From: an uncultured Lentimicrobiaceae bacterium
GTDB lineage: Bacteria > Bacteroidota > Bacteroidia > Bacteroidales > WCHB1-69
NCBI GenBank assembly: GCA_964653595.1
Contig: CAZZHH010000003.1
Location: forward strand, 37,957-101,956
Direction of reading: 5' to 3'
Length of the DNA: 64,000 bases
This document shows positions 1-64,000 of the stretch, in pieces. Under the pieces are notes generated by a model. The model did not search any database. It saw only the letters and a list, made by a program, of their open reading frames with translations, and was not told the origin of the DNA. Position 1 is the stretch's first letter. Each line of letters begins with the position of its first letter. The translations under genes were made by a program, and so were the position numbers.

Positions 1-306
1 AAACGTTTTGACCTGGTAATTGTGGGCTTTACCAACCGCATCCATCACGTTCTTCAAGTCCACACGAGCAACGTATTGTTCACCATCTTTCAACTCAAAT
101 AATAAAACGCGTCTGTCGTTCTCGTCAATTTCCCCCTTGAAGATCATTCTTTTGACATCTGGAATATCCAGAACAAACAACCCCTCAGTGACGGTGTGTT
201 TTGAAACTTCCACATAAGCTGTTTTAATGTGATTCTTCAATGCGAATAAACACCACTTCACAAACTCGTTCATTTCATCCATAATCGTAATCGGTAAAAC
301 GTACAT
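1..306 (-). CDS. hypothetical protein, N-terminal part (gene runs off the left edge)
   Basis: ATG at 304-306 behind GAAAGGAA SD; frame open to position 1 (MYVLPITIMDEMNEF...); truncated, so absent from ORF track. Confidence 0.5.
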   Translation of the reverse strand, partial: MYVLPITIMDEMNEFVKWCLFALKNHIKTAYVEVSKHTVTEGLFVLDIPDVKRMIFKGEIDENDRRVLLFELKDGEQYVARVDLKNVMDAVGKAHNYQVKTF

Positions 307-310
307 GATT

Positions 311-1231
311 TTATTCCTTTCTCATCATCTGTTTTGATTTATACAACAAACCGCTATTTATATTCATTAATTTTTCGCTGTTCATTAAGATACGCACCAG
401 GTGCGAATCATTTTTGTTAACCGCAATACTTAACGCTTCATTATTTCTGGCCGACGGGTCAACGCGTGGATCGTCCAGTAACAGTTTTACAACACCGTAC
501 CTACCCAATGCGCATGCCCTGCGAATCGAATAATTATCTCCGTCAGTCGGATCCATATGTTTGAGTAAAAGTTTGACAACATGGTAATGACCATATTCGC
601 TCGCCATTCCGATACAACAATTGTCAAACTTGCAATCTGCGTTTGTCAAGAGGAAATTCACTACATCGAAACTCCCATGTCTGGCAGCTTCTCTCATCCC
701 CCACTTCAAATCACAAAAAGGCAATGTTGCTTTATTATGAAACATAATTTCTACAATCTGAATCTTATTGTGTTTACAAGCTTCAATGAAAACCTGACCA
801 ACATATTGTTCTGCCCTGAAAAATTGCGTCATCCAAATATACATGTCAACACTGGCATACTTCCCAATCAGCGGGAATATGACACCGATGTAAATATCAT
901 TCTTGTGCGTGTTTAAGATTTCCACGACACTTTTGATTTCGTTCTGTTTGATCAGCCATTCCAAAACGTTTTTCAGGGAATTGTAACTGTGTCGGAAAAG
1001 GCAGATCTCTTCTACATAATGCCTGGTAGTAATACTTTCCATAACAGTAAATTCTTTAGCAAGTTTAGTTCCCCCACTAAAATCAGATTTGTTTACGCGG
1101 ACTTTATAGACACCGTAACACACACCGAATTTGTCAAGGATTTCTTCGAGAAAGTTATAGTAAGGTACGATTAACTCATACATCTTGCCGATCTCATAAT
1201 CTTCGCTAAAGGATTTAATGTACGCCAGCAT
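311..1231 (-). CDS. ankyrin-repeat protein
   Basis: 306-aa ORF with tandem ~33-aa ankyrin-type units (AARHGSFDVVNFLL, ASEYGHYHVVKLLL, ACALGRYGVVKLLL, AVNKNDSHLVRILM). Confidence 0.8.
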   Translation of the reverse strand: MLAYIKSFSEDYEIGKMYELIVPYYNFLEEILDKFGVCYGVYKVRVNKSDFSGGTKLAKEFTVMESITTRHYVEEICLFRHSYNSLKNVLEWLIKQNEIKSVVEILNTHKNDIYIGVIFPLIGKYASVDMYIWMTQFFRAEQYVGQVFIEACKHNKIQIVEIMFHNKATLPFCDLKWGMREAARHGSFDVVNFLLTNADCKFDNCCIGMASEYGHYHVVKLLLKHMDPTDGDNYSIRRACALGRYGVVKLLLDDPRVDPSARNNEALSIAVNKNDSHLVRILMNSEKLMNINSGLLYKSKQMMRKE

Positions 1232-1652
1232 CTTTCTTTATCTTTCTATATGTATCTTGAAGTTCACAAAAATCTTTTAACATCGTCGTGCAACAGAAAG
1301 GAAGGTGTTTTTGACTTTCGTCTAATATTTTCTTAACTGTTGTTTTGTCAATTAAACCCTTTTCTGCATATAAATCCACTATAGAAATCATTCTGGTAAG
1401 CTCACCGATAGGTTCAATATCAACTGGTTTCACTTTATAGTTTCCATATATATCAATTAATGATTTATAGAAACACAGATTAATGTCATCACTTCCATAA
1501 AAGAAAAGCAGAAAATACACGACAGTGACATTCAATCGCTCAGCCATACGCCGAAGCGATTCTACTTCATTATTATCCACCAGGACCTGTCGCAGAGTTT
1601 CCAGCTGCACTCGCATAGCTTCCCATGTCGTATCTGGTGCGAATTCACTCAT
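1215..1652 (-). CDS. hypothetical protein (145 aa)
   Basis: Track ORF 1215..1682 trimmed to ATG 1650-1652; GGGGGAAA SD; ATGA overlap with stop of 1649..2524. Confidence 0.6.
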   Translation of the reverse strand: MSEFAPDTTWEAMRVQLETLRQVLVDNNEVESLRRMAERLNVTVVYFLLFFYGSDDINLCFYKSLIDIYGNYKVKPVDIEPIGELTRMISIVDLYAEKGLIDKTTVKKILDESQKHLPFCCTTMLKDFCELQDTYRKIKKDAGVH

Positions 1653-2524
1653 GACCAATTTCCCCCACGATCCTCTTCGCAAGAATCAGGTTCAACATAT
1701 TGCATAAGATATTTTGTTAAGTCGACAGTTTCCCCACCTGGTGTTTTCAGGAGAAATTCAAAATCATCACCGCAATCTACAAACGAACCATACCAAAAAG
1801 ATACTGTTGTTGAATTTAAGATCACCGTTTCAAGTTCTTCACAATGATCAAATGCACCTTGTTCAACACTGTCTAAGGATTCAGGCAATTCAATTTCACG
1901 AATACCGCAATAATAAAAATCCATCACTTTAATGGTTTCAAGAGATTCCGATAACCTGATTTTTCGAATATCGGAATACCAAAACGCGTTGTCGTCAATT
2001 TTTTCCACAGTGTCGGGCATTTCAATTTCTTTGGTTTCACATCCCATGAACGCGCTATACCCGATAACCTCAACTCCGTATGGAATAACATATTTATCCC
2101 TCTGGACCCTGGCTGGATAATTTACCAATGTTTTCATATCCTTTGAAAACAAGACTCCATCCACAGAGCAGAAATTCGGATTGTCTTTGTCAACAACTAT
2201 GGCATTCAAATCACAAAACAGATTGTCTCGCATAAAGGAAAATGACAAGCGTTCTACGGAGGCAGGAATATACAGCGTTGCGCCAACAGGATCAAAACTT
2301 CCCCCAATAGAAGAACAACCGATATGGGTCACAGGATAAACTTCCCCATTATCCAGAACAATCTCGCTCAGAACATGAATGTCTTCCATAACGGGAAGTT
2401 TATCATGTGTTTCTTTCCCATGGCACCTAACCTCAGCAAGCGTGGCCGAATTTTCATTAAGCCAATAAGTGGCACAACCGATCTTTACGGTTTTCATCCC
2501 ATGTTCATTAATAACGATGTCCAT
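1649..2524 (-). CDS. BspA-type leucine-rich-repeat (LRR_5-like) protein
   Basis: Repeats of form IP.sV..Ig..AF..C..L..I; NPNFCSVDGVLFSKDMKTLVNYP motif; GAAAGGAAAAAAC SD. Confidence 0.7.
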   Translation of the reverse strand: MDIVINEHGMKTVKIGCATYWLNENSATLAEVRCHGKETHDKLPVMEDIHVLSEIVLDNGEVYPVTHIGCSSIGGSFDPVGATLYIPASVERLSFSFMRDNLFCDLNAIVVDKDNPNFCSVDGVLFSKDMKTLVNYPARVQRDKYVIPYGVEVIGYSAFMGCETKEIEMPDTVEKIDDNAFWYSDIRKIRLSESLETIKVMDFYYCGIREIELPESLDSVEQGAFDHCEELETVILNSTTVSFWYGSFVDCGDDFEFLLKTPGGETVDLTKYLMQYVEPDSCEEDRGGNWS

Positions 2525-2554
2525 GTTTTTTCCTTTCGTATTTTATGCGAATTT

Positions 2555-3376
2555 TTAATAATCAACCAGGAAATTATATAAATCTGTCGCTTCAATAACA
2601 ACATTCCCATGATTGTCTTTTTTGGTTTGCTCTGGTGACAAAACCAATTCGAACTTGGCCTTATTACAGCTGTCAAATGCTGCATCGCCAAAAGCAACAT
2701 TAGCAGAACGAACGATAACGCGTTCCAATTTTTCACAACGGGCAAAAGAACGCTCACCAACATGTTCAAGAGCTTTCGACAGATCAACAAATTTCAGTTT
2801 ACCGCAATCCTCAAACGAATCATCACAGATAACTCTCAATTTCTCTGGCATAATGATTTCTCTGATCTTGCTGTCTCTAAATGCCTGCTGCTTAATCGTA
2901 TGCAAAGAATCTGGCAAATGAATATGCTTCAAACGGCTTTTCATGAACGCGCTTTCGCTAATAATCTCAACACCGTCAGGAACAGTATATTCTTGTTCCA
3001 TTCTGCCAATAGGATAAGATAACAAAACTGTTCCATCTTTGGTAAACAAAACGCCGTCAACAGATTTGAAATGTTTATTATCTGGAGATACATGGATGTT
3101 TTCCAGATCGACAAATTTGATAAACGCGTTCCCATTACCTCTGCTTGCGAAGATCTTCTTAACGGAATCTGGAATCATGATGGATTCAATATCGCAAATC
3201 GTATTGTATGATTCAGCACAAAGCCCAGTAACATGAAGATCCGTTCCGCAATCCAATGTAATCTTGTTTGGGATTTTCAAATCGTCATTCTGTGATGTCA
3301 AAATCTCCGCAGTGGCCTCGGCAGACTTCCCAGAGAAATTATAAGTGATATTGTCTATGCATACAGTTTGTTCCAT
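2555..3376 (-). CDS. BspA-type leucine-rich-repeat protein
   Basis: SPDNKHFKSVDGVLFTKDGTVLLSYP plus repeated IP.sl..I...AF..C..L units; paralog of 1649..2524. Confidence 0.7.
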   Translation of the reverse strand: MEQTVCIDNITYNFSGKSAEATAEILTSQNDDLKIPNKITLDCGTDLHVTGLCAESYNTICDIESIMIPDSVKKIFASRGNGNAFIKFVDLENIHVSPDNKHFKSVDGVLFTKDGTVLLSYPIGRMEQEYTVPDGVEIISESAFMKSRLKHIHLPDSLHTIKQQAFRDSKIREIIMPEKLRVICDDSFEDCGKLKFVDLSKALEHVGERSFARCEKLERVIVRSANVAFGDAAFDSCNKAKFELVLSPEQTKKDNHGNVVIEATDLYNFLVDY

Positions 3377-3380
3377 GATA

Positions 3381-3638
3381 TTAATCCTTATTAGCCCTTA
3401 AACCGAAAATAAAGCAGAGTAACCCCATCGGGATTGTAATAACAAGTTTCCCAAGGACCCAACCAATACTGGCTACGGCACCCCAGGCCATAATATTACA
3501 AAAAGGATGTTCAAACCAGATAAAGGATCTAGCCATATCGACGTCCTTCTGGTCCAGCATGACAAGCGTGGTTGTCGTTTCCTGAGCACTGCAAACTGCT
3601 GCGGCAGCCAAGATGAATACTAACATAATATATTTCAT
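3381..3638 (-). CDS. small secreted/membrane protein
   Basis: Signal-like N-terminus MKYIMLVFILAAAAVCSAQ and C-terminal hydrophobic helix; AAGGAAAAAG SD. Confidence 0.6.
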   Translation of the reverse strand: MKYIMLVFILAAAAVCSAQETTTTLVMLDQKDVDMARSFIWFEHPFCNIMAWGAVASIGWVLGKLVITIPMGLLCFIFGLRANKD

Positions 3639-3639
3639 T

Positions 3640-3858
3640 TTATTCTTTTTCCTTCATAATTTTTGCAACCGTCATGGCGATGAGTAGTTTACTTTCAGGG
3701 TTTTTAACGCGTTCTTCGTCGATCAGTTGCGTTAACAGATCCAGCGAATAATTTCCGTACGCACTCCAAGCCATCATGCAAATGTCTATAGAATTATCTT
3801 TAGACTTTTTAAGAATGGCCTTGACAGCGTTTATTTTACTTGTATCAAAATCTTCCAT
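3640..3858 (-). CDS. hypothetical protein (72 aa)
   Basis: Track ORF 3640..3963 trimmed to internal ATG 3856-3858; upstream part better explained by small membrane ORF 3861..4001 in another frame. Confidence 0.5.
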   Translation of the reverse strand: MEDFDTSKINAVKAILKKSKDNSIDICMMAWSAYGNYSLDLLTQLIDEERVKNPESKLLIAMTVAKIMKEKE

Positions 3859-3860
3859 GA

Positions 3861-4001
3861 TTATTTCTGTGTCTGTGATTGTGGCGGAGGTGCTGGGACC
3901 TGCTGTTTGTTTTCTGGTGTAAGTAAGACTACCAATAAAACAATAGCTAAAAAGACAGTCCATGCTGCGAATTTTGCCATATCTCTATCATCCATTATCA
4001 T
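3861..4001 (-). CDS. small membrane protein (46 aa)
   Basis: Below track cutoff; GAAAGGAAT SD + ATG 3999-4001; MIMDDRDMAKFAAWTVFLAIVLLVVLL helix; stop 2 nt before next ATG. Confidence 0.45.
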   Translation of the reverse strand: MIMDDRDMAKFAAWTVFLAIVLLVVLLTPENKQQVPAPPPQSQTQK

Positions 4002-4009
4002 ATTCCTTT

Positions 4010-4105
4010 CTATAGCTTAACGTTGTTGATTGTTGTAATAATAACGCAGATTAATGTGAAAAACGCAAGAAACATCAAACATACCGCCGCGGCCGACTTA
4101 TCCAT
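4010..4105 (-). CDS. small membrane peptide (31 aa)
   Basis: AAAGG SD + ATG 4103-4105; promoter motif 4127-4157 directly upstream; MDKSAAAVCLMFLAFFTLICVIITT. Confidence 0.4.
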   Translation of the reverse strand: MDKSAAAVCLMFLAFFTLICVIITTINNVKL

Positions 4106-4126
4106 ATTGTTGCCTTTAGTTTATTT

Positions 4127-4157
4127 GTGTATACATTAAGCTATAAAGTTTATTCAT
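4127..4157 (-). promoter_or_regulatory. promoter module (TGAATAAA-N13-TGTATAC)
   Basis: Overlaps stop of 4150..4974; precedes small ORF 4010..4105 and the coupled genes down to position 1. Confidence 0.55.
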
Positions 4158-4974
4158 AACTCTTTATTTTTTTACATAAACCGTTTTTGAATAAAATGTA
4201 TCCATTTTGCGCAACCTGTCGCCACTTGTCATTTTCAAGTAACTCTGCAATAGTTTGGCAAAATATGCCAGGGGTTGATTCTACAATGGCTCTCGAGAAG
4301 TAATTGACCTGTGACGTTTCGCTCACTACGCATTTCTTATTGCCAAGCAAAAAACCTATTCGTTCTTGCTCTTGTCTTGCGTATGGCGTAAAGGCGTGGA
4401 TATTAAGAATAATCTTACTGTTTTCTATAAACCTATGTGCTTGTTTAATAGATGTACCCATCACAGCGACAATATTAAACATATTATACATTTGCATTTG
4501 TATGTTTGATATAAGGACTGCTCTTCTTTCATTGAGATACCCATAGAATAAAACATCAATTTCTGGATTATCAACATTGTTTAAAGTTTCAATGTGTGAA
4601 AAATATTCAAAAGGATACACCTCAACATTTTCTATACCATAATAGAGTTTCAAATAGGCGGCATTCATATGATCGTGGCACCAAACTCTATCAGCCATCT
4701 TAATACCCTTACACATATAATCAACATTCATCCACTTATTAGAGTCGGACAATTGTTCCCAAGTATACGCAATAATTTCTTTTTCAGGATATTTTTCACG
4801 CAGTTCCGTAATGGACTTTTGGAAATTACCAGACACCAAAATAATAGAGTTTGAATATTCTTTTTTATCAAACTTGTATTTTATAAAGTTAATGACGTTA
4901 TGAAAATACGGATTTGAAACCACTGCGAGGATAATATGTTTACATTGCTCAATATTTAAATTTGTCAAAGACAT
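4150..4974 (-). CDS. hypothetical protein, weakly glycosyltransferase-like C-terminal half
   Basis: 274-aa ORF, GGAG SD; VLFYGYLNERR...NIHAFTP..EQERIGFLLGNKKCVVSE resembles GT1-type C-terminal fold (weak, by eye). Confidence 0.6.
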   Translation of the reverse strand: MSLTNLNIEQCKHIILAVVSNPYFHNVINFIKYKFDKKEYSNSIILVSGNFQKSITELREKYPEKEIIAYTWEQLSDSNKWMNVDYMCKGIKMADRVWCHDHMNAAYLKLYYGIENVEVYPFEYFSHIETLNNVDNPEIDVLFYGYLNERRAVLISNIQMQMYNMFNIVAVMGTSIKQAHRFIENSKIILNIHAFTPYARQEQERIGFLLGNKKCVVSETSQVNYFSRAIVESTPGIFCQTIAELLENDKWRQVAQNGYILFKNGLCKKIKSYE

Positions 4975-4980
4975 ATTCCG

Positions 4981-5151
4981 TTATTTTTCTCCCCAAAAGA
5001 AACCACACCAACATCCCCTGTGACAATATCTTTGTTCACATAACAATTCCAATGCAGTGTCCTGTTGATCTTCGATCGGTGTATCAACGCAGTATATTTT
5101 TACCTTTGCAGTGCATTCAAAGCATGGTTCGTCCAGTTCAAGCATAAACAT
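4981..5151 (-). CDS. small Cys-rich protein (~56 aa)
   Basis: Track ORF 4981..5196 trimmed to ATG near the stop of 5138..5272; CFEC...C...C..C..C pattern. Confidence 0.4.
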   Translation of the reverse strand: MFMLELDEPCFECTAKVKIYCVDTPIEDQQDTALELLCEQRYCHRGCWCGFFWGEK

Positions 5152-5272
5152 AATCCGTATCAACCTTATAAACATAGATTGTGGATTGTTTAGCAACGTC
5201 TTTGTATTCCATCAATTCGGAAATAGGAGATGCATATAGGATAAAAGTTTCTACATTTTTATTTTTGTTCAT
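5138..5272 (-). CDS. small hypothetical protein (44 aa)
   Basis: ATG 5270-5272 overlapping the end of 5259..5783; C-terminal part of track frame 5138..5497 (MNKNKNVETFILY...). Confidence 0.35.
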   Translation of the reverse strand: MNKNKNVETFILYASPISELMEYKDVAKQSTIYVYKVDTDYVYA

Positions 5273-5783
5273 TTTTCCACTTTTTAAATTCATCTTCAAG
5301 TTCGTCAGTGTTACCGTTTGTAAAGTTTTCAGTAAACACATCAAACCCGTGTGTGTCTGGTTTCTTTTCTTCGAAAAGGCTTTGCATGGGATGGATAGGC
5401 ATCTTGACGGGTTTCGTTTTGGGTTTTTCCACAACGGAGGCAGGTGTTTCCTCAACATCCTCTGGAATACTCCATTTAATAACGAGGTAAAGTACACATA
5501 CGATATTCGCTGTAACTAACGGATACATGGCTTTTTCCTGTCCAAGTGAAGCGCAAATCATGTTGATGAATGATCCCAACAGTATGCCGAACGAAACGAC
5601 TGTAAAACGGCGAGGAATAATATTGATGTTAAACACAGGGATGGCAATGAACGCAACAATCACAAGGAAATCCATCCAAAACATTACATCACAATCTTCT
5701 TCACCGACAAAGAGATAACAAACAGCAGCATTGATAAGAAAACACAACACAATGCCGAGCATAAACGCTGGTCGATTTCTCAT
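5259..5783 (-). CDS. membrane protein (about four TM helices, acidic tail)
   Basis: 174-aa ORF; AAAGAAAGG SD; four hydrophobic segments then EDVEETP...DELEDEF tail. Confidence 0.7.
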   Translation of the reverse strand: MRNRPAFMLGIVLCFLINAAVCYLFVGEEDCDVMFWMDFLVIVAFIAIPVFNINIIPRRFTVVSFGILLGSFINMICASLGQEKAMYPLVTANIVCVLYLVIKWSIPEDVEETPASVVEKPKTKPVKMPIHPMQSLFEEKKPDTHGFDVFTENFTNGNTDELEDEFKKWKNEQK

Positions 5784-5798
5784 TACTATAACCTTTCT

Positions 5799-5939
5799 TT
5801 AATAAGTGTGTTTGAGTAAAAGCATAATTCCAGATACGGGTGCCCAAAGCAAGATAACAAATAATACATATATCAAGACCCTGAAGAACCAACTTACCTG
5901 TCTTTCTCCATTATACAACTCATCGTCGTTTTTATTCAT
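5799..5939 (-). CDS. small membrane protein (46 aa)
   Basis: GAAAGGTAAAAAATT SD + ATG 5937-5939; MNKNDDELYNGERQVSWFFRVLIYVLFVILLWAPVSGIMLLL; below track cutoff. Confidence 0.45.
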   Translation of the reverse strand: MNKNDDELYNGERQVSWFFRVLIYVLFVILLWAPVSGIMLLLKHTY

Positions 5940-5962
5940 AATTTTTTACCTTTCTGTTGAAA

Positions 5963-6112
5963 CTAAAAACAAATCAGGAAGATCAGTAGGCACCATATGC
6001 ACCATAACACCGCAGTTAGTGCGAAAAATTCCCACTTGGTAATATATTCAAACTTGCGTTGAAACAATGTAATAAAAATATGCATACCGACTATTATAAT
6101 GATTGGCGGCAT
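5963..6112 (-). CDS. possible small membrane protein (49 aa)
   Basis: MPPIIIIVGMHIFITLF...LTAVLWCIWCLLIFLICF; SD is ~24 nt upstream, so the start is weakly supported. Confidence 0.3.
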   Translation of the reverse strand: MPPIIIIVGMHIFITLFQRKFEYITKWEFFALTAVLWCIWCLLIFLICF

Positions 6113-6156
6113 CGCTTCAAAGAGTCATTCCATAACCTTTCCTTTCTATGTTGTTT

Positions 6157-6186
6157 ACTACAATCGGGAAAAGAATTTATTCACAC
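6157..6186 (-). promoter_or_regulatory. promoter module (GTGAATAAA-N12-TTGTAGTA)
   Basis: Heads the 6112-to-4150 run of coupled small genes. Confidence 0.55.
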
Positions 6187-6240
6187 AAAAAAAGCAAACG
6201 GATAAACCGTTTGCTGAAAAAATTCCCATGTATAAACGGA

Positions 6241-6891
6241 TTACTCGAATTCGACTTTCTTTTCTACCTTTTCCCATCTGCATCCGTAATCGAATTTATT
6301 GTTCGCCCCGTATCGACAGTAGAAAAAGACACACTTCTCGCCAAAGTGACAATAGCTCCCAATTTCACAATCTTTATTGAATACACATTGTTGGCCAACA
6401 ACTGCACCATTTCCAATCGTGCACCCTATGCCAAATGTACATTTGGCACCGCAGTTGAGCGTTAAACCAATTTCACACTCTTCTTTGAAAGCACATTCGT
6501 CACCGACATGGCATCCTTTCCCGAGTTTACATTTGTCTCCAAACACGCATTGATAAGCAAAAATGCAACCAGGTTCAAACACACATTTCTTGTCGAACAA
6601 TCCATACGGGCCAAAAACGCAACCTTTTCCAAAGTAACAACCTTCACCGAAAAAACATTTTGATCCGAATTTTGTCTCCTCTGGAAAAACACCGAGCGAA
6701 CCGAAAGAACATCTCGGTCCGAATCTCGTGTTTGTTCCAAAGTGTGTACCCGCTTGAAATATTGACCCGCTGGCAAAACTCAGATCGGACGGCATATTTA
6801 AAATACTTTTATAATCACCTTGTGGACATTGTTTCAACCCGTCAGAACCGACAGGAAATTCTTCTAAGTCATCTAAACTGTAAGTGTTCAT
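6241..6891 (-). CDS. Cys-rich hexapeptide-repeat protein (Fam-Q)
   Basis: About 20 consecutive 6-residue units xxCx(F/V/I)G (SKCFFG EGCYFG KGCVFG ...); GGAG SD; TAATG overlap with upstream gene. Confidence 0.75.
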   Translation of the reverse strand: MNTYSLDDLEEFPVGSDGLKQCPQGDYKSILNMPSDLSFASGSIFQAGTHFGTNTRFGPRCSFGSLGVFPEETKFGSKCFFGEGCYFGKGCVFGPYGLFDKKCVFEPGCIFAYQCVFGDKCKLGKGCHVGDECAFKEECEIGLTLNCGAKCTFGIGCTIGNGAVVGQQCVFNKDCEIGSYCHFGEKCVFFYCRYGANNKFDYGCRWEKVEKKVEFE

Positions 6892-8264
6892 TATTCATCT
6901 CCTACATTTATATACATCTTATTCGCCGTTCTTTCAGCACATAAATCTGCCATCCCGAACACCTTGATGAATTTTATATACTCTTCTTTCGGCGACCCGC
7001 ACAGTGTGACATACAGATCTTCCTTGTTCAGAATTGTCATCCCGCTACGGACATGTTTCTTGTATTCTTTCTTTTCGGAGGGAGTACATCTCTTGTAGAG
7101 TTTAATCATTTCAAACGGTAGCATCTGTTCTTCGGAAAGATCCAACTCTTTAAGCGTCTTCAAATAATCCCACCCAATGAATCTTAACAGCGCGGATTTA
7201 CGAATGCGGCTTTTGCCGTAAGCGTTGACGAACTTCTTGAACTCGCACTGCGTGCGAAGAGTTTCGGAGAACCATAAACAATCGGATTCGTCATAAGAAA
7301 CATACTTCTGCATCAGCTGAAAATTTTCTGTTGTCCCGAGCATTTCATAAAAACCAAATGTATGGTTTCTCATATAAGATAAAACATCTGTGCGGATCGG
7401 TTCCATTTCTTTTTCCCTAAGAAACCTCGTCATGAATGCATGATCCATTACACCGACATCCCTAAGAATATCTTCATCGCTCTTGAACTTGAGTTTACCG
7501 TATCTGCGAATAAGGGATTTTTTAAACAACTCGTAGGTACTGTGCGGTTCAAGAAACTTATATGCAAACAAGTCATTTTGAAAGTAAACCATCAACTCGT
7601 CAATGCTTGTGTTGCGATCATCGTGATATCCGATACCGCTAATTTTTTCAAATCCGTATTGACCATAGACAAACTTAATCAACCTGTAAAGGTCATGGTA
7701 GTATGTACTTTCTACCTTGCTGTTCATAACACCCTTGAACTGCGAGATTACTTTTTCCTGTCTGTCAAGCGAAGCTGTTACGTAACACTTCCAATAATCG
7801 ACACCATTAATATTAATAATATCTCTCAGCGACAACAGATCATATCCCAACTGCTCACCACAATGGTTGAGCGACTTGGCATCCACGGCGGATCGCTGGA
7901 CCTTTTGGCCGTGGCAATAATACCACTTTCTTCCATCGTATCCGTCACAGATAAATTCATCTTTTTCATCGTTTGCCCCCACAGCAACCAGTCTGTCTTT
8001 TTCGATGTGCCTCTGTGTAACATGACCATATTGATTAGACGCGTCAAGTAATGGGTTTTTCTTATTTTTAAATTCGTGCCATTGAAGTTTCGGCCCGTAA
8101 TAAGACTTTACAAAGTTCTCTGTTTTGTCCAGCAGCATTAGCAGCTCGTGCGAATCTTTGCAAGGATACTGTTCCACACTTTTGTGGATACAAGACAAAA
8201 CATCGTTGCGGCATTCCCAGTCTTTGACATGCTGGTTTAATCTGTTAAGGGTTTTATCGACCAT
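6891..8264 (-). CDS. hypothetical protein (457 aa)
   Basis: Long ORF; AAGGAAA SD; no motif recognised. Confidence 0.8.
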   Translation of the reverse strand: MVDKTLNRLNQHVKDWECRNDVLSCIHKSVEQYPCKDSHELLMLLDKTENFVKSYYGPKLQWHEFKNKKNPLLDASNQYGHVTQRHIEKDRLVAVGANDEKDEFICDGYDGRKWYYCHGQKVQRSAVDAKSLNHCGEQLGYDLLSLRDIININGVDYWKCYVTASLDRQEKVISQFKGVMNSKVESTYYHDLYRLIKFVYGQYGFEKISGIGYHDDRNTSIDELMVYFQNDLFAYKFLEPHSTYELFKKSLIRRYGKLKFKSDEDILRDVGVMDHAFMTRFLREKEMEPIRTDVLSYMRNHTFGFYEMLGTTENFQLMQKYVSYDESDCLWFSETLRTQCEFKKFVNAYGKSRIRKSALLRFIGWDYLKTLKELDLSEEQMLPFEMIKLYKRCTPSEKKEYKKHVRSGMTILNKEDLYVTLCGSPKEEYIKFIKVFGMADLCAERTANKMYINVGDE

Positions 8265-8302
8265 AAAAAATTTCCTTATCTGTGTAACGCACCTGGTGCG
8301 AA

Positions 8303-8656
8303 TTATTTCTTATACTCAGCGTAGTTAGCTTCGAGCAACCGTTTGGCATTGTCGTAGTTTTCGATCTTCAACGGCACCATGAAATCTTCCACCTTCCACT
8401 TAGAACCAGCAAGTTCTTTCTTCGGCGATACAGCTACTTTATTGTGAGTACGGATGTGTGGGATAGACTTACCCAGTAGCCACAGGTTGACTGCGCCAGA
8501 TGTCAGACCAAAATGATCGGCAAGCCCTTTGGTTGAGATACCTTTTACGACCATGTAAATTTTCATTGCGGTTAGTTTTTCCATCTCCGCAAGTTTAATA
8601 CACATGTCGATGACATTTGTTTCATGAGTGTTTACTTCTAAGTTTTCCATTTTCAT
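8303..8656 (-). CDS. putative helix-turn-helix DNA-binding protein
   Basis: GISTKGLADHFGLTSGAVNLWLLGKSIP resembles an XRE/Cro-type HTH; GAAAGGAAA SD. Confidence 0.6.
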   Translation of the reverse strand: MKMENLEVNTHETNVIDMCIKLAEMEKLTAMKIYMVVKGISTKGLADHFGLTSGAVNLWLLGKSIPHIRTHNKVAVSPKKELAGSKWKVEDFMVPLKIENYDNAKRLLEANYAEYKK

Positions 8657-8672
8657 TTTCCTTTCTAATGAC

Positions 8673-8807
8673 TTAGTTTGTAATCGGCATTACTGTTTGT
8701 GTCGTCGTATATGACGGCGATGTTTTGGTGTGACAAAATACATACGCAACAAATGCGATTAGTAGAATTGTACCCACTGTTGTTGCGATGGTTTGAATTA
8801 CGTTCAT
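8673..8807 (-). CDS. small membrane protein (44 aa)
   Basis: AAGGA SD + ATG 8805-8807; MNVIQTIATTVGTILLIAFVAYVF; preferred over TTG-initiated track ORF 8665..8895. Confidence 0.4.
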   Translation of the reverse strand: MNVIQTIATTVGTILLIAFVAYVFCHTKTSPSYTTTQTVMPITN

Positions 8808-8878
8808 TGTTTGTTTGTCCTTGCATTTTGTGCGACTTGTTCTTGATTATGCAATCTTGTACACTCTTCCCTTTGTTC

Positions 8879-9349
8879 TTATCTATAAGCTTCAATTTTT
8901 GATTGTCTTAACGGATCGTTGTTGTGATAGATTTGGAGAAATAACCCACATATTGTCAGGATAATTGCTATTCCAACCTGGTACGTCAATGCAATGAAAA
9001 ACCATTTTTCATTCGAACTATCTGTTTGAACATCATCTGCACACATTATAACTGGGACAGCAATAATTAGTGTAAGAATATTTAATGTGCATGACGTATA
9101 CACATATTGAAAAATCGCAAAAACTATAGAAAAACAAGCAACAATATTAATAACCGCACCTATCGACATGCCGAGCATAAATCCCTTACTGTTAATGTCC
9201 ATTGACGCAAAGAACAACGATATCAATATAACAATATTTATTACTCCTATGATAAATTCATTACAAACTACTGACGACGTTGTGATATATAACACCATAT
9301 CAACTATAAAAATTAATAACCATCCAAATGCCAAAGCGAAAATATTCAT
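8879..9349 (-). CDS. multi-pass membrane protein
   Basis: 156 aa, almost entirely hydrophobic segments; AGGAAAAC SD. Confidence 0.75.
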   Translation of the reverse strand: MNIFALAFGWLLIFIVDMVLYITTSSVVCNEFIIGVINIVILISLFFASMDINSKGFMLGMSIGAVINIVACFSIVFAIFQYVYTSCTLNILTLIIAVPVIMCADDVQTDSSNEKWFFIALTYQVGIAIILTICGLFLQIYHNNDPLRQSKIEAYR

Positions 9350-9367
9350 TGTTTTCCTATACCTTTC

Positions 9368-9616
9368 CTAACATCTATTGCATATAAATGAAACACCAGC
9401 GGCCACAAATAAAACACAAGCCGTAATGGATCCGACAGGCGAACCTTTCATTATTCCAGCGACAACAATTCCCAGAATAACCAAGATAAGCGGGTGTGTG
9501 AAAAAACTTAATAGTCCACAGATGATTTCCTGACCGAAGTAACAGAACAATTTAAGTGTACACGCGGCGACGGCCAAAGAGGCCAGTGTGATAACAATAA
9601 TAGATGAAGTTTGCAT
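9368..9616 (-). CDS. small membrane protein
   Basis: 82 aa, hydrophobic throughout; GAAAGGAAAA SD. Confidence 0.7.
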   Translation of the reverse strand: MQTSSIIVITLASLAVAACTLKLFCYFGQEIICGLLSFFTHPLILVILGIVVAGIMKGSPVGSITACVLFVAAGVSFICNRC

Positions 9617-9649
9617 ATTTATTTTCCTTTCGTGTGATATGCGAATTAT

Positions 9650-9934
9650 TTATTTTTGAATTAAGGTGGGCGGCAATACAATTTGTATCTGCATTGTGTT
9701 CGTTGTGATTTTATCTTTGACAGCAGGATCAACTGATACATAAATCGGTTTTTCCGCAGACGGCAATTCTGATTTCACGAAGAATGGATGAAGCATAGAT
9801 GTTACGCCCAATACGAAAATAGAAAATCCCAACACCTCGGCAATCAAGTTACCCCCACATACAGATAACACTGCAATAGAAAGCATAATTAAGAGAATTC
9901 CAGCTAATATTCCAACTAATATTTCCATTTTCAT
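9650..9934 (-). CDS. small membrane protein (94 aa)
   Basis: Track ORF 9650..9985 trimmed to ATG 9932-9934 behind AAAGAAAGGG SD; MKMEILVGILAGILLIMLSIAVL. Confidence 0.65.
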   Translation of the reverse strand: MKMEILVGILAGILLIMLSIAVLSVCGGNLIAEVLGFSIFVLGVTSMLHPFFVKSELPSAEKPIYVSVDPAVKDKITTNTMQIQIVLPPTLIQK

Positions 9935-9945
9935 TATCCCTTTCT

Positions 9946-10110
9946 TTAATTTGAAAACAGTTCCATAAGTTTTTGTGTTACCCAAGATGACATTTCCGAT
10001 GAGTTGTTACTGATTATACAGTAAATTAAGTACACAAACATGATTGTAATTATAGCGTATAAAACGTAGAACATCAAATGCCATAAGGTATTTTTAGACA
10101 TAATATCCAT
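9946..10110 (-). CDS. small membrane protein (54 aa)
   Basis: Track ORF 9946..10176 trimmed to ATG 10108-10110 behind TAAGGAAT SD; one TM helix. Confidence 0.55.
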   Translation of the reverse strand: MDIMSKNTLWHLMFYVLYAIITIMFVYLIYCIISNNSSEMSSWVTQKLMELFSN

Positions 10111-10114
10111 TTTA

Positions 10115-10354
10115 TTATTCCTTATACTTGATTGTTTGCGTATTTGTTGTTTGATTGTCTTGCACAGTTTCAACATATGACGGCGCTTTTTCTATGAATC
10201 CAAGTTCTTGAGCACCACCTAAGATTATACATACTGCACCGCCAATAATGACAAATATATTTAGTGCGGTAAAGAAACGACCGTTATTTATTCCGTAGCG
10301 CAATATGATTACTGAATTTGCAATAACGAATAGACCATTTATAATAATAAGCAT
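10115..10354 (-). CDS. small membrane protein
   Basis: 79 aa, two hydrophobic helices; GAGAAAGGAAAG SD. Confidence 0.65.
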   Translation of the reverse strand: MLIIINGLFVIANSVIILRYGINNGRFFTALNIFVIIGGAVCIILGGAQELGFIEKAPSYVETVQDNQTTNTQTIKYKE

Positions 10355-10387
10355 TTTATTCTTTCCTTTCTCATGCGAATCCGATTT

Positions 10388-10409
10388 GCCCCACGGTGTT
10401 CTGTGGGGC
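10388..10409 (-). terminator. weak hairpin after 10427..11503
   Basis: GCCCCAC-loop-GTGGGGC, no U-tract; may be only an RNA stabiliser. Confidence 0.3.
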
Positions 10410-10426
10410 TATCGGTTACGGAGTTC

Positions 10427-11503
10427 CTACTTGTTAATCTTGCACGAAGCGGACGGCGTTACGCCACGAAGACAGTTCTCGTTGTCGATCTCGGCACGAA
10501 TCACATCTTCATTGACGTTTGCCTTGGCGGCGATATTACGAATAAGAATGTTGAAAGCCTCTGTGTTCGATTGTTCTTTCATTACTACGAGGTCATCGTA
10601 ATCCATATTGAATTTCTTTCCGATATGAGCAAGGAACGCTTCGGTATTGAAACTCAATTTCGGATTCGTAAAGACAAGGGACAAGAGTTTACCACAGAAT
10701 GTCAGGTTCTTTGTGATGACAAGCATTTGACTTTTCAGCTCATCCATCTTTTTCTTGAAAGCAGAATATTCTTTATAAACAACGTCATATTCTTTTTTCG
10801 TAGCAACATACTGTGTTTCCAAATCTTCAAACTGTTTCTGTTCATCCTCGGAAAGTTCAGCCATGACGTTCTTACGGTCAGACTTGTAAAATTCAGCGTC
10901 CGTCTGTGTGAATTCAGGAGCGACACCTTTGGCAACAGCGTCACGGAATTCGTTTACACGGTTGCGATACTGTGCCTGTTCTTTTTCGTCAAAGTGGAAA
11001 ACCCAAGCGTGTTCGGGGGGTTTATTACCCACAGCGACAACAACAATAGCGGATTTAAAGCGTTTGATGGACTGGAAATACATCAAGATTTTTGCTTTGA
11101 CTTCCAACCACTTTGGGCATTCGCCATCCTTGACATAATAATCAAAAACGTTTTCTCCCATTGTTGCGACTTCGATTACCAAACCAAGTTCATCATTCTG
11201 ATAATTGGGTTTAACGTCTGTTCCAAGTTCCTGATTGAAATACTCACGACCACGCACAAGCCCGTCTTTCAGGTTTGGGTACATTGTGGCAAGAAGAGGA
11301 ATTTCATGAAGTGTAACCTTCATATCATCCTCAAGTTTGCGTCCATAAGCACGGCGGCGAATGGTGAGGTAATCCATTTTTTCGTCAAGGTCTCTACCGT
11401 TTACAATTTTATCAAAAATCATATACGGTGTAACATTGTACCCAAAGCCCATGATGGCAAGGATATCGGAAGTTTTTAAAACGTAATCGTTATTTGTACT
11501 CAT
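10427..11503 (-). CDS. hypothetical protein; weak YqaJ/PD-(D/E)XK exonuclease-like N-terminal half plus coiled-coil tail
   Basis: 358 aa; own promoter and SD; SDILAIMG..TPYMIF..GRKLED..LVIEVAT order resembles YqaJ-type nucleases but lacks the canonical E-x-K. Confidence 0.75.
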   Translation of the reverse strand: MSTNNDYVLKTSDILAIMGFGYNVTPYMIFDKIVNGRDLDEKMDYLTIRRRAYGRKLEDDMKVTLHEIPLLATMYPNLKDGLVRGREYFNQELGTDVKPNYQNDELGLVIEVATMGENVFDYYVKDGECPKWLEVKAKILMYFQSIKRFKSAIVVVAVGNKPPEHAWVFHFDEKEQAQYRNRVNEFRDAVAKGVAPEFTQTDAEFYKSDRKNVMAELSEDEQKQFEDLETQYVATKKEYDVVYKEYSAFKKKMDELKSQMLVITKNLTFCGKLLSLVFTNPKLSFNTEAFLAHIGKKFNMDYDDLVVMKEQSNTEAFNILIRNIAAKANVNEDVIRAEIDNENCLRGVTPSASCKINK

Positions 11504-11539
11504 TGTGAGTAACCTTTCTTTGTTTGTTTTGTAATGTAT

Positions 11540-11568
11540 AACTACAATCGGCGTTACTTTTTATTCAG
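11540..11568 (-). promoter_or_regulatory. promoter module (CTGAATAAA-N13-TTGTAGTT)
   Basis: Upstream of 10427..11503; no further motif until 6.2 kb, so it may head a long operon. Confidence 0.6.
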
Positions 11569-11574
11569 AATTTT

Positions 11575-11946
11575 TCAGTTTTTATTCACAATGTCTTGCA
11601 TGATAATGTAAACAGCGTATTCCATAGGTGGCTCGGCATCTGCGACACCATCACGAATAATTTCATTTGTAATCTTATTGCGCATTTCTTCCCGAGCATC
11701 GTCATCATCAAAAAACCAACCATCATCACAATAATCTCCATGACAGCAAGCTGTTGCATACAAAGCATTTAAACGCTGAACGTTTTCTTCGTTTTTTTCG
11801 AGACTTTCGCATCTTTCAATTTCAGTTCTGATTTCTTTATTCGAATAATCATTGAATTCAATCATCATTCCGACAATTTCTAAAATTTCTTTGGCGGAAG
11901 AACTCTCAAAAGCCTTTGCTACTTTTTCACGTGTAACTTCTTTCAT
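11575..11946 (-). CDS. hypothetical acidic protein (123 aa)
   Basis: Track ORF 11575..11985 starts at a TTG inside the -10 element; trimmed to ATG 11944-11946 behind AAAGAAAGG SD. Confidence 0.7.
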   Translation of the reverse strand: MKEVTREKVAKAFESSSAKEILEIVGMMIEFNDYSNKEIRTEIERCESLEKNEENVQRLNALYATACCHGDYCDDGWFFDDDDAREEMRNKITNEIIRDGVADAEPPMEYAVYIIMQDIVNKN

Positions 11947-12012
11947 TATGTTAACCTTTCTTTGTTTTGTTATTTGATTATACAATCTGGATTATTTTTT
12001 ATTCATCAATTT

Positions 12013-12567
12013 TCAGTTAAAAATTTCAGTTGATTCTTTTTTATCTTTGCGAATATCGACAATAATATCTTGCATAAGTTCGTCTTTGATATCCTTAACA
12101 AGCTTATCAAATTTTTCATTGTTCTTGAATAACACAAAATCACAATTTTCCACTGCGGCTTTCATAATGCCCATGTATTGTTTTTTGCAGAATATCTGAC
12201 CGATGTATGCATTCCATAAATCAATGGAAAGTTTTTCTGCAATATCCGTTTCGTTCATTTGTTCTTTGCACAACACGGTAAGTTCGTCAATATTTGTTTC
12301 TACAAGAACAGTTTGGTTTTCATTATCAAATGATTCATACTTATGATTTGTGATTTTAACAAGTTCCATCAAAGCTCTTGTATATTCCTTCAAGATGTTA
12401 TGACGGCATTCATCGGTAATCATTGCTTCAAACCGACTGACAAACTCGCCGATCTGACGGTCATCAAAATAAGAAGTTAAATCATATTTCTTGATAAAAA
12501 CTTCTGTCGGATGGAGTGGGTATTCCCGTCTGAACCAAACCACTGGAAAGTGTACTGTTTTATTCAT
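12013..12567 (-). CDS. hypothetical protein (184 aa); N-terminus shared with 26607..26798
   Basis: Trimmed to ATG 12565-12567 (GAGGG SD; ATGA overlap with upstream stop); EYPLHPTEVFIKKYDL block repeated at 26.7 kb. Confidence 0.7.
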   Translation of the reverse strand: MNKTVHFPVVWFRREYPLHPTEVFIKKYDLTSYFDDRQIGEFVSRFEAMITDECRHNILKEYTRALMELVKITNHKYESFDNENQTVLVETNIDELTVLCKEQMNETDIAEKLSIDLWNAYIGQIFCKKQYMGIMKAAVENCDFVLFKNNEKFDKLVKDIKDELMQDIIVDIRKDKKESTEIFN

Positions 12568-12848
12568 TCTTGTATCCCTCGCACGTTTTTTGTTATTAAA
12601 CATAATCCTGTAATTTCATGACCATTACCAAACTCAATGTGTTCGAAATGCCCAATATAACTTTCATTGTAATTTTTATCCATTCCCATTCTGCAACACT
12701 TAAAGTTTGTGTTTTTCCCGAACAATTTATATGCGATAATATTGGTTATGTGTTCATCCGACTTGTCAATTGTTCTCTGCTGTAACTTGACAATATGTTC
12801 TTTGCCACTTTCGCGGTGTAACACTGTGTATACCTGCAACTTAGCCAT
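12564..12848 (-). CDS. hypothetical protein (94 aa)
   Basis: GAAAGGGAAT SD; TAATG overlap with 12848..13357. Confidence 0.7.
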   Translation of the reverse strand: MAKLQVYTVLHRESGKEHIVKLQQRTIDKSDEHITNIIAYKLFGKNTNFKCCRMGMDKNYNESYIGHFEHIEFGNGHEITGLCLITKNVRGIQE

Positions 12849-13357
12849 TATTCATTCCCTTTCATGATAATTTCAAAATCTGTTTCTTTGTATTCAAAAT
12901 TGTTTTTGTTGATTTCACAAAACTCGGTAATCAGTTTACTTGCGGCATCTCTGTTTGCGCCTAAGCGTTCATATTCGTCAAAAGTATCGTCATGGCAGAA
13001 AAACCCATCCGTCAAAAGTATTTCACTAAGTAATACGTTATCCCTTGGCGGGTTATAATATACAGTGCAATTACGACCGAAAAAATATTCAGCTTTGTAG
13101 TTTTTCCCAATTTCATCTTTATGATTGTTTTGTTTACCACACGCCACGACAACATACCCAGTTGATGAAGCAGCGTTGTCGAAAGCTGTTTGTGCAATTT
13201 TTGATAATAGTTCGTCACTTGGGTAATCAGGCTTTTCTGATATGGCATTTTCCACAGCCAGCCCAGCCGCCACAAGCCCTTCAAATATCTTATTGTCGTT
13301 TGTTGATTGGTTGCAATCAACTGCAATAATTGCATGTTCTGTTTTGTAATGCTTCAT
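12848..13357 (-). CDS. Fam-F paralog (unknown function)
   Basis: Shares the ..IAQ.AFD.....GY.v..C.. core with 13449..13904 and 14005..14532; own promoter inside an inverted repeat. Confidence 0.75.
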   Translation of the reverse strand: MKHYKTEHAIIAVDCNQSTNDNKIFEGLVAAGLAVENAISEKPDYPSDELLSKIAQTAFDNAASSTGYVVVACGKQNNHKDEIGKNYKAEYFFGRNCTVYYNPPRDNVLLSEILLTDGFFCHDDTFDEYERLGANRDAASKLITEFCEINKNNFEYKETDFEIIMKGNE

Positions 13358-13383
13358 TTTACCATTCCTTTCTGTTTGTAATT

Positions 13384-13414
13384 AGTAATACAAACGGGAA
13401 TGTGATTTATTCAT
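13384..13414 (-). promoter_or_regulatory. promoter module nested in a 14-bp inverted repeat
   Basis: GATGAATAAATCACATTCCCGTTTGTATTAC; same arrangement at 13937-13967 and 14564-14594. Confidence 0.6.
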
Positions 13415-13445
13415 CATTTATCAATTTTTTCTCACATTCCCGTTT
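13392..13445. repeat. inverted repeat enclosing a promoter
   Basis: AAACGGGAATGTGA ... TCACATTCCCGTTT (perfect 14 bp), 26-nt loop containing TTTATTCAT. Confidence 0.75.
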
Positions 13446-13448
13446 TAG

Positions 13449-13904
13449 TTAAACGTACAAATCGCAAGGGGCAACTTTAAGATACGACCTAAGGAAATCT
13501 CTCAGATTGTAGTTTATCCTGCCGTGTTCCTTATAAACTTTTTCAAGAGTATCTTTATCCATTGCGCCAAAGATTCTACTCCACCAAGCTACATACATCC
13601 TGTCTGTAAGCGAATCGGCATCATGCAGGAATGCCCCTTCACCAAAAACAACATGTTTAAAATGGCACACACTGATTGTGTAACCACCGCTGTAAGCTTC
13701 ACCGACAATGTCATCAAAAGCTTTTTGCGCAATCTCCGAAAGCTCACTATCTTCAATTTCTGGGTCTCCCTTTAACTGATCTTGAATTTCTTTCATGGCG
13801 ACTTCAACACCCTCTTGTTCTTTATCTCGGTCAATGTTATCCATGTATCCCGATGTCGGTTTATCAAAATCCACTGTCATTGTGAATTCTTCGTATGTTT
13901 CCAT
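13449..13904 (-). CDS. Fam-F paralog (unknown function)
   Basis: SEIAQKAFDDIVGEAYSGGYTISVCHFKHVVFGEG; own promoter/IR and SD. Confidence 0.75.
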   Translation of the reverse strand: METYEEFTMTVDFDKPTSGYMDNIDRDKEQEGVEVAMKEIQDQLKGDPEIEDSELSEIAQKAFDDIVGEAYSGGYTISVCHFKHVVFGEGAFLHDADSLTDRMYVAWWSRIFGAMDKDTLEKVYKEHGRINYNLRDFLRSYLKVAPCDLYV

Positions 13905-13944
13905 TATGTTTCTACCTTTCTTTCTTGTTTGTAATTAGTAATAC

Positions 13945-13999
13945 AAACGGAAATGTGATTTATTCATTAATAATGAATTTTTTTATCAAATTCCCGTTT
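13945..13999. repeat. inverted repeat enclosing a promoter (imperfect copy)
   Basis: AAACGGAAATGTGA ... TCAAATTCCCGTTT. Confidence 0.65.
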
Positions 14000-14004
14000 G
14001 GAAT

Positions 14005-14532
14005 TTAATCTTCTTCGATAACCAAATCTTCTGGGGCAAGTTTGAGATACCACTCGAGAAACAATCTTTTATTTGAATCTGAACCCAACTTTGTTTGAAC
14101 AATTCCTCTTGTGTAACTGTCCATTTGATTTAAAATTCGATACCAAAACATTTCGAGTTTAATATCATTAACATCTTGCGCTTCTATTGGGTCAAGTTCA
14201 AAATTTTCGATAGCTTCTTTTATGTTCTCTTGACCATCGTTGAATACGATATACTTATTACGACAAACATCCAACTTATAAATACCGCCACCTACAACTT
14301 CATCAAATGCACTTTGGGCAAGGCATGTAAATTCAAAATCATCATCAAAAGGACACTCGTTCATGTTCCTTTCAGTTACAGTTATTGCCGCTCCAATACC
14401 TTCCAACATTTTATTTAAGTCGACTTTAACCTTAACTTTTTGTTGTGGGTTATTGTCTAAGCTTATAGTTATCTTAAATTTTTCGTAAACGATTTCTGAT
14501 TCAATATGAACTACTTCTGTTATGTTACTCAT
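14005..14532 (-). CDS. Fam-F paralog (unknown function)
   Basis: CLAQSAFDEVVGGGIYKLDVCRNKYIVFNDG; own promoter/IR and SD. Confidence 0.75.
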   Translation of the reverse strand: MSNITEVVHIESEIVYEKFKITISLDNNPQQKVKVKVDLNKMLEGIGAAITVTERNMNECPFDDDFEFTCLAQSAFDEVVGGGIYKLDVCRNKYIVFNDGQENIKEAIENFELDPIEAQDVNDIKLEMFWYRILNQMDSYTRGIVQTKLGSDSNKRLFLEWYLKLAPEDLVIEED

Positions 14533-14571
14533 TGTATTTCTACCTTTCTTTCTGTTTGTAATTAGTAATAC

Positions 14572-14625
14572 AAACGGGAATGTGATTTATTCATCAGTTA
14601 TGAATTTTTTCTCACATTCCCGTTT
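14572..14625. repeat. inverted repeat enclosing a promoter
   Basis: AAACGGGAATGTGA ... TCACATTCCCGTTT (perfect). Confidence 0.75.
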
Positions 14626-14631
14626 GATTTT

Positions 14632-15789
14632 TTATGGACGGAACGTATAAGGACTGTCTTCGATGATGTCACAAAGTTTGTTATTGTACTCATCAACCGA
14701 ACAACTAAAGAACATCTTAAAATCTACACATTCAGTTTCCTCAGCTAATACTTTATTACAATCGTCCATGTGCGGTTTGATGTGTTTATCTAAAAATTCT
14801 TTCATATCTTTACATTCGAATTTTTTCAACATGTCTTCAATTTGCTTATGTGTTTTTGAATCAACTTCGTAATAAAAACACATATCGTTACAGAATGGTT
14901 CATAATAATAAAATCCACATCCGATAAAGTCGATCGGTTTCGTATTCAAATGTGTCATAATAACATAGTTAATCATTTTTATATGAACGGCGGCAAACCA
15001 AAGATAAAAATCTTCGTAAGTATTACTACAATCACCTAAAAGTTCGTTTACCTTTTTCCACTTCTTTTTCATCGCCTTATCTTTTGTATCTTCCTTCAAT
15101 CCGACAAAGCTAAGTTCCCTGTCCATTAAACTGTCGTGGACTTCATACCTTTTATCATCATCAACCAAACTCGGCATTTCAATGGAGTTACCATGATTGG
15201 CTACACCGATTCCCTTGATGATTCTGTCAACCAATCCGTCTTGTTTGCCGTCTGTCTTGAGGAAAGCCTTGATATTCATTTTATAGAATTCACCCCAAAA
15301 GGCTTCATCGCAATCCACATCAAAGTCTGTGTCTTCCAAAATTTTCGTGCCAGCACTTATTAAATTGCCTCCATAAATTTCTGGAAGAATTTCTTTATCG
15401 TCATGGTAACGATCAGCAAGTAATTTGATAGCTCTTTCATATTCTTGCGGCGTTACAAAATAACAGAACGTTGCGCCAGCATCACTTTTTTCGTACTTGA
15501 AAACATTTTTAATATCGCCGTGATATAGGTATGTTTGTTTAACAGCTTCAATCGGCTTTAAATTTTCTTCAAGAACCATTCGATTGAAAATATCAAAATT
15601 GACAATTGCAAGCCAATTGAAGAATTTATCATAATCAAAATTCTCCCAAAGGGATTGTGCGGTTTTATACTTCACTAAACCATCGACAATTTTTTCCCGT
15701 CCTACTTCAATGTCGATTAATTTCTGGATAGCTTCTTCTGGATAATTGAAGAGGCAGGGCAAATGCAAACACTTAACTACACTTTTCAT
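14632..15789 (-). CDS. hypothetical protein (385 aa)
   Basis: Long ORF; AAGAAAGAAAGG SD; own promoter variant. Confidence 0.8.
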   Translation of the reverse strand: MKSVVKCLHLPCLFNYPEEAIQKLIDIEVGREKIVDGLVKYKTAQSLWENFDYDKFFNWLAIVNFDIFNRMVLEENLKPIEAVKQTYLYHGDIKNVFKYEKSDAGATFCYFVTPQEYERAIKLLADRYHDDKEILPEIYGGNLISAGTKILEDTDFDVDCDEAFWGEFYKMNIKAFLKTDGKQDGLVDRIIKGIGVANHGNSIEMPSLVDDDKRYEVHDSLMDRELSFVGLKEDTKDKAMKKKWKKVNELLGDCSNTYEDFYLWFAAVHIKMINYVIMTHLNTKPIDFIGCGFYYYEPFCNDMCFYYEVDSKTHKQIEDMLKKFECKDMKEFLDKHIKPHMDDCNKVLAEETECVDFKMFFSCSVDEYNNKLCDIIEDSPYTFRP

Positions 15790-15875
15790 ATTTTTATACC
15801 TTTCTTTCTTGCTTGTAATTTAATACTACAATTGAGATTATTTTTCATTCAGAAATTGTGATTATTTCCTTCGCA

Positions 15876-16148
15876 TTAAACTCTTTGTCCAAAAATATAA
15901 CGAGGAATTACCTTTAATGCCGCTTCAATATTTACGGGAATCAAGCGTTTATGCTTCAAGAATGCATTTTTACTTATTCCTTTTACAGTATAAGAAACGC
16001 CTTCGTAAACAACCGTTTCAGGAATGTGGGCATATTTCTTTCTTTTCGAAATAGCAGGTTCAATACCGTTGCCAACATATACGGATTTCTTTCCAGTAAT
16101 CATATATGTAATGTTTTTACTCTTGAATGTTTTCTTCATCGGATTCAT
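15876..16148 (-). CDS. short BspA-type LRR fragment protein (90 aa)
   Basis: Trimmed to ATG 16146-16148; ITYMITGKKSVYVG...IPETVVYEGVSYTVKGISKNAF matches N-terminal unit of the LRR paralogs. Confidence 0.6.
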   Translation of the reverse strand: MNPMKKTFKSKNITYMITGKKSVYVGNGIEPAISKRKKYAHIPETVVYEGVSYTVKGISKNAFLKHKRLIPVNIEAALKVIPRYIFGQRV

Positions 16149-16362
16149 CTCTTTTCTTTGTATGATGTAATACAATCAAGAATGTTTTTATTCATCATTT
16201 TTGATTTTCTTGCATATATAAGAATGAGTACTTTTATTAACAAGCCAAAAACCAAAGCTTAATAATATTGTACTAAAATAAGTTTTTTCACTGTAGGAAT
16301 TACAGGTAGTGCTGACTTCGGTCGGAATAGAGTTATCACTTAGTTCAATCACAAATTTCTAA

Positions 16363-16397
16363 CAAAAAAACTGGGTACCTTTTTTAAAGATACCCAG
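16363..16397 (-). terminator. intrinsic terminator after 16411..17139
   Basis: CTGGGTA-loop-TACCCAG followed by T7 on the minus strand. Confidence 0.8.
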
Positions 16398-16410
16398 TTC
16401 ATGTGCGTCA

Positions 16411-17139
16411 TTAATTCTTCGGGTCGTGGAAATCAAACTGGTCGGAAATATCGTTGGCTTTTCTGAACAGCTCTTCCATATACTGATCGCCGTTTTTCCA
16501 TCGCAAGCTTTTATCACCCATCTTCATGGCTTTTAGTGTTTCATGATCCAATTCGACAATACTAAGCCCGTAACCGAGATTATCCATTGCCTTAAGCGCT
16601 TCTTCTACTTCATTGCGTTCAACCTCAATCTCTTCGTTTTCCTCATCGTCCGTTGCAACAGTGTCGTCATTCATGCCACACATTTCATCAATAACATGTT
16701 GGTCATTGTTTGCAATCCATACAATCATATCATGAAGCATTCCAGTATTTGTTATATAAAATGATAAATCATGATTGACATCCGAACTTGTATAAATGAA
16801 AAGATGTTTTCTTTCTTTAACGTTCCATTCCCTGTTGTTGCTATCAATTTCTTTGGGAATATACACATGAATTTTATCATCAAGGCTTTCGTTGACAATA
16901 AACTCAATATTGTTGTCCTTCAAACCCGCCGCATCTGCAAAAATAACAAAGTCCATTACTTCACCATCATCACCGATAAACTTATTGCTTGTTTGTTTGA
17001 GAACGGCGTTTGCAATTGAATCACAAAACGACCGACTTTCTTGTTCGGGTAAGATATCTGCATCAATAAAAATGCGAGTATCTTCATTTTTGAAATCGTA
17101 CCTTGCTACTGTGTTTAAGTTGTTGAATTTTATAATCAT
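16411..17139 (-). CDS. Fam-G paralog (unknown function, acidic C-terminus)
   Basis: 242 aa; own promoter, SD and strong terminator; paralog of 17198..17576. Confidence 0.8.
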   Translation of the reverse strand: MIIKFNNLNTVARYDFKNEDTRIFIDADILPEQESRSFCDSIANAVLKQTSNKFIGDDGEVMDFVIFADAAGLKDNNIEFIVNESLDDKIHVYIPKEIDSNNREWNVKERKHLFIYTSSDVNHDLSFYITNTGMLHDMIVWIANNDQHVIDEMCGMNDDTVATDDEENEEIEVERNEVEEALKAMDNLGYGLSIVELDHETLKAMKMGDKSLRWKNGDQYMEELFRKANDISDQFDFHDPKN

Positions 17140-17197
17140 TGTGTATCTACCTTTCTTTCTGTTTGTAATTAGTGATACAAACGAGAATGCTTTTTAT

Positions 17198-17576
17198 TCA
17201 CAAATTTTTAGTTTTTTCGTTAACATTCCATTTTTGTTCGCAACGCATCTGTTCTTCATCTGGATAATTTATTTTTATAGGAATATATACCGAAATCGTA
17301 TTGTCTCCGTCTTTGTTGACGACAAATTCAATATTATTATCTTTCAAATCCTTATCGGCGAAAAATTCAAAATTCATCACATAGCCATCGTCACGAATGA
17401 ACCTTTTATCTCGTTTCTTGAGAACGGCTTCCGTAATTGAGTCAAACATACTGTGAACATCTTCTAAGCGTAACCAGTTTGGACAATAAACGAATTTTGA
17501 TTCTTTTTTTTGAATCATATTCTGCAACCATGTCTAAGTTTTCAAATTCTATAATTTTTTCGAATTCTACAATCAT
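17198..17576 (-). CDS. Fam-G paralog interrupted by a frameshift in an A8 run
   Basis: ATG 17574-17576 (TAATG coupling) gives MIVEFEKIIEFENLDMVAEYDSKK. Frame then shifts at A8 (17504-17511) into track ORF 17198..17527. Both halves align to 16411..17139. Confidence 0.55.
17504..17511 (-). other. A8 homopolymer at a frame break
   Basis: T8 on + strand; removing one base restores a continuous Fam-G reading frame. Confidence 0.7.
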
Positions 17577-18178
17577 TATTGTTCACCTTTCTCTTTCACA
17601 TGCTCTGTGTATTCTTTCCACGCATAGTAAATCAAATCTTTAACTGACTCTTTTTGTGTACCCTGTAAAGTCCATGAGGTTCCATATTGAAATTCTTCTG
17701 TCGTGTTAGGTTCTTTTTTGAAATACACGCATATTGCCATCTCCATGAAAATTGAATTCGAAGCGGAACAACCTAAAAGAATGCTTTCCAAATCTTTTCC
17801 AATTTCGAAGTCAAACGGAAGAGGATATTCAAAAAATTCACAATCCTCAGTATTCTCTTCGCCTAATGCATTAACAATATTATCGCCTTCGGCTTGCATG
17901 GCAACAAACGTGGCCTGTAACATTGGAGCAAGAAGTTTGTTGTTTCCATATTGTTTATGCATGTCGCTAATCTTAAGCATGTTGGCACAAAGTCTGCCAA
18001 TATCATAGCATTTATTGACCATTGACTGTTCCCAATTTGTTAACATGTTATGGAATTCTTTGAACGAATCGTCATCCAAATCGTATCCGAACATTCCAAT
18101 AAGGAATCCTGTTGTTTGTATTGCAAGGTCATAATTCTCTTTAATGGATTTAATCCCTTTGTCTGTTAAAAATAACAT
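17576..18178 (-). CDS. Fam-B paralog (unknown function)
   Basis: Trimmed to ATG 18176-18178; N-terminus MLFLTDKGIKSIKENYDLAIQTTGFLIGMFG typical of Fam-B. Confidence 0.75.
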   Translation of the reverse strand: MLFLTDKGIKSIKENYDLAIQTTGFLIGMFGYDLDDDSFKEFHNMLTNWEQSMVNKCYDIGRLCANMLKISDMHKQYGNNKLLAPMLQATFVAMQAEGDNIVNALGEENTEDCEFFEYPLPFDFEIGKDLESILLGCSASNSIFMEMAICVYFKKEPNTTEEFQYGTSWTLQGTQKESVKDLIYYAWKEYTEHVKEKGEQ

Positions 18179-18211
18179 TGTGTATCTACCTTTCTTTCTG
18201 TTTGTAATTTG

Positions 18212-18244
18212 ATCATACAATTGAGATTACTTTTTATTCACAAA
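18212..18244 (-). promoter_or_regulatory. promoter module (GTGAATAAA-N12-TTGTATGAT)
   Basis: Typical copy; 35 nt leader to AGAAAGAAAGG SD of the CDS starting at 18178. Confidence 0.65.
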
Positions 18245-18249
18245 TTTTT

Positions 18250-18283
18250 AATAAAATATGGCGATTATTTCTAACCGCCATAT
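18250..18283 (-). terminator. intrinsic terminator after 18287..18922
   Basis: ATATGGCG-loop-CGCCATAT then TTTTATT. Confidence 0.7.
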
Positions 18284-18286
18284 TTC

Positions 18287-18922
18287 CTATCCCCGACTGC
18301 TTTCATATTGTTTCCATAATGCACTAAACAAATTAATCACATTATCTTTTGATTCGTCTGTGAAGATTTCTTTGATTCCACCATAGTTATCGCATAAGCA
18401 ATCAAACTTTTGGACATGATGTACGTTTGGGTGGAGATACCACCGCATACATGCCTGCATACAAACTGCAGTGGGGTCGTAACACATATTCTCGAATGCA
18501 CTCTTGAGATCGTAGTAAATAGTGAAACACCAAGGAATATGCATCCCGTTAAAGAATTCAGAATCAACAGCTATTTCACTATAGGTTGTATCTTCATCTA
18601 ATGTTTTCTTAATCTTGGCATTGATTTTATTCTGTAAGACTTGATACGCCGCTTCAAGGGATAATCTAATTTCTGGTTCATCGTTTTCTCGTCTGTAATG
18701 CCTGAAAACTTTTTCAATTCTAAACGTGTCGGCAGTAAGCCTTCCAATTTCATAACTGATATCGTTCAACCCTTGGTTTGGGTCAAGCATATCATTAAAC
18801 GGTTTCAAACGTTCATCATCTTTATCACACTCAAAAAGTCCAAGTATGAATGATGTAAAGTGTGTTTCCGATTCAAATCTTTCATTGATGGCATTAATGC
18901 CTTTTTCTGTTAAAATGTTCAT
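18287..18922 (-). CDS. Fam-B paralog (unknown function)
   Basis: MNILTEKGINAINERFESETHFTSFILGLFE; own promoter, SD and terminator. Confidence 0.8.
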   Translation of the reverse strand: MNILTEKGINAINERFESETHFTSFILGLFECDKDDERLKPFNDMLDPNQGLNDISYEIGRLTADTFRIEKVFRHYRRENDEPEIRLSLEAAYQVLQNKINAKIKKTLDEDTTYSEIAVDSEFFNGMHIPWCFTIYYDLKSAFENMCYDPTAVCMQACMRWYLHPNVHHVQKFDCLCDNYGGIKEIFTDESKDNVINLFSALWKQYESSRG

Positions 18923-18973
18923 GTTTCTACCTTTCTTTCTTTTGATACTTGATTATACAATCAGACTTACTTT

Positions 18974-19537
18974 TTATTCTTCAATTTTCAATTTTTTGGG
19001 GAAATATTTTTCCATGTACTTCTTTGCCTTACGGTTATACATGATTGTTTGTGCGCACAGGAGTTTCTTGACTAACCCGCCTTTAATATTCGGGCAAATG
19101 ATAATCCTGTCTGACGCACCGTCAATAAAGGATTTGTTTACAAATTCAGGAAGTTCCGAACCTAAGAAAACAATTCGCCTTAAGCTATAACAATGCGCAA
19201 ATGCCGAACCGCCGATACGTTTTACGGATTCTGGAATAATAATGGATTCCAGTTTGTTACATCCATAAAACGCAAAATGTCCAATTCCGACAATATTTCC
19301 AGTCAATTCGACAGATGTTAACGATTGACAACCCATAAACGCACAAGAACCGATATTTGTGACACGGTAGGGTACTTCTTCGTATTCTATTGATATTGGC
19401 GTATCAAATGTTTCCCTGTTAGTTCTGACGGCTTTCTTTTCGCCGTCACCAACCTGAAGATTTGCGTTGTCGATAAATTTGTAAATCGTATTGTCAACCT
19501 TCAGGATTGACTTAATTTCAAGTTCCGTAACTTCCAT
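18974..19537 (-). CDS. BspA-type leucine-rich-repeat protein
   Basis: IGSCAFMGCQSLTSVELTGNIVGIGHFAFYGCNKLESIIIPESVKRIGGSAFAHCYSLRRI; GAGGAAGG SD. Confidence 0.8.
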   Translation of the reverse strand: MEVTELEIKSILKVDNTIYKFIDNANLQVGDGEKKAVRTNRETFDTPISIEYEEVPYRVTNIGSCAFMGCQSLTSVELTGNIVGIGHFAFYGCNKLESIIIPESVKRIGGSAFAHCYSLRRIVFLGSELPEFVNKSFIDGASDRIIICPNIKGGLVKKLLCAQTIMYNRKAKKYMEKYFPKKLKIEE

Positions 19538-19609
19538 TCTCGCACCTTCCTCAACAGGGATTACATTTTCATTCCGCTTTTATTTATTACAAAGTAATCC
19601 GATTAATCG

Positions 19610-20158
19610 TCATTGCCCAAAAATTTCTTTCAGTTCCTGAAATGCCTTATCATCAATGAAAAGGAAATGGCTGGCGGTGTATCCGTCTAAAACATTCATA
19701 AGGTACCTAATAATATTCTTGATAATATTATTACCGTTTTCATCACGTATAACCGTTGCGAGAAAAACAAACGGGTCATCTTTAGTCTTACCGTCATTCC
19801 CGTAATTAAACGAAATAGCTTCCCATTTTTCTGCCTGTTCTTTGGGAACACTGATTTGGAAATCTTCATTACCGAAATACATTCCTACATATTCAAAGTC
19901 AAGATTTTCATCGCTCCCAGTTGCTTCATTAAAAAGTCTTACAAATTTCCGAATCATCATATTTGCAAGAAAGTTATGAAACTTACCACTGGAAAAGTTG
20001 TCTTCAACAAAGTTTGAATATCTTAACCATTGTTGTTCTGTGAAGTTGCTATGCTCTTTACGAAAATTGTTTACTTCGCGAATCCTCGAGGCATACATTT
20101 CTGAATATTCGTACGGCTGATAGAAATTCCTGAATTTGATTTTTACCATGTCGTTCAT
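19610..20158 (-). CDS. Fam-A paralog (unknown function)
   Basis: Fam-A signature: V.I.F.N.F near N-terminus, ..F...(T/S)G..E.L.F.(Y/F)V, then F.(I/V).(M/V)...(Y/F)..W..I(A/S); own promoter and SD. Confidence 0.8.
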   Translation of the reverse strand: MNDMVKIKFRNFYQPYEYSEMYASRIREVNNFRKEHSNFTEQQWLRYSNFVEDNFSSGKFHNFLANMMIRKFVRLFNEATGSDENLDFEYVGMYFGNEDFQISVPKEQAEKWEAISFNYGNDGKTKDDPFVFLATVIRDENGNNIIKNIIRYLMNVLDGYTASHFLFIDDKAFQELKEIFGQ

Positions 20159-20224
20159 TGTATTTGTAACCTTTCTTTGTTATGCTTGGTACTACAACTG
20201 GAATGGATTTTTATTCACAAATTC

Positions 20225-20779
20225 TCAATTTTCGTATTCGTGAATTGCTTGAAGTTCTGAACGCCATGTTACAGCATCAACCCTCATGAAGTCACATGCC
20301 GTATGTTTACCCATTAATTGAGAAATACGATTGACAATGTTTTTCCCGATATATCCGTCATAAGCTTTTTTGAGCATGAATGTAAACACGTCGTTTTCTT
20401 CGTTCTCACCATTGTTCCCGAGGTCGTAGGCAATACTTTTCCACTTATTAAATTCAGCATCGGTCATTTTGACAACAAAGTATTGTTTGCCGTTTTCGTT
20501 TTCCATTTCAATGTATTTGAGGTTCAGCTCTTCGTCATACCCAGAGACACATTTGTAAAGTTCAACAAACGCTTTTGCCGTATCCTGCACAAGATATCTG
20601 TGGAACATGTTATATGAAAAATGACCCCCAACCATGCAATAATACATTTGCGCTTTACCTTCGGTCGGATTATAAACCTTGCAAAACCTGTCAACTGCAC
20701 GTTTTGTAGAATCGTCAATTTCTTTTGATTCGTGTTCCTGAAAAAGATTTTCAAACCGAATTTCCACTGTATCGTACAT
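20225..20779 (-). CDS. Fam-A paralog (unknown function)
   Basis: Trimmed to second ATG (20777-20779), properly spaced from AAAGAAAGG; MYDTVEIRFENLF. Confidence 0.8.
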   Translation of the reverse strand: MYDTVEIRFENLFQEHESKEIDDSTKRAVDRFCKVYNPTEGKAQMYYCMVGGHFSYNMFHRYLVQDTAKAFVELYKCVSGYDEELNLKYIEMENENGKQYFVVKMTDAEFNKWKSIAYDLGNNGENEENDVFTFMLKKAYDGYIGKNIVNRISQLMGKHTACDFMRVDAVTWRSELQAIHEYEN

Positions 20780-20848
20780 TGTAATCATAACCTTTCTTTG
20801 TTTTGATACTTACACTTACAATCAGGATGGTTTTTTATTCACAAATTC

Positions 20849-21394
20849 TCAATTTTCGTATTCGTGAACGTCTTTAAGCCCAGCATACCAAGTACTGGCA
20901 TCGACGTCAAGCAACTTGTTTGCGGATTGGTCTGACAAATCATCTAAAATATCTTCAATGACGTTTTTTGCAATGTATCCTTCATACGTATTTCTGGCAA
21001 TGAAAGCAAACGTGTTATCGTCATTGTTCCCGTTGTCAGCCGCATAGTTATAAAACTCATCAAACTGTTCTCTTGAAACTTTAATGACGAAATACTGTTT
21101 ACCGTTTTCCGTTTCAGTTCTCACATATTCAAAATCCAATTTACTATGCGATTCTGAAATAAAGTTATGAAAAACAACAAATTTCGATACCATCATTTCA
21201 GCAAGAAGTTTGTTGAATTTTTCATACGAAAAATGTTTACTGATAAGGGCACGGTATTTCGACTCTGGTTCGTTCGTGGGATAGTTGTATGCCTTGCGAA
21301 AATTGTACACCGAATTATCCTTCAGTGTTTCGATCGTGTCAGATTCGTGTCCTTGAAAAAAATTCTCGAATCGAATTTCTATTGTATTGCCCAT
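20849..21394 (-). CDS. Fam-A paralog (unknown function)
   Basis: Trimmed to ATG 21392-21394; MGNTIEIRFENFF; close tandem paralog of 20225..20779. Confidence 0.8.
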   Translation of the reverse strand: MGNTIEIRFENFFQGHESDTIETLKDNSVYNFRKAYNYPTNEPESKYRALISKHFSYEKFNKLLAEMMVSKFVVFHNFISESHSKLDFEYVRTETENGKQYFVIKVSREQFDEFYNYAADNGNNDDNTFAFIARNTYEGYIAKNVIEDILDDLSDQSANKLLDVDASTWYAGLKDVHEYEN

Positions 21395-21473
21395 TGTAAT
21401 CATAACCTTTCTTTGTTTTGATACTTACACTTACAATCAGGATGGTTTTTTATTCATCATTTGTGAATTTTTT

Positions 21474-22103
21474 CTACACAGCTTGTTTGTCGTATCTCAT
21501 GCGACTTGCGCCGAAAAGTTTTTCACTTGCGTTTACGAAATACTCATCACCGCTTTCAAAGCATTCTCTAAACACATTCACGTTTTCTTGCGATTCGATA
21601 TTGTCACAAAGTGTCATAACTTTTACAAACAAACCGCCAAACACAATGTTCAACCTGCGTTCCACTTCTGCGTTCTCAATGAAATGCCCAGTGAAAACAC
21701 CTTTCAGGAATTCATTGTAAGAATCTTCTTCAATGGCTTTGAATGCACTTCTGATTGCTTCTATTCGCTTAACGTGCGAAAGATGTTTGATAAGTTCGCC
21801 GCATGAGTTTTGTGGCTTTATAAAATACCCACAAACGGTCAGCATACATTTTTCCAACATCTCGATGTCGTCTTGCGAGCTTTTTCGATAATACCAACTA
21901 AGGTTTTTGCACTTCTTTTTATAAAGTTCCCACTGCAAAACATTTTCGTTTTCATATTTTCTTGAAAATTCTCTGTAGCAAACGTAAACCTTAACCACTT
22001 TGCGTAAGGCTTCATCGAGAGTTTTTTTATCTATAACTTCGCTCATGTTCCAACCGCTCACATATTTTTCGTGAACGACCGACAGTTTGTCCATAATATT
22101 CAT
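21474..22103 (-). CDS. Fam-E paralog (unknown function)
   Basis: Trimmed to ATG 22101-22103 (GGAAAGG SD); HEKYVSGWNMSEV..YVCYREFSRKYENENV aligns with 28135..28767. Confidence 0.75.
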   Translation of the reverse strand: MNIMDKLSVVHEKYVSGWNMSEVIDKKTLDEALRKVVKVYVCYREFSRKYENENVLQWELYKKKCKNLSWYYRKSSQDDIEMLEKCMLTVCGYFIKPQNSCGELIKHLSHVKRIEAIRSAFKAIEEDSYNEFLKGVFTGHFIENAEVERRLNIVFGGLFVKVMTLCDNIESQENVNVFRECFESGDEYFVNASEKLFGASRMRYDKQAV

Positions 22104-22210
22104 GTGTTGTATCCTTTCCACACAATGTAGAATGCCGCTATAACAAGTATTGCATAAACCACATACAATACGTTAAAAGCATTTTGCAAAAATCCGTTTT
22201 CTCTGTTCAT
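22100..22210 (-). CDS. small membrane peptide (36 aa), partner of Fam-E gene
   Basis: GGAGGAAC SD; ATGA overlaps at both ends; MNRENGFLQNAFNVLYVVYAILVIAAFYIVWKGYNT; paralog at 28774..28872. Confidence 0.5.
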   Translation of the reverse strand: MNRENGFLQNAFNVLYVVYAILVIAAFYIVWKGYNT

Positions 22211-22506
22211 TGTTCCTCCACTGGCTTAATGACAACATACTCTGACGCAACCTTGCCGTAATTGTCAATCATTTTCCCAACAGCCCTATCGCTGGTACAT
22301 TCGTTTCGTTCTGGCTCAAAACTTTTAAATCCATATTTTTCAGTGGCGATATAGTTGGCAATGGCGATTAATTCGCCAGTTGTGTTCTTGACAACGGGAT
22401 TATGTTTGGCGCACCACGGCATGAACAAAGCGTTAATCACTACCATACGTGCGCCGTTTACGTCAAACACAACCATTTCAAAATCGTTCATATTATAAAG
22501 CAACAT
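22207..22506 (-). CDS. Fam-H paralog (unknown function)
   Basis: Tandem paralog of 22508..22816 (MLLYNMNDFEMVVFDVNG / MLIYNRSDVEYADFDLNG). Confidence 0.7.
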   Translation of the reverse strand: MLLYNMNDFEMVVFDVNGARMVVINALFMPWCAKHNPVVKNTTGELIAIANYIATEKYGFKSFEPERNECTSDRAVGKMIDNYGKVASEYVVIKPVEEQ

Positions 22507-22507
22507 C

Positions 22508-22816
22508 TTATTTCTGTTCCACCACTGGTTTAAGGACGGCTTTTTCTACTTTAACGATCGTTCCAAACCCAGCTGTGATTTTCCCAACAGCTTCATTTTT
22601 TGTACACCTATCCCAGTTTGGTTCGAAGTTACAAAACCCAAATCGAGTCATGGCAATATAATCAGCAATGGCGATTAATTCAATGGATTCATCTTCAATT
22701 CCTGTGGCGTCAAACTCCCTTACCCATTCCATGAAATCGGAACGTTGTACTCTTACCTTTGTGCCATTCAAGTCAAAATCGGCGTATTCAACATCACTTC
22801 TATTGTAAATTAACAT
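22508..22816 (-). CDS. Fam-H paralog (unknown function)
   Basis: GAAAGAAAGGATAAAG SD; promoter variant (GAACAAA) upstream. Confidence 0.75.
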   Translation of the reverse strand: MLIYNRSDVEYADFDLNGTKVRVQRSDFMEWVREFDATGIEDESIELIAIADYIAMTRFGFCNFEPNWDRCTKNEAVGKITAGFGTIVKVEKAVLKPVVEQK

Positions 22817-22970
22817 TTCTTTATCCTTTCTTTCAATATCTAACTACAATCTTGTTTCCGTTTTGTTCATCAATAATGAAATTTCGCTATGTCGGACTGC
22901 ATGGTTTCCAATTTGTCCAAACTTTGTTCAGCATGTAGTATGTTGTAAAATGTGTCATGGTTAAATTCTC

Positions 22971-23486
22971 CTACGCCAGTTCTTTTTTATAAGTTTCAGA
23001 CAAAAATGCATCATAATCGCCGCCGATAAACCTGCTGTACTGAACGAATTGTGCATTAAAATCAATAGATTCACAAGCTTCAAGTAATCCTTCTACATGG
23101 TTGATAATAAACTCAAAAGGATTTTCTACTGTTCGTCCCAGCTTTGTGGCGATATCAAACCATTTCTTGTATTCCGATTCGCCCATTTCGATAGTAAAGG
23201 ATTCGCTGTCACCCTCATGATTCATTTCAACAAAATTAAATACAAGAGATTCATTACTTCCAGTGATCTCATTATATCGTTCGGCGAAGTGATTAAGGCA
23301 AGTTTTTGCAAGCCATTTATAATAATCGGGATACTTAAAGTTCTTCTTTAAATACCGCTCATGCTCTTCATTGCGTGTTGTGTTGTTATAACACTCGGCA
23401 AAAGACGCCAGTTCGTCCTGCATAACGTTTTCTGCTTCAAAACGTGCTTCGCAAAACACGTTCGGGAAATTCATTGTCCTACTCAT
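22971..23486 (-). CDS. Fam-A paralog (unknown function)
   Basis: NFPNVFCEARFEAE...ITGSNESLVFNFVEM...FTIEMGESEYKKWFDIA. Confidence 0.8.
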   Translation of the reverse strand: MSRTMNFPNVFCEARFEAENVMQDELASFAECYNNTTRNEEHERYLKKNFKYPDYYKWLAKTCLNHFAERYNEITGSNESLVFNFVEMNHEGDSESFTIEMGESEYKKWFDIATKLGRTVENPFEFIINHVEGLLEACESIDFNAQFVQYSRFIGGDYDAFLSETYKKELA

Positions 23487-23539
23487 TGTTTCTACCTTTC
23501 TTTCTGTTTGTAATTGTATTCTACAATCGGCGTTGCTTT

Positions 23540-24097
23540 TTATTCACAATTTTTGATTTTTTTCAAAATGAACAACCGTTCGAATTCGGGAAGTGGGCAT
23601 TCAAGAATCCACTCCATCGGCTTAATCCGATTCCATACTTCAAGCGAATATCCATTTACCTGATTCATAATGCGTGTATCAATGTGCAAACGCAAATACG
23701 GTTTGTTTTCCAACGAATCTAAACTTTCTGTCAGCTGTTGTAACGCTTCATAATCTTTCTGCGTGGCTTCGTAGTGAAGTGTAAAAGTAAATCCATCAAG
23801 CAAGCTGAGAATTTCCATATACTGCGGTACAGGAATGTACAGCGCACTGTAAAGGATAATTTTGCTTTCTACGTTTTTCTCCCGCAAGTACTTAATGGTA
23901 TCAAGCGTGTTTTGAATTTGGTGCGCTGTTAACGGTTCGCCGCCTGTTAACAAGATTTCCGTAGGTTCCAGTGCGATAATTTCATCCATACTTTCAATCA
24001 TGGTATGATCGTTAAACACGTTTTGTTTGTTACAACATCCATCACAGTTTCTCGGGCAATCTGTGGTTAGTAAGACCCTCGCTTTAATTTGATTCAT
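23540..24097 (-). CDS. small radical SAM enzyme (NrdG/QueE-size class, specific function unknown)
   Basis: CPRNCDGC (CX3CX2C) at residues 14-21 and LLTGGEPL SAM-binding motif; 185 aa. Confidence 0.8.
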   Translation of the reverse strand: MNQIKARVLLTTDCPRNCDGCCNKQNVFNDHTMIESMDEIIALEPTEILLTGGEPLTAHQIQNTLDTIKYLREKNVESKIILYSALYIPVPQYMEILSLLDGFTFTLHYEATQKDYEALQQLTESLDSLENKPYLRLHIDTRIMNQVNGYSLEVWNRIKPMEWILECPLPEFERLFILKKIKNCE

Positions 24098-24154
24098 ATT
24101 TTACCTTTCTTTCTGTTTGTAATACAATTGAGATTACTTTTTATTCATCAATTT

Positions 24155-24604
24155 TCATTTTTTGTACGCCCGAGAATAATCCACATGTTCGTCGACGAAT
24201 TTCCCCAAAGCAACCTTGCGCACTGCAAACTTATCAGCACTACTCCAGTCACCACACCACTTGCGAAGAACATTATCCAAGTGTTCTTGACACGTAACCA
24301 TAATGTTTGCAAGGTGTCCAGCTTGAAGTTTTTCGTCCTTGCAGTACGTTCTCTTGCTGTGACACAAAATGTTATACAGTTTGTTAATCGCCGTTTGAAC
24401 AAGCGATGAATATTGTTTATTTTCAAGCTGTGCGTGAATGTTCATAACATTCCCGTAGTTCCAAGAAACTATCGCCTGTTCCTCCGTTTGTTCCATTCGT
24501 GTTGTAGCATGGCAAGTTCCGCATTCGCAATGATAAAATGTCTTACCGTCTTGTTTTATGCGTATTACATGTCCACGTCCTTCACAGGTTACACATGGCT
24601 CCAT
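24155..24604 (-). CDS. Lar-like zinc-ribbon (restriction alleviation-type) N-domain protein (Fam-O)
   Basis: MEPCVTCEGRGH...YHCECGTCHATTRMEQTEEQAIVSWNYG matches the Lar-family pattern C..C....C..C....eeAi..WN; paralog of 29893..30378. Confidence 0.7.
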   Translation of the reverse strand: MEPCVTCEGRGHVIRIKQDGKTFYHCECGTCHATTRMEQTEEQAIVSWNYGNVMNIHAQLENKQYSSLVQTAINKLYNILCHSKRTYCKDEKLQAGHLANIMVTCQEHLDNVLRKWCGDWSSADKFAVRKVALGKFVDEHVDYSRAYKK

Positions 24605-24630
24605 AATTATTACCTTTCTTTGTCTGGTAG

Positions 24631-24667
24631 GGTATTTTACATTTGTGTTGGCGCTTTATTCACAAAT
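24631..24667 (-). promoter_or_regulatory. promoter module for 24155..24604
   Basis: GTGAATAAA-N13-TGTAAAATAC; back to back with the + promoter at 24697. Confidence 0.6.
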
Positions 24668-24696
24668 GGTTAATTTTATTTTTTGTGCAAGAGAAA

Positions 24697-24726
24697 ATGA
24701 ATAAATTCCCTGCTCGTATGTAATGC
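24697..24726 (+). promoter_or_regulatory. plus-strand promoter module for 24755..25213
   Basis: ATGAATAAA-N13-TGTAATG in + orientation, then AAAGGAAAAA SD. Confidence 0.6.
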
Positions 24727-24754
24727 GAACAAAACATTACAAAGGAAAAATGTT

Positions 24755-25213
24755 ATGAACGAAGAACAAGTGCAATGGGCACTTAAAGCTCTGCAAGGCA
24801 ACATCCGTATGGAGATGATGACAATCTTGGCTGAATGTGTCAAGAATGTACCACAAGAAGAATTGATTGAAAATCCAGCCAAAATGATTTATACGGTGGA
24901 TTCCAACGGCGAAGTAAATTATATCTTTGATAACGACTTTGACGAAACATTAAGCGAAGAGCAGGTTGCCGAAATGGAAATTGCGCTTCAGGGAAACGCC
25001 AAAGAAGAAGCTATGACGATTATTAATCATTTCGACGAAAACGTAGACGCAAATTTGCGCACAGGGAATCCTATTCATCTTGTTTACTTGGCAAGTACTA
25101 ACGGATTCTGTACTGGATATTGCACTGACGAAATTGAAAACATGTCGGATAACCAAAAAGAACAATTGAAGAAAATGCTTTTTAGACTCGGCGCAATTGA
25201 CAGATTGGCCTAA
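24755..25213 (+). CDS. Fam-P protein (two tandem ~75-aa domains), plus-strand gene
   Basis: Own + oriented promoter motif and AAAGGAAAAA SD; internal duplication EEQV..AL.GN...E.MTI; strong terminator downstream. Confidence 0.75.
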   Translation: MNEEQVQWALKALQGNIRMEMMTILAECVKNVPQEELIENPAKMIYTVDSNGEVNYIFDNDFDETLSEEQVAEMEIALQGNAKEEAMTIINHFDENVDANLRTGNPIHLVYLASTNGFCTGYCTDEIENMSDNQKEQLKKMLFRLGAIDRLA

Positions 25214-25234
25214 TTCCAACGTTGAATAAGTAAA

Positions 25235-25280
25235 CGAAATCCCCTCTGTATGGAGAATGATACAGAGGGGATTTCGTTTT
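25235..25280. terminator. bidirectional terminator between convergent 24755..25213 and 25293..25892
   Basis: Perfect 16-bp stem CGAAATCCCCTCTGTA/TACAGAGGGGATTTCG; T-run on + side. Confidence 0.8.
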
Positions 25281-25292
25281 GAAGGGAAACTT

Positions 25293-25892
25293 TTATTTGT
25301 GTTTCTCATATTTCTTGTATTTCACGTATTCGTCCCAAAGTCTGGTAAGTATAAAAACGATATACGCTTCTGTCGTTTGACTAAATTCTCTATGTGGAAC
25401 ATTATTGCCATACATTTTTCGTAATTCGTCACGGGCATATCCACCCTCTTCACCATTACAACAACTATCACCCCCAACGATAATCGTATCAAAAACTACC
25501 GAACGATAACCTTGCTTTTGCATTGTCTTTGCCCAATCGTAAGCATCATAAACTTCAGGGTATAAGATGTCAGTGCCTGCAATGGCTTCAATAAGCGGTT
25601 TATATTTTTCGTATCCATATTGGCGTTGGATATCATATTGGAACATTCTTTCGGCAACACCTAATGCTTCGACTGTACCTAAAAAATAAAGACGCTTTTT
25701 CGCATTCTTGATTGCCAAAAATTCTCTCATAGCCACACCGAAATAATCATGACCGTCATAACTTTCGTAACCGACGGGAGGGAGCCTGTATTTATATCCC
25801 ATAAGCCCCATAGCGAACCGTGTGGTTCTCATTTCGCTTTCTTCGTTCTCTTTAATAAATTGAACGACTTCTGGACTAAGTGTGTTACTCAT
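25293..25892 (-). CDS. hypothetical protein with Fam-B-like N-terminus
   Basis: LSPEVVQFIKENEESEMRTTRFAMGLMG resembles Fam-B N-termini; remainder differs. Confidence 0.8.
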   Translation of the reverse strand: MSNTLSPEVVQFIKENEESEMRTTRFAMGLMGYKYRLPPVGYESYDGHDYFGVAMREFLAIKNAKKRLYFLGTVEALGVAERMFQYDIQRQYGYEKYKPLIEAIAGTDILYPEVYDAYDWAKTMQKQGYRSVVFDTIIVGGDSCCNGEEGGYARDELRKMYGNNVPHREFSQTTEAYIVFILTRLWDEYVKYKKYEKHK

Positions 25893-25945
25893 TGTCTCTA
25901 CCTTTCTTTGTGTTTGTAATGTTGTAATACAATCGGGAATACTTT

Positions 25946-26326
25946 TTATTCATTTCTTTTTACTAAACAGAATATCCAATCGTCAGCGGATTCACAGTCT
26001 ACACAAATGTGTTTACCTGTATAGACTATGCTTTTACTAAAACTATACTGTCCACAAAATTCACCTTCGCGGATTTTCAATTTCTTTTTACCATAATCGT
26101 TCAATCCGTTACAAACCTTATGGAACGCACCTGTTTCTTTTTTATAAGCTAAAACAAAACACATGCCTTTATCAATTTGACCATTGTAGAATATATCTTC
26201 ACGTTTAACTTTGGTCTTATTCGGCAATTCAGCAAGTCCGTAGAATGAATAATAAACTTGTAAAGACGTTAAAGTTTGTAATACTTCAATTACATTGGAT
26301 TTTCTTTTTACATCAATTTCGTTCAT
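25946..26326 (-). CDS. hypothetical protein (126 aa)
   Basis: Own promoter and AAGAAAGGAAAG SD; stop lies inside the next promoter motif. Confidence 0.75.
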   Translation of the reverse strand: MNEIDVKRKSNVIEVLQTLTSLQVYYSFYGLAELPNKTKVKREDIFYNGQIDKGMCFVLAYKKETGAFHKVCNGLNDYGKKKLKIREGEFCGQYSFSKSIVYTGKHICVDCESADDWIFCLVKRNE

Positions 26327-26384
26327 TGTTCTTTCCTTTCTTGTTATTTACTACAATCGGGGTTACTTTTTATTCATCAATTTT

Positions 26385-26423
26385 CACTAAAAATAATGGC
26401 GTCTGGTGCGAAAACCAAACGCC
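26385..26423 (-). terminator. intrinsic terminator after the mosaic gene
   Basis: 10-bp stem (one G-U, so minus-strand specific) then ATTATTTTT. Confidence 0.7.
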
Positions 26424-26430
26424 ACATTTA

Positions 26431-26798
26431 CTAATTCAACCGTGCCACAATGAATTCATGACGTTCTGTTCCGTCTTCCACATATCCCTTTGTACCTCCG
26501 TAAAGCTGATTGACTTCACGGTAAATTACTCTTTCGTTGAAATACTTTTCAGCCATAAACTGACCAATCTCTTTCGGGCTGACAATCTTGTTATAGCCCT
26601 TGGCTTTCAACCACTGACAGATTTCTTTGATATTGGTTGTAATTTTCGTTCCGTTCCATCTTCTTCACGTAAAAACAAACCGACTTGACGTTCGTCGAAA
26701 TTACTCATCAAGTCATACTTTTTAATAAAGACCTCGGTGGGATGAAGTGGGTATTCCTGCTGAAACACCTTGACTTTGAATGTAACAATCTGACTCAT
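26431..26798 (-). pseudogene. mosaic/frame-broken gene (N-terminus of the 12013..12567 family fused to unrelated sequence)
   Basis: Track ORF 26607..26798 stops at 26607. A different frame continues (..EICQWLKAKGYNKIVSPKEIGQFMAEKY..GTERHEFIVARLN) to 26431 without its own start. A 36-bp repeat lies at the junction. Confidence 0.4.
26647..26682. repeat. 36-bp perfect direct repeat, copy 1
   Basis: CGTTCCGTTCCATCTTCTTCACGTAAAAACAAACCG; copy 2 at 26905-26940. Confidence 0.8.
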
Positions 26799-26846
26799 TT
26801 GTTTTTCCCTTTCATTTTGTACTATACAATCAACACTGGATTTTAT

Positions 26847-27032
26847 TCACAATTTGTTATTTTTAATGTTACACATTTCAAGGATTTCTTCCAGTTCTAA
26901 TTTCCGTTCCGTTCCATCTTCTTCACGTAAAAACAAACCGCCTTGACATTTTGGTGCTTCAGTGACTTCTGCACCATGCTTTTTTATTACTTCATAGGTT
27001 CTTTCATAATTAATTACTTTTTTCGAATCCAT
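26847..27032 (-). CDS. hypothetical protein (61 aa)
   Basis: AGAGG SD; C-terminal GGLFLREEDGTERKL block repeated at 26.65 kb. Confidence 0.55.
   Translation of the reverse strand: MDSKKVINYERTYEVIKKHGAEVTEAPKCQGGLFLREEDGTERKLELEEILEMCNIKNNKL
26905..26940. repeat. 36-bp perfect direct repeat, copy 2
   Basis: Identical to 26647-26682; encodes GLFLREEDGTER in both ORFs. Confidence 0.8.
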
Positions 27033-27062
27033 TATTACAACCTCTTCATTGTCAAACTCATA

Positions 27063-27425
27063 TTAGGCACGTCCAATATTGTTTATTACGTCAAAAAACT
27101 TTTTCAACGCGCACTTTTCATCTGCATCCTGATTAACAATATAGAACAAGCCAAAACACGCACCGTGTTCAAATACCCATTCGTCTTGCACGTTTTTTGT
27201 TTTATTCACGCCTTTTTTATTAAATTTCTTCCTCGATACACACAATTGATTCTTTTCATTCAAATAAGTGTTGTATAATTCATTGGCAAAACCCAATTGA
27301 TAAAACACACAAACATTTAAGTTGTTTTTTAATAATTCAATTGCTTGTTTAGTGGAACACTGCATCAGCGGTTTGACACCAAAACTTCCGCACACTGCTT
27401 CAAATATTGAGTCGTGGTCACTCAT
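27063..27425 (-). CDS. hypothetical protein (120 aa)
   Basis: GAAAGGAC SD; overlaps the end of 27418..27678. Confidence 0.7.
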   Translation of the reverse strand: MSDHDSIFEAVCGSFGVKPLMQCSTKQAIELLKNNLNVCVFYQLGFANELYNTYLNEKNQLCVSRKKFNKKGVNKTKNVQDEWVFEHGACFGLFYIVNQDADEKCALKKFFDVINNIGRA

Positions 27426-27678
27426 CTGATTGTCCTTTCAGTTCTTTAATAGATAATTCTTTGATGAACTTGCCGTCTTTCACAATAACGATCTTTTCAG
27501 TTCGCTCCATCAGGTCTTTATGCCAGCAGATTCCTGAATTCTTTTGAAAATATGCTTTGAATTGTTTTTCTACTGTTTCAAGTTTCGCATAGCTGTAATC
27601 GACCCAATCTTGTACTTTGTTGCTTCCGATATACTGCACGGAAAACGTTACCTTTTTAGGCTTCGCACGGAATGGCAT
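27418..27678 (-). CDS. hypothetical protein (86 aa)
   Basis: Own promoter; GAAAGGAAAC SD. Confidence 0.7.
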   Translation of the reverse strand: MPFRAKPKKVTFSVQYIGSNKVQDWVDYSYAKLETVEKQFKAYFQKNSGICWHKDLMERTEKIVIVKDGKFIKELSIKELKGQSDE

Positions 27679-27749
27679 TGTTCTGTTTCCTTTCTGTTTC
27701 CTTTCTGTATCTAATACAATTGAACCGAATCTTTATTCACAATTTGTTA

Positions 27750-28076
27750 TTATCCTGCGGAAACAAGTCCGATTTCGTAGCAAAATCCCAAGAATTCCCT
27801 GTCGAGGTCAAATTCGTCAACATCATAACACGTATGCTCTGCACGCCATTCAATCAATTTTGCACGCTTGCCGTCTGTAATGTTTTTATCCCAACAATAA
27901 CGGTCACGAATGGTAATACTCCCGCCATCATCAGTAAAGAATTGCTCCAACTGTCCTACCGTTTTAATTTCGTTGTTAAAAACACATGAGGCAGGTAAGC
28001 TTTTATTGGCATAACTGTCAAAGTATTTACACATCCATTCGTGTGCTGTTAATTTTCTGTTCATTTTTATTTCCAT
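27750..28076 (-). CDS. hypothetical protein (~104-108 aa)
   Basis: Own promoter; alternative start ATG 28062-28064 has the better GGAAA spacing. Confidence 0.7.
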   Translation of the reverse strand: MEIKMNRKLTAHEWMCKYFDSYANKSLPASCVFNNEIKTVGQLEQFFTDDGGSITIRDRYCWDKNITDGKRAKLIEWRAEHTCYDVDEFDLDREFLGFCYEIGLVSAG

Positions 28077-28134
28077 TTTATTTTGTAATACCTAATACCA
28101 TTGACGATAAATTTTATTCACAAATTTTGAATAA

Positions 28135-28767
28135 CTACACAACTTTTCTTTCGTCACGGGCAAAACGGAAGTATGGATGGACAAAATAATCCTTGACGCT
28201 CTCTGGTAACCTGTCTGCATTTTTAATGACAAATTCTTCAAAAACATCGACATTGCTTTGCGATTCCATAAAGTCACAATAATTATTGACTTTCAGAAAC
28301 AGACTTCCAATCATCATATTGACTTTGCGTTCAGCACTTGGGCATTCAAGCAAACAACGTTCAAGGGCTTTTTTTATGAATTTCTTATCTTTAGCAAACA
28401 CGATATTCTTAAACGCCTGTGTAATTGCTTCAGTTCGCTTTGTGTGCGAATAGATTTTCCCAATTGCACTGTTGAGGTATTGCGGTTTCAAAACGTACCC
28501 ATGAATATTGAACATCACGTTTTCAAAAGAGTTTGTGTTATTTGGCGAATTGGTTTTGTAATAGTAAGCCAAGTTCTTATATTTATATCTCAAGAAGTTC
28601 TTTGATTCATTTTCATATCTGTTTGACAGGTGTCTGTAATACACATACGCCAACACCAAACATCTAAGTTTTTCATCAAGTTCTTCTTTGCTGATTGACT
28701 GAACGACATTCCATTTCTCTACATATCCCTCATGAATATGGAATAGCGGTTCCACAGTAGAATTCAT
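28135..28767 (-). CDS. Fam-E paralog (unknown function)
   Basis: HEGYVEKWNVVQSI..YVYYRHLSNRYENESK aligns with 21474..22103; AGGAAAGG SD. Confidence 0.8.
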   Translation of the reverse strand: MNSTVEPLFHIHEGYVEKWNVVQSISKEELDEKLRCLVLAYVYYRHLSNRYENESKNFLRYKYKNLAYYYKTNSPNNTNSFENVMFNIHGYVLKPQYLNSAIGKIYSHTKRTEAITQAFKNIVFAKDKKFIKKALERCLLECPSAERKVNMMIGSLFLKVNNYCDFMESQSNVDVFEEFVIKNADRLPESVKDYFVHPYFRFARDERKVV

Positions 28768-28773
28768 TTTTCA

Positions 28774-28872
28774 TTATCCTTTCCTAATAGCCCACAAGGC
28801 AGTTAATACCAAAGCCCAGTAGATGATATATAAAACATTATAAACGCCGTCAAAAGCGCCTTTATTCTTCAT
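28774..28872 (-). CDS. small membrane peptide (32 aa), partner of Fam-E gene
   Basis: AAAGGAC SD + ATG 28870-28872, own promoter; MKNKGAFDGVYNVLYIIYWALVLTALWAIRKG, paralog of 22100..22210. Confidence 0.5.
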   Translation of the reverse strand: MKNKGAFDGVYNVLYIIYWALVLTALWAIRKG

Positions 28873-28945
28873 TTACAGCTGTCCTTTATCTTTATTCGTT
28901 TGTTATGATAAATACCGTTGAGCGTGAGATTTATTCACGGTTTAT

Positions 28946-28978
28946 AAAAAAAATCGCAACGAATATACCGTTGCGATT
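28946..28978 (-). terminator. intrinsic terminator after 29066..29305
   Basis: AATCGCAAC-loop-GTTGCGATT followed by T8. Confidence 0.8.
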
Positions 28979-29065
28979 ATGAGCTTAATAAGAATAATAT
29001 AACATTGCGCTAAGTTGGTGTTTCCGCTTGACCTTCAATCATTTTCATAGTGTGCGTTTTAGTAG

Positions 29066-29305
29066 TCATTTTGAATCTCCTTCGTTCTTGGGCGGTGCGC
29101 CTTGCCACCACATTAATTTTCCGCCGCTATATCGTTTTTCAAAGTTAGCTTTGGTTCCAGTGTAACAGATAACTTCAATATCGCATTTGCTACATTTTAG
29201 TGAATGGAATGTGCAGTAGTGAATTCCGTTTTTTCTTTCGTGAATCAAACCAACTGTTTTGTGTTCATATACCATTTCACCGTTACATTTCTTACATGTA
29301 CACAT
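29066..29305 (-). CDS. small zinc-ribbon protein
   Basis: CTCKKCNG ... CSKCD cysteine pairs; GAGGAGGAAG SD; TAATG coupling to 29305..29856. Confidence 0.65.
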   Translation of the reverse strand: MCTCKKCNGEMVYEHKTVGLIHERKNGIHYCTFHSLKCSKCDIEVICYTGTKANFEKRYSGGKLMWWQGAPPKNEGDSK

Positions 29306-29856
29306 TATTCTTCCTCCTCAATTTCTTGTCCATAGCAACTGTCAAGGAATTCTTGATAGTTGCCAACATCAAGAAAATCTTCCATGCCGTTTGAGTCATG
29401 TTCAATGTTATATTGAGTATCGCAATCTTCACAGGTTGTTTCCAAGTATTCCACACCGCCAACAATACGCTCAAAGGGGTTTTGGTTGGTGCTTCCGTAT
29501 TGACTTGCGATTTCATACCACCGCCGATATTGCTCAACGGGAATTGTAATGCAAAAGGCTTCTTTGCCATTGTCTTTGACCATCTGCACGAACCTTGGTG
29601 TTAAAACTTCGTGCGACCCTGTAATATCATTAAAACTCCGAACAAAGTGTCCGATACAAACTCCTGCAAGACAGCGGTAAAACTCGTTATATTTGAAATG
29701 ACTTGTAAGATATCGTAAGTGTTTTTCTTCCTTATCTTTGTCACTGTTTCTCATTTCTACAATTGCTTCCACTTCATTCTGCATGAAGATTTCTGCTTCC
29801 TGACGGCTTTCGCAGTTAAATATATTGGGAAAACCGATTGTTACTTCTGTATTCAT
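29305..29856 (-). CDS. Fam-A paralog (unknown function)
   Basis: VTIGFPNIFNCESRQEAE...ITGSHEVLTPRFVQM...FCITIPVEQYRRWYEIA. Confidence 0.8.
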   Translation of the reverse strand: MNTEVTIGFPNIFNCESRQEAEIFMQNEVEAIVEMRNSDKDKEEKHLRYLTSHFKYNEFYRCLAGVCIGHFVRSFNDITGSHEVLTPRFVQMVKDNGKEAFCITIPVEQYRRWYEIASQYGSTNQNPFERIVGGVEYLETTCEDCDTQYNIEHDSNGMEDFLDVGNYQEFLDSCYGQEIEEEE

Positions 29857-29892
29857 GATTCTTTATCTACCTTTCATTTTAGATACTGTATA

Positions 29893-30378
29893 TTACATTT
29901 GAGCTTGTGCTTTATTCACAATTTCTGAATCTTTTACATGATTAGCGAAGAATTTATCATTAGCCTTACGTGAGATGATAAGAAAATCATCTAACGACCA
30001 ACCCGTACACCACTTTGAAAAGACGTGATTGAATTGATGTTCACAAAGTGCGCTAATGAAAAGCATATCAACGGTTTTCACGTAATTACCGAATCCAGAC
30101 GCATTCTTTTGTTTAACTATTACGTCATATAGTTTATCAATAGTTTTCTGTACGTGCCATGAGTAAATCCCGTTTTTGATCTGTTCATGGACTTTCATAA
30201 GCGATACTCCGAAGTTCCAAACGTTTTCGGCTTGTTGTTCTGTGTATTCACGACTTGTGATGGCATGACAATGCATACATTCTCCATGGTACATTTTCGT
30301 TTTATCACCATGAGTATTTGTTTCGATAGTCATCACAATGATACCTTCATGATTACATAAGTTACAGCTGTTTAGCAT
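29893..30378 (-). CDS. Lar-like zinc-ribbon N-domain protein (Fam-O)
   Basis: CNLCNHEG...YHGECMHCHAITSREYTEQQAENVWNFG; C-terminal half aligns with 24155..24604; its last codons contain the next promoter. Confidence 0.7.
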   Translation of the reverse strand: MLNSCNLCNHEGIIVMTIETNTHGDKTKMYHGECMHCHAITSREYTEQQAENVWNFGVSLMKVHEQIKNGIYSWHVQKTIDKLYDVIVKQKNASGFGNYVKTVDMLFISALCEHQFNHVFSKWCTGWSLDDFLIISRKANDKFFANHVKDSEIVNKAQAQM

Positions 30379-30447
30379 ATTGTTTATTACCTTCCATTTA
30401 ATACAGTACCGTACATTTGAGTTGATATTTTATTCACAAATTGTTAA

Positions 30448-31668
30448 TTATTCGTTTGGTAATGTTTGTTTTTCATATTGAATATTTTCTTCAGACGGTT
30501 CGCTCAATGAAAATTTACACGTTCCGTCATTGAAGTATTTGACGAAAATTTCTTTATAAGAATCAGTGTTTAATGTAATAACGTCTGAAATGTCGTTAAG
30601 ATTGATTTTATCATAACTGTTTTCATCTGCCATGTAAATACTTCCACATTTTGATAATACGAATGTTGCGATTTTTGCTTTTGTTTTACTGACCACAACA
30701 TCTAAAACAGAAATAATATCTTTTTGGGATTTCTTTTCCCTATTGTCAAGAAGTTTAATCTCATGAACTCCATCATCTTCATCCTCATCTTCATCATCTT
30801 TTGGAATCACAAGAATGTTTTTGTAAAAACTACCAGTATCAGTGATAATATCGTCAATTGATTTCCCGTACGTTTCAGTATCTGTCAAGATATAGTAATC
30901 ACAAACATAATTTTTATTTTCTGTGTCTAAGATTGGTACCATGGTCGGCATTTCAACTGCGTTTTCCGTGAGCCATTTTTCAAGGTCAAACGTGTCACTC
31001 ATATTCATTTCATGATTTTCAACTTCTTCAACCATTCTTGCTGTCAGTTCGAAATAACGGTCTTCAGACAAAAAGCAAGGATACTCCACAATTCCAACTT
31101 GGTCATTAAGTTCCAGTCTGCATGTTCCGTCACGTAAACGTTCTACAAAAATATTGTGTTTGTCCTTTGAGATAAACGCAAACCCTACAACATAGTTTTC
31201 GTTCGGATTACAGCGGTCATTGCACAATTCATAATAATAATTGGCAAATAAATTATCCTGTCTGTAACCGTCAATGTCACGTGAATAAACATAACAATCG
31301 TTATAAAAGTAATTCTCGTTAGGATATTTTTTTTCGTCAATAAATCCAAAATTATCGACGCTGTAATATTTATTTTGTGAATTCGTGTTGATAGGTACGT
31401 TATATTCCACCTCTTTGAAATGGTTTTTCATCCAATTCGTAACATTAAATGGCGTGTCTCCGCATCTGCGTTTTTTTACATCGTTTATTTCTTTTTCTGT
31501 CGCAATGTAAATATATTGATTGTGTTTTTGCCAAAAACACGGTTTGAGTTGAACGTTATTGCTATCCCCTTTACAAACTGTGCCGTCTTTCAAAAGTACT
31601 ACAAACTGCATATCTTTACTGTCGCATCTTCCGAAAACATAATCTTGGCTGGGTGTAACTAATTCCAT
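30448..31668 (-). CDS. Fam-D paralog (unknown function, internally duplicated)
   Basis: 406 aa; VVLLKDGTVCKGDSNNVQLKPCFW and RLRDGTCRLEL / FNDGTCKFSL repeats; paralog of 34410..35282. Confidence 0.8.
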   Translation of the reverse strand: MELVTPSQDYVFGRCDSKDMQFVVLLKDGTVCKGDSNNVQLKPCFWQKHNQYIYIATEKEINDVKKRRCGDTPFNVTNWMKNHFKEVEYNVPINTNSQNKYYSVDNFGFIDEKKYPNENYFYNDCYVYSRDIDGYRQDNLFANYYYELCNDRCNPNENYVVGFAFISKDKHNIFVERLRDGTCRLELNDQVGIVEYPCFLSEDRYFELTARMVEEVENHEMNMSDTFDLEKWLTENAVEMPTMVPILDTENKNYVCDYYILTDTETYGKSIDDIITDTGSFYKNILVIPKDDEDEDEDDGVHEIKLLDNREKKSQKDIISVLDVVVSKTKAKIATFVLSKCGSIYMADENSYDKINLNDISDVITLNTDSYKEIFVKYFNDGTCKFSLSEPSEENIQYEKQTLPNE

Positions 31669-31734
31669 TTTTCTATCTACCTTTCATTTTAGATATTTGA
31701 TACTACAATTGAAGATGTACTTTATTCACAAATT

Positions 31735-31770
31735 ATAAAAAATTCAGGCTGGGTATTTCACCAACCTGAA
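31735..31770 (-). terminator. intrinsic terminator after 31776..32384
   Basis: TTCAGGTTGG-loop-CCAGCCTGAA then TTTTTT. Confidence 0.75.
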
Positions 31771-31775
31771 TTGTT

Positions 31776-32384
31776 TTAACTCTCATCGTCAATAAATTCT
31801 TTTGCTTCAAGAATTGAACGCTCAATAATGTCTTTATCATCGTCTTTAAATCCCCAATCCACAATACGTATTTCTGTATCAAGATATGCGACGGTTGCGT
31901 AAAGTTCATTGTTTTCGTTTCTGTCAATCGATTCAATGGTTTCTTCAAGGAATTGTAAAGACTGTTCTTCTGTCCATCCGTTTTTCGTTGCGTCTTCACG
32001 TGTAATATAAATAAATCCAGCCAATCCCGAATCGAATGTATCATTAAACGGGTGTACGGAGAATCGTTTACAACTATGAATTAACATATAAACAGGCAAG
32101 AAAATGCAATCACGCTCTTTCAATTCCTGTTCCAATTCTTTTACGGAAGTAATGTGACTCATACATTCTTCTGTTTTATGGCATAATCCCATGTTATGAT
32201 TGCGCAATATTGTATGGATACGAATATTGTTTTCGCCTACAACTTCTGCGATTTCCATTGTCCATGGTTTAACAACAATATATCCGCCTTTATAGGGCTC
32301 CGTATAAATGGCACCTTCCACCATTTCTCTCAATTCGGAAAGACGGCTTTCAAGTAACCGAATTTCTTTTTCAATTTCATTCAT
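31776..32384 (-). CDS. Fam-C paralog (unknown function)
   Basis: CIFLPVY...FDSGLAGFIYITRED...ELYATVAY...DWGF; paralog of 33745..34356. Confidence 0.8.
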   Translation of the reverse strand: MNEIEKEIRLLESRLSELREMVEGAIYTEPYKGGYIVVKPWTMEIAEVVGENNIRIHTILRNHNMGLCHKTEECMSHITSVKELEQELKERDCIFLPVYMLIHSCKRFSVHPFNDTFDSGLAGFIYITREDATKNGWTEEQSLQFLEETIESIDRNENNELYATVAYLDTEIRIVDWGFKDDDKDIIERSILEAKEFIDDES

Positions 32385-32451
32385 TTTTTTATCTACCTTT
32401 CATTTTAGATATTACTTACTACAATTGAAGATGTACTTTATTCACAAAATA

Positions 32452-32487
32452 TAAAAAATTCGGATTGTTCACTTCACCAATCCGAAT
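32452..32487 (-). terminator. intrinsic terminator after 32494..33030
   Basis: TTCGGATTG-loop-CAATCCGAA then TTTTTT. Confidence 0.75.
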
Positions 32488-32493
32488 AGTTCT

Positions 32494-33030
32494 TTACAAC
32501 GAAATGCATATTTTGTAAATATCATTAAGTCTTTTGTAATATTGTTCTTTATCCATAATCATAAAGTCTCTGATCGAAAATGAAGTTTGTAGCATATCAT
32601 CGACTATCTTTTCTTTCATTTCGAACATATTTTCCACGATTGCAGCGAATGGTGTCGCGTTTTGGGTTGCGTGATTAAAAAATTCTTCCGCAAGGATTTC
32701 CCATTTATCCGCATCATCTTGTGAAATACTAATCAGAAACGATTGACCTTCGTTTTCCGATTTTACGTATTCATAATCCAAGGATTCGTTTGTCTCTTTT
32801 ACAAAGTTAAACCAATCGACAAACCCCTTAATGGTAACCTTGGCAACAGCTTCACGATATTTTTCAACAGAAAGCAACGTTTCAGCAAAATCGGCATGTG
32901 CTTGCGACAATTCAATAGGCGGGTTGTACAATCTCTGAAAGTGCGTTATTTCCTCTTGTACCATGCCAAAAATATTCGCTTCCTCATAGTCACGATAAAC
33001 GTTTGGGAAACTTACCTGAATTTTGTTCAT
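32494..33030 (-). CDS. Fam-A paralog (unknown function)
   Basis: IQVSFPNVYRDYEEANIF...ETNESLDYEYVKS...FLISISQDDADKWEILA. Confidence 0.8.
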   Translation of the reverse strand: MNKIQVSFPNVYRDYEEANIFGMVQEEITHFQRLYNPPIELSQAHADFAETLLSVEKYREAVAKVTIKGFVDWFNFVKETNESLDYEYVKSENEGQSFLISISQDDADKWEILAEEFFNHATQNATPFAAIVENMFEMKEKIVDDMLQTSFSIRDFMIMDKEQYYKRLNDIYKICISL

Positions 33031-33086
33031 TTTTTATCTACCTTTCATTTTAGATACTGTATATTACAATTAAGGTTGTACTTTAT

Positions 33087-33638
33087 TCACAAAATATCAA
33101 TTCCTAATTCTTCAACGGCATCCTTATGGATAACTTCACACATGACGGCTTCAAGGATATCGGCAATATTAACTTCTCTTTTGTAATCTTCACGTATGCG
33201 CTTCAATCCTTCCTTACTCAAGAAAACAGAATCCTCGTTATTGCAAAAGATATCATTGGCGATATGCAGTAAAACACTGTTTTTGAGAAACAACATTCCT
33301 TTTACAACTTTATCCAATGAATTTTTCAAGACCGCATGATACATAAGAGTATAAAGCAACTTACTGCCTTGACAATTTTCGATTTTACATCCGATTTCCG
33401 TGAGCAACTTTTTATTTTCTCGAATATAGTCTTCCATTTCGCTATCACTTTGCGCCTTTTCAGACTTTTCTATATGATTGAAACACCTTTGCCCAGCCTC
33501 ATAAAAATTCGGGCTCGTTTCGTTAACGCCATCACTGTCACAGAATCCCATAACGAAAGCAAGAACGTCATTCTCAACTTCCTGATTGTTCTGCATTACT
33601 TTGAATCCTAAATCCGACAAATACTGAAATTCATTCAT
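33087..33638 (-). CDS. Fam-B paralog (unknown function)
   Basis: LSDLGFKVMQNNQEVENDVLAFVMGFCDSDG. Confidence 0.8.
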   Translation of the reverse strand: MNEFQYLSDLGFKVMQNNQEVENDVLAFVMGFCDSDGVNETSPNFYEAGQRCFNHIEKSEKAQSDSEMEDYIRENKKLLTEIGCKIENCQGSKLLYTLMYHAVLKNSLDKVVKGMLFLKNSVLLHIANDIFCNNEDSVFLSKEGLKRIREDYKREVNIADILEAVMCEVIHKDAVEELGIDIL

Positions 33639-33704
33639 TTTTCATCTACCTTTCATTTTAGATATTACGTATTACAATTGAGATTGCACTTTATTCACAA
33701 AATA

Positions 33705-33738
33705 TAAAAAACTCAGGTTGGGTATTTCACCAACCTGA
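33705..33738 (-). terminator. intrinsic terminator after 33745..34356
   Basis: TCAGGTTGG-loop-CCAACCTGA then GTTTTTT. Confidence 0.75.
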
Positions 33739-33744
33739 ATTATC

Positions 33745-34356
33745 TTAATATTCCGAATCAATAAACCTTCTTGCCTCTTTGATTTGACGGTCAATCTCTT
33801 CGGTATTGTTTACGTCAAAGCCCCAATCAATAATGTCTTTGCCTTCACTTCCGTAAACAACAGTTGTGTAAAGTTCATCATTTTGGTTTTTGTCGATAAT
33901 GTCAATGACTTTTCTCATGTAGTTTAGACACTGTTCTTCGTTTTCATAACCGACCTCTTCAAAGCCCTCACGTGTCATGTAGATGTAACCCGTCAATCCT
34001 GAATCCCACTGGCAACCAAACGGTTTGGTTGATAATCTTGTACATCCATGGCGATAACCATATACGGGAAGGAAAATACACTGACGCTCTTTCAGTACGT
34101 TTGATAAATTACTTTCACGAACAGAACAATCGTCCTCCTCGTTGTAATCAAACAGTTTTGTTGTAATGTGCAAGGCGCTATCACTAATCAATTCTTCAAT
34201 ATCCATTTGTTCTGGTTTTATAGTGATATAACAACCTTTATTCTTTTCAATATAAACCGAACCGTCTGAAACCTGTTCTAAAAAATTGAGACGCCTACGA
34301 AGTGACTTAATCTCGTTCTTGATTTCTTCGTAAATCTCTTCGCTGATTTCGTTCAT
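33745..34356 (-). CDS. Fam-C paralog (unknown function)
   Basis: CIFLPVYGYRH...WDSGLTGYIYMTREG...ELYTTVVY...DWGF. Confidence 0.8.
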   Translation of the reverse strand: MNEISEEIYEEIKNEIKSLRRRLNFLEQVSDGSVYIEKNKGCYITIKPEQMDIEELISDSALHITTKLFDYNEEDDCSVRESNLSNVLKERQCIFLPVYGYRHGCTRLSTKPFGCQWDSGLTGYIYMTREGFEEVGYENEEQCLNYMRKVIDIIDKNQNDELYTTVVYGSEGKDIIDWGFDVNNTEEIDRQIKEARRFIDSEY

Positions 34357-34409
34357 TTTTCTATCTACCTTTCATTTTAGATATTACTTACTACAATTGA
34401 AGATGTACT

Positions 34410-35282
34410 TTATTCACAAATTGTAAGCGAATTAAATCCGATAATGTCTTTATGTGTTTTTTCTTCATTATCTTCATCGAATAGAATTTCCATATCGTTT
34501 TCAGAATAGAATTTCCCCTTGTAAGAAATCATTGCGTCAATATGTTGTACAATATCATTGCCATCTTCTGAATAACAACCATAATCGTCAAGGTTTAAAG
34601 GCACATTATATTCTACTTCGGTAGCATTGTTCTCCAACCATTCTGAAGCGTCAATTTCTTCGCCGTTTTTCTCTGCTTGCTCTTTGCATTTTTGGAATTC
34701 ATCACATTGTTCTTGTGTCAATTTATAAACAAGACCCTCGTCTTCCCACACGCACAGCACTTCCCAATCCACATCCACTTTTCCGAGTTCCAATCTATGC
34801 GAACCGTCACGAAGGTGTTCAACAAAAACTTCGGTACCTACTGGAACCATTGCAATACCAACAGGACAATTGTCGTTTTCATTGTCATAATCGTTGTTGA
34901 GTTCGTAGTAAGTGTTTTCCTGTAAATCGGTATCATCTCCCATGTGAATATAACGATCCTGATAAAAATCCCTATTGTCAAAAATGGCTTCGCTAATATC
35001 ATTTTCATCTCTATTGAGTTCATAATAGAGTTTGCCATTGTTTGTATCAACAGATACTTCACAAGGTGCTTCTTCGCAGAGGTCTTCCAACCAATCTTCG
35101 GCATAAAACTCTTCACCATCACGCTTCTTTGCAATATAAAAAGCCTGTACTTCTGCATCTGTCATCATAAAGACTCTGTTTGCGTCAGTTAAATCAAAAC
35201 ATTCCTTACGTATAATATCACTTTTGTTTCCATATTCGATCGTCCCATCTTTAAACAATACTACCAATTGTGTGTTATTCAT
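34410..35282 (-). CDS. Fam-D paralog (unknown function)
   Basis: LVVLFKDGTIEYGNKSDIIRKECF; HLRDGSHRLEL. Confidence 0.8.
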   Translation of the reverse strand: MNNTQLVVLFKDGTIEYGNKSDIIRKECFDLTDANRVFMMTDAEVQAFYIAKKRDGEEFYAEDWLEDLCEEAPCEVSVDTNNGKLYYELNRDENDISEAIFDNRDFYQDRYIHMGDDTDLQENTYYELNNDYDNENDNCPVGIAMVPVGTEVFVEHLRDGSHRLELGKVDVDWEVLCVWEDEGLVYKLTQEQCDEFQKCKEQAEKNGEEIDASEWLENNATEVEYNVPLNLDDYGCYSEDGNDIVQHIDAMISYKGKFYSENDMEILFDEDNEEKTHKDIIGFNSLTICE

Positions 35283-35354
35283 TTTTTTATCTACCTTTCA
35301 TTTTAGATATTTGATACTACAATTGGGATTGTATTTTATTCATCAAATGCGAAT

Positions 35355-35930
35355 TTATTCAATTGGTGTAATATTTATACTGCTTATAAATGTATCATAG
35401 TTTGATCGATCGATTGTGATTTTCAGTTTTTGTTTTTTAACTATGTTGTCTTTAAACATTTCATCATCAAGCATTGCGGGTTTTTTAAATTTTATTAAAG
35501 TGACAAAATGCTCTAATCCGCAAATTTCATAAAGATATAATTTATTGCGCCTGTAATGTTCTAAAGATTTCAATGCAGAGTTGTTCTTTTCCAGTCTTAA
35601 CTTGAAGTCACCAATCACATCCTTATAACTATCTATCGGAAAGCATGATCGGTGTACTTTGTACATACAATCCTGTAAATACAAATTGTCTTTTCCCTTT
35701 ATTTGCATAATGAGTGTATTTACCGCATCCATCAATACAAGTTCCGACATAAACTCGATATTGCCCAATTTATCGTCAAGTTTATTAAATTGCTTTATTT
35801 TTTCATCTGTGATATCAATTTCCAAATCATAAAATTGATACAAAATTTCAGAACCTCTATCTTGTGCAATGAACTCTTTAATGTATTTAATGATTTTTTC
35901 TTTCAATTCTTTTGACATATAAGCAACCAT
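35355..35930 (-). CDS. hypothetical protein (191 aa)
   Basis: Follows 35931..36263 directly (TAAATG); GAAAG SD. Confidence 0.75.
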   Translation of the reverse strand: MVAYMSKELKEKIIKYIKEFIAQDRGSEILYQFYDLEIDITDEKIKQFNKLDDKLGNIEFMSELVLMDAVNTLIMQIKGKDNLYLQDCMYKVHRSCFPIDSYKDVIGDFKLRLEKNNSALKSLEHYRRNKLYLYEICGLEHFVTLIKFKKPAMLDDEMFKDNIVKKQKLKITIDRSNYDTFISSINITPIE

Positions 35931-36263
35931 TTAACTTTCATGAACTTGTTTGAATTCGATAGTATTCGTTACCAATTTCGAGTATTTACCTCTATGGATA
36001 ACTTGTTTAGGATTACAGTCTGGACCATATTTGGCAACCTGACCAAACAACCTATCTTCTACCCAGTTTTGAATGTTCTTTCCCGTTGTACGCAAATCCA
36101 CCAAGAACCTATAATTCTTTCCGAATACTGTCCATGCGCAAAAATCCGCAATATCCCTTAGTGTAATTTCGCTCGTGGGGATTGACATACACCTCGCCCA
36201 ACCGTGTAATTGTTCCTGTGAAAACTCCACAGTCTTATCGCCAATTTGAAACTTATAATTCAT
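35931..36263 (-). CDS. hypothetical protein (110 aa)
   Basis: AAGAAAGG SD; co-transcribed with the LRR gene upstream. Confidence 0.75.
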   Translation of the reverse strand: MNYKFQIGDKTVEFSQEQLHGWARCMSIPTSEITLRDIADFCAWTVFGKNYRFLVDLRTTGKNIQNWVEDRLFGQVAKYGPDCNPKQVIHRGKYSKLVTNTIEFKQVHES

Positions 36264-36275
36264 TTTTTACCTTTC

Positions 36276-37457
36276 TTATTTTTTATTCCATTTTTCAAGA
36301 AATTCTTTATCTAATTTTGTACATCCACAAAATACATAATTGCCAATACTTTCAATCGAGTTTGGTAATGTAACATTTGTTAAATTTGTACAATTTTGAA
36401 ATGCACCGTCACCAATACTCTTAATCGAATTAGGCAATATAACATTTGTTAAACTTATACATCCATAAAATACATAATTACCAACACTCTCAATTGAATC
36501 AGGCAATATAACATTTGTTAAATTTGTACAACCATCAAACACATAACCACCAATACTCTTAATCGAATCAGGCAATATAATGTTTGTCAAACTTGTACAC
36601 CACAAGAATGCACCGTTACCAATACTCTTAATCGAATCAGGCAATATAACATTTGTTAAACTTGTACATCCATAAAATACATAATTACCAATACTCTTAA
36701 TCGAATCAGGCAATACAACACTCGTTAGATTTATACAATATTCAAATGCACCATATCCAATGTTCTCAACCGAATCTGGTATCACAATATCTGTAAAATT
36801 CCAACATCTATCAAACGCATAACCACCAATACTCTTAATCGAATCAGGCAATATAATGTTTGTCAAACTTGTACATCCACAAAATACATAATTGCCAATA
36901 CTTTCAATCGAGTTTGGTAATGTAACATTTGTTAAATTTGTACAATTTTGAAATGCACCGTCACCAATACTCTTAATCGAGTTTGGCAATATAATGTTTG
37001 TCAAACTTGTACACCCCAAGAATGCACCGTCACCAATACTATTAATCGAATTAGGTAGCGTAACATTTGTTAAACTTGTACATCCATAAAATACATAATT
37101 ACCAATACTTTCAATCGAATCAGGCAATATAACACTTGTTAAATTTGTACATCCATAAAATACATAATTACCAATACTTTCAATCGAGTTTGGCAATATA
37201 ATGTTTGTCAAACTTGTACAACCATCAAACACATAACCACCAATACTTTCAATTGAATCGGGTAATATAACGTTTGTCAGGCTTGTGCAGCGAAAAAATG
37301 ATTTATTTAAAACGCCTACAACTCTGTATGCAATATTGTCAATATTTAAAATACGAGGAATTGTTACATTAACAACACTCCTGTCTGCCTTATAGACTTT
37401 GGCTGTGTTATTTTTATATAATTTATATGTGATACCATCTTGTGTGAATTGTTTCAT
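36276..37457 (-). CDS. BspA-type LRR protein made of ~15 near-identical 23-aa units
   Basis: Trimmed to ATG 37455-37457; LP(D/N)SI(E/K)SIGNYVF(Y/C)GCTSLTN(V/I)I repeated; contains a perfect 110-bp internal DNA repeat. Confidence 0.85.
   Translation of the reverse strand: MKQFTQDGITYKLYKNNTAKVYKADRSVVNVTIPRILNIDNIAYRVVGVLNKSFFRCTSLTNVILPDSIESIGGYVFDGCTSLTNIILPNSIESIGNYVFYGCTNLTSVILPDSIESIGNYVFYGCTSLTNVTLPNSINSIGDGAFLGCTSLTNIILPNSIKSIGDGAFQNCTNLTNVTLPNSIESIGNYVFCGCTSLTNIILPDSIKSIGGYAFDRCWNFTDIVIPDSVENIGYGAFEYCINLTSVVLPDSIKSIGNYVFYGCTSLTNVILPDSIKSIGNGAFLWCTSLTNIILPDSIKSIGGYVFDGCTNLTNVILPDSIESVGNYVFYGCISLTNVILPNSIKSIGDGAFQNCTNLTNVTLPNSIESIGNYVFCGCTKLDKEFLEKWNKK
36319..36428. repeat. 110-bp perfect direct repeat, copy 1 (inside LRR gene)
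   Basis: Identical to 36871-36980; offset 552 bp = 8 LRR units, in frame. Confidence 0.8.
36871..36980. repeat. 110-bp perfect direct repeat, copy 2
   Basis: Identical to 36319-36428. Confidence 0.8.
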
Positions 37458-37494
37458 TTTAAAATAACCTTTCATTTTGTTGTTTTGTATAATG

Positions 37495-37527
37495 AGATTA
37501 CAATTGAGCTGATACTTTATTCACAAA
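37495..37527 (-). promoter_or_regulatory. promoter module for the 37457-35355 three-gene unit
   Basis: GTGAATAAA-N12-TTGTAATC; divergent partner at 37569. Confidence 0.6.
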
Positions 37528-37568
37528 TTTTGAATTTTTGTTTCATGAAGAAGAAAATAAAAAATTCC

Positions 37569-37598
37569 ATGAATAAAAATTAATTGCCACTGTATAGA
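37569..37598 (+). promoter_or_regulatory. plus-strand promoter module for 37635..37913
   Basis: ATGAATAAA-N13-TGTATAGAAC in + orientation. Confidence 0.6.
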
Positions 37599-37634
37599 AC
37601 AGGTACTAAATACAAATACTAAAGGAAATGTATT

Positions 37635-37913
37635 ATGAACGAAGATGCATTGAAACAAGTGTATCAGGTGGTTCTTACAGAAGGAAAAGACGTTATCGTA
37701 AAGATTGCAGATATTTTTGCCAAAAACGTTGAACAGGAAAATAAAACAAATAAGCCTATTACGGTTTTTGTTTTCGGAACACAAGATGGGGCCGTAGGTT
37801 GTCAATGTATGGACGAATTAATCACCATGAGCGATGAAGACAAAGTGAAGACAATGAATTTGTTTATTGATCACCTTACCATGGTTTCAAAAATGCAAGA
37901 AATGTTGAATTAA
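37635..37913 (+). CDS. Fam-P protein (single domain), plus-strand gene
   Basis: Own + oriented promoter, AAAGGAAAT SD and terminator; MNEDALKQVYQVVLTEG... aligns with each half of 24755..25213. Confidence 0.7.
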   Translation: MNEDALKQVYQVVLTEGKDVIVKIADIFAKNVEQENKTNKPITVFVFGTQDGAVGCQCMDELITMSDEDKVKTMNLFIDHLTMVSKMQEMLN

Positions 37914-37943
37914 TGTAAACAAGACGAAGCACCAGAATAATAT

Positions 37944-37972
37944 AACGCCCTGTGAAAATAGGGCGTTTTTTC
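37944..37972 (+). terminator. intrinsic terminator after 37635..37913
   Basis: AACGCCCT-loop-AGGGCGTT then TTTTT. Confidence 0.8.
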
Positions 37973-37991
37973 TTAAAAACATTCAAATTTC

Positions 37992-38021
37992 ATGAATAAG
38001 TATTCGTTTCGGTGGTAATAC
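37992..38021 (+). promoter_or_regulatory. plus-strand promoter module for 38100..38561
   Basis: ATGAATAAG-N12-TGGTAATAC in + orientation. Confidence 0.5.
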
Positions 38022-38099
38022 GTATTCACAGAAGACGCATTCCGTGCGACAAAAAACAATCAAGACGATGAACGTAATGTAACAAATTTTGTCTCTGGA

Positions 38100-38561
38100 T
38101 TGTATAATGAACTCCCCTACTTTACACGGGAAGATAATCAATATTATGAAGCAGGCAGGTTATGTGCAAGATATATTCATGCATTTCATGCGAATTCGGC
38201 TGATAAACCACAGTTGTTACAAGACGCAAATACGATAAAATATCATCATGAATCTGAAAATCTTATTTGCGACCTTATTGATTCGGCTACTAAGCATTTA
38301 GAACAAAACCGTTCTGTTATAGAACTGACTGACAATGCCTTGAAGAACATGCCCGAATCATATAACCTTACAACCGTTAAAATTGTCAACAGCATGTATA
38401 ACATGGAAGAGTTAGGTAAATATATCCATCGTGACACTTTAAATTTCATTAATGATTGGCAAGATGAACTTATTTGCAACCATGGTAATGAATACCAATT
38501 CAATATTGCCCGTGGGTTGATTAATATCATGATGGGGTTCGAACACATGCTCGATGAATAA
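38100..38561 (+). CDS. Fam-B paralog on the plus strand, canonical start missing
   Basis: Track start is a TTG. Similarity to Fam-B N-termini (FTEDAFRATKNNQDDERNVTNFVSGLYNE) extends in frame up to 38019, with no ATG/GTG/TTG there. Promoter motif at 37992-38021. Confidence 0.5.
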   Translation: MYNELPYFTREDNQYYEAGRLCARYIHAFHANSADKPQLLQDANTIKYHHESENLICDLIDSATKHLEQNRSVIELTDNALKNMPESYNLTTVKIVNSMYNMEELGKYIHRDTLNFINDWQDELICNHGNEYQFNIARGLINIMMGFEHMLDE

Positions 38562-38566
38562 AGAAC

Positions 38567-38597
38567 AGGCGGTCATTTCTGACCGCCTAAATTTTTT
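38567..38597 (+). terminator. intrinsic terminator after 38100..38561
   Basis: AGGCGGTC-ATTTCT-GACCGCCT then AAATTTTTT. Confidence 0.75.
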
Positions 38598-38610
38598 ACG
38601 TGGGGTTGTG
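38594..38610 (+). repeat. 17-mer family, degenerate copy
   Basis: TTTTACGTGGGGTTGTG. Confidence 0.4.
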
Positions 38611-38615
38611 GGTTT

Positions 38616-39329
38616 TTAAATTGAAGTTATTTGTTTCCTAAATAACGGCTTCATCTCAATGCAATGAAACGACATAAATCCGTGTTCAATATTATTATAA
38701 ACACATAGTTTTTTAATAGATTTACAGTTTTCAAAAGCTCGTTGTCCGACAACTTGAAGTGCATAAGGCAACGAAGTTAATTTCATTTTCACACAGTTGA
38801 AGAATGCGGATTCACCAAGACATTGCAAAGAAACAGGTAATGTATACATGGTCATTTTCTTACAGTTCCAAAACGCCCTGTCCAAAATAGCTTCAACGGT
38901 TTTCGGTAACATAATGTGTTCAAGGTTTTCACAATCAAAAAACGCTTCATGGTAAATATACTTCAACTCATCATTAAAATCTACATACCGTAAGTTTGTA
39001 CAACTTCCGAATGCCAGCCGTCCAATTGTCTGCAAGGATTTTGGAAGTTTAATGCGTAATAGGTTTTTACAAAAACGAAATACACATGCGCCAATTTCTA
39101 CAATCGTATCGGGCAATTCAATATGTTCAAGTTTGTCACAGTCGGAAAACGCATGGTCAAAAATCTTCACAACAGAATAGGTCACATTCTCATGAACAAC
39201 TTCACTGGGAATAACAATCTTTTCCTGATTATGTAATTCGATTACACGTTTGCATTTATAATACGCACACACCTGTGCTGTCCCATTCGGGAACAGGTCA
39301 TAAAGAATGCCGTCAATAATTGTTTTCAT
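38616..39329 (-). CDS. BspA-type leucine-rich-repeat protein (237 aa)
   Basis: Trimmed to ATG 39327-39329 (MKTIIDGILYDLFPNGTAQV, like other LRR paralog N-termini); no SD; ATG ~6 nt from the -10 (leaderless?). Confidence 0.7.
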   Translation of the reverse strand: MKTIIDGILYDLFPNGTAQVCAYYKCKRVIELHNQEKIVIPSEVVHENVTYSVVKIFDHAFSDCDKLEHIELPDTIVEIGACVFRFCKNLLRIKLPKSLQTIGRLAFGSCTNLRYVDFNDELKYIYHEAFFDCENLEHIMLPKTVEAILDRAFWNCKKMTMYTLPVSLQCLGESAFFNCVKMKLTSLPYALQVVGQRAFENCKSIKKLCVYNNIEHGFMSFHCIEMKPLFRKQITSI

Positions 39330-39357
39330 ACTACATAATACAATTATTGACGGCATT
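39306..39357. repeat. perfect 18-bp inverted repeat centred on a start codon
   Basis: AATGCCGTCAATAATTGT - 16 nt - ACAATTATTGACGGCATT; the spacer contains the ATG (39327-39329) and the -10. Confidence 0.8.
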
Positions 39358-39366
39358 TTATTCAGA
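39335..39366 (-). promoter_or_regulatory. promoter module placed ~6 nt from the ATG of 38616..39329
   Basis: CTGAATAAA-N13-TTGTATTATG TAGT ATG; no SD; spacer forms one arm of an 18-bp inverted repeat. Confidence 0.5.
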
Positions 39367-39394
39367 ACAAAGTGTAGCATTTGGTGCGAATTTT

Positions 39395-39973
39395 TTAACC
39401 CAACCTGCATTCAAAGCTGATTTCCAATAAAATCTTAACAACCACAACCTCTGGGCGATAACAATATTGACCACGAGGCCAAAGTGCCCCGTCATACAAC
39501 ATACCTCTCAACTCACTGTAATCATTCACGTATTCTTTTACGTCTTCCAAATAACAACTCCAATCATTGAAAACCACATGAAGCAGTTGCAGAATAAAAC
39601 TATCTCCCAAGATTGTGTCATGAGTTTCTTCCAAACTGTTCAACCATTGATGAATGTGCGCAATTCCATAATCATGAATCGTGTCGCCAATTACGGAAAA
39701 CACAAGGCCAGCTACAGACTCATAATCACATAGTCGTTTAATATTATAGGCAATTAAATCTTTTGCCGTGTCCAAAGACCTCTGAACTTGCAATGATGGA
39801 ATACAATCCTTTGCGCGCTGGAGTTCCATGTGATGACCGCAATACACACCAAACTGATTCGCCATACCGTCATTGGATATCCCACACATTCCATAGAGGA
39901 AGTCGATAATGGCTTTTTCCTTTTCAATATTCTCTTTAATAAGAGCAATACCTTTTGCGCTTAAAACTTGCAT
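39395..39973 (-). CDS. Fam-B paralog (unknown function)
   Basis: MQVLSAKGIALIKENIEKEKAIIDFLYGMCG. Confidence 0.8.
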   Translation of the reverse strand: MQVLSAKGIALIKENIEKEKAIIDFLYGMCGISNDGMANQFGVYCGHHMELQRAKDCIPSLQVQRSLDTAKDLIAYNIKRLCDYESVAGLVFSVIGDTIHDYGIAHIHQWLNSLEETHDTILGDSFILQLLHVVFNDWSCYLEDVKEYVNDYSELRGMLYDGALWPRGQYCYRPEVVVVKILLEISFECRLG

Positions 39974-40004
39974 GTTTCTAACCTTTCATTTTATTTTGTT
40001 AATA

Positions 40005-40038
40005 TCTAATACAAACAACGCCGTACTTTATTCACAAA
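40005..40038 (-). promoter_or_regulatory. promoter module for 39395..39973
   Basis: GTGAATAAAGTACGG...TTGTATTAG; -35-side element lies in the terminator arm. Confidence 0.6.
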
Positions 40039-40055
40039 TTTCCAATAAAGTACGG
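40021..40055 (-). terminator. hairpin after 40062..40613 whose 3' arm is the next promoter's GAATAAAG element
   Basis: Perfect 12-bp inverted repeat CCGTACTTTATT / AATAAAGTACGG, 11-nt loop. Confidence 0.5.
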
Positions 40056-40061
40056 CTATTA

Positions 40062-40613
40062 TTATTTCACTTGCTCTTTAATATCTGTTAAGAAATCAAT
40101 TATCCATGCCTGTACATGATGGATATCGCAATTCTTTTCAGGAAACGATGTTTCTTTCATGAACATATTCTCTGTGAAATACACATAACCTGTTGATTGG
40201 TCACGAAATTCTTCATGTTTAATGTGTTCCATACCTGCGTACAAAAGATGAAGAACGATACTGCAAACATAAACCGAATGCATATTCGTTTCCATCCATG
40301 TAATCCATTGCCGAATATTATACAGTGTTACTGTGTTGCGAACAACAGAGTCGGTCAGTTCTTCACAAATTCCCTGATTATGCATTTGGTAAAGCTTATT
40401 CAGCAACACACCTTTTGCCTCAATCACATGATTATTCATTAAGCAATTGTATGCACGTTCCAAATCCATATAAATACCACAATGACGACCAACGATATTT
40501 GCCGTATTGTTATTTGGAATGTTGCACAAACCGAGTATGAATTCCACAACCTCCAATTCATTCTCGATATTGTTCTTGATAAGTTCATAACCTTGTTCGG
40601 TTAAAAATTTCAT
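40062..40613 (-). CDS. Fam-B paralog (unknown function)
   Basis: MKFLTEQGYELIKNNIENELEVVEFILGLCN. Confidence 0.8.
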   Translation of the reverse strand: MKFLTEQGYELIKNNIENELEVVEFILGLCNIPNNNTANIVGRHCGIYMDLERAYNCLMNNHVIEAKGVLLNKLYQMHNQGICEELTDSVVRNTVTLYNIRQWITWMETNMHSVYVCSIVLHLLYAGMEHIKHEEFRDQSTGYVYFTENMFMKETSFPEKNCDIHHVQAWIIDFLTDIKEQVK

Positions 40614-40681
40614 TGCTTGATACCTTTCGTTTTGTTTTGTAATATCTAATACAAACCGTGAGGATAATTATTCACAATTTC

Positions 40682-41446
40682 TTACTTTTTCTTTTTCAGT
40701 GTTTTTTCGTACTCTTCCAGTCTGATTTTGCGAATATATGTTCTGTCGAAACTGCGAACAACAAGACCTTCAGCCGTTCCGCAAGTATCAATCCCTGCTT
40801 GCGTATTGGCATACTGTTTCAGGAATTCGTACATATCTTCCACATTTTGCGGCAACTGTGAAATATCCACCTCACACAATGACGGAACCATATATAAGCC
40901 GTTCTGCTTGCAGAAATTTTCAATTTCCGTTACGTTCATAAAACCCAACCCGCCATTTTCCCGCCAATGTGAGATGGCATCTAACGGCATGGCTTGAATA
41001 CGTTCCATTGTCTCTTTGCTGATTCTTGCAACGTCAAAAACTCTATAACCAACCTGATTGGAATTCGTATAATTGATTTTCCCTTTACCGATATTCCCGC
41101 CATAAACTTCACCATAGACAATGACAATATCATCACCAGTATCAACCGACATAAGCTTTTCAGCAACGGGAATGAGATTTTCCACAATGCCCAGTGTCGG
41201 ATTAAGAATCCTGTCGCCCTTTGCATGGAGCATGTGTTCCCTTGAACCGATAATATAATCATTTTTATAAAGAATGATTCGTGTATTCGTTCCGTCAACT
41301 TTTTCTGTGATATAACCCTTTAACGAGCTATCTACTTTGACCAAAACGTTTTCTTTCAATCCACCTTTACCATCCAATTCGTGATAGGTAAAGATTGACG
41401 GATATTTTGTTGCTGTGTTTGATTTTTCCAAATTTTTAAAAAGCAT
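40682..41446 (-). CDS. ATP-dependent RNA ligase-type nucleotidyltransferase
   Basis: Motif I EKVDGTN (KxDGxN), VIVYGEVYG, motif IV AEGLVVR, motif V IRKIRLEEY; 254 aa. Confidence 0.8.
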   Translation of the reverse strand: MLFKNLEKSNTATKYPSIFTYHELDGKGGLKENVLVKVDSSLKGYITEKVDGTNTRIILYKNDYIIGSREHMLHAKGDRILNPTLGIVENLIPVAEKLMSVDTGDDIVIVYGEVYGGNIGKGKINYTNSNQVGYRVFDVARISKETMERIQAMPLDAISHWRENGGLGFMNVTEIENFCKQNGLYMVPSLCEVDISQLPQNVEDMYEFLKQYANTQAGIDTCGTAEGLVVRSFDRTYIRKIRLEEYEKTLKKKK

Positions 41447-41456
41447 ATCATTAAAC

Positions 41457-41502
41457 CTTTCGTTTCATAATGTTTAATACAATTAAAGCTGAACTTTATT
41501 CA
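41457..41502. repeat. 46-nt exact intergenic duplicate, copy 1
   Basis: CTTTCGTTTCATAATGTTTAATACAATTAAAGCTGAACTTTATTCA; copy 2 at 42521-42566. Confidence 0.75.
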
Positions 41503-41506
41503 CAAG
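41475..41506 (-). promoter_or_regulatory. promoter module for the RNA ligase gene
   Basis: GTGAATAAAGTTCAGCTTTAATTGTATTAAAC; 46-nt block repeated exactly at 42521-42566. Confidence 0.6.
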
Positions 41507-41521
41507 TTCTTAAAAAAGTTA

Positions 41522-41543
41522 GGGGATTCACTTCTGAATCCCC
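41522..41543 (-). terminator. terminator after 41553..42200
   Basis: GGGGATTCA-GAAG-TGAATCCCC then TAACTTTTTT. Confidence 0.75.
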
Positions 41544-41552
41544 CATTTTTAA

Positions 41553-42200
41553 TTAGTCAATTGTACAGTTTTTACACATGATATATGGACCAAAAGAACA
41601 ATCATCAAACCTACAATTCTTCCAAAAGAAACAATCTTCAGCAAACGAGCATGAACTGAATTTAGAGTAACCATCAAACAGTTCTCTGTTACCAAAAGCA
41701 CATTCGTAAAAAGTAATTCCATTGTTAAAATAACACTCGTCACCGAATTTACAGCCACTGCCAAACTCTTTTGTGTCTTCAAATCTACAATGCTCACCGA
41801 ATGTATTGTTATTGCCGAATGTTGTTTCCTGTTCACGTGCATCATCATCAAACCATAGCCCAGTAAATAAACAATCATTGCCGAATGTATTGCCATCACC
41901 GTATGATGTGACATTGTAAAATTGGCATTTGTTTTTAAATTTATTATTATTCCCGATTGTAATACTGTCTGAATTCACAAGACCGACAACATCTCCATCG
42001 TAATCAGCACGCAACTGACACCCACTCGGAAATACACAATTATAAATGTGCCCACCAAAAATAGTGATTTTATTTTTGAAAATAACTTTGTCTAAAAAAA
42101 AGTTATAATCGAGTCGGAGTGTACCTTCAAATTCACAAACGGTATAGCCATCTGCATTTCTTTCAAGTGCTTCAAAATCCTGCTGTGTATATTGATTCAT
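41553..42200 (-). CDS. Cys-rich hexapeptide-repeat protein (Fam-Q)
   Basis: Trimmed to ATG 42198-42200; NKCQFYNVTSYGDGNTFGNDCLFTG...GSGCKFGDECYFNNG; diverged paralog of 6241..6891. Confidence 0.75.
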   Translation of the reverse strand: MNQYTQQDFEALERNADGYTVCEFEGTLRLDYNFFLDKVIFKNKITIFGGHIYNCVFPSGCQLRADYDGDVVGLVNSDSITIGNNNKFKNKCQFYNVTSYGDGNTFGNDCLFTGLWFDDDAREQETTFGNNNTFGEHCRFEDTKEFGSGCKFGDECYFNNGITFYECAFGNRELFDGYSKFSSCSFAEDCFFWKNCRFDDCSFGPYIMCKNCTID

Positions 42201-42344
42201 TGTTTTGATACCTTTCATTTTGTTTTATTTGTTTTATAATATCTGATACAGTTTAAATTCGATTTTATTCATGAATTTTCAATTTTTAATTGCGAAATAT
42301 GACCACCTCCAATATTAATAATATTAATTATTGCCAATATTGCC

Positions 42345-42509
42345 TTATATAACTCTCTTACAGTTGCATCGGCAATGATATATTCCACTGTAGGACGTAA
42401 AGTTAAATGGTATGAGCCGCTGCCGCTTTTTTTCAATAGCATAATCTCTTTTAGTTATACTTTTTAATACACTGAATGCATGTTGAATTTTCTTCTTTGT
42501 TACATTCAT
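42345..42509 (-). CDS. possible small basic protein (54 aa)
   Basis: GAAAGAGAAT SD + ATG 42507-42509 behind an exact 46-nt copy of the RNA-ligase promoter/leader; below track cutoff. Confidence 0.35.
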   Translation of the reverse strand: MNVTKKKIQHAFSVLKSITKRDYAIEKKRQRLIPFNFTSYSGIYHCRCNCKRVI

Positions 42510-42537
42510 GTTTCTATTCTCTTTCGTTTCATAATGT

Positions 42538-42570
42538 TTAATACAATTAAAGCTGAACTTTATTCATAAT
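42538..42570 (-). promoter_or_regulatory. duplicate of the RNA-ligase promoter/leader
   Basis: Exact 46-nt copy; followed by the 54-codon ORF 42345..42509. Confidence 0.55.
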
Positions 42571-42613
42571 TTGTTAGTATTTTATGCGAATAAGTTTTAG
42601 GGGAAGTAAAAAC

Positions 42614-43195
42614 TTACACCCTATCAATCGTTGTCAGTATTGGAAAAGCATTTTTCCCGATGCTTGTTACCGATGCAGGAATCGTCACAAAAGGTAGATA
42701 GATGCAGTTGTAAAACGCACATTTTCCAATACTTTTCAGTGACGCAGGTAACGTCACGGAAGTTAGACCCATACAGAATGAAAACGCATGGTCTCCGATA
42801 CTCGTCAGTGATGTGGGAAATGACACCGAAGTCAGAGAAGAACAGTGCCAAAACGCCCAGTTTCCGATATTCGTCACGCCGTCATGTATCATTATTGAAG
42901 TTAAATTCGCACACCCTTGAAAAGCCCCGTCTCCAATACTCGTCAGCGACACGGATAGCATTATCGAAGTCAAATCCCAACAGTAGACAAACGCATTGCT
43001 CCCGATACTCGTTACTTTATATTGTTTTTTATTATAGGTAACAAAATTTGGTATTTTACAACTGTCAATATTATTTTGTACAGCACAGACCTTTCCGTCA
43101 CCTACTTGTACCTCTGTATATGATATAACTTTGTATGTAATCTTGTTACGTTTAAATGTTTTTCCTATAACACTTTGTTCCAATACCTCATCCAT
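42614..43195 (-). CDS. BspA-type leucine-rich-repeat protein
   Basis: SIGSNAFVYCWDLTSIMLSVSLTSIGDGAFQGCANLTSIMIHDGVTNIGNWAFWHCSSLTSV. Confidence 0.8.
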   Translation of the reverse strand: MDEVLEQSVIGKTFKRNKITYKVISYTEVQVGDGKVCAVQNNIDSCKIPNFVTYNKKQYKVTSIGSNAFVYCWDLTSIMLSVSLTSIGDGAFQGCANLTSIMIHDGVTNIGNWAFWHCSSLTSVSFPTSLTSIGDHAFSFCMGLTSVTLPASLKSIGKCAFYNCIYLPFVTIPASVTSIGKNAFPILTTIDRV

Positions 43196-43273
43196 ATCCC
43201 ACGTTTCCTTTCATTCTATAATACCTAATACCATTGAGATTAAACTTTATTCATAAATTCTTAAAAAAGTTAG

Positions 43274-43293
43274 GGGATTCAGGAATGAATCCC
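43274..43293 (-). terminator. terminator after 43303..43869
   Basis: GGGATTCA-loop-TGAATCCC then CTAACTTTTTT. Confidence 0.7.
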
Positions 43294-43302
43294 TTTTTAC
43301 AA

Positions 43303-43869
43303 TTATTTCGGTTCAGTAGATTCATACAGACATATCAAGGCAGCTTCGTATGCATTATGACTACATGTTAAAAAGTTTGTAATACAAAATTTATCATGTG
43401 TCCATACATTGTCCTCCGCATAATCTGCGAGCCCTTCAACAGCATAGTAAATAATGTCAAACGGATTATCTGGACAATCTGGATTGAGTTTCTTGGCAAT
43501 TGCACACCATGCGAAATATTGTTCTTCAGGCATTTCAATTTCAAACGCTTTGCCTGTAACAGTAGCAACATCAGGATCGGCAACTGTAAAATCGAGTTTC
43601 AGATTAGAACCTGTAAGCTCATTATATTTTTCGACAAAACTCTTAATCAGAATATTGGCACAAAATACGCCAAACTTATTGCCATCAAAATGATTCTCAA
43701 GAAAACGGCGGTGAAGCGTTGGAATTAAATTATAGTCTTCCATATCATGACTGCTATAACTTTCAACTTCACGGTCCATCATAATGTCACAAGGTTCTGT
43801 TTTTACATTGTACTTATACAGGTTGTTATAAAATAATACTTTGATTGTTTTATTAGTTGCTGTGTTCAT
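43303..43869 (-). CDS. Fam-A paralog (unknown function)
   Basis: IKVLFYNNLY...LTGSNLKLDFTVAD...FEIEMPEEQYFAWCAIA. Confidence 0.8.
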   Translation of the reverse strand: MNTATNKTIKVLFYNNLYKYNVKTEPCDIMMDREVESYSSHDMEDYNLIPTLHRRFLENHFDGNKFGVFCANILIKSFVEKYNELTGSNLKLDFTVADPDVATVTGKAFEIEMPEEQYFAWCAIAKKLNPDCPDNPFDIIYYAVEGLADYAEDNVWTHDKFCITNFLTCSHNAYEAALICLYESTEPK

Positions 43870-43990
43870 GTTTGATACCTTTCATTTATTTTGTTAATAC
43901 CTAATATACATAAGCAGGTACTTTATTCATCAATTTTGATTTTTTATTTCATGCGAAGCGTTTTTATTTATTACATATAAACACATTACA

Positions 43991-44006
43991 TTTTACGTGT
44001 GGTATA
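43991..44006 (+). repeat. 17-mer family, degenerate copy
   Basis: TTTTACGTGTGGTATA. Confidence 0.4.
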
Positions 44007-44042
44007 AGATAGAATATCTTGCACAAAATGCGAATGAGTTTT

Positions 44043-44064
44043 AGGGGAAGCCGAAACTTCCCCT
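44043..44064 (-). terminator. terminator after 44071..44601
   Basis: AGGGGAAG-loop-CTTCCCCT. Confidence 0.7.
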
Positions 44065-44070
44065 GTCAAT

Positions 44071-44601
44071 CTATTTCAATACTCCCCGATACTGTTCCAT
44101 TTCCTTATAGTAATCACATTCTACAATATGATACATATTTTGTTTGATAAACCCAAGGCAATTGTTTATATCATCATCACTTGCAAGGAATGCGAATATG
44201 TTCCCGTCCGTAGATTCATAATAGCGGCGGTCGTCTGCAAGGTCAAGGAATTCTTTATATACATCGCTGGGCATTTCAACAAGAAACATGTTCCCATTTA
44301 CATGGTGAATGTATTTGACAAATTGACAATTTTCACTTCGCAAATTATCCCCGAACAAACATTCAAAGTATTTAAACAGGAAATATTCGATTAACCTTTT
44401 GTAACTTTTCACATAATCTACTTTCTCCATCATGAAGTCATAGATATCCCCTGCAGGCTTCGTGATTCCGTACCGTTCGCATTCCGTACAAGCCCGACTA
44501 TACAGTTGTGACGTAATGTAATTTGTTGCGCCTTGATTCCTCGTATCTCGTGCGAAAAAGTCAGGGAAATAAACTTGTACTGTGTCTTTCGTGTTGCTCA
44601 T
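44071..44601 (-). CDS. Fam-A paralog (unknown function)
   Basis: Trimmed to ATG 44599-44601 (AAAGAGAGAAC SD); VQVYFPDFFARD...FLVEMPSDVYKEFLDLA; track N-terminus is read from the promoter. Confidence 0.75.
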   Translation of the reverse strand: MSNTKDTVQVYFPDFFARDTRNQGATNYITSQLYSRACTECERYGITKPAGDIYDFMMEKVDYVKSYKRLIEYFLFKYFECLFGDNLRSENCQFVKYIHHVNGNMFLVEMPSDVYKEFLDLADDRRYYESTDGNIFAFLASDDDINNCLGFIKQNMYHIVECDYYKEMEQYRGVLK

Positions 44602-44676
44602 GTTGTTCTCTCTTTCTTTGTGTGTCATATTATACAATTGGCATTCAGATTTATTCACAATATTTAAGAAAAGTTT

Positions 44677-44698
44677 GGGGATTCATTTCTGAATCCCC
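44677..44698 (-). terminator. terminator after 44708..45673
   Basis: GGGGATTCA-GAAA-TGAATCCCC (minus strand). Confidence 0.75.
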
Positions 44699-44707
44699 AT
44701 TCAGAGT

Positions 44708-45673
44708 TTAGGCTACCTGTTCGGTTTCTTGTTTAACTTCCTTGCCTTCCAGTTTGTTTGTGAGATACATAACGTTTTCACTGACACGTTTCATAAGTCT
44801 GCTGACTGCTTTCATAGCCGCTTCAGGTTCTTTATCGTTCCACGAAGTGATGTAATCAAGAACGCCGCTCAAGTCAACCTTATTTTCATAACCCAAGTAA
44901 GCCAACAGGACAGCCGAGCCGAATTCAGCAACCGTTTCACATGTTTTTCTGCATTCGATATCTTTGTGATAGTTTTTAACATGATTCGGATAATTCACTT
45001 CATCGGCGGCATGAATAAGCTCATGAGCGAACACGGTTTCTGTTTTGGCCTTCAGGTAAATAGCGTTAGCTTTTGCGCTATAACCGCCCCAAGCTTCGCC
45101 AAGGTTCCGTGCCGAAACAGTGATATTCAACAGCCTTGCAATTTCCAACAGCGGCGCAGTGTTTTCTCCGTTATAATACTGTTCTACAGATTCGTTCTCT
45201 TCAAGAGGTTTTCCATCCGTTTGAGATACGTCGAATTGCGGTGTAAGCGTGAAACGCATTCCCTTGACAACTTTTTCTTTTTCGCCGTTTTCGTTAATTT
45301 CTTCGTCCAAGATAGGAACAGGCTTAAAAACAAACAAGGCTTTTTCGCCGCTTTTCACATAACGTCCAGCTTTTTTCCATTCATTATAGTTTCTTGCGTC
45401 TGTTGCGCCTTGGGCAATAAGTAACAAGCGATTAAAAACGCTTAATTTATCTTGTGGAAGTTTGGCGATACGGAAAGTCTCATGACAAACACTTTTCACT
45501 AATGTACCATTTTCACACATTTCTTTTAACATGTTAAAAATCTTCGAAGCGCAACCTTGCATTCTAACGGCTTTATCTTCAGCGGCTTTCGGTGTAACGT
45601 TCCAACTTGTCTTGTTGTTATTCCAAGGCATTTTAACCGAATTGCGGTTGTTGCGGCTGTAACTGTTGTTCAT
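44708..45673 (-). CDS. ArdC-like anti-restriction protein (ssDNA-binding N-domain plus HExxH metallopeptidase-like domain)
   Basis: NRLLLIAQGATDARNYNEWKKAGRYVKSGEKALFVFKPV (ArdC-N pattern), VFAHELIHAADE (HExxH) and ETVAEFGSAVLLAYLG. Confidence 0.8.
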   Translation of the reverse strand: MNNSYSRNNRNSVKMPWNNNKTSWNVTPKAAEDKAVRMQGCASKIFNMLKEMCENGTLVKSVCHETFRIAKLPQDKLSVFNRLLLIAQGATDARNYNEWKKAGRYVKSGEKALFVFKPVPILDEEINENGEKEKVVKGMRFTLTPQFDVSQTDGKPLEENESVEQYYNGENTAPLLEIARLLNITVSARNLGEAWGGYSAKANAIYLKAKTETVFAHELIHAADEVNYPNHVKNYHKDIECRKTCETVAEFGSAVLLAYLGYENKVDLSGVLDYITSWNDKEPEAAMKAVSRLMKRVSENVMYLTNKLEGKEVKQETEQVA

Positions 45674-45798
45674 GTTTCTATTTCCCTTCGTTTTGTGTTT
45701 GCTATATATTACAATCGAGATGAGAATTTATTCACAAATTCAGAATTTTTTTCTTTTGTTTCTGCACTGCTTTGATTCTGTTCTCTCTTGTTTCGCCT

Positions 45799-45833
45799 AT
45801 ATATTACAACTCAAGCGGATATTTATTCATGAA
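45799..45833 (-). promoter_or_regulatory. orphan promoter module (no ORF behind it)
   Basis: ATGAATAAATATCCGCTTGAGTTGTAATATATAGG plus SD-like AAGAGAGAAC, then the next promoter (45704-45738) with no ATG between. Confidence 0.5.
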
Positions 45834-45869
45834 TTTTTAACATTTTTTATTCCATATAATAGTTTTACA

Positions 45870-45886
45870 TTTTACGTGGGGGGTAC
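45870..45886 (+). repeat. 17-mer copy
   Basis: TTTTACGTGGGGGGTAC; first of a tandem pair. Confidence 0.6.
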
Positions 45887-45891
45887 CCAAA

Positions 45892-45908
45892 TTTTACGTG
45901 GGGTACAG
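45892..45908 (+). repeat. 17-mer copy
   Basis: TTTTACGTGGGGTACAG. Confidence 0.7.
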
Positions 45909-45930
45909 GTTTTTTTCTGAATAAGAAATT

Positions 45931-45952
45931 GGGGATTCATTTCTGAATCCCC
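45931..45952 (-). terminator. terminator after 45959..46618
   Basis: GGGGATTCA-GAAA-TGAATCCCC. Confidence 0.75.
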
Positions 45953-45958
45953 GTTGTT

Positions 45959-46618
45959 TTACTTCACGATAATTTGAATTGGTTCATGATCCCAAAACTT
46001 ATGGCCTATTGTGAATAAGTCGTTTGCTGGGCAATGCGCTAATTTCATCATGATATTAAACAGGCTTTGCAAACAATCTCTATAAGAGCCTTCTTCACAA
46101 CCGTCGTATGCGAGTCCTGAAATAATTTCAACTTGTTCGGTAAAAACATCCAAGGCTTCCAAATAATGTTTAGTGTGCAAACCATAAGGGAATATGACTT
46201 TTGCTTTTTCACGAGATCCAATACTTATTTCAACGACGTGCGGTTTATTAAATTTGCCCACAATGTAGTTTTCAAGAACATCATCTTCTTTCATTGCTAT
46301 AGCTTCTGCGATAATCTGTATCAAATCTACATGGACAAATACATTTTGCGAAACAGCTTCACGAGAGCAGTTAAACTTTTTCATTGCTTCTTCAAAAATT
46401 CCCAACACGTGGTTTTCATCAATGCATATATCCGCAAGAGGTTGGGTTGATTCAGGTTTTTTATTTCCGTAAGTTATAACATACTTCAACGCCGTATAAA
46501 AATAAGGCAACATTTCATCATGATTAACTCTGTTAAAAATTTTTTCAGCGTCAATTTCAAATTCTCTCAAAAACTGCTCAAGTCTTGTTGTTCCTTCTTT
46601 GAATTCCTGAAGTATCAT
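45959..46618 (-). CDS. hypothetical protein (219 aa)
   Basis: Trimmed to ATG 46616-46618; the MKGIKKM prefix in the track is the SD read as codons. Confidence 0.75.
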   Translation of the reverse strand: MILQEFKEGTTRLEQFLREFEIDAEKIFNRVNHDEMLPYFYTALKYVITYGNKKPESTQPLADICIDENHVLGIFEEAMKKFNCSREAVSQNVFVHVDLIQIIAEAIAMKEDDVLENYIVGKFNKPHVVEISIGSREKAKVIFPYGLHTKHYLEALDVFTEQVEIISGLAYDGCEEGSYRDCLQSLFNIMMKLAHCPANDLFTIGHKFWDHEPIQIIVK

Positions 46619-46711
46619 TTTCTTAATTCCTTTCATTTGGTAATACTTAATACAATTGACGCTACATTTTATTCACTAATTGTTAATTTTTATCCCATGA
46701 ATTATACAGAA

Positions 46712-46729
46712 TTTTGCGTGGGGGTACAG
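46712..46729 (+). repeat. 17-mer copy
   Basis: TTTTGCGTGGGGGTACAG. Confidence 0.6.
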
Positions 46730-46756
46730 GATGTTCTGTTTTGCGTAATATGCTAA

Positions 46757-46783
46757 TAGGCGGGGAATTTTCACCCCCGCCTA
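46757..46783 (-). terminator. terminator ~85 nt after 46868..47158
   Basis: TAGGCGGGG-loop-CCCCGCCTA. Confidence 0.65.
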
Positions 46784-46867
46784 CAAAATTCACAAGTTTA
46801 GTTATATTTGTTACTTTTCACTAATCGTTTAAACACTCTTTAATTTGTCTATATTTAAACAAATTTT

Positions 46868-47158
46868 TCAGATTGTATCACTTTTGTTTTTTCTTTCTTC
46901 TATTTCATTTTTTAACGAAAACAATCGTACAATAGACTGAAGAGTTTGCCTTGCGTTTTTAACTGGTATTTGAGGAAGATATCCTATATTCATACGTTCT
47001 ACTGGTTCAAGGCAATAACTGTCACCTATTTTGACAATGACAAATTCTATACCGATAATTTTGTTTAATATTTTTATATATTCTTTTATCCAGAAATCAT
47101 CTTCCATTTCGTGTTTTTTCTTCATTTCTGCTTTTTGTCTTTTAAGGCTGTCGTCCAT
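46868..47158 (-). CDS. hypothetical protein (96 aa)
   Basis: Own promoter; GAAAGGTTTAG SD. Confidence 0.7.
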   Translation of the reverse strand: MDDSLKRQKAEMKKKHEMEDDFWIKEYIKILNKIIGIEFVIVKIGDSYCLEPVERMNIGYLPQIPVKNARQTLQSIVRLFSLKNEIEERKNKSDTI

Positions 47159-47233
47159 ATTTCTAAACCTTTCATTTTTGTGTTTGCTATATATTACAAT
47201 CGAACAGGTACTTTATTCACAAATTGTTATTTT

Positions 47234-47602
47234 TCATCTAATGTATTCTTCAGGGAAATATTTTCTTACACAATCTTGAGTAAATTTGTATTTTGTTTTT
47301 CCAACAATGGCAACGGTGTTTATTTGCGAATGTACAGCCTGTACGGCATTTGCAACACATGCGATACTGTCAGAACAAAAAGTGAACAACATGGCAATAT
47401 CCACAGGTGTTAAACGTTTTCCGTAAGAATCCGAAGCGTGTCTGTGACGGGTAACCAAATAATAAATGTGGTTTTCGAGAAATTTCTCAGCTTCGCCCTG
47501 TGTCATTCTTGAGAATGTTTCATGCATATTTTCATAGACTTTTGCCTCTGCTTCGTTTCGTACGGAAATTTCTTTCTGTACGCTTTCGAAAAATGTGTTC
47601 AT
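47234..47602 (-). CDS. Fam-J paralog (unknown function)
   Basis: YENMHETFSRMTQGEAEKFLENHIYYLVTRHR block identical in 53344..53706. Confidence 0.75.
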   Translation of the reverse strand: MNTFFESVQKEISVRNEAEAKVYENMHETFSRMTQGEAEKFLENHIYYLVTRHRHASDSYGKRLTPVDIAMLFTFCSDSIACVANAVQAVHSQINTVAIVGKTKYKFTQDCVRKYFPEEYIR

Positions 47603-47674
47603 GATTTTAAACCTTTCATCTTGTGAAGTTACTTATTATTACAATTAGTGCGGATATTTATTCATAAACTTTGA

Positions 47675-48220
47675 TTACTTTGTTGTGTTCAATGCGAATA
47701 TTTCTTTAAGTTCCGATAAAAGATTTATAACCACAGGAAATTCTATACCGTATTCTAAAGGCTGAAACAACTCCGAAATGCCTGTATCTTTATTTAACGC
47801 ACATTCAATAATATTATTTATTAAATATAATGTTATGGTTTGTTTTGATTCTTCAAATCCGTTTAATTCATCTAAATGCTGAAACAACGTTTGATAGTCG
47901 ATAATCCAAGGGGATTCAAGTACATTGCCCACAAAATCAGATTCATGTATATCCATGCCGTCATAATCATCTGGATTCCCTTCATAATCTTTGCAATGTT
48001 TTTCACTGATTTCTTTGAATTTTTTACAAATATCGGCTTTTTCTTCAGGTGTTCCTGTAACGTAATTTTGTTTCATGGATAAAATTTGGTTGCACAAACC
48101 TTCAGGCGTATTTTTATCTTCAAAAAACGCAAGCGCAAAGTTAACTACTTTCATTTCCAGTTTGTTTTGCCCTGTTAAAGCCAAGATATTACGAACATGC
48201 TGTTTCAATACCTGATTCAT
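47675..48220 (-). CDS. hypothetical protein (181 aa)
   Basis: Own promoter; AAAGGAAAT SD. Confidence 0.75.
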   Translation of the reverse strand: MNQVLKQHVRNILALTGQNKLEMKVVNFALAFFEDKNTPEGLCNQILSMKQNYVTGTPEEKADICKKFKEISEKHCKDYEGNPDDYDGMDIHESDFVGNVLESPWIIDYQTLFQHLDELNGFEESKQTITLYLINNIIECALNKDTGISELFQPLEYGIEFPVVINLLSELKEIFALNTTK

Positions 48221-48303
48221 TTTCTTATTTCCTTTGTGAATTTTTCTTGTTTCGTTATTGTATTACAATTGGTGCGGATATTTATTCATGAATTATTATC
48301 ATT

Positions 48304-48762
48304 TTATGCGAATGGAATGTTAAAGACTTTTCTAACTCCACTTAGAATTTTGTCCTGTGCCGCTATGGAATCCATATAATTTAACTTCATAAGTTCTAAT
48401 ACATGACTCACGTGCCAATGAGATATTTCAGAAATCAAAGAAACACTATCGTGCGTATCATGCGACTGAAGTACATTAATCAATATCTCAATAAAACATT
48501 TTTTAATTTTACGCTCTTCGGCGTCCATCATTTCTTTTAATTCCGCAAGAATATTTTTCATGCGGTTTTCAAACTCTGTAGCAATGACCGTATTTTCATC
48601 TTGTGCGAACGGTTTGCAAATCAAATACATATTTGCAAGTTTTCCGATTTTGTTTTGATTAGTGTAGATATCTCTTGCAATATAATATGCTTCAATTTCA
48701 TATTCAGGATGGTTAAACAATTCCCGCTTGAGTTTTTTATTCGCTTCACTCTGTGACTGCAT
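48304..48762 (-). CDS. Fam-K paralog (unknown function)
   Basis: Own promoter and SD; distant paralog of 52142..52618 (N-terminal ..EIEA....R......G......YL..K pattern). Confidence 0.75.
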   Translation of the reverse strand: MQSQSEANKKLKRELFNHPEYEIEAYYIARDIYTNQNKIGKLANMYLICKPFAQDENTVIATEFENRMKNILAELKEMMDAEERKIKKCFIEILINVLQSHDTHDSVSLISEISHWHVSHVLELMKLNYMDSIAAQDKILSGVRKVFNIPFA

Positions 48763-48865
48763 AATATTGATTTTCTTCCTTTCTTTCTTGTGTCACTATA
48801 TTACAGTTGAAGCAGTATTTTATTCACAAATTTTGAATATTTTTATTCCATGTAATTCATGGTCA

Positions 48866-48883
48866 TTTTACGTGGGGATACAT
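48866..48883 (+). repeat. 17-mer copy
   Basis: TTTTACGTGGGGATACAT. Confidence 0.6.
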
Positions 48884-48900
48884 AATTGCATGGAATGCGA

Positions 48901-48926
48901 ATAAGGGGAACTTTCGTTCCCCTTAT
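48901..48926 (-). terminator. terminator after 48928..49374
   Basis: 11-bp stem ATAAGGGGAAC/GTTCCCCTTAT, GAAA loop. Confidence 0.75.
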
Positions 48927-48927
48927 T

Positions 48928-49374
48928 TTATCGAATTTGCATCATTTGGTCAACAATTTTTTGTCGCTTTGCTACATTTGCATGAACCCCAAAACAAGAT
49001 TTTTTAATTGTTTCTTTCTGGTCATCTTCCATGAATTCCATACAAAGAGATATCAGTTTGTTTTCTGCGCTGTATAGCTTCTGCTTCTCGTCGTCCGAAT
49101 GAACATTATCGATCTCACGTTCCGTATCATTAACAGCCTGATTGAAAACATCTTCGTCTTCAATATCATCGAATCTTTCTGGAACGCTTCCATCGTCGTT
49201 TGTAATGCCTTTTTCTTTGATATACTTCACTTCAATCGCTATAACCTGTTGAGTCTTTTCTTTCCACTGTGTTTTAGCGGCATTGTATTCTTTTTGCGCC
49301 TGCAAAATATCAGGAAATACTTTATTAAATTTTTGTTTCATTTCTGGCGATAAATCTTTATCAAAAGTACTCAT
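48928..49374 (-). CDS. hypothetical protein (148 aa)
   Basis: Trimmed to ATG 49372-49374 behind TAAGGAAC SD; track N-terminus is read from the promoter. Confidence 0.7.
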   Translation of the reverse strand: MSTFDKDLSPEMKQKFNKVFPDILQAQKEYNAAKTQWKEKTQQVIAIEVKYIKEKGITNDDGSVPERFDDIEDEDVFNQAVNDTEREIDNVHSDDEKQKLYSAENKLISLCMEFMEDDQKETIKKSCFGVHANVAKRQKIVDQMMQIR

Positions 49375-49460
49375 ATTTAAGTTCCTTATTGTTTTGGTTT
49401 CATGTATTATATACAATTTGAAACAGTTTTTTATTCATGGGTTATTATTTTTTTAAGTCT

Positions 49461-49482
49461 TGGGGATTCTTTCGAATCCCCA
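49461..49482 (-). terminator. terminator after 49491..49709
   Basis: TGGGGATTC-GAAA-GAATCCCCA. Confidence 0.75.
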
Positions 49483-49490
49483 GTTTGTTC

Positions 49491-49709
49491 TTACTTTGCT
49501 CTGCGGACAACTTCAAGAGTCAATCCAATAGCATTATAAAGCTCTTTTTTCGTCATAGGTGCAGTTAGCTCTCTTTCACCTCCGCCAACGCAACTAATAA
49601 CTAACCTGTACCCGCTAAGCGTTTGTGAAATTCCATATTTGCCTTCTGCGGTTTCGGGCAATTGCTTGATAATTCCTTCAAGGTCCTTGTTTGTAATACG
49701 GTCACTCAT
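49491..49709 (-). CDS. Fam-L paralog (72 aa, unknown function)
   Basis: ITNKDLEGIIKQLPE..GKY.....L.G..L......GG aligns with 57256..57477. Confidence 0.7.
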   Translation of the reverse strand: MSDRITNKDLEGIIKQLPETAEGKYGISQTLSGYRLVISCVGGGERELTAPMTKKELYNAIGLTLEVVRRAK

Positions 49710-49786
49710 GTTTCTAAACCTTTCATTTTATGTATTGTTTCGCAATTATACTACAATCAAAGAGAATGTTTATTCACAAATTCTTA

Positions 49787-50416
49787 TTATTTTTTCGGAT
49801 AGACTTGCAAGAAATATTTTGCTGTTTGTCCAGTCGTATCTTCAATGTTTGTAAATTCTATTTCGCTCGGCGTGCGATAAGTAGTTTCGATTTTTCCGTT
49901 TTCTTTTTTCTCACTAATCAATTTACATTTATCAATATTAACATGCAAAGAAATCTCAAAATACCTAACATCTATAACCATAGGTGCATTCAATTCTGTA
50001 GCAAGCTCTTGAAGCCTTTCGAGAATGCGACCTGAATCAATGTATTCACACTGGAAAGAATTATCTGGACTTGTCATTTTCATGCCGTGCGAATCCGTAT
50101 TTTCACAAATAAGGTGATTGAGCATAAATGTTCCTTCATGTGTCGGATAAACAGTTTTTAACTTGCCGCCTTCAATAATGAAACAACCTAACTCAAGCGG
50201 CATAAAATCGTATGCATTTACTTTTTTTAAATTCAAAGACTGAAGATTTTTGTGCAAATTAAAAACCTTTTTAACTTTTTTACGTTCGTCAAAATCAATA
50301 GGCCACATGTACATATTTGTATTCGGTGTAACAAAATAGCCGCCTTGGTAGGTACCTATTTTTCTATCGGTAATATTATACTGATTGTCTTGTTTGATTA
50401 ATGTACATATACTCAT
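49787..50416 (-). CDS. hypothetical protein (209 aa)
   Basis: Own promoter; GAAGGGAAAT SD. Confidence 0.8.
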   Translation of the reverse strand: MSICTLIKQDNQYNITDRKIGTYQGGYFVTPNTNMYMWPIDFDERKKVKKVFNLHKNLQSLNLKKVNAYDFMPLELGCFIIEGGKLKTVYPTHEGTFMLNHLICENTDSHGMKMTSPDNSFQCEYIDSGRILERLQELATELNAPMVIDVRYFEISLHVNIDKCKLISEKKENGKIETTYRTPSEIEFTNIEDTTGQTAKYFLQVYPKK

Positions 50417-50520
50417 GTTTCTATTTCCCTTCGTTTTAGTGTTGCTATATATTACAACCGAGCAAGTACTTTATTCACAAACTCTGAATTTTTTTTCTTA
50501 TAAGCGTTGCTAAAAAAATC

Positions 50521-50538
50521 CTGTACCCCACGCAAAAT
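50521..50538 (-). repeat. 17-mer copy, opposite orientation
   Basis: + strand reads CTGTACCCCACGCAAAAT, followed by TAAGTGAATAAAAA. Confidence 0.7.
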
Positions 50539-50553
50539 TAAGTGAATAAAAAG

Positions 50554-50581
50554 CAGGCGGGGAATTTTCATTCCCCGCCTG
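50554..50581 (-). terminator. terminator after 50587..51117
   Basis: 12-bp stem CAGGCGGGGAAT/ATTCCCCGCCTG, GAAA loop. Confidence 0.8.
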
Positions 50582-50586
50582 AATTG

Positions 50587-51117
50587 CTATTCAATAGCTT
50601 TGTTAAACCTTTCATGAAAATTCATTCTGTACCATTCTTTCGAGCGATTCTTCATTATGTTAATACATTCATCATAAACATCATCAATAACGATTTTACA
50701 GGTTCCGAGCATTCCATTAATCTGAGGGTCTTCTTCATTGTCATAACTAAAATACCCGTCTTCATTCCAACTTTTTCTTGTCAGGTCTTCAAGATTCGAA
50801 TCTTCCATGTACTTTCTTTTATAGATTCGGTTCATTGACTTAAAAATCTGTTCCATTTTTTCCTCAGGGATATCCAAAACTCTAAAAATAATACCCTCAT
50901 AATCGGAGACTCGGATAATTTCATCGGTATCAAAATCGGCGTCTTCAAAGTCGGGTTGTGTTGGTTCGTAATCTTCATCATAATATTCGTCTCTCATGGC
51001 TTCGTTGACACAATCAAAGTTTTCAAACACGTCCTGAGCGGTATTTTCAATGTTTATATTATTATATACCATTGTAGTACCGTTTTCTTTATCAACTACA
51101 CATATAACTAAACTCAT
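50587..51117 (-). CDS. Fam-M paralog (acidic, unknown function)
   Basis: Trimmed to ATG 51115-51117 (GGAG SD); MSLVICVVDKENGTTMVYNN aligns with 55762..56259. Confidence 0.75.
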   Translation of the reverse strand: MSLVICVVDKENGTTMVYNNINIENTAQDVFENFDCVNEAMRDEYYDEDYEPTQPDFEDADFDTDEIIRVSDYEGIIFRVLDIPEEKMEQIFKSMNRIYKRKYMEDSNLEDLTRKSWNEDGYFSYDNEEDPQINGMLGTCKIVIDDVYDECINIMKNRSKEWYRMNFHERFNKAIE

Positions 51118-51159
51118 GGTTCGAACTCCGTTCATTTTATTTTGTTTCTTGTTTCGTAG

Positions 51160-51193
51160 TTATATTACAATTGAGTAGGTACTTTATTCAGAA
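51160..51193 (-). promoter_or_regulatory. promoter module for 50587..51117
   Basis: CTGAATAAAGTACCTACTCAATTGTAATATAAC; typical right-zone copy. Confidence 0.6.
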
Positions 51194-51248
51194 ATTCAGA
51201 ATCTTTTTTTTATAGGTATGTTTTTTAATTCCATATAATAGCTCTACA

Positions 51249-51265
51249 TTTTACGTGGGGTACAG
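51249..51265 (+). repeat. 17-mer copy
   Basis: TTTTACGTGGGGTACAG. Confidence 0.7.
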
Positions 51266-51290
51266 AAAAATTTTTCTGAATAAAAAAATT

Positions 51291-51312
51291 GGGGATTCAT
51301 TTCTGAATCCCC
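51291..51312 (-). terminator. terminator after 51321..51947
   Basis: GGGGATTCA-GAAA-TGAATCCCC; T-rich on both sides. Confidence 0.75.
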
Positions 51313-51320
51313 GTTATTTT

Positions 51321-51947
51321 TTAGTGATTGCGATATACTGTTAGTGATCTGCTTGACTCTTTTATCAATTTCACTTTTACATATTCCCCTCCAAAGTCGC
51401 TCCGATTAATATTTGTCAATGGTGTGTAAAATTCTATCCTATCAAATTTCACAGAATGAAAAGCCATATTGCCAATATTAGAGACGTTATATAGAATACT
51501 CTTAGCATTGTCGCCACAGTCTGTATTAAATTGATTAAAGCAATAACACGCATAGAATGCGAAGTCTCCAATAAATAACACGTTTGGACATTGAATCAGC
51601 GTCACAGAATAACATCCTGAAAAAGCCCCGTTACCAATATTTTTTACAGAAAAGCCGTTTCTAACTTCCAATAAATGTTTACATCCTGCGAATGCGAAGT
51701 CTTCAATGGAAACAACATTCGAGCCGATATAAATATTTGTTAACATCGATCCAGCGAATGCGGCATTTCCGATCTTCGTAACGGTGTAAATTTTATCTCG
51801 GTATTCAATTTTGTTAGGGATAGTAATTGTGTTACAAAATGCGCCACAATATTTATCATAAACAGGCGTACCGCCAACAACTTTAGCTTCCATAGCAATA
51901 TTAATAACATAATTAATGCCGTCAATTGTGACTTGTTCCGAATTCAT
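51321..51947 (-). CDS. BspA-type leucine-rich-repeat protein
   Basis: Trimmed to ATG 51945-51947 (GGAG SD); VTIDGINYVIN...KIGNAAFAGSMLTNIYIGSNVVSIEDFAFAGCKHL. Confidence 0.75.
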   Translation of the reverse strand: MNSEQVTIDGINYVINIAMEAKVVGGTPVYDKYCGAFCNTITIPNKIEYRDKIYTVTKIGNAAFAGSMLTNIYIGSNVVSIEDFAFAGCKHLLEVRNGFSVKNIGNGAFSGCYSVTLIQCPNVLFIGDFAFYACYCFNQFNTDCGDNAKSILYNVSNIGNMAFHSVKFDRIEFYTPLTNINRSDFGGEYVKVKLIKESSRSLTVYRNH

Positions 51948-52075
51948 TTTGTTACTCCATTCATTTTGTATTTTCTTGTTTCGCAATTATACTACAATTG
52001 AGTAGGTACTTTATTCATAAATTCTTAATTTTTTTCTTATAGGTATGTTTTTTAATTCCATATAATAGCTTTACA

Positions 52076-52092
52076 TTTTACGTGGGGTACAT
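52076..52092 (+). repeat. 17-mer copy
   Basis: TTTTACGTGGGGTACAT. Confidence 0.7.
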
Positions 52093-52111
52093 GTTTTGCA
52101 TGGAATGCGAA

Positions 52112-52135
52112 TAAGGGGAACTTTCGTTCCCCTTA
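52112..52135 (-). terminator. terminator after 52142..52618
   Basis: TAAGGGGAAC-GAAA-GTTCCCCTTA. Confidence 0.75.
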
Positions 52136-52141
52136 CATTTA

Positions 52142-52618
52142 TTAATTTTTTAACGCTTTCTCAATTTCCCATGTGGCATTCCGAATTTGACTATTGATAT
52201 TATGCCGTCCGAATGCTGCTCCAAAGGCGTATTGTATGTTATTGCCGTACATGATATCAGCCATGAGTTTAAACGTTTTACAACCTGTTTTTCTATGCAT
52301 AAAATCCATAACATCTATTTGATTCAACACAGATTCATATTGTAATATAGTTTTAAGACTGTTAATCATATACTCAAAATTTTCTGAATTGCCATGTTTA
52401 AATTTTTCCAAATTTTCCAAAACGCCATTACAATATTCTTGCGTATTTTCTTTAGCTTGCTTTTGTGTGATATTGTTTAAAACGACCTTATAGGCAAGAT
52501 AAACTTTTGAAATTAAACCTACTCCATTGTTTGTATCATGAAGTTTCCGCACAAGTTTGCAAGCCTCAATTTCGAGTTGCTTGTTTTCCTGTAATTTATC
52601 CTTGAATTCTTTCTTCAT
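52142..52618 (-). CDS. Fam-K paralog (unknown function)
   Basis: Trimmed to ATG 52616-52618; distant paralog of 48304..48762. Confidence 0.7.
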   Translation of the reverse strand: MKKEFKDKLQENKQLEIEACKLVRKLHDTNNGVGLISKVYLAYKVVLNNITQKQAKENTQEYCNGVLENLEKFKHGNSENFEYMINSLKTILQYESVLNQIDVMDFMHRKTGCKTFKLMADIMYGNNIQYAFGAAFGRHNINSQIRNATWEIEKALKN

Positions 52619-52722
52619 GTTTCTCTTTTCCATTCGTTTTAGTGTTGCTATATATTACACCCAAGTAGATACTTTATTCACAAATTCTTAATTTTTTTAT
52701 CGCTTGTCATGCGAATAAAAAC

Positions 52723-52743
52723 GGGGGCTTTTTCAAGCCCCCC
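52723..52743 (-). terminator. terminator after 52752..53195
   Basis: GGGGGCTT-GAAA-AAGCCCCC. Confidence 0.75.
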
Positions 52744-52751
52744 TCAATTAT

Positions 52752-53195
52752 TTAAAATCTTATATGGAAGTCCTTCAAGTCTTCTTCATCGAATCCTGCA
52801 GTCTCTTTAATGAATTCTTCCACTATTGTAATACCCGCTGTATTCAAGTCATGATAGCAGTCACACAATCCGTCAAAATGTTCGCCTTGTCCATCAAAAA
52901 AGTCTCTCATGCCGCCTGTGTACTTTTGTCCAGTATATTCGATCACAATACTATTATACATTGACGCAATAGTGTAATTGAAAATAATACCAAAGTCTTC
53001 CAAATCACATTGACCATTTTTTTCTATATAACCCTCTAAGGCAATTTCAACGGCTTTATGAGGATCAAAACACAATGACAATTGTTCTATATTAACACTG
53101 TATCTAAAAAGATAATCCTCAAGGCCTTCAGTGGATTTATTTCCAGTATAAACCACTGTAATTTCATCATTAATTTGAAAGCGTTGAACGTTCAT
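52752..53195 (-). CDS. hypothetical protein (147 aa)
   Basis: Own promoter; AAAGGAAAAAG SD; terminator. Confidence 0.75.
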   Translation of the reverse strand: MNVQRFQINDEITVVYTGNKSTEGLEDYLFRYSVNIEQLSLCFDPHKAVEIALEGYIEKNGQCDLEDFGIIFNYTIASMYNSIVIEYTGQKYTGGMRDFFDGQGEHFDGLCDCYHDLNTAGITIVEEFIKETAGFDEEDLKDFHIRF

Positions 53196-53295
53196 ATTCT
53201 TTTTCCTTTATGGTTTATTTTTTTGTTTCGTAGTTATATTACAGTTGAAGCAGTATTTTATTCACAAATTCTTATTTTTTATTTTCAGAAAATCC

Positions 53296-53313
53296 CTGTA
53301 CCACACACAAAAT
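53296..53313 (-). repeat. 17-mer family, degenerate, opposite orientation
   Basis: + strand CTGTACCACACACAAAAT. Confidence 0.45.
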
Positions 53314-53318
53314 GAAAC

Positions 53319-53339
53319 TGGAGTCATTGCTGACTCCAG
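53319..53339 (-). terminator. terminator after 53344..53706
   Basis: CTGGAGTCA-GCAA-TGACTCCAG. Confidence 0.75.
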
Positions 53340-53343
53340 CATT

Positions 53344-53706
53344 TTATTTTTGTTCACAAGCGTGTTTTTCTGGGAAATATTTTCTTACGCAATCTTGAGT
53401 GAATTTGTATTTTGTTTTTCCGACAATGGCAACGGTGTTTATTTGCGGATGTACTGTTTGTATAGCCTTGGAGGCGGCTTGAATGGCGTTAGAACAAAAC
53501 ACAAATAACATAGCAATGCTCACGCCATAAGAATTAGAAGCATACCTGTGACGGGTAACCAAATAATAAATGTGGTTTTCAAGGAATTTCTCGGCTTCGC
53601 CTTGCGTCATACGTGAAAATGTTTCATGCATGTTTTCATAAATTTCTGTTTCTAATGCAATCTGTGCGGACTCTTGTTCCACAACTTCTTCAAAGAATGT
53701 ATTCAT
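53344..53706 (-). CDS. Fam-J paralog (unknown function)
   Basis: Trimmed to ATG 53704-53706; shares long identical blocks with 47234..47602. Confidence 0.75.
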   Translation of the reverse strand: MNTFFEEVVEQESAQIALETEIYENMHETFSRMTQGEAEKFLENHIYYLVTRHRYASNSYGVSIAMLFVFCSNAIQAASKAIQTVHPQINTVAIVGKTKYKFTQDCVRKYFPEKHACEQK

Positions 53707-53816
53707 GATTTTTCCTTTCATGTTTATTATGCACTACAATTGAAACAGTGCTTTATTCAGAAATTCTTAATTTTTATCATTTACGAATAAATTCCAGAAA
53801 AACGGTTTAAAAAATT

Positions 53817-53834
53817 CTGTACCCCACGTAAAAT
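53817..53834 (-). repeat. 17-mer copy, opposite orientation
   Basis: + strand CTGTACCCCACGTAAAAT then TAAGTGAATAAAAA. Confidence 0.7.
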
Positions 53835-53851
53835 TAAGTGAATAAAAATTA

Positions 53852-53871
53852 CCCAGTCATTTCTGACTGGG
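53852..53871 (-). terminator. terminator after 53881..54204
   Basis: CCCAGTCA-GAAA-TGACTGGG then TAATTTTTATT. Confidence 0.7.
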
Positions 53872-53880
53872 CGTTTTTAT

Positions 53881-54204
53881 TTATGCCGCTTGCGTCATTC
53901 TTGCATACGTAACTTTGAATTCTTCCAAACGGTCATTCATATCTTTATCGACAACACATTCAGTATACACCTCAATGAACCTATTCCATGCCACACGTTG
54001 GGAAAGTGCGGGGTCAATTTGCGGATATTGAACACGCAGGCAAAGGTACTCATATTCAAAACGCCGCATACATTTTTCAAAAACCAACTTCGCCAACCAC
54101 GAATTCATATATTGGCGGCGCATTTTCTTCATTTGCCGTACGGCAATATCAAACATACGATTCGAAAGGTTGAATTGAGCATACATTAAATTGTTTTCGC
54201 ACAT
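53881..54204 (-). CDS. hypothetical basic protein (~107 aa)
   Basis: Trimmed to ATG 54202-54204 behind GAGGT; the start choice is uncertain (ATG 54217-54219 also possible). Confidence 0.6.
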   Translation of the reverse strand: MCENNLMYAQFNLSNRMFDIAVRQMKKMRRQYMNSWLAKLVFEKCMRRFEYEYLCLRVQYPQIDPALSQRVAWNRFIEVYTECVVDKDMNDRLEEFKVTYARMTQAA

Positions 54205-54326
54205 GGTACATGACCTCATAAGGTAAAATGTGAACTGAATCGGTTTTCTGTTCGTTCGCAATTATAATACAAACGAGATGAAAGTTTATTCATAAAAGAT
54301 GAATTTTTTTTGCAGGTAGTCATTTT

Positions 54327-54344
54327 TTCTTGTCCACTGTACCC
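54327..54344 (-). repeat. 17-mer copy, opposite orientation
   Basis: + strand CTGTACCCCACGTAAAAT then TAAGTGAATAAAAA. Confidence 0.7.
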
Positions 54345-54370
54345 CACGTAAAATTAAGTGAATAAAAAAA

Positions 54371-54394
54371 ACTGGAGTCATTTCTGACTCCAGT
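54371..54394 (-). terminator. terminator after 54402..55073
   Basis: ACTGGAGTCA-GAAA-TGACTCCAGT then T8. Confidence 0.8.
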
Positions 54395-54401
54395 CCGTTG
54401 T

Positions 54402-55073
54402 TTAGTTACTTTTTACTTTCACCTCGTTTCTTGTAACTATTTGCATTTCGTCTTTGTATGTTCTACTAACTCTTGTGATGTGGTCAAAAATGCCGCCCTC
54501 GTAAAAGCCGCCGAATATACTATCGAGCTTAAACTTAGTTTTGATGTTACATAATATGATAGTGTCAAAACCTGTGTTATAAAACGCACGCACGCCTATG
54601 GATTTAACACAGTAAAGCGTTTTACATTTTTCTCCACCAAACCTGTGGTGTCCGAAATGGTCTAAGCTACAACAATCATAAAAGGCAAAATCACTTATTG
54701 TTTCAACTAAAGGGCAATCAATTGATGTAACACAACCACAACCCGCGAATGCGCCTGTGCCAATTACTCTTACTCTATCATACCCAACAACTTTACACAG
54801 ACTTGCACAACCCGCAAATGCGTAATTACCAATGGTTTCAATATTGCTTAAACGAACCGTGCGCACGTCGGAACCTGCAAATGCGCCATCTGCAATGTGT
54901 TTCACAGCGTATTTTTTGCCCTCATACTCGAATTCACAGGGAATTTCAATCTCGGCGGTGTTGTAATAATCGGACTTAATAACAGGCATTGAAAGAACTG
55001 TTGCTTCCATGCGATATGGATTCAGTTGAAACGATCCAGCAAATTCTGTTTTGACTGTGATATAGATAGACAT
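54402..55073 (-). CDS. BspA-type leucine-rich-repeat protein
   Basis: Trimmed to ATG 55071-55073 (AGGGG SD); HIADGAFAGSDVRTVRLSNIETIGNYAFAGCASL. Confidence 0.75.
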   Translation of the reverse strand: MSIYITVKTEFAGSFQLNPYRMEATVLSMPVIKSDYYNTAEIEIPCEFEYEGKKYAVKHIADGAFAGSDVRTVRLSNIETIGNYAFAGCASLCKVVGYDRVRVIGTGAFAGCGCVTSIDCPLVETISDFAFYDCCSLDHFGHHRFGGEKCKTLYCVKSIGVRAFYNTGFDTIILCNIKTKFKLDSIFGGFYEGGIFDHITRVSRTYKDEMQIVTRNEVKVKSN

Positions 55074-55198
55074 GGTATTACCCCTATAAGAATTTTTTAA
55101 CTTCACTACATAACTACAATCGAACAGGTACTTTATTCATAAAAGATGAATTTTTTTGCTTTATATGCGAATTGTTAATTCAAGAAAACCAGTTGTAT

Positions 55199-55215
55199 TT
55201 TTACGTGGGGTACAG
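55199..55215 (+). repeat. 17-mer copy
   Basis: TTTTACGTGGGGTACAG. Confidence 0.7.
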
Positions 55216-55237
55216 GGCAAAAAAATCGCCAAAAAAA

Positions 55238-55261
55238 ACTGGAGTCATTTCTGACTCCAGT
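55238..55261 (-). terminator. terminator after 55269..55574
   Basis: ACTGGAGTCA-GAAA-TGACTCCAGT then T8. Confidence 0.8.
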
Positions 55262-55268
55262 CTGTTTC

Positions 55269-55574
55269 TTAGTAGTTTGATTTGATTTTCCATTTGTTGC
55301 CTTCAGGAATTGTTACGTTTGAAGGCATGGCGATAGTATAAAACGTTCCATCGTCGCTTCTTGTGACTTCAGCATTATGATCGGTCAATCTATCATAAGC
55401 GACAAAAATAAAACAATTGTCGTTCATATCGTCCATCTCACTATCGTCAAAATTGTCCGATTGAAAAATGGAATTGCACAATGATTTTATTTCTTCACTT
55501 GCACAGCGCCAACCTTGCGAATCGCAACATGTTGCAATTCTTTTTCCGTCTTTAAAGTGAAACACTTCATTCAT
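55269..55574 (-). CDS. hypothetical protein (101 aa)
   Basis: GAGGT SD; own promoter and terminator. Confidence 0.7.
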   Translation of the reverse strand: MNEVFHFKDGKRIATCCDSQGWRCASEEIKSLCNSIFQSDNFDDSEMDDMNDNCFIFVAYDRLTDHNAEVTRSDDGTFYTIAMPSNVTIPEGNKWKIKSNY

Positions 55575-55687
55575 AATACAAACCTCATAGAGTTTATTTT
55601 GTTTCTTGTTTCGTAATCATAATACAATTAAGACGAAAGCTTATTCATAAATTTTTTAATATTTTTTATTCCAGAAAACCCGTTGCA

Positions 55688-55704
55688 TTTTACGTGGGGT
55701 ACAG
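55688..55704 (+). repeat. 17-mer copy
   Basis: TTTTACGTGGGGTACAG; starts a 46-nt block identical to 56358-56403. Confidence 0.7.
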
Positions 55705-55733
55705 GATATTCTATTTTGCGCAATATGCGAAAA

Positions 55734-55751
55734 GGGGAATTTGCATTCCCC
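55734..55751 (-). terminator. terminator after 55762..56259
   Basis: GGGGAAT-GCAA-ATTCCCC then TTTTCGCAT. Confidence 0.7.
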
Positions 55752-55761
55752 CGTTTGTTTA

Positions 55762-56259
55762 TTATCTCATAGAGTCCACAAGTTTCATTACGGCGGTATC
55801 GTACGACAATAAAGTTCTGTGTTCTTGAGGATCGAATAGGATTTTACAACCGTTAACAAATGTTTCAAGTTGCGAACAATCTTCTTCATTCCATCCGAAA
55901 TAATTGTCATTTTCCAAATCGTTCTTCTGTTCTTGCGTCATATGCGAAAATACTTCATCCGTCACTTCAATTAAGCGAACATGCATTCCAGCAAACGAAA
56001 CGGCTTCAGCAATTTCACTCGGTTCAAACTCATATTCGTCATTTACGGAAGAATGATAGGGTAAATGTTCAATCCCGCTACCACTTGCATAGTGGGGATT
56101 TTCTACCGTTAAATTATCAGACACTTCAGAATATTCTTCAGCTACCCAATTTAAAACGGAGTCAATAGTAATTTTTTCATAGCTTCCATCTTGCCACATC
56201 TTATTATAGGCAAGCAACATTCCGCCCGTGGAATCTTTCAAGTGAATCATTAAAGCCAT
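55762..56259 (-). CDS. Fam-M paralog (acidic, unknown function)
   Basis: Trimmed to ATG 56257-56259; MALMIHLKDSTGGMLLAYNK. Confidence 0.75.
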   Translation of the reverse strand: MALMIHLKDSTGGMLLAYNKMWQDGSYEKITIDSVLNWVAEEYSEVSDNLTVENPHYASGSGIEHLPYHSSVNDEYEFEPSEIAEAVSFAGMHVRLIEVTDEVFSHMTQEQKNDLENDNYFGWNEEDCSQLETFVNGCKILFDPQEHRTLLSYDTAVMKLVDSMR

Positions 56260-56357
56260 TTTTCTAATCCCTTTCATCTTTTGAAGTTACTTATATCTAC
56301 AATCAAGTGGAAACTTTATTCACAAATTGTTATTTTTATTCTATGAGTTTTATGGTA

Positions 56358-56374
56358 TTTTACGTGGGGTACAG
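56358..56374 (+). repeat. 17-mer copy
   Basis: TTTTACGTGGGGTACAG. Confidence 0.7.
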
Positions 56375-56402
56375 GATATTCTATTTTGCGCAATATGCGA
56401 AA

Positions 56403-56426
56403 AGGGGATTCATTTCTGAATCCCCT
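56403..56426 (-). terminator. terminator after 56431..57135
   Basis: AGGGGATTCA-GAAA-TGAATCCCCT then TTTCGCAT. Confidence 0.75.
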
Positions 56427-56430
56427 ATTT

Positions 56431-57135
56431 TTAAATCCAAGCTGGTTGTGTTTTTGTATCTGGCAAACTGAATAACCAATCAATAACATCTTGAGGAACC
56501 TGTGCAAACTTTTTCTCTACCCCGAATATATGCCCACAAACTGGACAAGGTTTTCTGCATAATCCATCTGGGTGGTCATCTTCACGAAGATACAAAAGTT
56601 TGCTTTTTTTCATAAATGGAATATCCTTTTTATAGAATTCACTAATAGATTCATCAAGTTCTTCCTTATCGCTTTCACGGATTAACCGCAATAACGGTAT
56701 AATATGCGCTTTTTCTGTAAGTTGGAAATAAGTATGATTCTTATCTATTTTATTAATTTTCTTTATAGCGTCAAAAATTTCAGACGCTTCTCTTGTAATA
56801 ACAAATTGATACACATCTACTTCTTTCCAACACTGCTCAGGCCAACCCAACTCTTTTTGGTGTTCGCAATATGTACGCCTGTGATTTAAATTCCATTCAT
56901 TCCAAATTTGAATTAATCTTTCAACTTTCTCTTGATTAAATCCATCATTAAAACATTTAACGTTATTAAGTAATGCATTTTGAATTTGGTCACGATGACC
57001 TGTACAGCGCCCAAAAATTCTCGGCCCCTCAACTCCAGTAATTGTTAATGCGCCTTGTTCGTCCAATTCAATTTTAACATAAACTTGCATTTCTGTATTA
57101 CTGCACTTTTCCAATGGATTGATAATTTTAATCAT
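56431..57135 (-). CDS. hypothetical protein (234 aa) with C-terminal CxxC
   Basis: Trimmed to ATG 57133-57135; CRKPCPVCGH near the C-terminus; no family recognised. Confidence 0.75.
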   Translation of the reverse strand: MIKIINPLEKCSNTEMQVYVKIELDEQGALTITGVEGPRIFGRCTGHRDQIQNALLNNVKCFNDGFNQEKVERLIQIWNEWNLNHRRTYCEHQKELGWPEQCWKEVDVYQFVITREASEIFDAIKKINKIDKNHTYFQLTEKAHIIPLLRLIRESDKEELDESISEFYKKDIPFMKKSKLLYLREDDHPDGLCRKPCPVCGHIFGVEKKFAQVPQDVIDWLFSLPDTKTQPAWI

Positions 57136-57221
57136 TACTGTACTCTCTTTCATTTTTAAGGTTACTTATTATTACAACCGAACAGAAATTTTATTCACAA
57201 ATTACTATTATATGCGAATAA

Positions 57222-57247
57222 GGGGGAATTCATTTCTGAATCCCCCC
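57222..57247 (-). terminator. terminator after 57256..57477
   Basis: GGGGGATTCA-GAAA-TGAATTCCCCC (one bulge). Confidence 0.7.
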
Positions 57248-57255
57248 ATTATGAA

Positions 57256-57477
57256 TTACTTGTGATTGATTTCATCAAGAATACGTGTCACTACATCCAA
57301 AGCATCACGCAATTGGCTTTTAGTCATTGATTTAGATAAATCCACAACACCGCCGCCATTAAGGTGCAGTTCAAGTTTATTTCCGTTTATGGTTTTCGTT
57401 ACTTCAAATTTGCCATGCGGCAATTCAGGCAAACGCCTCAAGCAAATTTCAATTTCTTTGTTTGTTGCTCTGTTCAT
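57256..57477 (-). CDS. Fam-L paralog (73 aa, unknown function)
   Basis: Aligns with 49491..49709; own promoter and terminator. Confidence 0.7.
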   Translation of the reverse strand: MNRATNKEIEICLRRLPELPHGKFEVTKTINGNKLELHLNGGGVVDLSKSMTKSQLRDALDVVTRILDEINHK

Positions 57478-57562
57478 GATAGGATTCCTTTCATCCTTTG
57501 AAGTTACTTATATCTACAATCGAGTAGAAACTTTATTCACAAATTGTTATTTTTTTATGGTA

Positions 57563-57579
57563 TTTTACGTGGGGTACAA
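57563..57579 (+). repeat. 17-mer copy
   Basis: TTTTACGTGGGGTACAA. Confidence 0.65.
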
Positions 57580-57655
57580 AATGCATTACAAAAAAAGGGG
57601 GATTCATTTCTGTTCATAATCCCTACCACTGTATAATGTCGGGAGTTTCCCGTGT

Positions 57656-57690
57656 TGTAATACAACTAAAGGGGGTATTTTTATCCACAA
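57656..57690 (-). promoter_or_regulatory. orphan promoter module (variant GTGGATAAA)
   Basis: Followed by a CGGG-loop-CCCG leader hairpin, an ATG with only 20 codons, and a degenerate terminator. Confidence 0.45.
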
Positions 57691-57722
57691 ATTGTTATTT
57701 TTATTTGGGAATTGTTCCGCCC

Positions 57723-57757
57723 CTCCCCATGTAAAATATTTCAACCCCACGCAAAAT
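57723..57757 (-). repeat. double half-site version, opposite orientation
   Basis: + strand CTCCCCATGTAAAATATTTCAACCCCACGCAAAAT; inverted relative to 58809-58842. Confidence 0.55.
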
Positions 57758-57780
57758 GAGGGATTTTTCAGAACAAAAAA

Positions 57781-57810
57781 ACAGGCGGGGAATTTTCATT
57801 CCCCGCCTGT
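57781..57810 (-). terminator. terminator after 57815..58615
   Basis: 13-bp stem ACAGGCGGGGAAT/ATTCCCCGCCTGT, GAAA loop, T7 tail. Confidence 0.8.
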
Positions 57811-57814
57811 GGTA

Positions 57815-58615
57815 TTAGCAACATTCCTCCAACATGTATAAAACATCTTTAGCGCCGAGAAGCCGTTTTTTCTTTTTATACACCTTAACTGTGATTGTCC
57901 CCTCGTTGTTGTCTTGAATTTTTACCCTCGTCACCAACTCACCACTGAATGCCTGACTGTGAATTTCTGGTTTTTCGCCATTATACTTAAATGTCAAATC
58001 GTCAAATCTTGTGTTACAAAATGCCGATTTCCCAATATGCTTCACGTTGAAAAACACGTGTTCCCAATCAAACAAAACAGAAGTATTCTCATAGACCTTG
58101 TTCAAACGTTCGCAATTATAAAAAGCATAATCCCCAATATCGACAACGCCATGAATGCAACATTGAGAAATATTACTTGACTCAAACGCAAATTTTCCAA
58201 TTCGTGTAACATGCGAGAAACAACTGTAAAAGCTAATCAGTTCTCTCGTGTATGCAAAAGCATGATCGCCAACATATTTCAAATTCGATCCGAATAACAC
58301 TCTTTTGAACATTGTGCCTGAAAATGCATAATCAGCTATAGCAGTAACTTTGATTTTTTCGCCGTCATACAGAACATCATTAGCTAATGATAATTCACCC
58401 TCAAAATTCCGAGCTTCAGGCATAACTCGATTGACTATCATCCCAAGGCACTTGGTTTCTTGATGGTCAAAATAATACTTTGCATATTCAATGCCATTAC
58501 AAATAACCGTTTTTTGGTCTACCTGATAGCACAAACCAAATAAAGAGTTTGAAATTCCGCAATTTCCAATATTACTATAAACAAACTCATTTGTATTCTT
58601 TGTTTCCGTAGTCAT
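57815..58615 (-). CDS. BspA-type leucine-rich-repeat protein
   Basis: AGGAG SD; AIADYAFSGTMFKRVLFGSNLKYVGDHAFAYTRELISF; unusually long structured leader. Confidence 0.8.
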   Translation of the reverse strand: MTTETKNTNEFVYSNIGNCGISNSLFGLCYQVDQKTVICNGIEYAKYYFDHQETKCLGMIVNRVMPEARNFEGELSLANDVLYDGEKIKVTAIADYAFSGTMFKRVLFGSNLKYVGDHAFAYTRELISFYSCFSHVTRIGKFAFESSNISQCCIHGVVDIGDYAFYNCERLNKVYENTSVLFDWEHVFFNVKHIGKSAFCNTRFDDLTFKYNGEKPEIHSQAFSGELVTRVKIQDNNEGTITVKVYKKKKRLLGAKDVLYMLEECC

Positions 58616-58808
58616 GATATGACTCTCCTATATATTATATGGTTTTTACACACAAGGAACGCCGCCCGTGGCGTTCCGATTCATTGAGATGTCAAAGAGC
58701 GGTGTTCCTTGTTGCGTAATATATCTACAGTTGAGTAGGCACTTTATTCATGAAAGATGAATTTTTTGTTATATGCAGTCTTTTTTTTATTCTATGAGTT
58801 TTGTGGAA

Positions 58809-58842
58809 TTTTGCGTGGGGGAGAGATATTTTACATGGGGAG
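58809..58842 (+). repeat. double half-site version
   Basis: TTTTGCGTGGGGGAGAGATATTTTACATGGGGAG. Confidence 0.55.
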
Positions 58843-58874
58843 GAAAATGTGGGATTCTTCAGAACAAAAAAAAT

Positions 58875-58900
58875 AGGGGGATTCATTTCTGAATCCCCCT
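58875..58900 (-). terminator. terminator after 58908..59774
   Basis: AGGGGGATTCA-GAAA-TGAATCCCCCT then T8. Confidence 0.8.
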
Positions 58901-58907
58901 ATGTTCA

Positions 58908-59774
58908 TTATGCTGGAATGGCTTCCTGTTCGGTTTTTCCCTCCAGTGCGTTCACAAGATACGTGACATTCTTTTCAACACGTTTAATTAGCCTACTAAC
59001 GGCAATAAGTGCCTGTTTAGGGGATTTATCGTTCCAACTGGTTAAATAGCTTAAAACGCCGTTTAAATCGCAATGGGATTCATAACCCAAGTAGGACATT
59101 AAAACCGCCGCCCCGAATTCTGCAACCGTCTCACACATTTGACGGCATTCCATATTATTATGATAATCCTCATTCTGTTTTTTGTAGTTGACGTAATCGG
59201 CGGCATGAATCAGTTCATGAGCGAAAACGGATTCATCTTTTGACTTCAAAGTGATTTTATTGCTCAATGCGTAATACCCGCCCAATGCACTTCCTGAATC
59301 TTCGGCAATCACTTTAATGTCAAGTTGTTTTGCAATTTCATACAAGGGGGCTTTATTCCCGCCCTCATAAAATGTTTCAATCATTTTTTCGGATTCAAGG
59401 GGTTCTCCGTCTGTTTGGGAAACGTCGAAACGGGGCGACAATGTAAAGCCTATGCATTTATTTTTATCGTCTTCGTTTTCATCTTTTTCTTTGATAATAA
59501 GGGGCTTGAAAATGAAGACGGCTTTTTCGCCGCCCTTGACAAACCGTTTAACTTTTTTCCATTCATTGTAAGTTCTTGCGTCCGTGGCGCCTTGTGCCAT
59601 TAAAAGCAGTTGATTAAAAACGCTTAACTTCGTTTGAGACAATCTTTTGACATTGAAAACTTCATGACGGACGTTAGAAACGAGGGTACCGTTTTCGCAC
59701 ATTGTTTTCATCATGTTAAAAAGTTTTGCGGCGCAATCTTGCATTCTGAATTCTTTTTCTTCCATTGTAGCCAT
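58908..59774 (-). CDS. ArdC-like anti-restriction protein (second copy)
   Basis: Trimmed to ATG 59772-59774 (AGGAG SD); NQLLLMAQGATDARTYNEWKKVKRFVKGGEKAVFIFKPL, VFAHELIHAADY, ETVAEFGAAVLMSYLG. Confidence 0.8.
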   Translation of the reverse strand: MATMEEKEFRMQDCAAKLFNMMKTMCENGTLVSNVRHEVFNVKRLSQTKLSVFNQLLLMAQGATDARTYNEWKKVKRFVKGGEKAVFIFKPLIIKEKDENEDDKNKCIGFTLSPRFDVSQTDGEPLESEKMIETFYEGGNKAPLYEIAKQLDIKVIAEDSGSALGGYYALSNKITLKSKDESVFAHELIHAADYVNYKKQNEDYHNNMECRQMCETVAEFGAAVLMSYLGYESHCDLNGVLSYLTSWNDKSPKQALIAVSRLIKRVEKNVTYLVNALEGKTEQEAIPA

Positions 59775-59911
59775 AGTCAAGCTCCTAAATGTATATTATC
59801 GGGTTTTTCCCGTGTTCGCAATTATATTACAACTGAAGGAGTATTTTTATTCACAAAAAATGAATCTTTTTTTTGTTATAGGTAATTTTTTTATAAATGA
59901 GTTTTGTGGAA

Positions 59912-59945
59912 TTTTACGTGGGGGAGAGATATTTTACATGGGGAG
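59912..59945 (+). repeat. double half-site version
   Basis: TTTTACGTGGGGGAGAGATATTTTACATGGGGAG. Confidence 0.55.
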
Positions 59946-59951
59946 GAATAA

Positions 59952-59971
59952 GGGGATTCATTCGAATCCCC
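59952..59971 (-). terminator. terminator after 59980..60249
   Basis: GGGGATTC-GAAT-GAATCCCC. Confidence 0.7.
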
Positions 59972-59979
59972 CAAATGAA

Positions 59980-60249
59980 TTAAATCTCCTTTGCAAGAAA
60001 TATGAATATGTCGTCGGGTCTTGAATCCGAGTCGGCATGATCGATTTTCAACGAATCATAAAGCGGGAAAACGCCATATGTGCGGCAACATTCTCGGCGC
60101 AATGTAAAACATTCAGGTTTCCATTCACCACATGTAAAAACATCACGTGACGGAATATGTAACGCCATAACACTCTGTGGCGAATGTTCAATTATTTTGT
60201 GAGCTTGTACAGCTGTCACTAAACTGCAACCGTGTCTATTGAATTCCAT
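59980..60249 (-). CDS. Fam-I paralog (unknown function)
   Basis: AGGAG SD; TCGEWKPECFTL block shared with 62827..63117. Confidence 0.65.
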   Translation of the reverse strand: MEFNRHGCSLVTAVQAHKIIEHSPQSVMALHIPSRDVFTCGEWKPECFTLRRECCRTYGVFPLYDSLKIDHADSDSRPDDIFIFLAKEI

Positions 60250-60380
60250 GATTCCTACTCCTGTATAATATCGGGTTTTCCCGTGTTCGCTATTATATTA
60301 CAATTGGGGAGAATCTTTATTCATAAAAAATGAATCTTTTTTTATAAATGAATCTTTTTTAACAAATGAGTTTTGTGGAA

Positions 60381-60443
60381 TTTTACGTGGGGTACAGGGC
60401 AAAAAATTTGGTCTGTATAAAAAACCCTGTACCCCACGTAAAA
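60381..60443. repeat. perfect 19-bp inverted pair of the 17-mer
   Basis: TTTTACGTGGGGTACAGGG - 25 nt - CCCTGTACCCCACGTAAAA. Confidence 0.8.
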
Positions 60444-60447
60444 TAGG

Positions 60448-60488
60448 GAAATTTTCCCGCCCAGTTTTTCACTGGGCGGGAAAATTTC
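60448..60488 (-). terminator. terminator after 60494..60922
   Basis: Perfect 17-bp stem GAAATTTTCCCGCCCAG/CTGGGCGGGAAAATTTC, 7-nt loop. Confidence 0.75.
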
Positions 60489-60493
60489 ATTTG

Positions 60494-60922
60494 TTAATAG
60501 GTCTTTCTGCTCATGTAGCGATCGAAATCGTCCGTATAATGGATATTGATGCATCCAGATTCTTTAGCGGTTTTAATGAACAGCGTATCTAACTCGTTTA
60601 GTGTGCTAACGGGAATGGCATAATCAAATTGCTCTTGAGTCACTCTTCTGTTAAACCATTCGGCATTACTATTTTTCCCGTTGACGTAGTTGACGTATTC
60701 GGCTTTAGTCATAAACTCAATGGCATAAGGTTCACAATCAGTACCCCCGCATTGCTCTATCGACTGCAAAGGGTCGGAAGCGGTAATCATAATGACACCA
60801 GCAAAATATCCACTTCGCCCGACACGGCGTATATAAAGATCATCACAGAATTCTTCTTTGTTTAACTCAACTGTTTTGAGCTGAAAAGAGGCGGAAGAAC
60901 TAAGTACGGAAACGGTAATCAT
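60494..60922 (-). CDS. hypothetical protein (142 aa)
   Basis: GGAG SD; leader shares a block with that of 54402..55073; 17-bp-stem terminator. Confidence 0.7.
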   Translation of the reverse strand: MITVSVLSSSASFQLKTVELNKEEFCDDLYIRRVGRSGYFAGVIMITASDPLQSIEQCGGTDCEPYAIEFMTKAEYVNYVNGKNSNAEWFNRRVTQEQFDYAIPVSTLNELDTLFIKTAKESGCINIHYTDDFDRYMSRKTY

Positions 60923-61050
60923 AATATACTACTCCAATAAGGATTTTTTAACTTCACTACATAACTACAACCAAGTAGGAACTTTATTCACAAAAGATGA
61001 ATTTTTTTCTTAACTATGTTGATTTTTTGTTCCAGAAAATACCTGGACGA

Positions 61051-61067
61051 TTTTGCATGGGGTACAC
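61051..61067 (+). repeat. 17-mer copy (variant)
   Basis: TTTTGCATGGGGTACAC. Confidence 0.55.
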
Positions 61068-61075
61068 AAAGATTT

Positions 61076-61099
61076 CAGGCGGGAAGAAATTCCCGCCTG
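61076..61099 (-). terminator. terminator after 61111..61698
   Basis: CAGGCGGGAA-loop-TTCCCGCCTG. Confidence 0.75.
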
Positions 61100-61110
61100 T
61101 GAATGAATTC

Positions 61111-61698
61111 TTATTCCTTTACTCCAATTTTGTTCAATCCGAATTTTACGGCTTCCTCGAGTGTTTCAAAATCGTAATAAGATTCTGTATAAGCGTTTTC
61201 AATATCGTAAACATTCACTTGAAAGAATCTGTTTTGAATGTTCTTTTCAATCAACCTTAAAGAACTCTCAAGGAACTCCTTATCAATCTTTTCGAACATG
61301 CTACTTTTAACATCGTCTGGAGTTGAAAAAATAAATCCGATTACTTTTGAGATTGCCTGTTCTGTGCTAAAAAGAATATTGTCATTTGCATAAATCGGCA
61401 AATAGATACAGTTATTTTTAATTAAATGTTTTTCAAATTCCTCAACATTTTTAAAATCCATCATATTAAAGCCAGCAAGAGGATGATGATTAATACGGAA
61501 ATTATTATTCGGAAAATGCACAATGTGTACGCGTCTCAACGCCAACAATTCACCAATAGACTTTTTATACCCTGTGACTGTGAATATTTTGTTGTCTGTT
61601 GTTTCACGATGTAAAACACTGTTTGAGAAAAATTCCGTTAACATTTTATACTTTTCTTCCCAGTGTGATAAAGAATGATACGGCGTTACTCTTTCCAT
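61111..61698 (-). CDS. hypothetical protein, distant Fam-C-like
   Basis: NCIYLPIY...VIGFIFSTPDD...FFQVNVY resembles CIFLPVY...GFIYITRED...LYATVAY of Fam-C (weak). Confidence 0.75.
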   Translation of the reverse strand: MERVTPYHSLSHWEEKYKMLTEFFSNSVLHRETTDNKIFTVTGYKKSIGELLALRRVHIVHFPNNNFRINHHPLAGFNMMDFKNVEEFEKHLIKNNCIYLPIYANDNILFSTEQAISKVIGFIFSTPDDVKSSMFEKIDKEFLESSLRLIEKNIQNRFFQVNVYDIENAYTESYYDFETLEEAVKFGLNKIGVKE

Positions 61699-61778
61699 GA
61701 TTCTAATACCTTTTCTTGTTTTGGCTTTACCTGTACTTACAATTAAGATTGATTTTTATTCGCAAATATTTAATAAAA

Positions 61779-61810
61779 TTCAGGACGGGAGTTTTTGTTC
61801 CCGTCCTGAA
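61779..61810 (-). terminator. terminator after 61819..62124
   Basis: 12-bp stem TTCAGGACGGGA/TCCCGTCCTGAA then ATTTTATT. Confidence 0.75.
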
Positions 61811-61818
61811 TTCGTTTA

Positions 61819-62124
61819 TCACGCTACGCCGAACGTAAAATATTCATCCGCCGAAGTTCCAATTGGCATATTAGAATCTCCAGCGTTCTGCAATATTTTT
61901 CCATCCTTGGAGATTCGCACAATGGACACACCGAATTCCATTGACATATGGCACATTACAAACTCTTCAGGTTGCCAAACGAAATTCGCCCAGCCGCGAC
62001 GATATCCATTCGTTAAAGCGTTCTTATCGACCACTTCAAAACACTTTCTACCCTTATTCTCAAGCTCTGCATGAAATTCCTGTGCCGTCATAACTTTAGT
62101 AACTTCTCTTGTTGTGCCGTTCAT
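61819..62124 (-). CDS. Fam-I paralog (unknown function)
   Basis: VWQPEEFVMC..GVSIVRISKDGKIL...ADEYFTF aligns with 62827..63117. Confidence 0.7.
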   Translation of the reverse strand: MNGTTREVTKVMTAQEFHAELENKGRKCFEVVDKNALTNGYRRGWANFVWQPEEFVMCHMSMEFGVSIVRISKDGKILQNAGDSNMPIGTSADEYFTFGVA

Positions 62125-62223
62125 GTTGTGCCGTCCTTAGTTTTAATGTGAAGTTATCAGCTTCGCTATATACCTACAGTTAGGATAATTTTTTATTCAC
62201 CAATAATGAATTTTTTTATTCTG

Positions 62224-62238
62224 CAACCCCATGTAAAA
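62224..62238 (-). repeat. 17-mer half-site, opposite orientation
   Basis: + strand CAACCCCATGTAAAA. Confidence 0.4.
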
Positions 62239-62243
62239 AACAT

Positions 62244-62266
62244 AGGCGGGAAATTTCTTCCCGCCT
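62244..62266 (-). terminator. terminator after 62272..62652
   Basis: AGGCGGGAA-loop-TTCCCGCCT. Confidence 0.7.
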
Positions 62267-62271
62267 TGATT

Positions 62272-62652
62272 TTATTCTGTGACTGCCTTTGCCCAAGTTT
62301 TTATTAAATCCTCTTTAATTTCAGAAGTTTCTGCCGCATTCGCCGCACTGCATTGTTCGCCTGTTTTCCAATGATAAGAGTTTCGTGTCATTCTGTTGCA
62401 TATAAGTAATTGCGCTTTACAATCCATACGCAACATAGCGCGAATGTAATCATAAACATCAGGCTCAAAATCACCAAGCCGACTCAATGGTTTTGCCAAG
62501 AAAAACATTTTAACGTTTTCCGTGAGTGTTTTTTGATCCATGACAATTTCTTCAACTGCTATGTCAACATTTTCTGCATGGTCACCGTCATTTTCAAGCC
62601 GCTGAAGATAATGGTCATTGCCCACTACAATGTAAACGAATTCGTTATTCAT
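62272..62652 (-). CDS. hypothetical protein (126 aa)
   Basis: TAAGGAC SD; own promoter and terminator. Confidence 0.7.
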   Translation of the reverse strand: MNNEFVYIVVGNDHYLQRLENDGDHAENVDIAVEEIVMDQKTLTENVKMFFLAKPLSRLGDFEPDVYDYIRAMLRMDCKAQLLICNRMTRNSYHWKTGEQCSAANAAETSEIKEDLIKTWAKAVTE

Positions 62653-62775
62653 GTTAAAAACCGTCCTTATAAAAGTATGGCGAAGTATGTTCCCTGTCGC
62701 TCGCCGTATACATACAAACAGGAATATTTTTTATTCATCATTTTTTTCGCCAGATAATTATTTTTTTGATATGTT

Positions 62776-62790
62776 CCAACCCCATGTTAT
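62776..62790 (-). repeat. 17-mer half-site, opposite orientation
   Basis: + strand CCAACCCCATGTTAT. Confidence 0.35.
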
Positions 62791-62793
62791 ATA

Positions 62794-62822
62794 ATCGGAC
62801 GGTGAATTCTCCGCCGTCCGAT
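62794..62822 (-). terminator. terminator after 62827..63117
   Basis: ATCGGACGG(T)G-loop-C(G)CCGTCCGAT. Confidence 0.7.
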
Positions 62823-62826
62823 CTGC

Positions 62827-63117
62827 TTATCCTATCATTCTTAGGAATGTAAAGTATTTTTCTGCATTATCTCCCGCCTTGGCGGTTGTATCGCCGTTTA
62901 CATGCATGATCGTTCCATCTTTTGCAACTCTTACACTGAAGCCATTCTCTTCCATTCCGCGCACTACAAAACACTCGGGCTTCCATTCGCCACAAACACA
63001 AACATCGCCAGTCTTTAATTCTACAGCTTTAATATTTACATAATTACTGTAATCACTGCTGATTTCAAGCAGACTATGCGCCTGTGTTGGCGTTGCCCTT
63101 TCAATCTTTGTAAACAT
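62827..63117 (-). CDS. Fam-I paralog (unknown function)
   Basis: VCGEWKPECFVV..GFSVRVAKDGTIM...AEKYFTF; last (most upstream) minus-strand cassette left of the non-coding region (another minus-strand gene ends at 63901). Confidence 0.7.
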   Translation of the reverse strand: MFTKIERATPTQAHSLLEISSDYSNYVNIKAVELKTGDVCVCGEWKPECFVVRGMEENGFSVRVAKDGTIMHVNGDTTAKAGDNAEKYFTFLRMIG

Positions 63118-63157
63118 AATACCGTGACCTTTCTTTATGTGAATTTCTTAACTTCGC

Positions 63158-63192
63158 TATATACCTACAATTAAGTATTCGTTTTATTCAAA
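63158..63192 (-). promoter_or_regulatory. promoter module for 62827..63117
   Basis: TTGAATAAAACGAATACTTAATTGTAGGTAT. Confidence 0.55.
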
Positions 63193-63223
63193 ACTCATGA
63201 AGAAAAAACATTTCTGAATATGG

Positions 63224-63254
63224 CAATACAAACAGTAATTCTTTTTATTCAGAA
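63224..63254 (-). promoter_or_regulatory. second, upstream minus-strand promoter module
   Basis: CTGAATAAA-N12-TTGTATTGCC, 65 nt upstream of the previous one; no ORF of its own. Confidence 0.45.
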
Positions 63255-63292
63255 AACCCTGAAAATAAACATTTAAAAAACCCAAAAAACCT

Positions 63293-63323
63293 CATGAATA
63301 AAAATCCAAAAAGATTGTATACA
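63293..63323 (+). promoter_or_regulatory. plus-strand promoter module facing the non-coding repeat region
   Basis: ATGAATAAA-N12-TTGTATACAG in + orientation; no convincing ORF downstream. Confidence 0.5.
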
Positions 63324-63365
63324 GGGAAACGTAATGGGGCCGTGGAGGAAACCTAATGGCCGCCC

Positions 63366-63377
63366 CTGTTACCCCAC
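63366..63377 (-). repeat. 17-mer-like fragment
   Basis: + strand CTGTTACCCCAC inside the candidate + transcript. Confidence 0.3.
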
Positions 63378-63400
63378 CCCTCTAAAAACATCAAAAAATC

Positions 63401-63426
63401 TGGGGAAAACCCATTTTTTCTTTTTT
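63401..63426 (+). terminator. weak plus-strand terminator-like element
   Basis: TGGG-GAAAA-CCCA followed by TTTTTTCTTTTTT, ~75-100 nt downstream of the + promoter at 63293-63323. Confidence 0.3.
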
Positions 63427-63472
63427 AAAATTTCTTTTTATTTTCGCCCAGAAATTCTTCCCTATAGGTAAA

Positions 63473-63503
63473 GAAAAAATAATTTTGTAAAAACTTTCCT
63501 GTA
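63473..63503. repeat. ~30-nt direct repeat, copy 1
   Basis: GAAAAAATAATTTTGTAAAAACTTTCCTGTA; near-identical copy at 63859-63888. Confidence 0.7.
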
Positions 63504-63582
63504 ACCTCATTCACCCAATAGAATCCCCTTCACATTCCCTTTGTTCTACGCACAATTATTTGTGATCCCGCCAATCCACAAC

Positions 63583-63607
63583 TTTCCCTTCTTTCCCTTC
63601 TTTCCTT
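63583..63607. repeat. 9-mer tandem repeat (TTTCCCTTC x ~2.7)
   Basis: Read directly. Confidence 0.7.
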
Positions 63608-63616
63608 AAAGTCAAA

Positions 63617-63660
63617 CCGAATTCTTTCCGAATTCTTTCCGAATTCTTTCCGAACTTTCC
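63617..63660. repeat. 11-mer tandem repeat (CCGAATTCTTT x ~4)
   Basis: Three perfect copies plus a variant; helical-period spacing; each copy carries GAATTC. Confidence 0.8.
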
Positions 63661-63714
63661 ACGCGCCCACAATTCCCTTCCTTCTCAGGCCGTTTCTTTC
63701 TTTTCCCGATAACT

Positions 63715-63741
63715 TTCCCCTATCCTTCCCCTATCCTCCCC
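63715..63741. repeat. 11-mer tandem repeat (TTCCCCTATCC x ~2.5)
   Basis: Read directly. Confidence 0.7.
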
Positions 63742-63797
63742 AAAGAAACCCCTGAAATTGCCTTCTTTCCCGTATTCTTTCCATATAAAAAAAGACA

Positions 63798-63821
63798 GGC
63801 CTATGAAAAATACCATAGGCC
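63798..63821 (-). terminator. terminator after the gene entering from the right edge
   Basis: GGCCTATG-loop-CATAGGCC then TGTCTTTTTTT on the minus strand. Confidence 0.7.
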
Positions 63822-63858
63822 ATAATTCCTTCCCAGCAAAACTCCCCTTGGATACTTT

Positions 63859-63888
63859 GAAAAATAATTTTGTAAAAAGTTTTCTGTA
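63859..63888. repeat. ~30-nt direct repeat, copy 2
   Basis: GAAAAATAATTTTGTAAAAAGTTTTCTGTA. Confidence 0.7.
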
Positions 63889-63900
63889 CTTATATTCTTT

Positions 63901-64000
63901 TCAATCTGCATTGTATTTTCTTTTTAACTCATCTCGCCAAGACAGAAATATCAACTCATCATCGTGAATATAAAAATCTCCATAAATCTTTGCATTGATT
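63901..64000 (-). CDS. hypothetical protein, C-terminal 32 codons (gene enters from the right edge)
   Basis: Frame open from 64000 to TGA 63901-63903 (..IYGDFYIHDDELIFLSWRDELKRKYNAD); hairpin terminator 80 nt downstream. Confidence 0.45.
   Translation of the reverse strand, partial: INAKIYGDFYIHDDELIFLSWRDELKRKYNAD

Follow-up and report, generated by a model that had tools for sequence, protein, structure and literature searches.

An intergenic 18-mer present in both orientations beside the terminators of a phage-like cassette array, a putative protein recognition site

Introduction

Among described systems, the promoter-early stem-loop (PeSL) cassettes of T4-type phages combine a sigma-70 consensus promoter with a stem-loop and an AT-rich tract and contain no further, separate motif (Arbiol et al. 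2010, PMC2839356; Comeau et al. 2014, PMC4122927). The window analysed here, a 64 000-nt stretch of a contig from an uncultured Lentimicrobiaceae bacterium, resembles them: as in the hyperplastic early regions with PeSLs, composite promoter/terminator spacers are repeated around small ORFan genes, and each cassette has its own promoter and terminator.

Repeated intergenic sites of another kind are the ParB/KorB-type operators (the IncP OB sites and the dispersed centromere sites of phage N15), 13–16-bp palindromes bound by dimers; identical sites occur in large numbers between genes across tens of kb, functioning in either orientation and at no fixed distance from promoters. The modular theory of lambdoid phages features mosaic boundary or linker sequences, short conserved intergenic stretches that join unrelated modules via homologous recombination; these are generally low-copy and weakly conserved.

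Results

A repeated intergenic word

The spacers share a word with the core CCCCAYGYAAAA and the full 18-base form CTGTACCCCACGTAAAAT. Counting the 12-nt core CCCCA[CT]G[CT]AAAA with up to one mismatch, we found 26 matches in the window versus about 1 expected; 100 sequences simulated with a second-order Markov model of the window averaged 1.0 match and never exceeded 4. All matches but one (25 of 26) were intergenic, between minus-strand genes; the match at 60128, within gene 59980..60249, looks like chance. A sequence-only reading of this DNA had pointed to a repeated intergenic 17-mer in the right-hand 20 kb, and the repeat is real: the full 17-mer with up to two mismatches gave 13 matches, with none across 100 shuffles. 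Two copies fall inside plus-strand ORFs (45666..45920 and 57266..57619), both spurious and lying within spacers.

The information profile has a sharp conserved island of 17–18 nt with unconserved flanks. Ten copies, with both orientations represented, are perfect across the 17 nt TGTACCCCACGTAAAAT; their flanks are at random-level identity, and the motif is delimited with single-base sharpness. The 18-mer is non-palindromic. It matched nothing in the literature, and no relatives were found beyond this lineage. The copies are as follows (minus strand, gene sense; plus strand, inverted).

38593..38610, minus: outlying degenerate copy CACAACCCCACGTAAAAA, 5 nt from a bidirectional hairpin, between convergent genes 38100..38561 (plus) and 38616..39410 (minus)
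43990..44007, minus: degenerate sense copy TATACCACACGTAAAAT; the L130 orthologue, CCCCACGTAAAA, is nearer consensus
45869..45908, minus: tandem sense doublet (cores 45870 and 45892, spacing 22 bp)
46711..46729, minus: sense copy with one additional C, CTGTACCCCCACGCAAAAT
48865..48882, minus: sense copy GTATCCCCACGTAAAAT
50521..50538, plus: inverted copy CTGTACCCCACGCAAAAT, 16 nt from the hairpin of the upstream cassette
51248..51265, minus: perfect sense copy
52075..52092, minus: sense copy ATGTACCCCACGTAAAAT; L255 homology stops exactly at its 3' edge, 52075
53296..53313, plus: degenerate inverted copy CTGTACCACACACAAAAT
53817..53834, plus: perfect inverted copy, with a single substitution (CCTCACG) in its L255 orthologue
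54337..54354, plus: perfect inverted copy, part of LRR cassette 54402..55106, which is missing from L255
55198..55215, minus: sense copy CTGTACCCCACGTAAAAA
55687..55704, minus: perfect sense copy; left flank 100% identical to that of the 56357 copy, right flank unrelated from the base after AAAAT
56357..56374, minus: perfect sense copy
57562..57579, minus: sense copy TTGTACCCCACGTAAAAT, after the hairpin of an 'empty cassette'
57720..57757, plus: inverted doublet (cores 57725 and 57745, spacing 20 bp), downstream of LRR gene 57815..58615
58808..58845, minus: sense doublet (cores 58809 and 58829, spacing 20 bp), upstream of the same LRR gene
59911..59948, minus: sense doublet (cores 59912 and 59932, spacing 20 bp), upstream of ArdC-like gene 58908..59780
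60380..60399, minus: sense arm of a perfect 20-bp inverted pair; L255 homology stops at 60380
60425..60444, plus: inverted arm of the same pair
61050..61067, minus: sense copy GTGTACCCCATGCAAAAT; L255 and L284 homology stops at 61050
62221..62240, plus: inverted copy CTGCAACCCCATGTAAAAAA, its T-run also serving as terminator tail
62776..62794, plus: degenerate inverted copy CCAACCCCATGTTATATAA, kept in L255 and L284
63367..63387, plus: questionable copy TGTTACCCCACCCCTCTAAAA, located in the non-coding leader; neither L255 nor L284 conserves it, and it is probably no member

The remaining intergenic copy, degenerate and at 38594, lies apart from the 24 of 25 found within 43.99–62.24 kb. All 24 regional copies are intergenic where the intergenic fraction is 0.25 (P = 4e-15), and confinement to the right 20 kb is significant when measured against intergenic bases (p = 2e-8). 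Degenerate copies were seen at 53296, 62776 and 63367; the last of these is conserved in neither L255 nor L284, so that the effective end of the array is near 62.8 kb. Eighteen copies are in gene sense and seven are inverted (sense bias, p = 0.043), and the cores of doublets are 20–22 bp apart, about two helical turns. The flipped orientation reported earlier does occur, but the list of flipped copies needed correction: '54327' is 54337, the 57723 copy does not read CTGTA, and the 53296 copy is degenerate. The inverted pair described as 19 bp (60381–60399 / 60425–60443) is indeed perfect but is 20 bp long, and doublets of opposite orientation do bracket gene 57815..58615 as had been described.

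Position relative to terminators and promoters

The order of elements in a spacer is stop codon, bidirectional terminator hairpin, TTATTC tail, one or two 18-mers, A-rich stretch, promoter and ribosome-binding site. The complete layout is confined to the first ~20 kb of an array, made up of co-directional single-gene cassettes, whose start adjoins an iteron-like non-coding leader and whose cargo includes anti-restriction and LRR genes. Terminator hairpins were called independently, and every copy lies past one, with 4–55 nt between hairpin and core; from the core to the promoter box (TGAATAAA-N11-ATTGTA) there are 23–108 nt. Both ranges are broader than those first estimated (16–30 nt and about 20–60 nt, respectively).

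The motif was present in 20 of the 25 terminator-bearing spacers of the region, five being motif-free, versus none of the five spacers with a promoter and no terminator (Fisher p = 0.0018). The left 44 kb has terminators that work without it. The TGAATAAA-N11-ATTGTA promoter class recurs throughout the window, ~75 times, without the motif; the motif is therefore an added layer. Sigma-70-type sites are not enriched (74 found versus 77.6 expected). The earlier view that the motif is neither core promoter nor terminator agrees with this recurrence of the promoter class, with the independently called hairpins and with perfect copies in both orientations.

The strongest association of the motif, missed by the sequence-only reading, is with terminators, not promoters.

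Distances from sense copies to the promoter box group around 38, 58 and 78 bp; this clustering is confounded by the doublets as such and by the common descent of spacer families. A GAATAAA-like element had been thought to follow the motif in either orientation, forming one invertible unit, a reading that finds no support. Sense copies are instead followed by a GGAATAAA-like box at 14–16 nt, and the GAATAAA found 5 nt after three inverted copies is the reverse complement of the terminator tail TTTATTCA, which is also present in sense-copy spacers and in motif-less spacers.

Conservation among strains and mosaic junctions

In comparison with strain-level relatives, we observed that the motif is kept in L255, L130 and L284, including in the neighbourhoods of strain-specific genes. 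Motif columns differ between strains at 3.3% versus 7.4% for other spacer columns (p = 0.01). Both between strains and between paralogous spacers, identity drops from ~100% to random exactly at motif edges; the coincidence of cassette breakpoints with the 17-mer, suggested before, is thus seen at 61050, 60380 and 52075, where homology between the window and L255 stops. A 69-nt module bounded by the inverted pair (60380–60448) is common to the window and L255, with unrelated flanks. Among 780 pairs of copies, 32 had one flank at least 80% identical and the other at most 55% identical, while six shared both flanks; whole spacer families are clearly paralogous. Junctions at the promoter module are about as many: 46675 (L130) and 56335, 55655/55569 and 55151/54313 (L255). 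Insertions are flanked by direct repeats of 41–86 nt. With identity breaking at its edges and the remaining junctions placed at the promoter module, the motif is one of two recombination linkers for cassette exchange, the promoter module being the other.

The doublet pair that brackets a 266-aa LRR gene (57815..58615) in the window brackets a different, 212-aa LRR gene in L255. Sense-then-inverted bracketing was found for four window cassettes (genes 60494..60922, 57815..58615, 54402..55106 and 50587..51135), of which three, the first-named, are missing or replaced in L255, whose contig stops before the last. Motif orientation is uncoupled from gene orientation, none of the strains showed an inverted cassette, and direct reading of the sequence revealed no target-site duplications beside the sense-then-inverted units.

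Candidate proteins

Among the 93 window proteins we found no recombinase, integrase, transposase, ParB-like protein, RNA polymerase or sigma factor, and Pfam and PHROGs scans of the same proteins gave no clear DNA-binding regulator. The helix-turn-helix candidate 8303..8656 had only weak PHROG matches and matched no solved structure by sequence; the same kind of search, and Pfam, gave no match for an 814-aa neighbour in L086.

Discussion

We characterize the 18-mer, with a probability of about 0.45, as a putative double-strand recognition site for a sequence-specific protein, its role as a linker being a consequence. Perfect copies in both orientations make it unlikely that the 18-mer is a core promoter, terminator or RNA signal and argue for recognition of double-stranded DNA. 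Putative protein binding is the best reading of these sequence patterns, and a regulatory or insulating effect is proposed to follow from it. The recognising protein is probably encoded elsewhere in the phage-like genome of roughly 103 kb, and once bound it would act at the terminator/promoter junction, whatever the orientation of the motif. It may insulate cassettes by blocking read-through, or it may provide common temporal control of the first cassette block, a control that would be lacking in the remaining ~44 kb despite the same promoter. The 18-mer being the sole identity between otherwise unrelated spacer halves, homologous recombination crosses over inside it, and together with the promoter box it is a linker for insertion, deletion and replacement of cassettes between strains. 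Against a protein site stand the non-palindromic sequence, unusual for dimeric operators, the variable distance to the promoter, the five terminator spacers free of the motif and the failure of the scans to reveal a clear DNA-binding regulator among the 93 window proteins. Conservation of the motif could alternatively be upheld by the recombination process itself.

Recombination figures in two of the other explanations. The motif may be a dedicated recombination or mobility site, as the sequence-only reading had considered, with motif-bounded cassettes exchanged as units by a recombinase or transposase encoded outside the window; a unit such as doublet, promoter, LRR gene, terminator and inverted doublet would be somewhat like integron or terminal-inverted-repeat cassettes. 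The sharp breaks at motif edges in strains and paralogous spacers, the 69-nt module between unrelated flanks in two strains, the different LRR genes within the same doublets and the absence or replacement in L255 of the three bracketed cassettes that could be compared are in line with such a site, as are the doublets spaced 20 bp apart, which may resemble the multiple transposase-binding sites at the ends of Mu or Tn7. Still, general homologous recombination at any conserved island accounts for the breakpoints, so that a dedicated site is not required: junctions at the promoter module are equally many, and the 41–86-nt direct repeats are those of general homologous recombination. With no domain of a recombinase, integrase or transposase among the 93 window proteins, no visible target-site duplications, no inverted cassette and orientation uncoupled from that of the genes, we regard this explanation as unlikely. 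A functionless linker, spread with the terminator module during cassette duplication and shuffling and homogenised by crossing-over and gene conversion (molecular drive), would explain the free reassortment of flanks, the paralogy of spacer families and the degeneracy of the furthest copies (43990 and 38593), as decay without exchange predicts. It does not easily explain ten perfect 17-mers with base-sharp edges in flanks of random identity, divergence between strains below that of the rest of the spacer or the fixed relation to terminators, and exchange between direct repeats cannot homogenise inverted copies, which are nevertheless retained; we find it distinctly unlikely.

The others concern transcription. 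A second promoter system, read by a phage-encoded or virion-delivered RNA polymerase or by an alternative sigma factor, would mean that each transcription unit of the first 20 kb has two promoters. The long, asymmetric and nearly invariant word, with a GC-rich centre followed by AT-rich TAAAAT, is of a design resembling T7-, T3- and Syn5-type promoters; the 18:7 sense bias, the position at the start of terminator-delimited units, the absence from terminator-less internal spacers and the restriction to the block nearest the leader also fit. However, seven of the 25 window copies, together with six good and two degenerate ones in L255, point back at the preceding hairpin and the antisense strand of the gene before it, several being perfect; the start region after AAAAT is unconserved, the search of the window yielded no domain of an RNA polymerase or sigma factor, and the 814-aa protein in L086 matched neither Pfam nor, by sequence, a solved structure. 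We hold such a promoter to be slightly less probable again than the functionless linker. A strand-specific termination or RNA 3'-end signal, e.g. a pause or release signal backing up the hairpin, would agree with the constant position just downstream of the hairpin and with the T-run of inverted copies merging with the terminator tail (e.g. 62221–62240). It is very improbable given perfect conservation in both orientations, sense copies located beyond the T-tract and thus mostly outside the transcript, and terminators in the left 44 kb working without the motif.

Comparison with known systems

The putative recognition site can be set against described systems. The array is like PeSL regions also in that indel and replacement junctions between close relatives lie in repeated spacers and are explained by homologous recombination; it differs in its TGAATAAA-N11-ATTGTA promoter, with no enrichment of sigma-70-type sites, in the discrete additional 18-mer in either orientation, for which PeSLs have no counterpart, and in belonging to a genome with no detectable relation to T4. 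Promoters of the single-subunit RNA polymerases of T7, T3, SP6 and Syn5 are likewise asymmetric, near-identical intergenic words of 17–23 bp in many copies, in which a GC-rich specificity part precedes an AT-rich one, but they are all co-oriented with genes and have a conserved start, whereas here 28–40% of copies are inverted, the downstream sequence is unconserved and no polymerase gene was found in the window. The conserved element 3' of each cassette, the co-directional array and the coinciding cassette boundaries recall integron attC sites; those, unlike the motif, are structured imperfect inverted repeats in a single orientation, and integron cassettes are promoterless with an integrase and attI adjoining the array, neither of which holds here. 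With ParB/KorB-type operators the motif has in common its many intergenic copies, variable promoter distance and either orientation; it is however non-palindromic, apart from CACGT-AAA, which resembles one half of a parS site, and the 93 window proteins yielded nothing ParB-like. As in lambdoid linkers, the motif is a short conserved intergenic joint between unrelated modules, here differing in its about 25 near-identical copies in 20 kb and its fixed relation to terminators.

Distribution and form of the intergenic motif

The sequence-only reading had described about 25 intergenic copies of a 17-mer in the right-hand 20 kb of the window and had proposed a check of enrichment against shuffled sequence. 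In this check, with up to two mismatches allowed, we found 13 matches of the 17-mer versus 0 in shuffles. For the core CCCCA[CT]G[CT]AAAA of the 18-mer, with at most one mismatch, there were 26 matches versus a mean of 1.0 in sequences simulated with a second-order Markov model of the window. One of the 26, located within gene 59980..60249, is probably a chance match; the other 25 are all intergenic (P=4e-15), with 24 at 43.99-62.24 kb and one, degenerate, at 38594. Confinement of the motif to the right 20 kb is significant as well (p=2e-8). The number and location of copies were thus borne out. The coordinates were right overall; still, the copy placed at 54327 should be at 54337, the copy at 57723 does not read CTGTA, and the one at 63367 did not hold up, as other strains do not conserve it.

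Eighteen copies are in gene sense (motif on the minus strand) and seven are inverted. Ten match the 17 nt TGTACCCCACGTAAAAT perfectly, and perfect copies occur in both orientations. In the information profile, (c)TGTA-CCCCAYGYAAAA-T stands out as a sharp island; no flank is conserved in every copy, and no start region is conserved 3′ of AAAAT. As read directly from the sequence, the motif is non-palindromic and has no internal dyad. The copies are scattered over 20 kb in ∼20 separate spacers; four spacers carry tandem doublets with a spacing of 20-22 bp, and one carries a perfect inverted pair (60380-60399 / 60425-60444), correctly noticed earlier as perfect, with a length of 20 bp rather than 19 bp.

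Spacer structure

On the gene-sense strand, a full spacer runs from the stop codon through a GC-rich hairpin (e.g. GGGGATTCAGAAATGAATCCCC), a T-rich terminator tail (TTTATTCA or TTATTCGCAT) and, often, a second small hairpin to the 18-mer, which is followed by an A-rich stretch, the promoter, the GAAAGG ribosome-binding site and ATG. The stem of the second hairpin, 3′ of the tail, has variants with compensating changes (GCATTCCATGC, CGCATATTGCG and TCGCATGACAAGCGA). All copies of the motif are situated 4-55 nt past a hairpin and 23-108 nt ahead of the next TGAATAAA box. Distances of sense copies to the promoter cluster at ∼38, 58 and 78 bp, a pattern confounded by spacer ancestry.

Of the 25 terminator-bearing spacers between 43.9 and 63.3 kb, 20 contain the motif, whereas none of the five promoter-bearing, terminator-less ones does (Fisher p=0.0018); therefore, the motif goes with terminators, not with promoters. 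Hairpin terminators are enriched in the window (44 found versus 12.9 ± 4.1 expected). Many of them are bidirectional, as T-rich tails occur on both strands at many hairpins in 43800-63400 (e.g. 45930-45953, 51290-51313, 53851-53872 and 62244-62266).

Canonical sigma-70 sites are not enriched in the window (74 found versus 77.6 ± 8.4 expected). A single promoter class, aatTTgTGAATAAA-N11-ATTGTAnTA (also written TGAATAAA-N11-ATTGTA), precedes ∼75 genes over the whole window.

Promoter sites
4000-63300, minus strand: ∼75 sites, at nearly every gene (e.g. 52017, 33697, 14593)

The promoter often has an upstream A-tract plus ATTCA, making the dyad ATTCA-N7-TGAAT. The promoter box TGAATAAA recurs in reverse complement as the tails TTTATTCA and TTATTCGCAT (e.g. 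in spacers 52100-52125, 55715-55745 and 52700-52725). At 60324-60369 an 18-nt direct repeat (AAAAAGATTCATTTnTTA, 2.6 copies) lies immediately upstream of a promoter box, and its GATTCAT complements ATGAATC within the box. At 57620-57700 a promoter, a 5′ leader and ATG are joined straight to a terminator hairpin; this ‘empty cassette’ resembles the remains of a gene deletion.

The earlier suggestion that the 17-mer and GAATAAA form one invertible unit failed. Sense copies have instead a GGAATAAA-like box at 14-16 nt, and the GAATAAA found 5 nt after three inverted copies is just the terminator tail in reverse complement; the tail in question is also present in spacers with sense copies and in spacers with no motif.

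Genome setting

The window, with GC content of ∼35%, is part of a 103,198-bp contig and contains ∼95 small ORFs, nearly all on the minus strand. The recognizable domains are accessory: nine BspA-type LRR_5 proteins, two ArdC-like anti-restriction proteins and two Lar-like proteins, along with RNA ligase, ankyrin repeats and a radical-SAM NrdG-like protein. Domain scans of the 93 window proteins detected no recombinase, integrase, transposase, RNA polymerase, sigma factor or ParB, and solved-structure matches of the HTH protein 8303..8656 were uninformative. A phage-like mobile genome is a plausible source of the window.

Paralogue families are large across 1649-58615. The nine LRR_5 genes include 36276..37475, with an internal 69-nt repeat (14 copies); a seven-member family is spread over 19610..43869; and the ArdC-like pair 44708..45673 / 58908..59780 has DNA identity of ∼66%. 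The first genes of the array (62827..63117, 61819..62124 and 59980..60249) make a small family with conserved W-PE-F and KDG..I..GD....YFTF; it has no Pfam, PHROG or informative solved-structure match, and its relatives were found only in this lineage.

On the gene-sense strand the array starts after a non-coding, G-rich, iteron-like leader (63.3-64.0 kb). The iteron-like cluster at 63.58-63.74 kb is made of sequences other than the motif.

Direct repeats of the leader
63582-63605: GGGAAAGAA, 2.7 copies
63617-63654: GGAAAGAATTC, 3.5 copies
63715-63741: GGATAGGGGAA, 2.5 copies

These repeats may mark an origin or packaging region. Identity of the leader to L255, a related-strain contig, is only ∼76%, and in L255 an LRR gene is inserted there on the opposite strand (L255 5945-6454).

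Comparison of strains

Exact-protein look-ups gave the strain-level relatives L129-L133, L254, L284 and L255. The latter, a 15.9-kb contig from ENA sample ERZ28614953, has 94-97% identity to the window in shared cassettes. Besides that sample, the lineage occurs in SRR10083294, SRR10083296, SRR10083308, SRR16308648, SRR23702512, SRR23702513, SRR8715493, ERR4682415, ERZ22666135 and JGI 3300045340. It carries ∼17 copies of the motif in the same kind of position, also beside genes absent from the window; six good and two degenerate copies are inverted, and perfect ones exist among the inverted copies of the window and L255. In orthologous spacers, 9 of 273 motif columns differ versus 133 of 1798 other spacer columns (p=0.01). 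L255 has a single substitution in the copy at 53822, and L130 has a version of the degenerate 43991 copy that is nearer to the consensus.

The differences between the window and L255 are whole cassettes, with four L255 genes absent from the window.

Window genes absent from or replaced in L255
60494..60922
59980..60249
57815..58615
57256..57477
56431..57153
54402..55106

When cassette breakpoints were compared among strains, as had been proposed, k-mer painting placed the ends of homology with L255 exactly at the motif 3′ edge at 61050, 60380 and 52075. The 69-nt segment 60380-60448, holding the inverted pair, is common to the window and L255, with unrelated flanks on both sides, 60448 being one more junction at a motif edge. 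The other junctions are in the promoter module: 56335, an 86-nt duplication (55569-55655), 55151/54313, and 46675 in L130 and L132. The motif is part of the 41-nt direct repeats found on either side of one cassette specific to L255. Cassettes are replaced at strain level in the motif-free left part of the array too; the related-strain locus L087 departs from the window at 5530, having there a different gene with an RNase_Y_N match (L087 9622-10185 versus window ∼5530).

With the window and L255 taken together, 40 copies gave 780 pairs, in which we looked for one flank shared at ≥80% identity and the other at ≤55%. Sharing of one flank only was observed in 32 pairs, and sharing of both in only 6. 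In the clearest cases 100% identity gives way to a random level at the base following AAAAT or preceding (C)TGTA. The one-flank sharing and the base-sharp drop at the motif edges indicate that the motif is a crossover point. The promoter box behaves likewise and direct repeats accompany insertions, so that no more than general homologous recombination is needed to account for this.

Searches for relatives

Homologue searches gave relatives at strain level only. The 20 kb had no megablast match among 50,697 phage records, and neither tblastn nor a related-loci search with a 457-aa protein gave any; matches of the RNA ligase were limited to distant Streptomyces and Nodularia phages. In exact scans of IMG/VR the 18-mer was absent, and the 14-mer occurred in 85 stretches, with a single match in each and nothing related; the gapped promoter pattern gave chance singles only. 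The scan of JGI metagenome contigs returned 38 stretches: 37 with single matches, none found to be related, and one (L097, 55% GC) with two. In 185,579 species genomes all 23 loci were unrelated, including L276, whose three matches belong to a tandem repeat of 374 bp in a genome with 60% GC. Distant ArdC homologues sit on contigs (L257, 60% GC, and L260) that were unrelated and free of the motif. The literature search with the motif string found primers and miRNA sequences only, and Rfam, tRNA and tandem-repeat scans found nothing involving the motif. The pattern is private to one uncultivated lineage, and we infer its molecular function.

Interpretation and alternatives

That perfect copies run in either direction speaks against a promoter, an RNA element or a terminator signal and favours a recognition site in duplex DNA. 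To this extent the sequence-only interpretation as a protein-binding or recombination site was supported; no recombinase was found in the window, and homologous recombination suffices. The 20-22-bp doublets, the clustering at ∼38/58/78 bp (confounded by ancestry), the fixed position behind terminators and the confinement of the motif to the first 20 kb, in an array with a single promoter class throughout, suggest a putative protein bound at the terminator-promoter junction. Since scans of the window proteins identified no binding protein, we infer the binding rather than observe it. The candidate protein would insulate cassettes or give the first block common temporal control.

That the motif is a dedicated recombination or mobility site is unlikely. 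Sense and inverted doublets do bracket different LRR genes in two strains; however, junctions in the promoter are equally common, no gene inversions were seen, and neither a recombinase nor a target duplication was found in the window. It is decidedly unlikely that the motif is a functionless linker, kept uniform by exchange. Slightly harder to accept is a promoter for a phage RNA polymerase: the architecture of the motif and a weak sense bias would fit, but 28-40% of the copies have the opposite orientation, a conserved start region is lacking and the window yielded no polymerase. A strand-specific termination signal is very improbable with perfect copies in both orientations.

Several other candidates were rejected. 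GTAC and ACGT are not avoided, which speaks against a restriction site or decoy and makes the motif unrelated to the strong avoidance of CCGG, CTAG, CGCG and GGCC. Short palindromes are extremely avoided in 1-64000 (observed versus expected: CCGG 0 and 88, CTAG 1 and 37, CGCG 25 and 102, GGCC 30 and 82, GATC 81 and 163), which is a signature of restriction-enzyme pressure. For an ECF-sigma promoter, the TGTAC and CGTA elements are just 4 nt apart; in a tandem pseudo-promoter GGAATAAA + TTGTGA the spacing varies within 10-15 nt; for a replication fork barrier, the orientations are interleaved rather than in two opposed groups; and a conjugative-plasmid leading region with single-strand promoters does not agree with an ordinary duplex promoter at each gene.

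Anti-defence genes turn over fastest in phage early regions, and how new genes slot in without disturbing expression is only partly understood, with the promoter-early stem-loop cassettes (PeSLs) of T4-like phages as the main described case. Here the same cassette logic appears in an unrelated, uncultivated genome, with the addition of a discrete, orientation-independent, terminator-tied 18-bp word. If bound by a protein, the word would define a new regulon or insulator of the first-expressed genes and a handle to find the protein; if a recombination site, a new cassette-exchange system. As the motif marks cassette borders precisely, the enclosed accessory genes (ArdC-like, Lar-like, LRR and many without assigned function) can readily be delimited and tried as candidates for anti-defence.

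A bolder and rather unlikely idea is that the phage has a dedicated cassette-handling system which recognizes the 18-mer. In its mobility form a recombinase or transposase would move motif-bounded promoter-gene-terminator cassettes; the first 20 kb would then act like an integron, as a store of anti-defence and LRR genes that renews itself. In its roadblock form a DNA-bound protein behind each intrinsic terminator would provide orientation-independent insulation, similarly to TTF-I or Reb1 at rDNA spacers; we know of no described phage example of insulation of this kind.

Comparison with known systems

Like promoters of single-subunit phage RNA polymerases, the motif is long, asymmetric, near-invariant and intergenic; such promoters, however, are co-oriented with genes, whereas 7 of the 25 window copies are inverted. 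Among the 93 proteins of the 64-kb window, which is part of a 103-kb contig, no cognate polymerase was found. Integron attC sites are imperfect inverted repeats of uniform orientation in promoterless cassettes, with intI and attI adjacent; the motif has no internal dyad and mixed orientation, each cassette comes with a promoter of its own, and scans of the window showed no integrase. ParB/KorB operators (parS, OB) are palindromic, 13-16 bp long and near a ParB-family gene, whereas the motif is non-palindromic and the window has no ParB domain. Replication iterons are direct repeats of 17-22 bp, spaced by ∼22 bp in one origin cluster, while the motif forms only doublets at 20-22 bp. MITE/MIC cassettes have terminal inverted repeats, target-site duplications and a cognate transposase; in the window inverted copies bracket four cassettes, with no duplications seen at the outer ends and no transposase.

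The closest likeness is to PeSLs of T4-type phages, for which homologous recombination is the proposed mechanism of cassette turnover (PMC2839356; PMC4122927). As a class, PeSLs are intergenic and combine an early promoter with a terminator stem-loop; they are repeated in hyperplastic, ORFan-rich regions, and excised cassettes as mini-circles are a further trait. The window spacers also combine a hairpin terminator and a promoter and flank small genes without assigned function, and junctions of insertions, deletions and replacements (window versus L255 and L130) fall in a repeated element, either at motif edges or in the promoter module. Yet the PeSL promoter has the host sigma-70 consensus, while the repeated promoter here is of the TGAATAAA-N11-ATTGTA class and sigma-70-like sites are not enriched. 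Because of this promoter, and as no relation to T4 was detected, the window spacers are not members of the PeSL family. As wholes they work like PeSLs; the 18-mer, neither promoter nor stem-loop, is an extra spacer component without a described counterpart.
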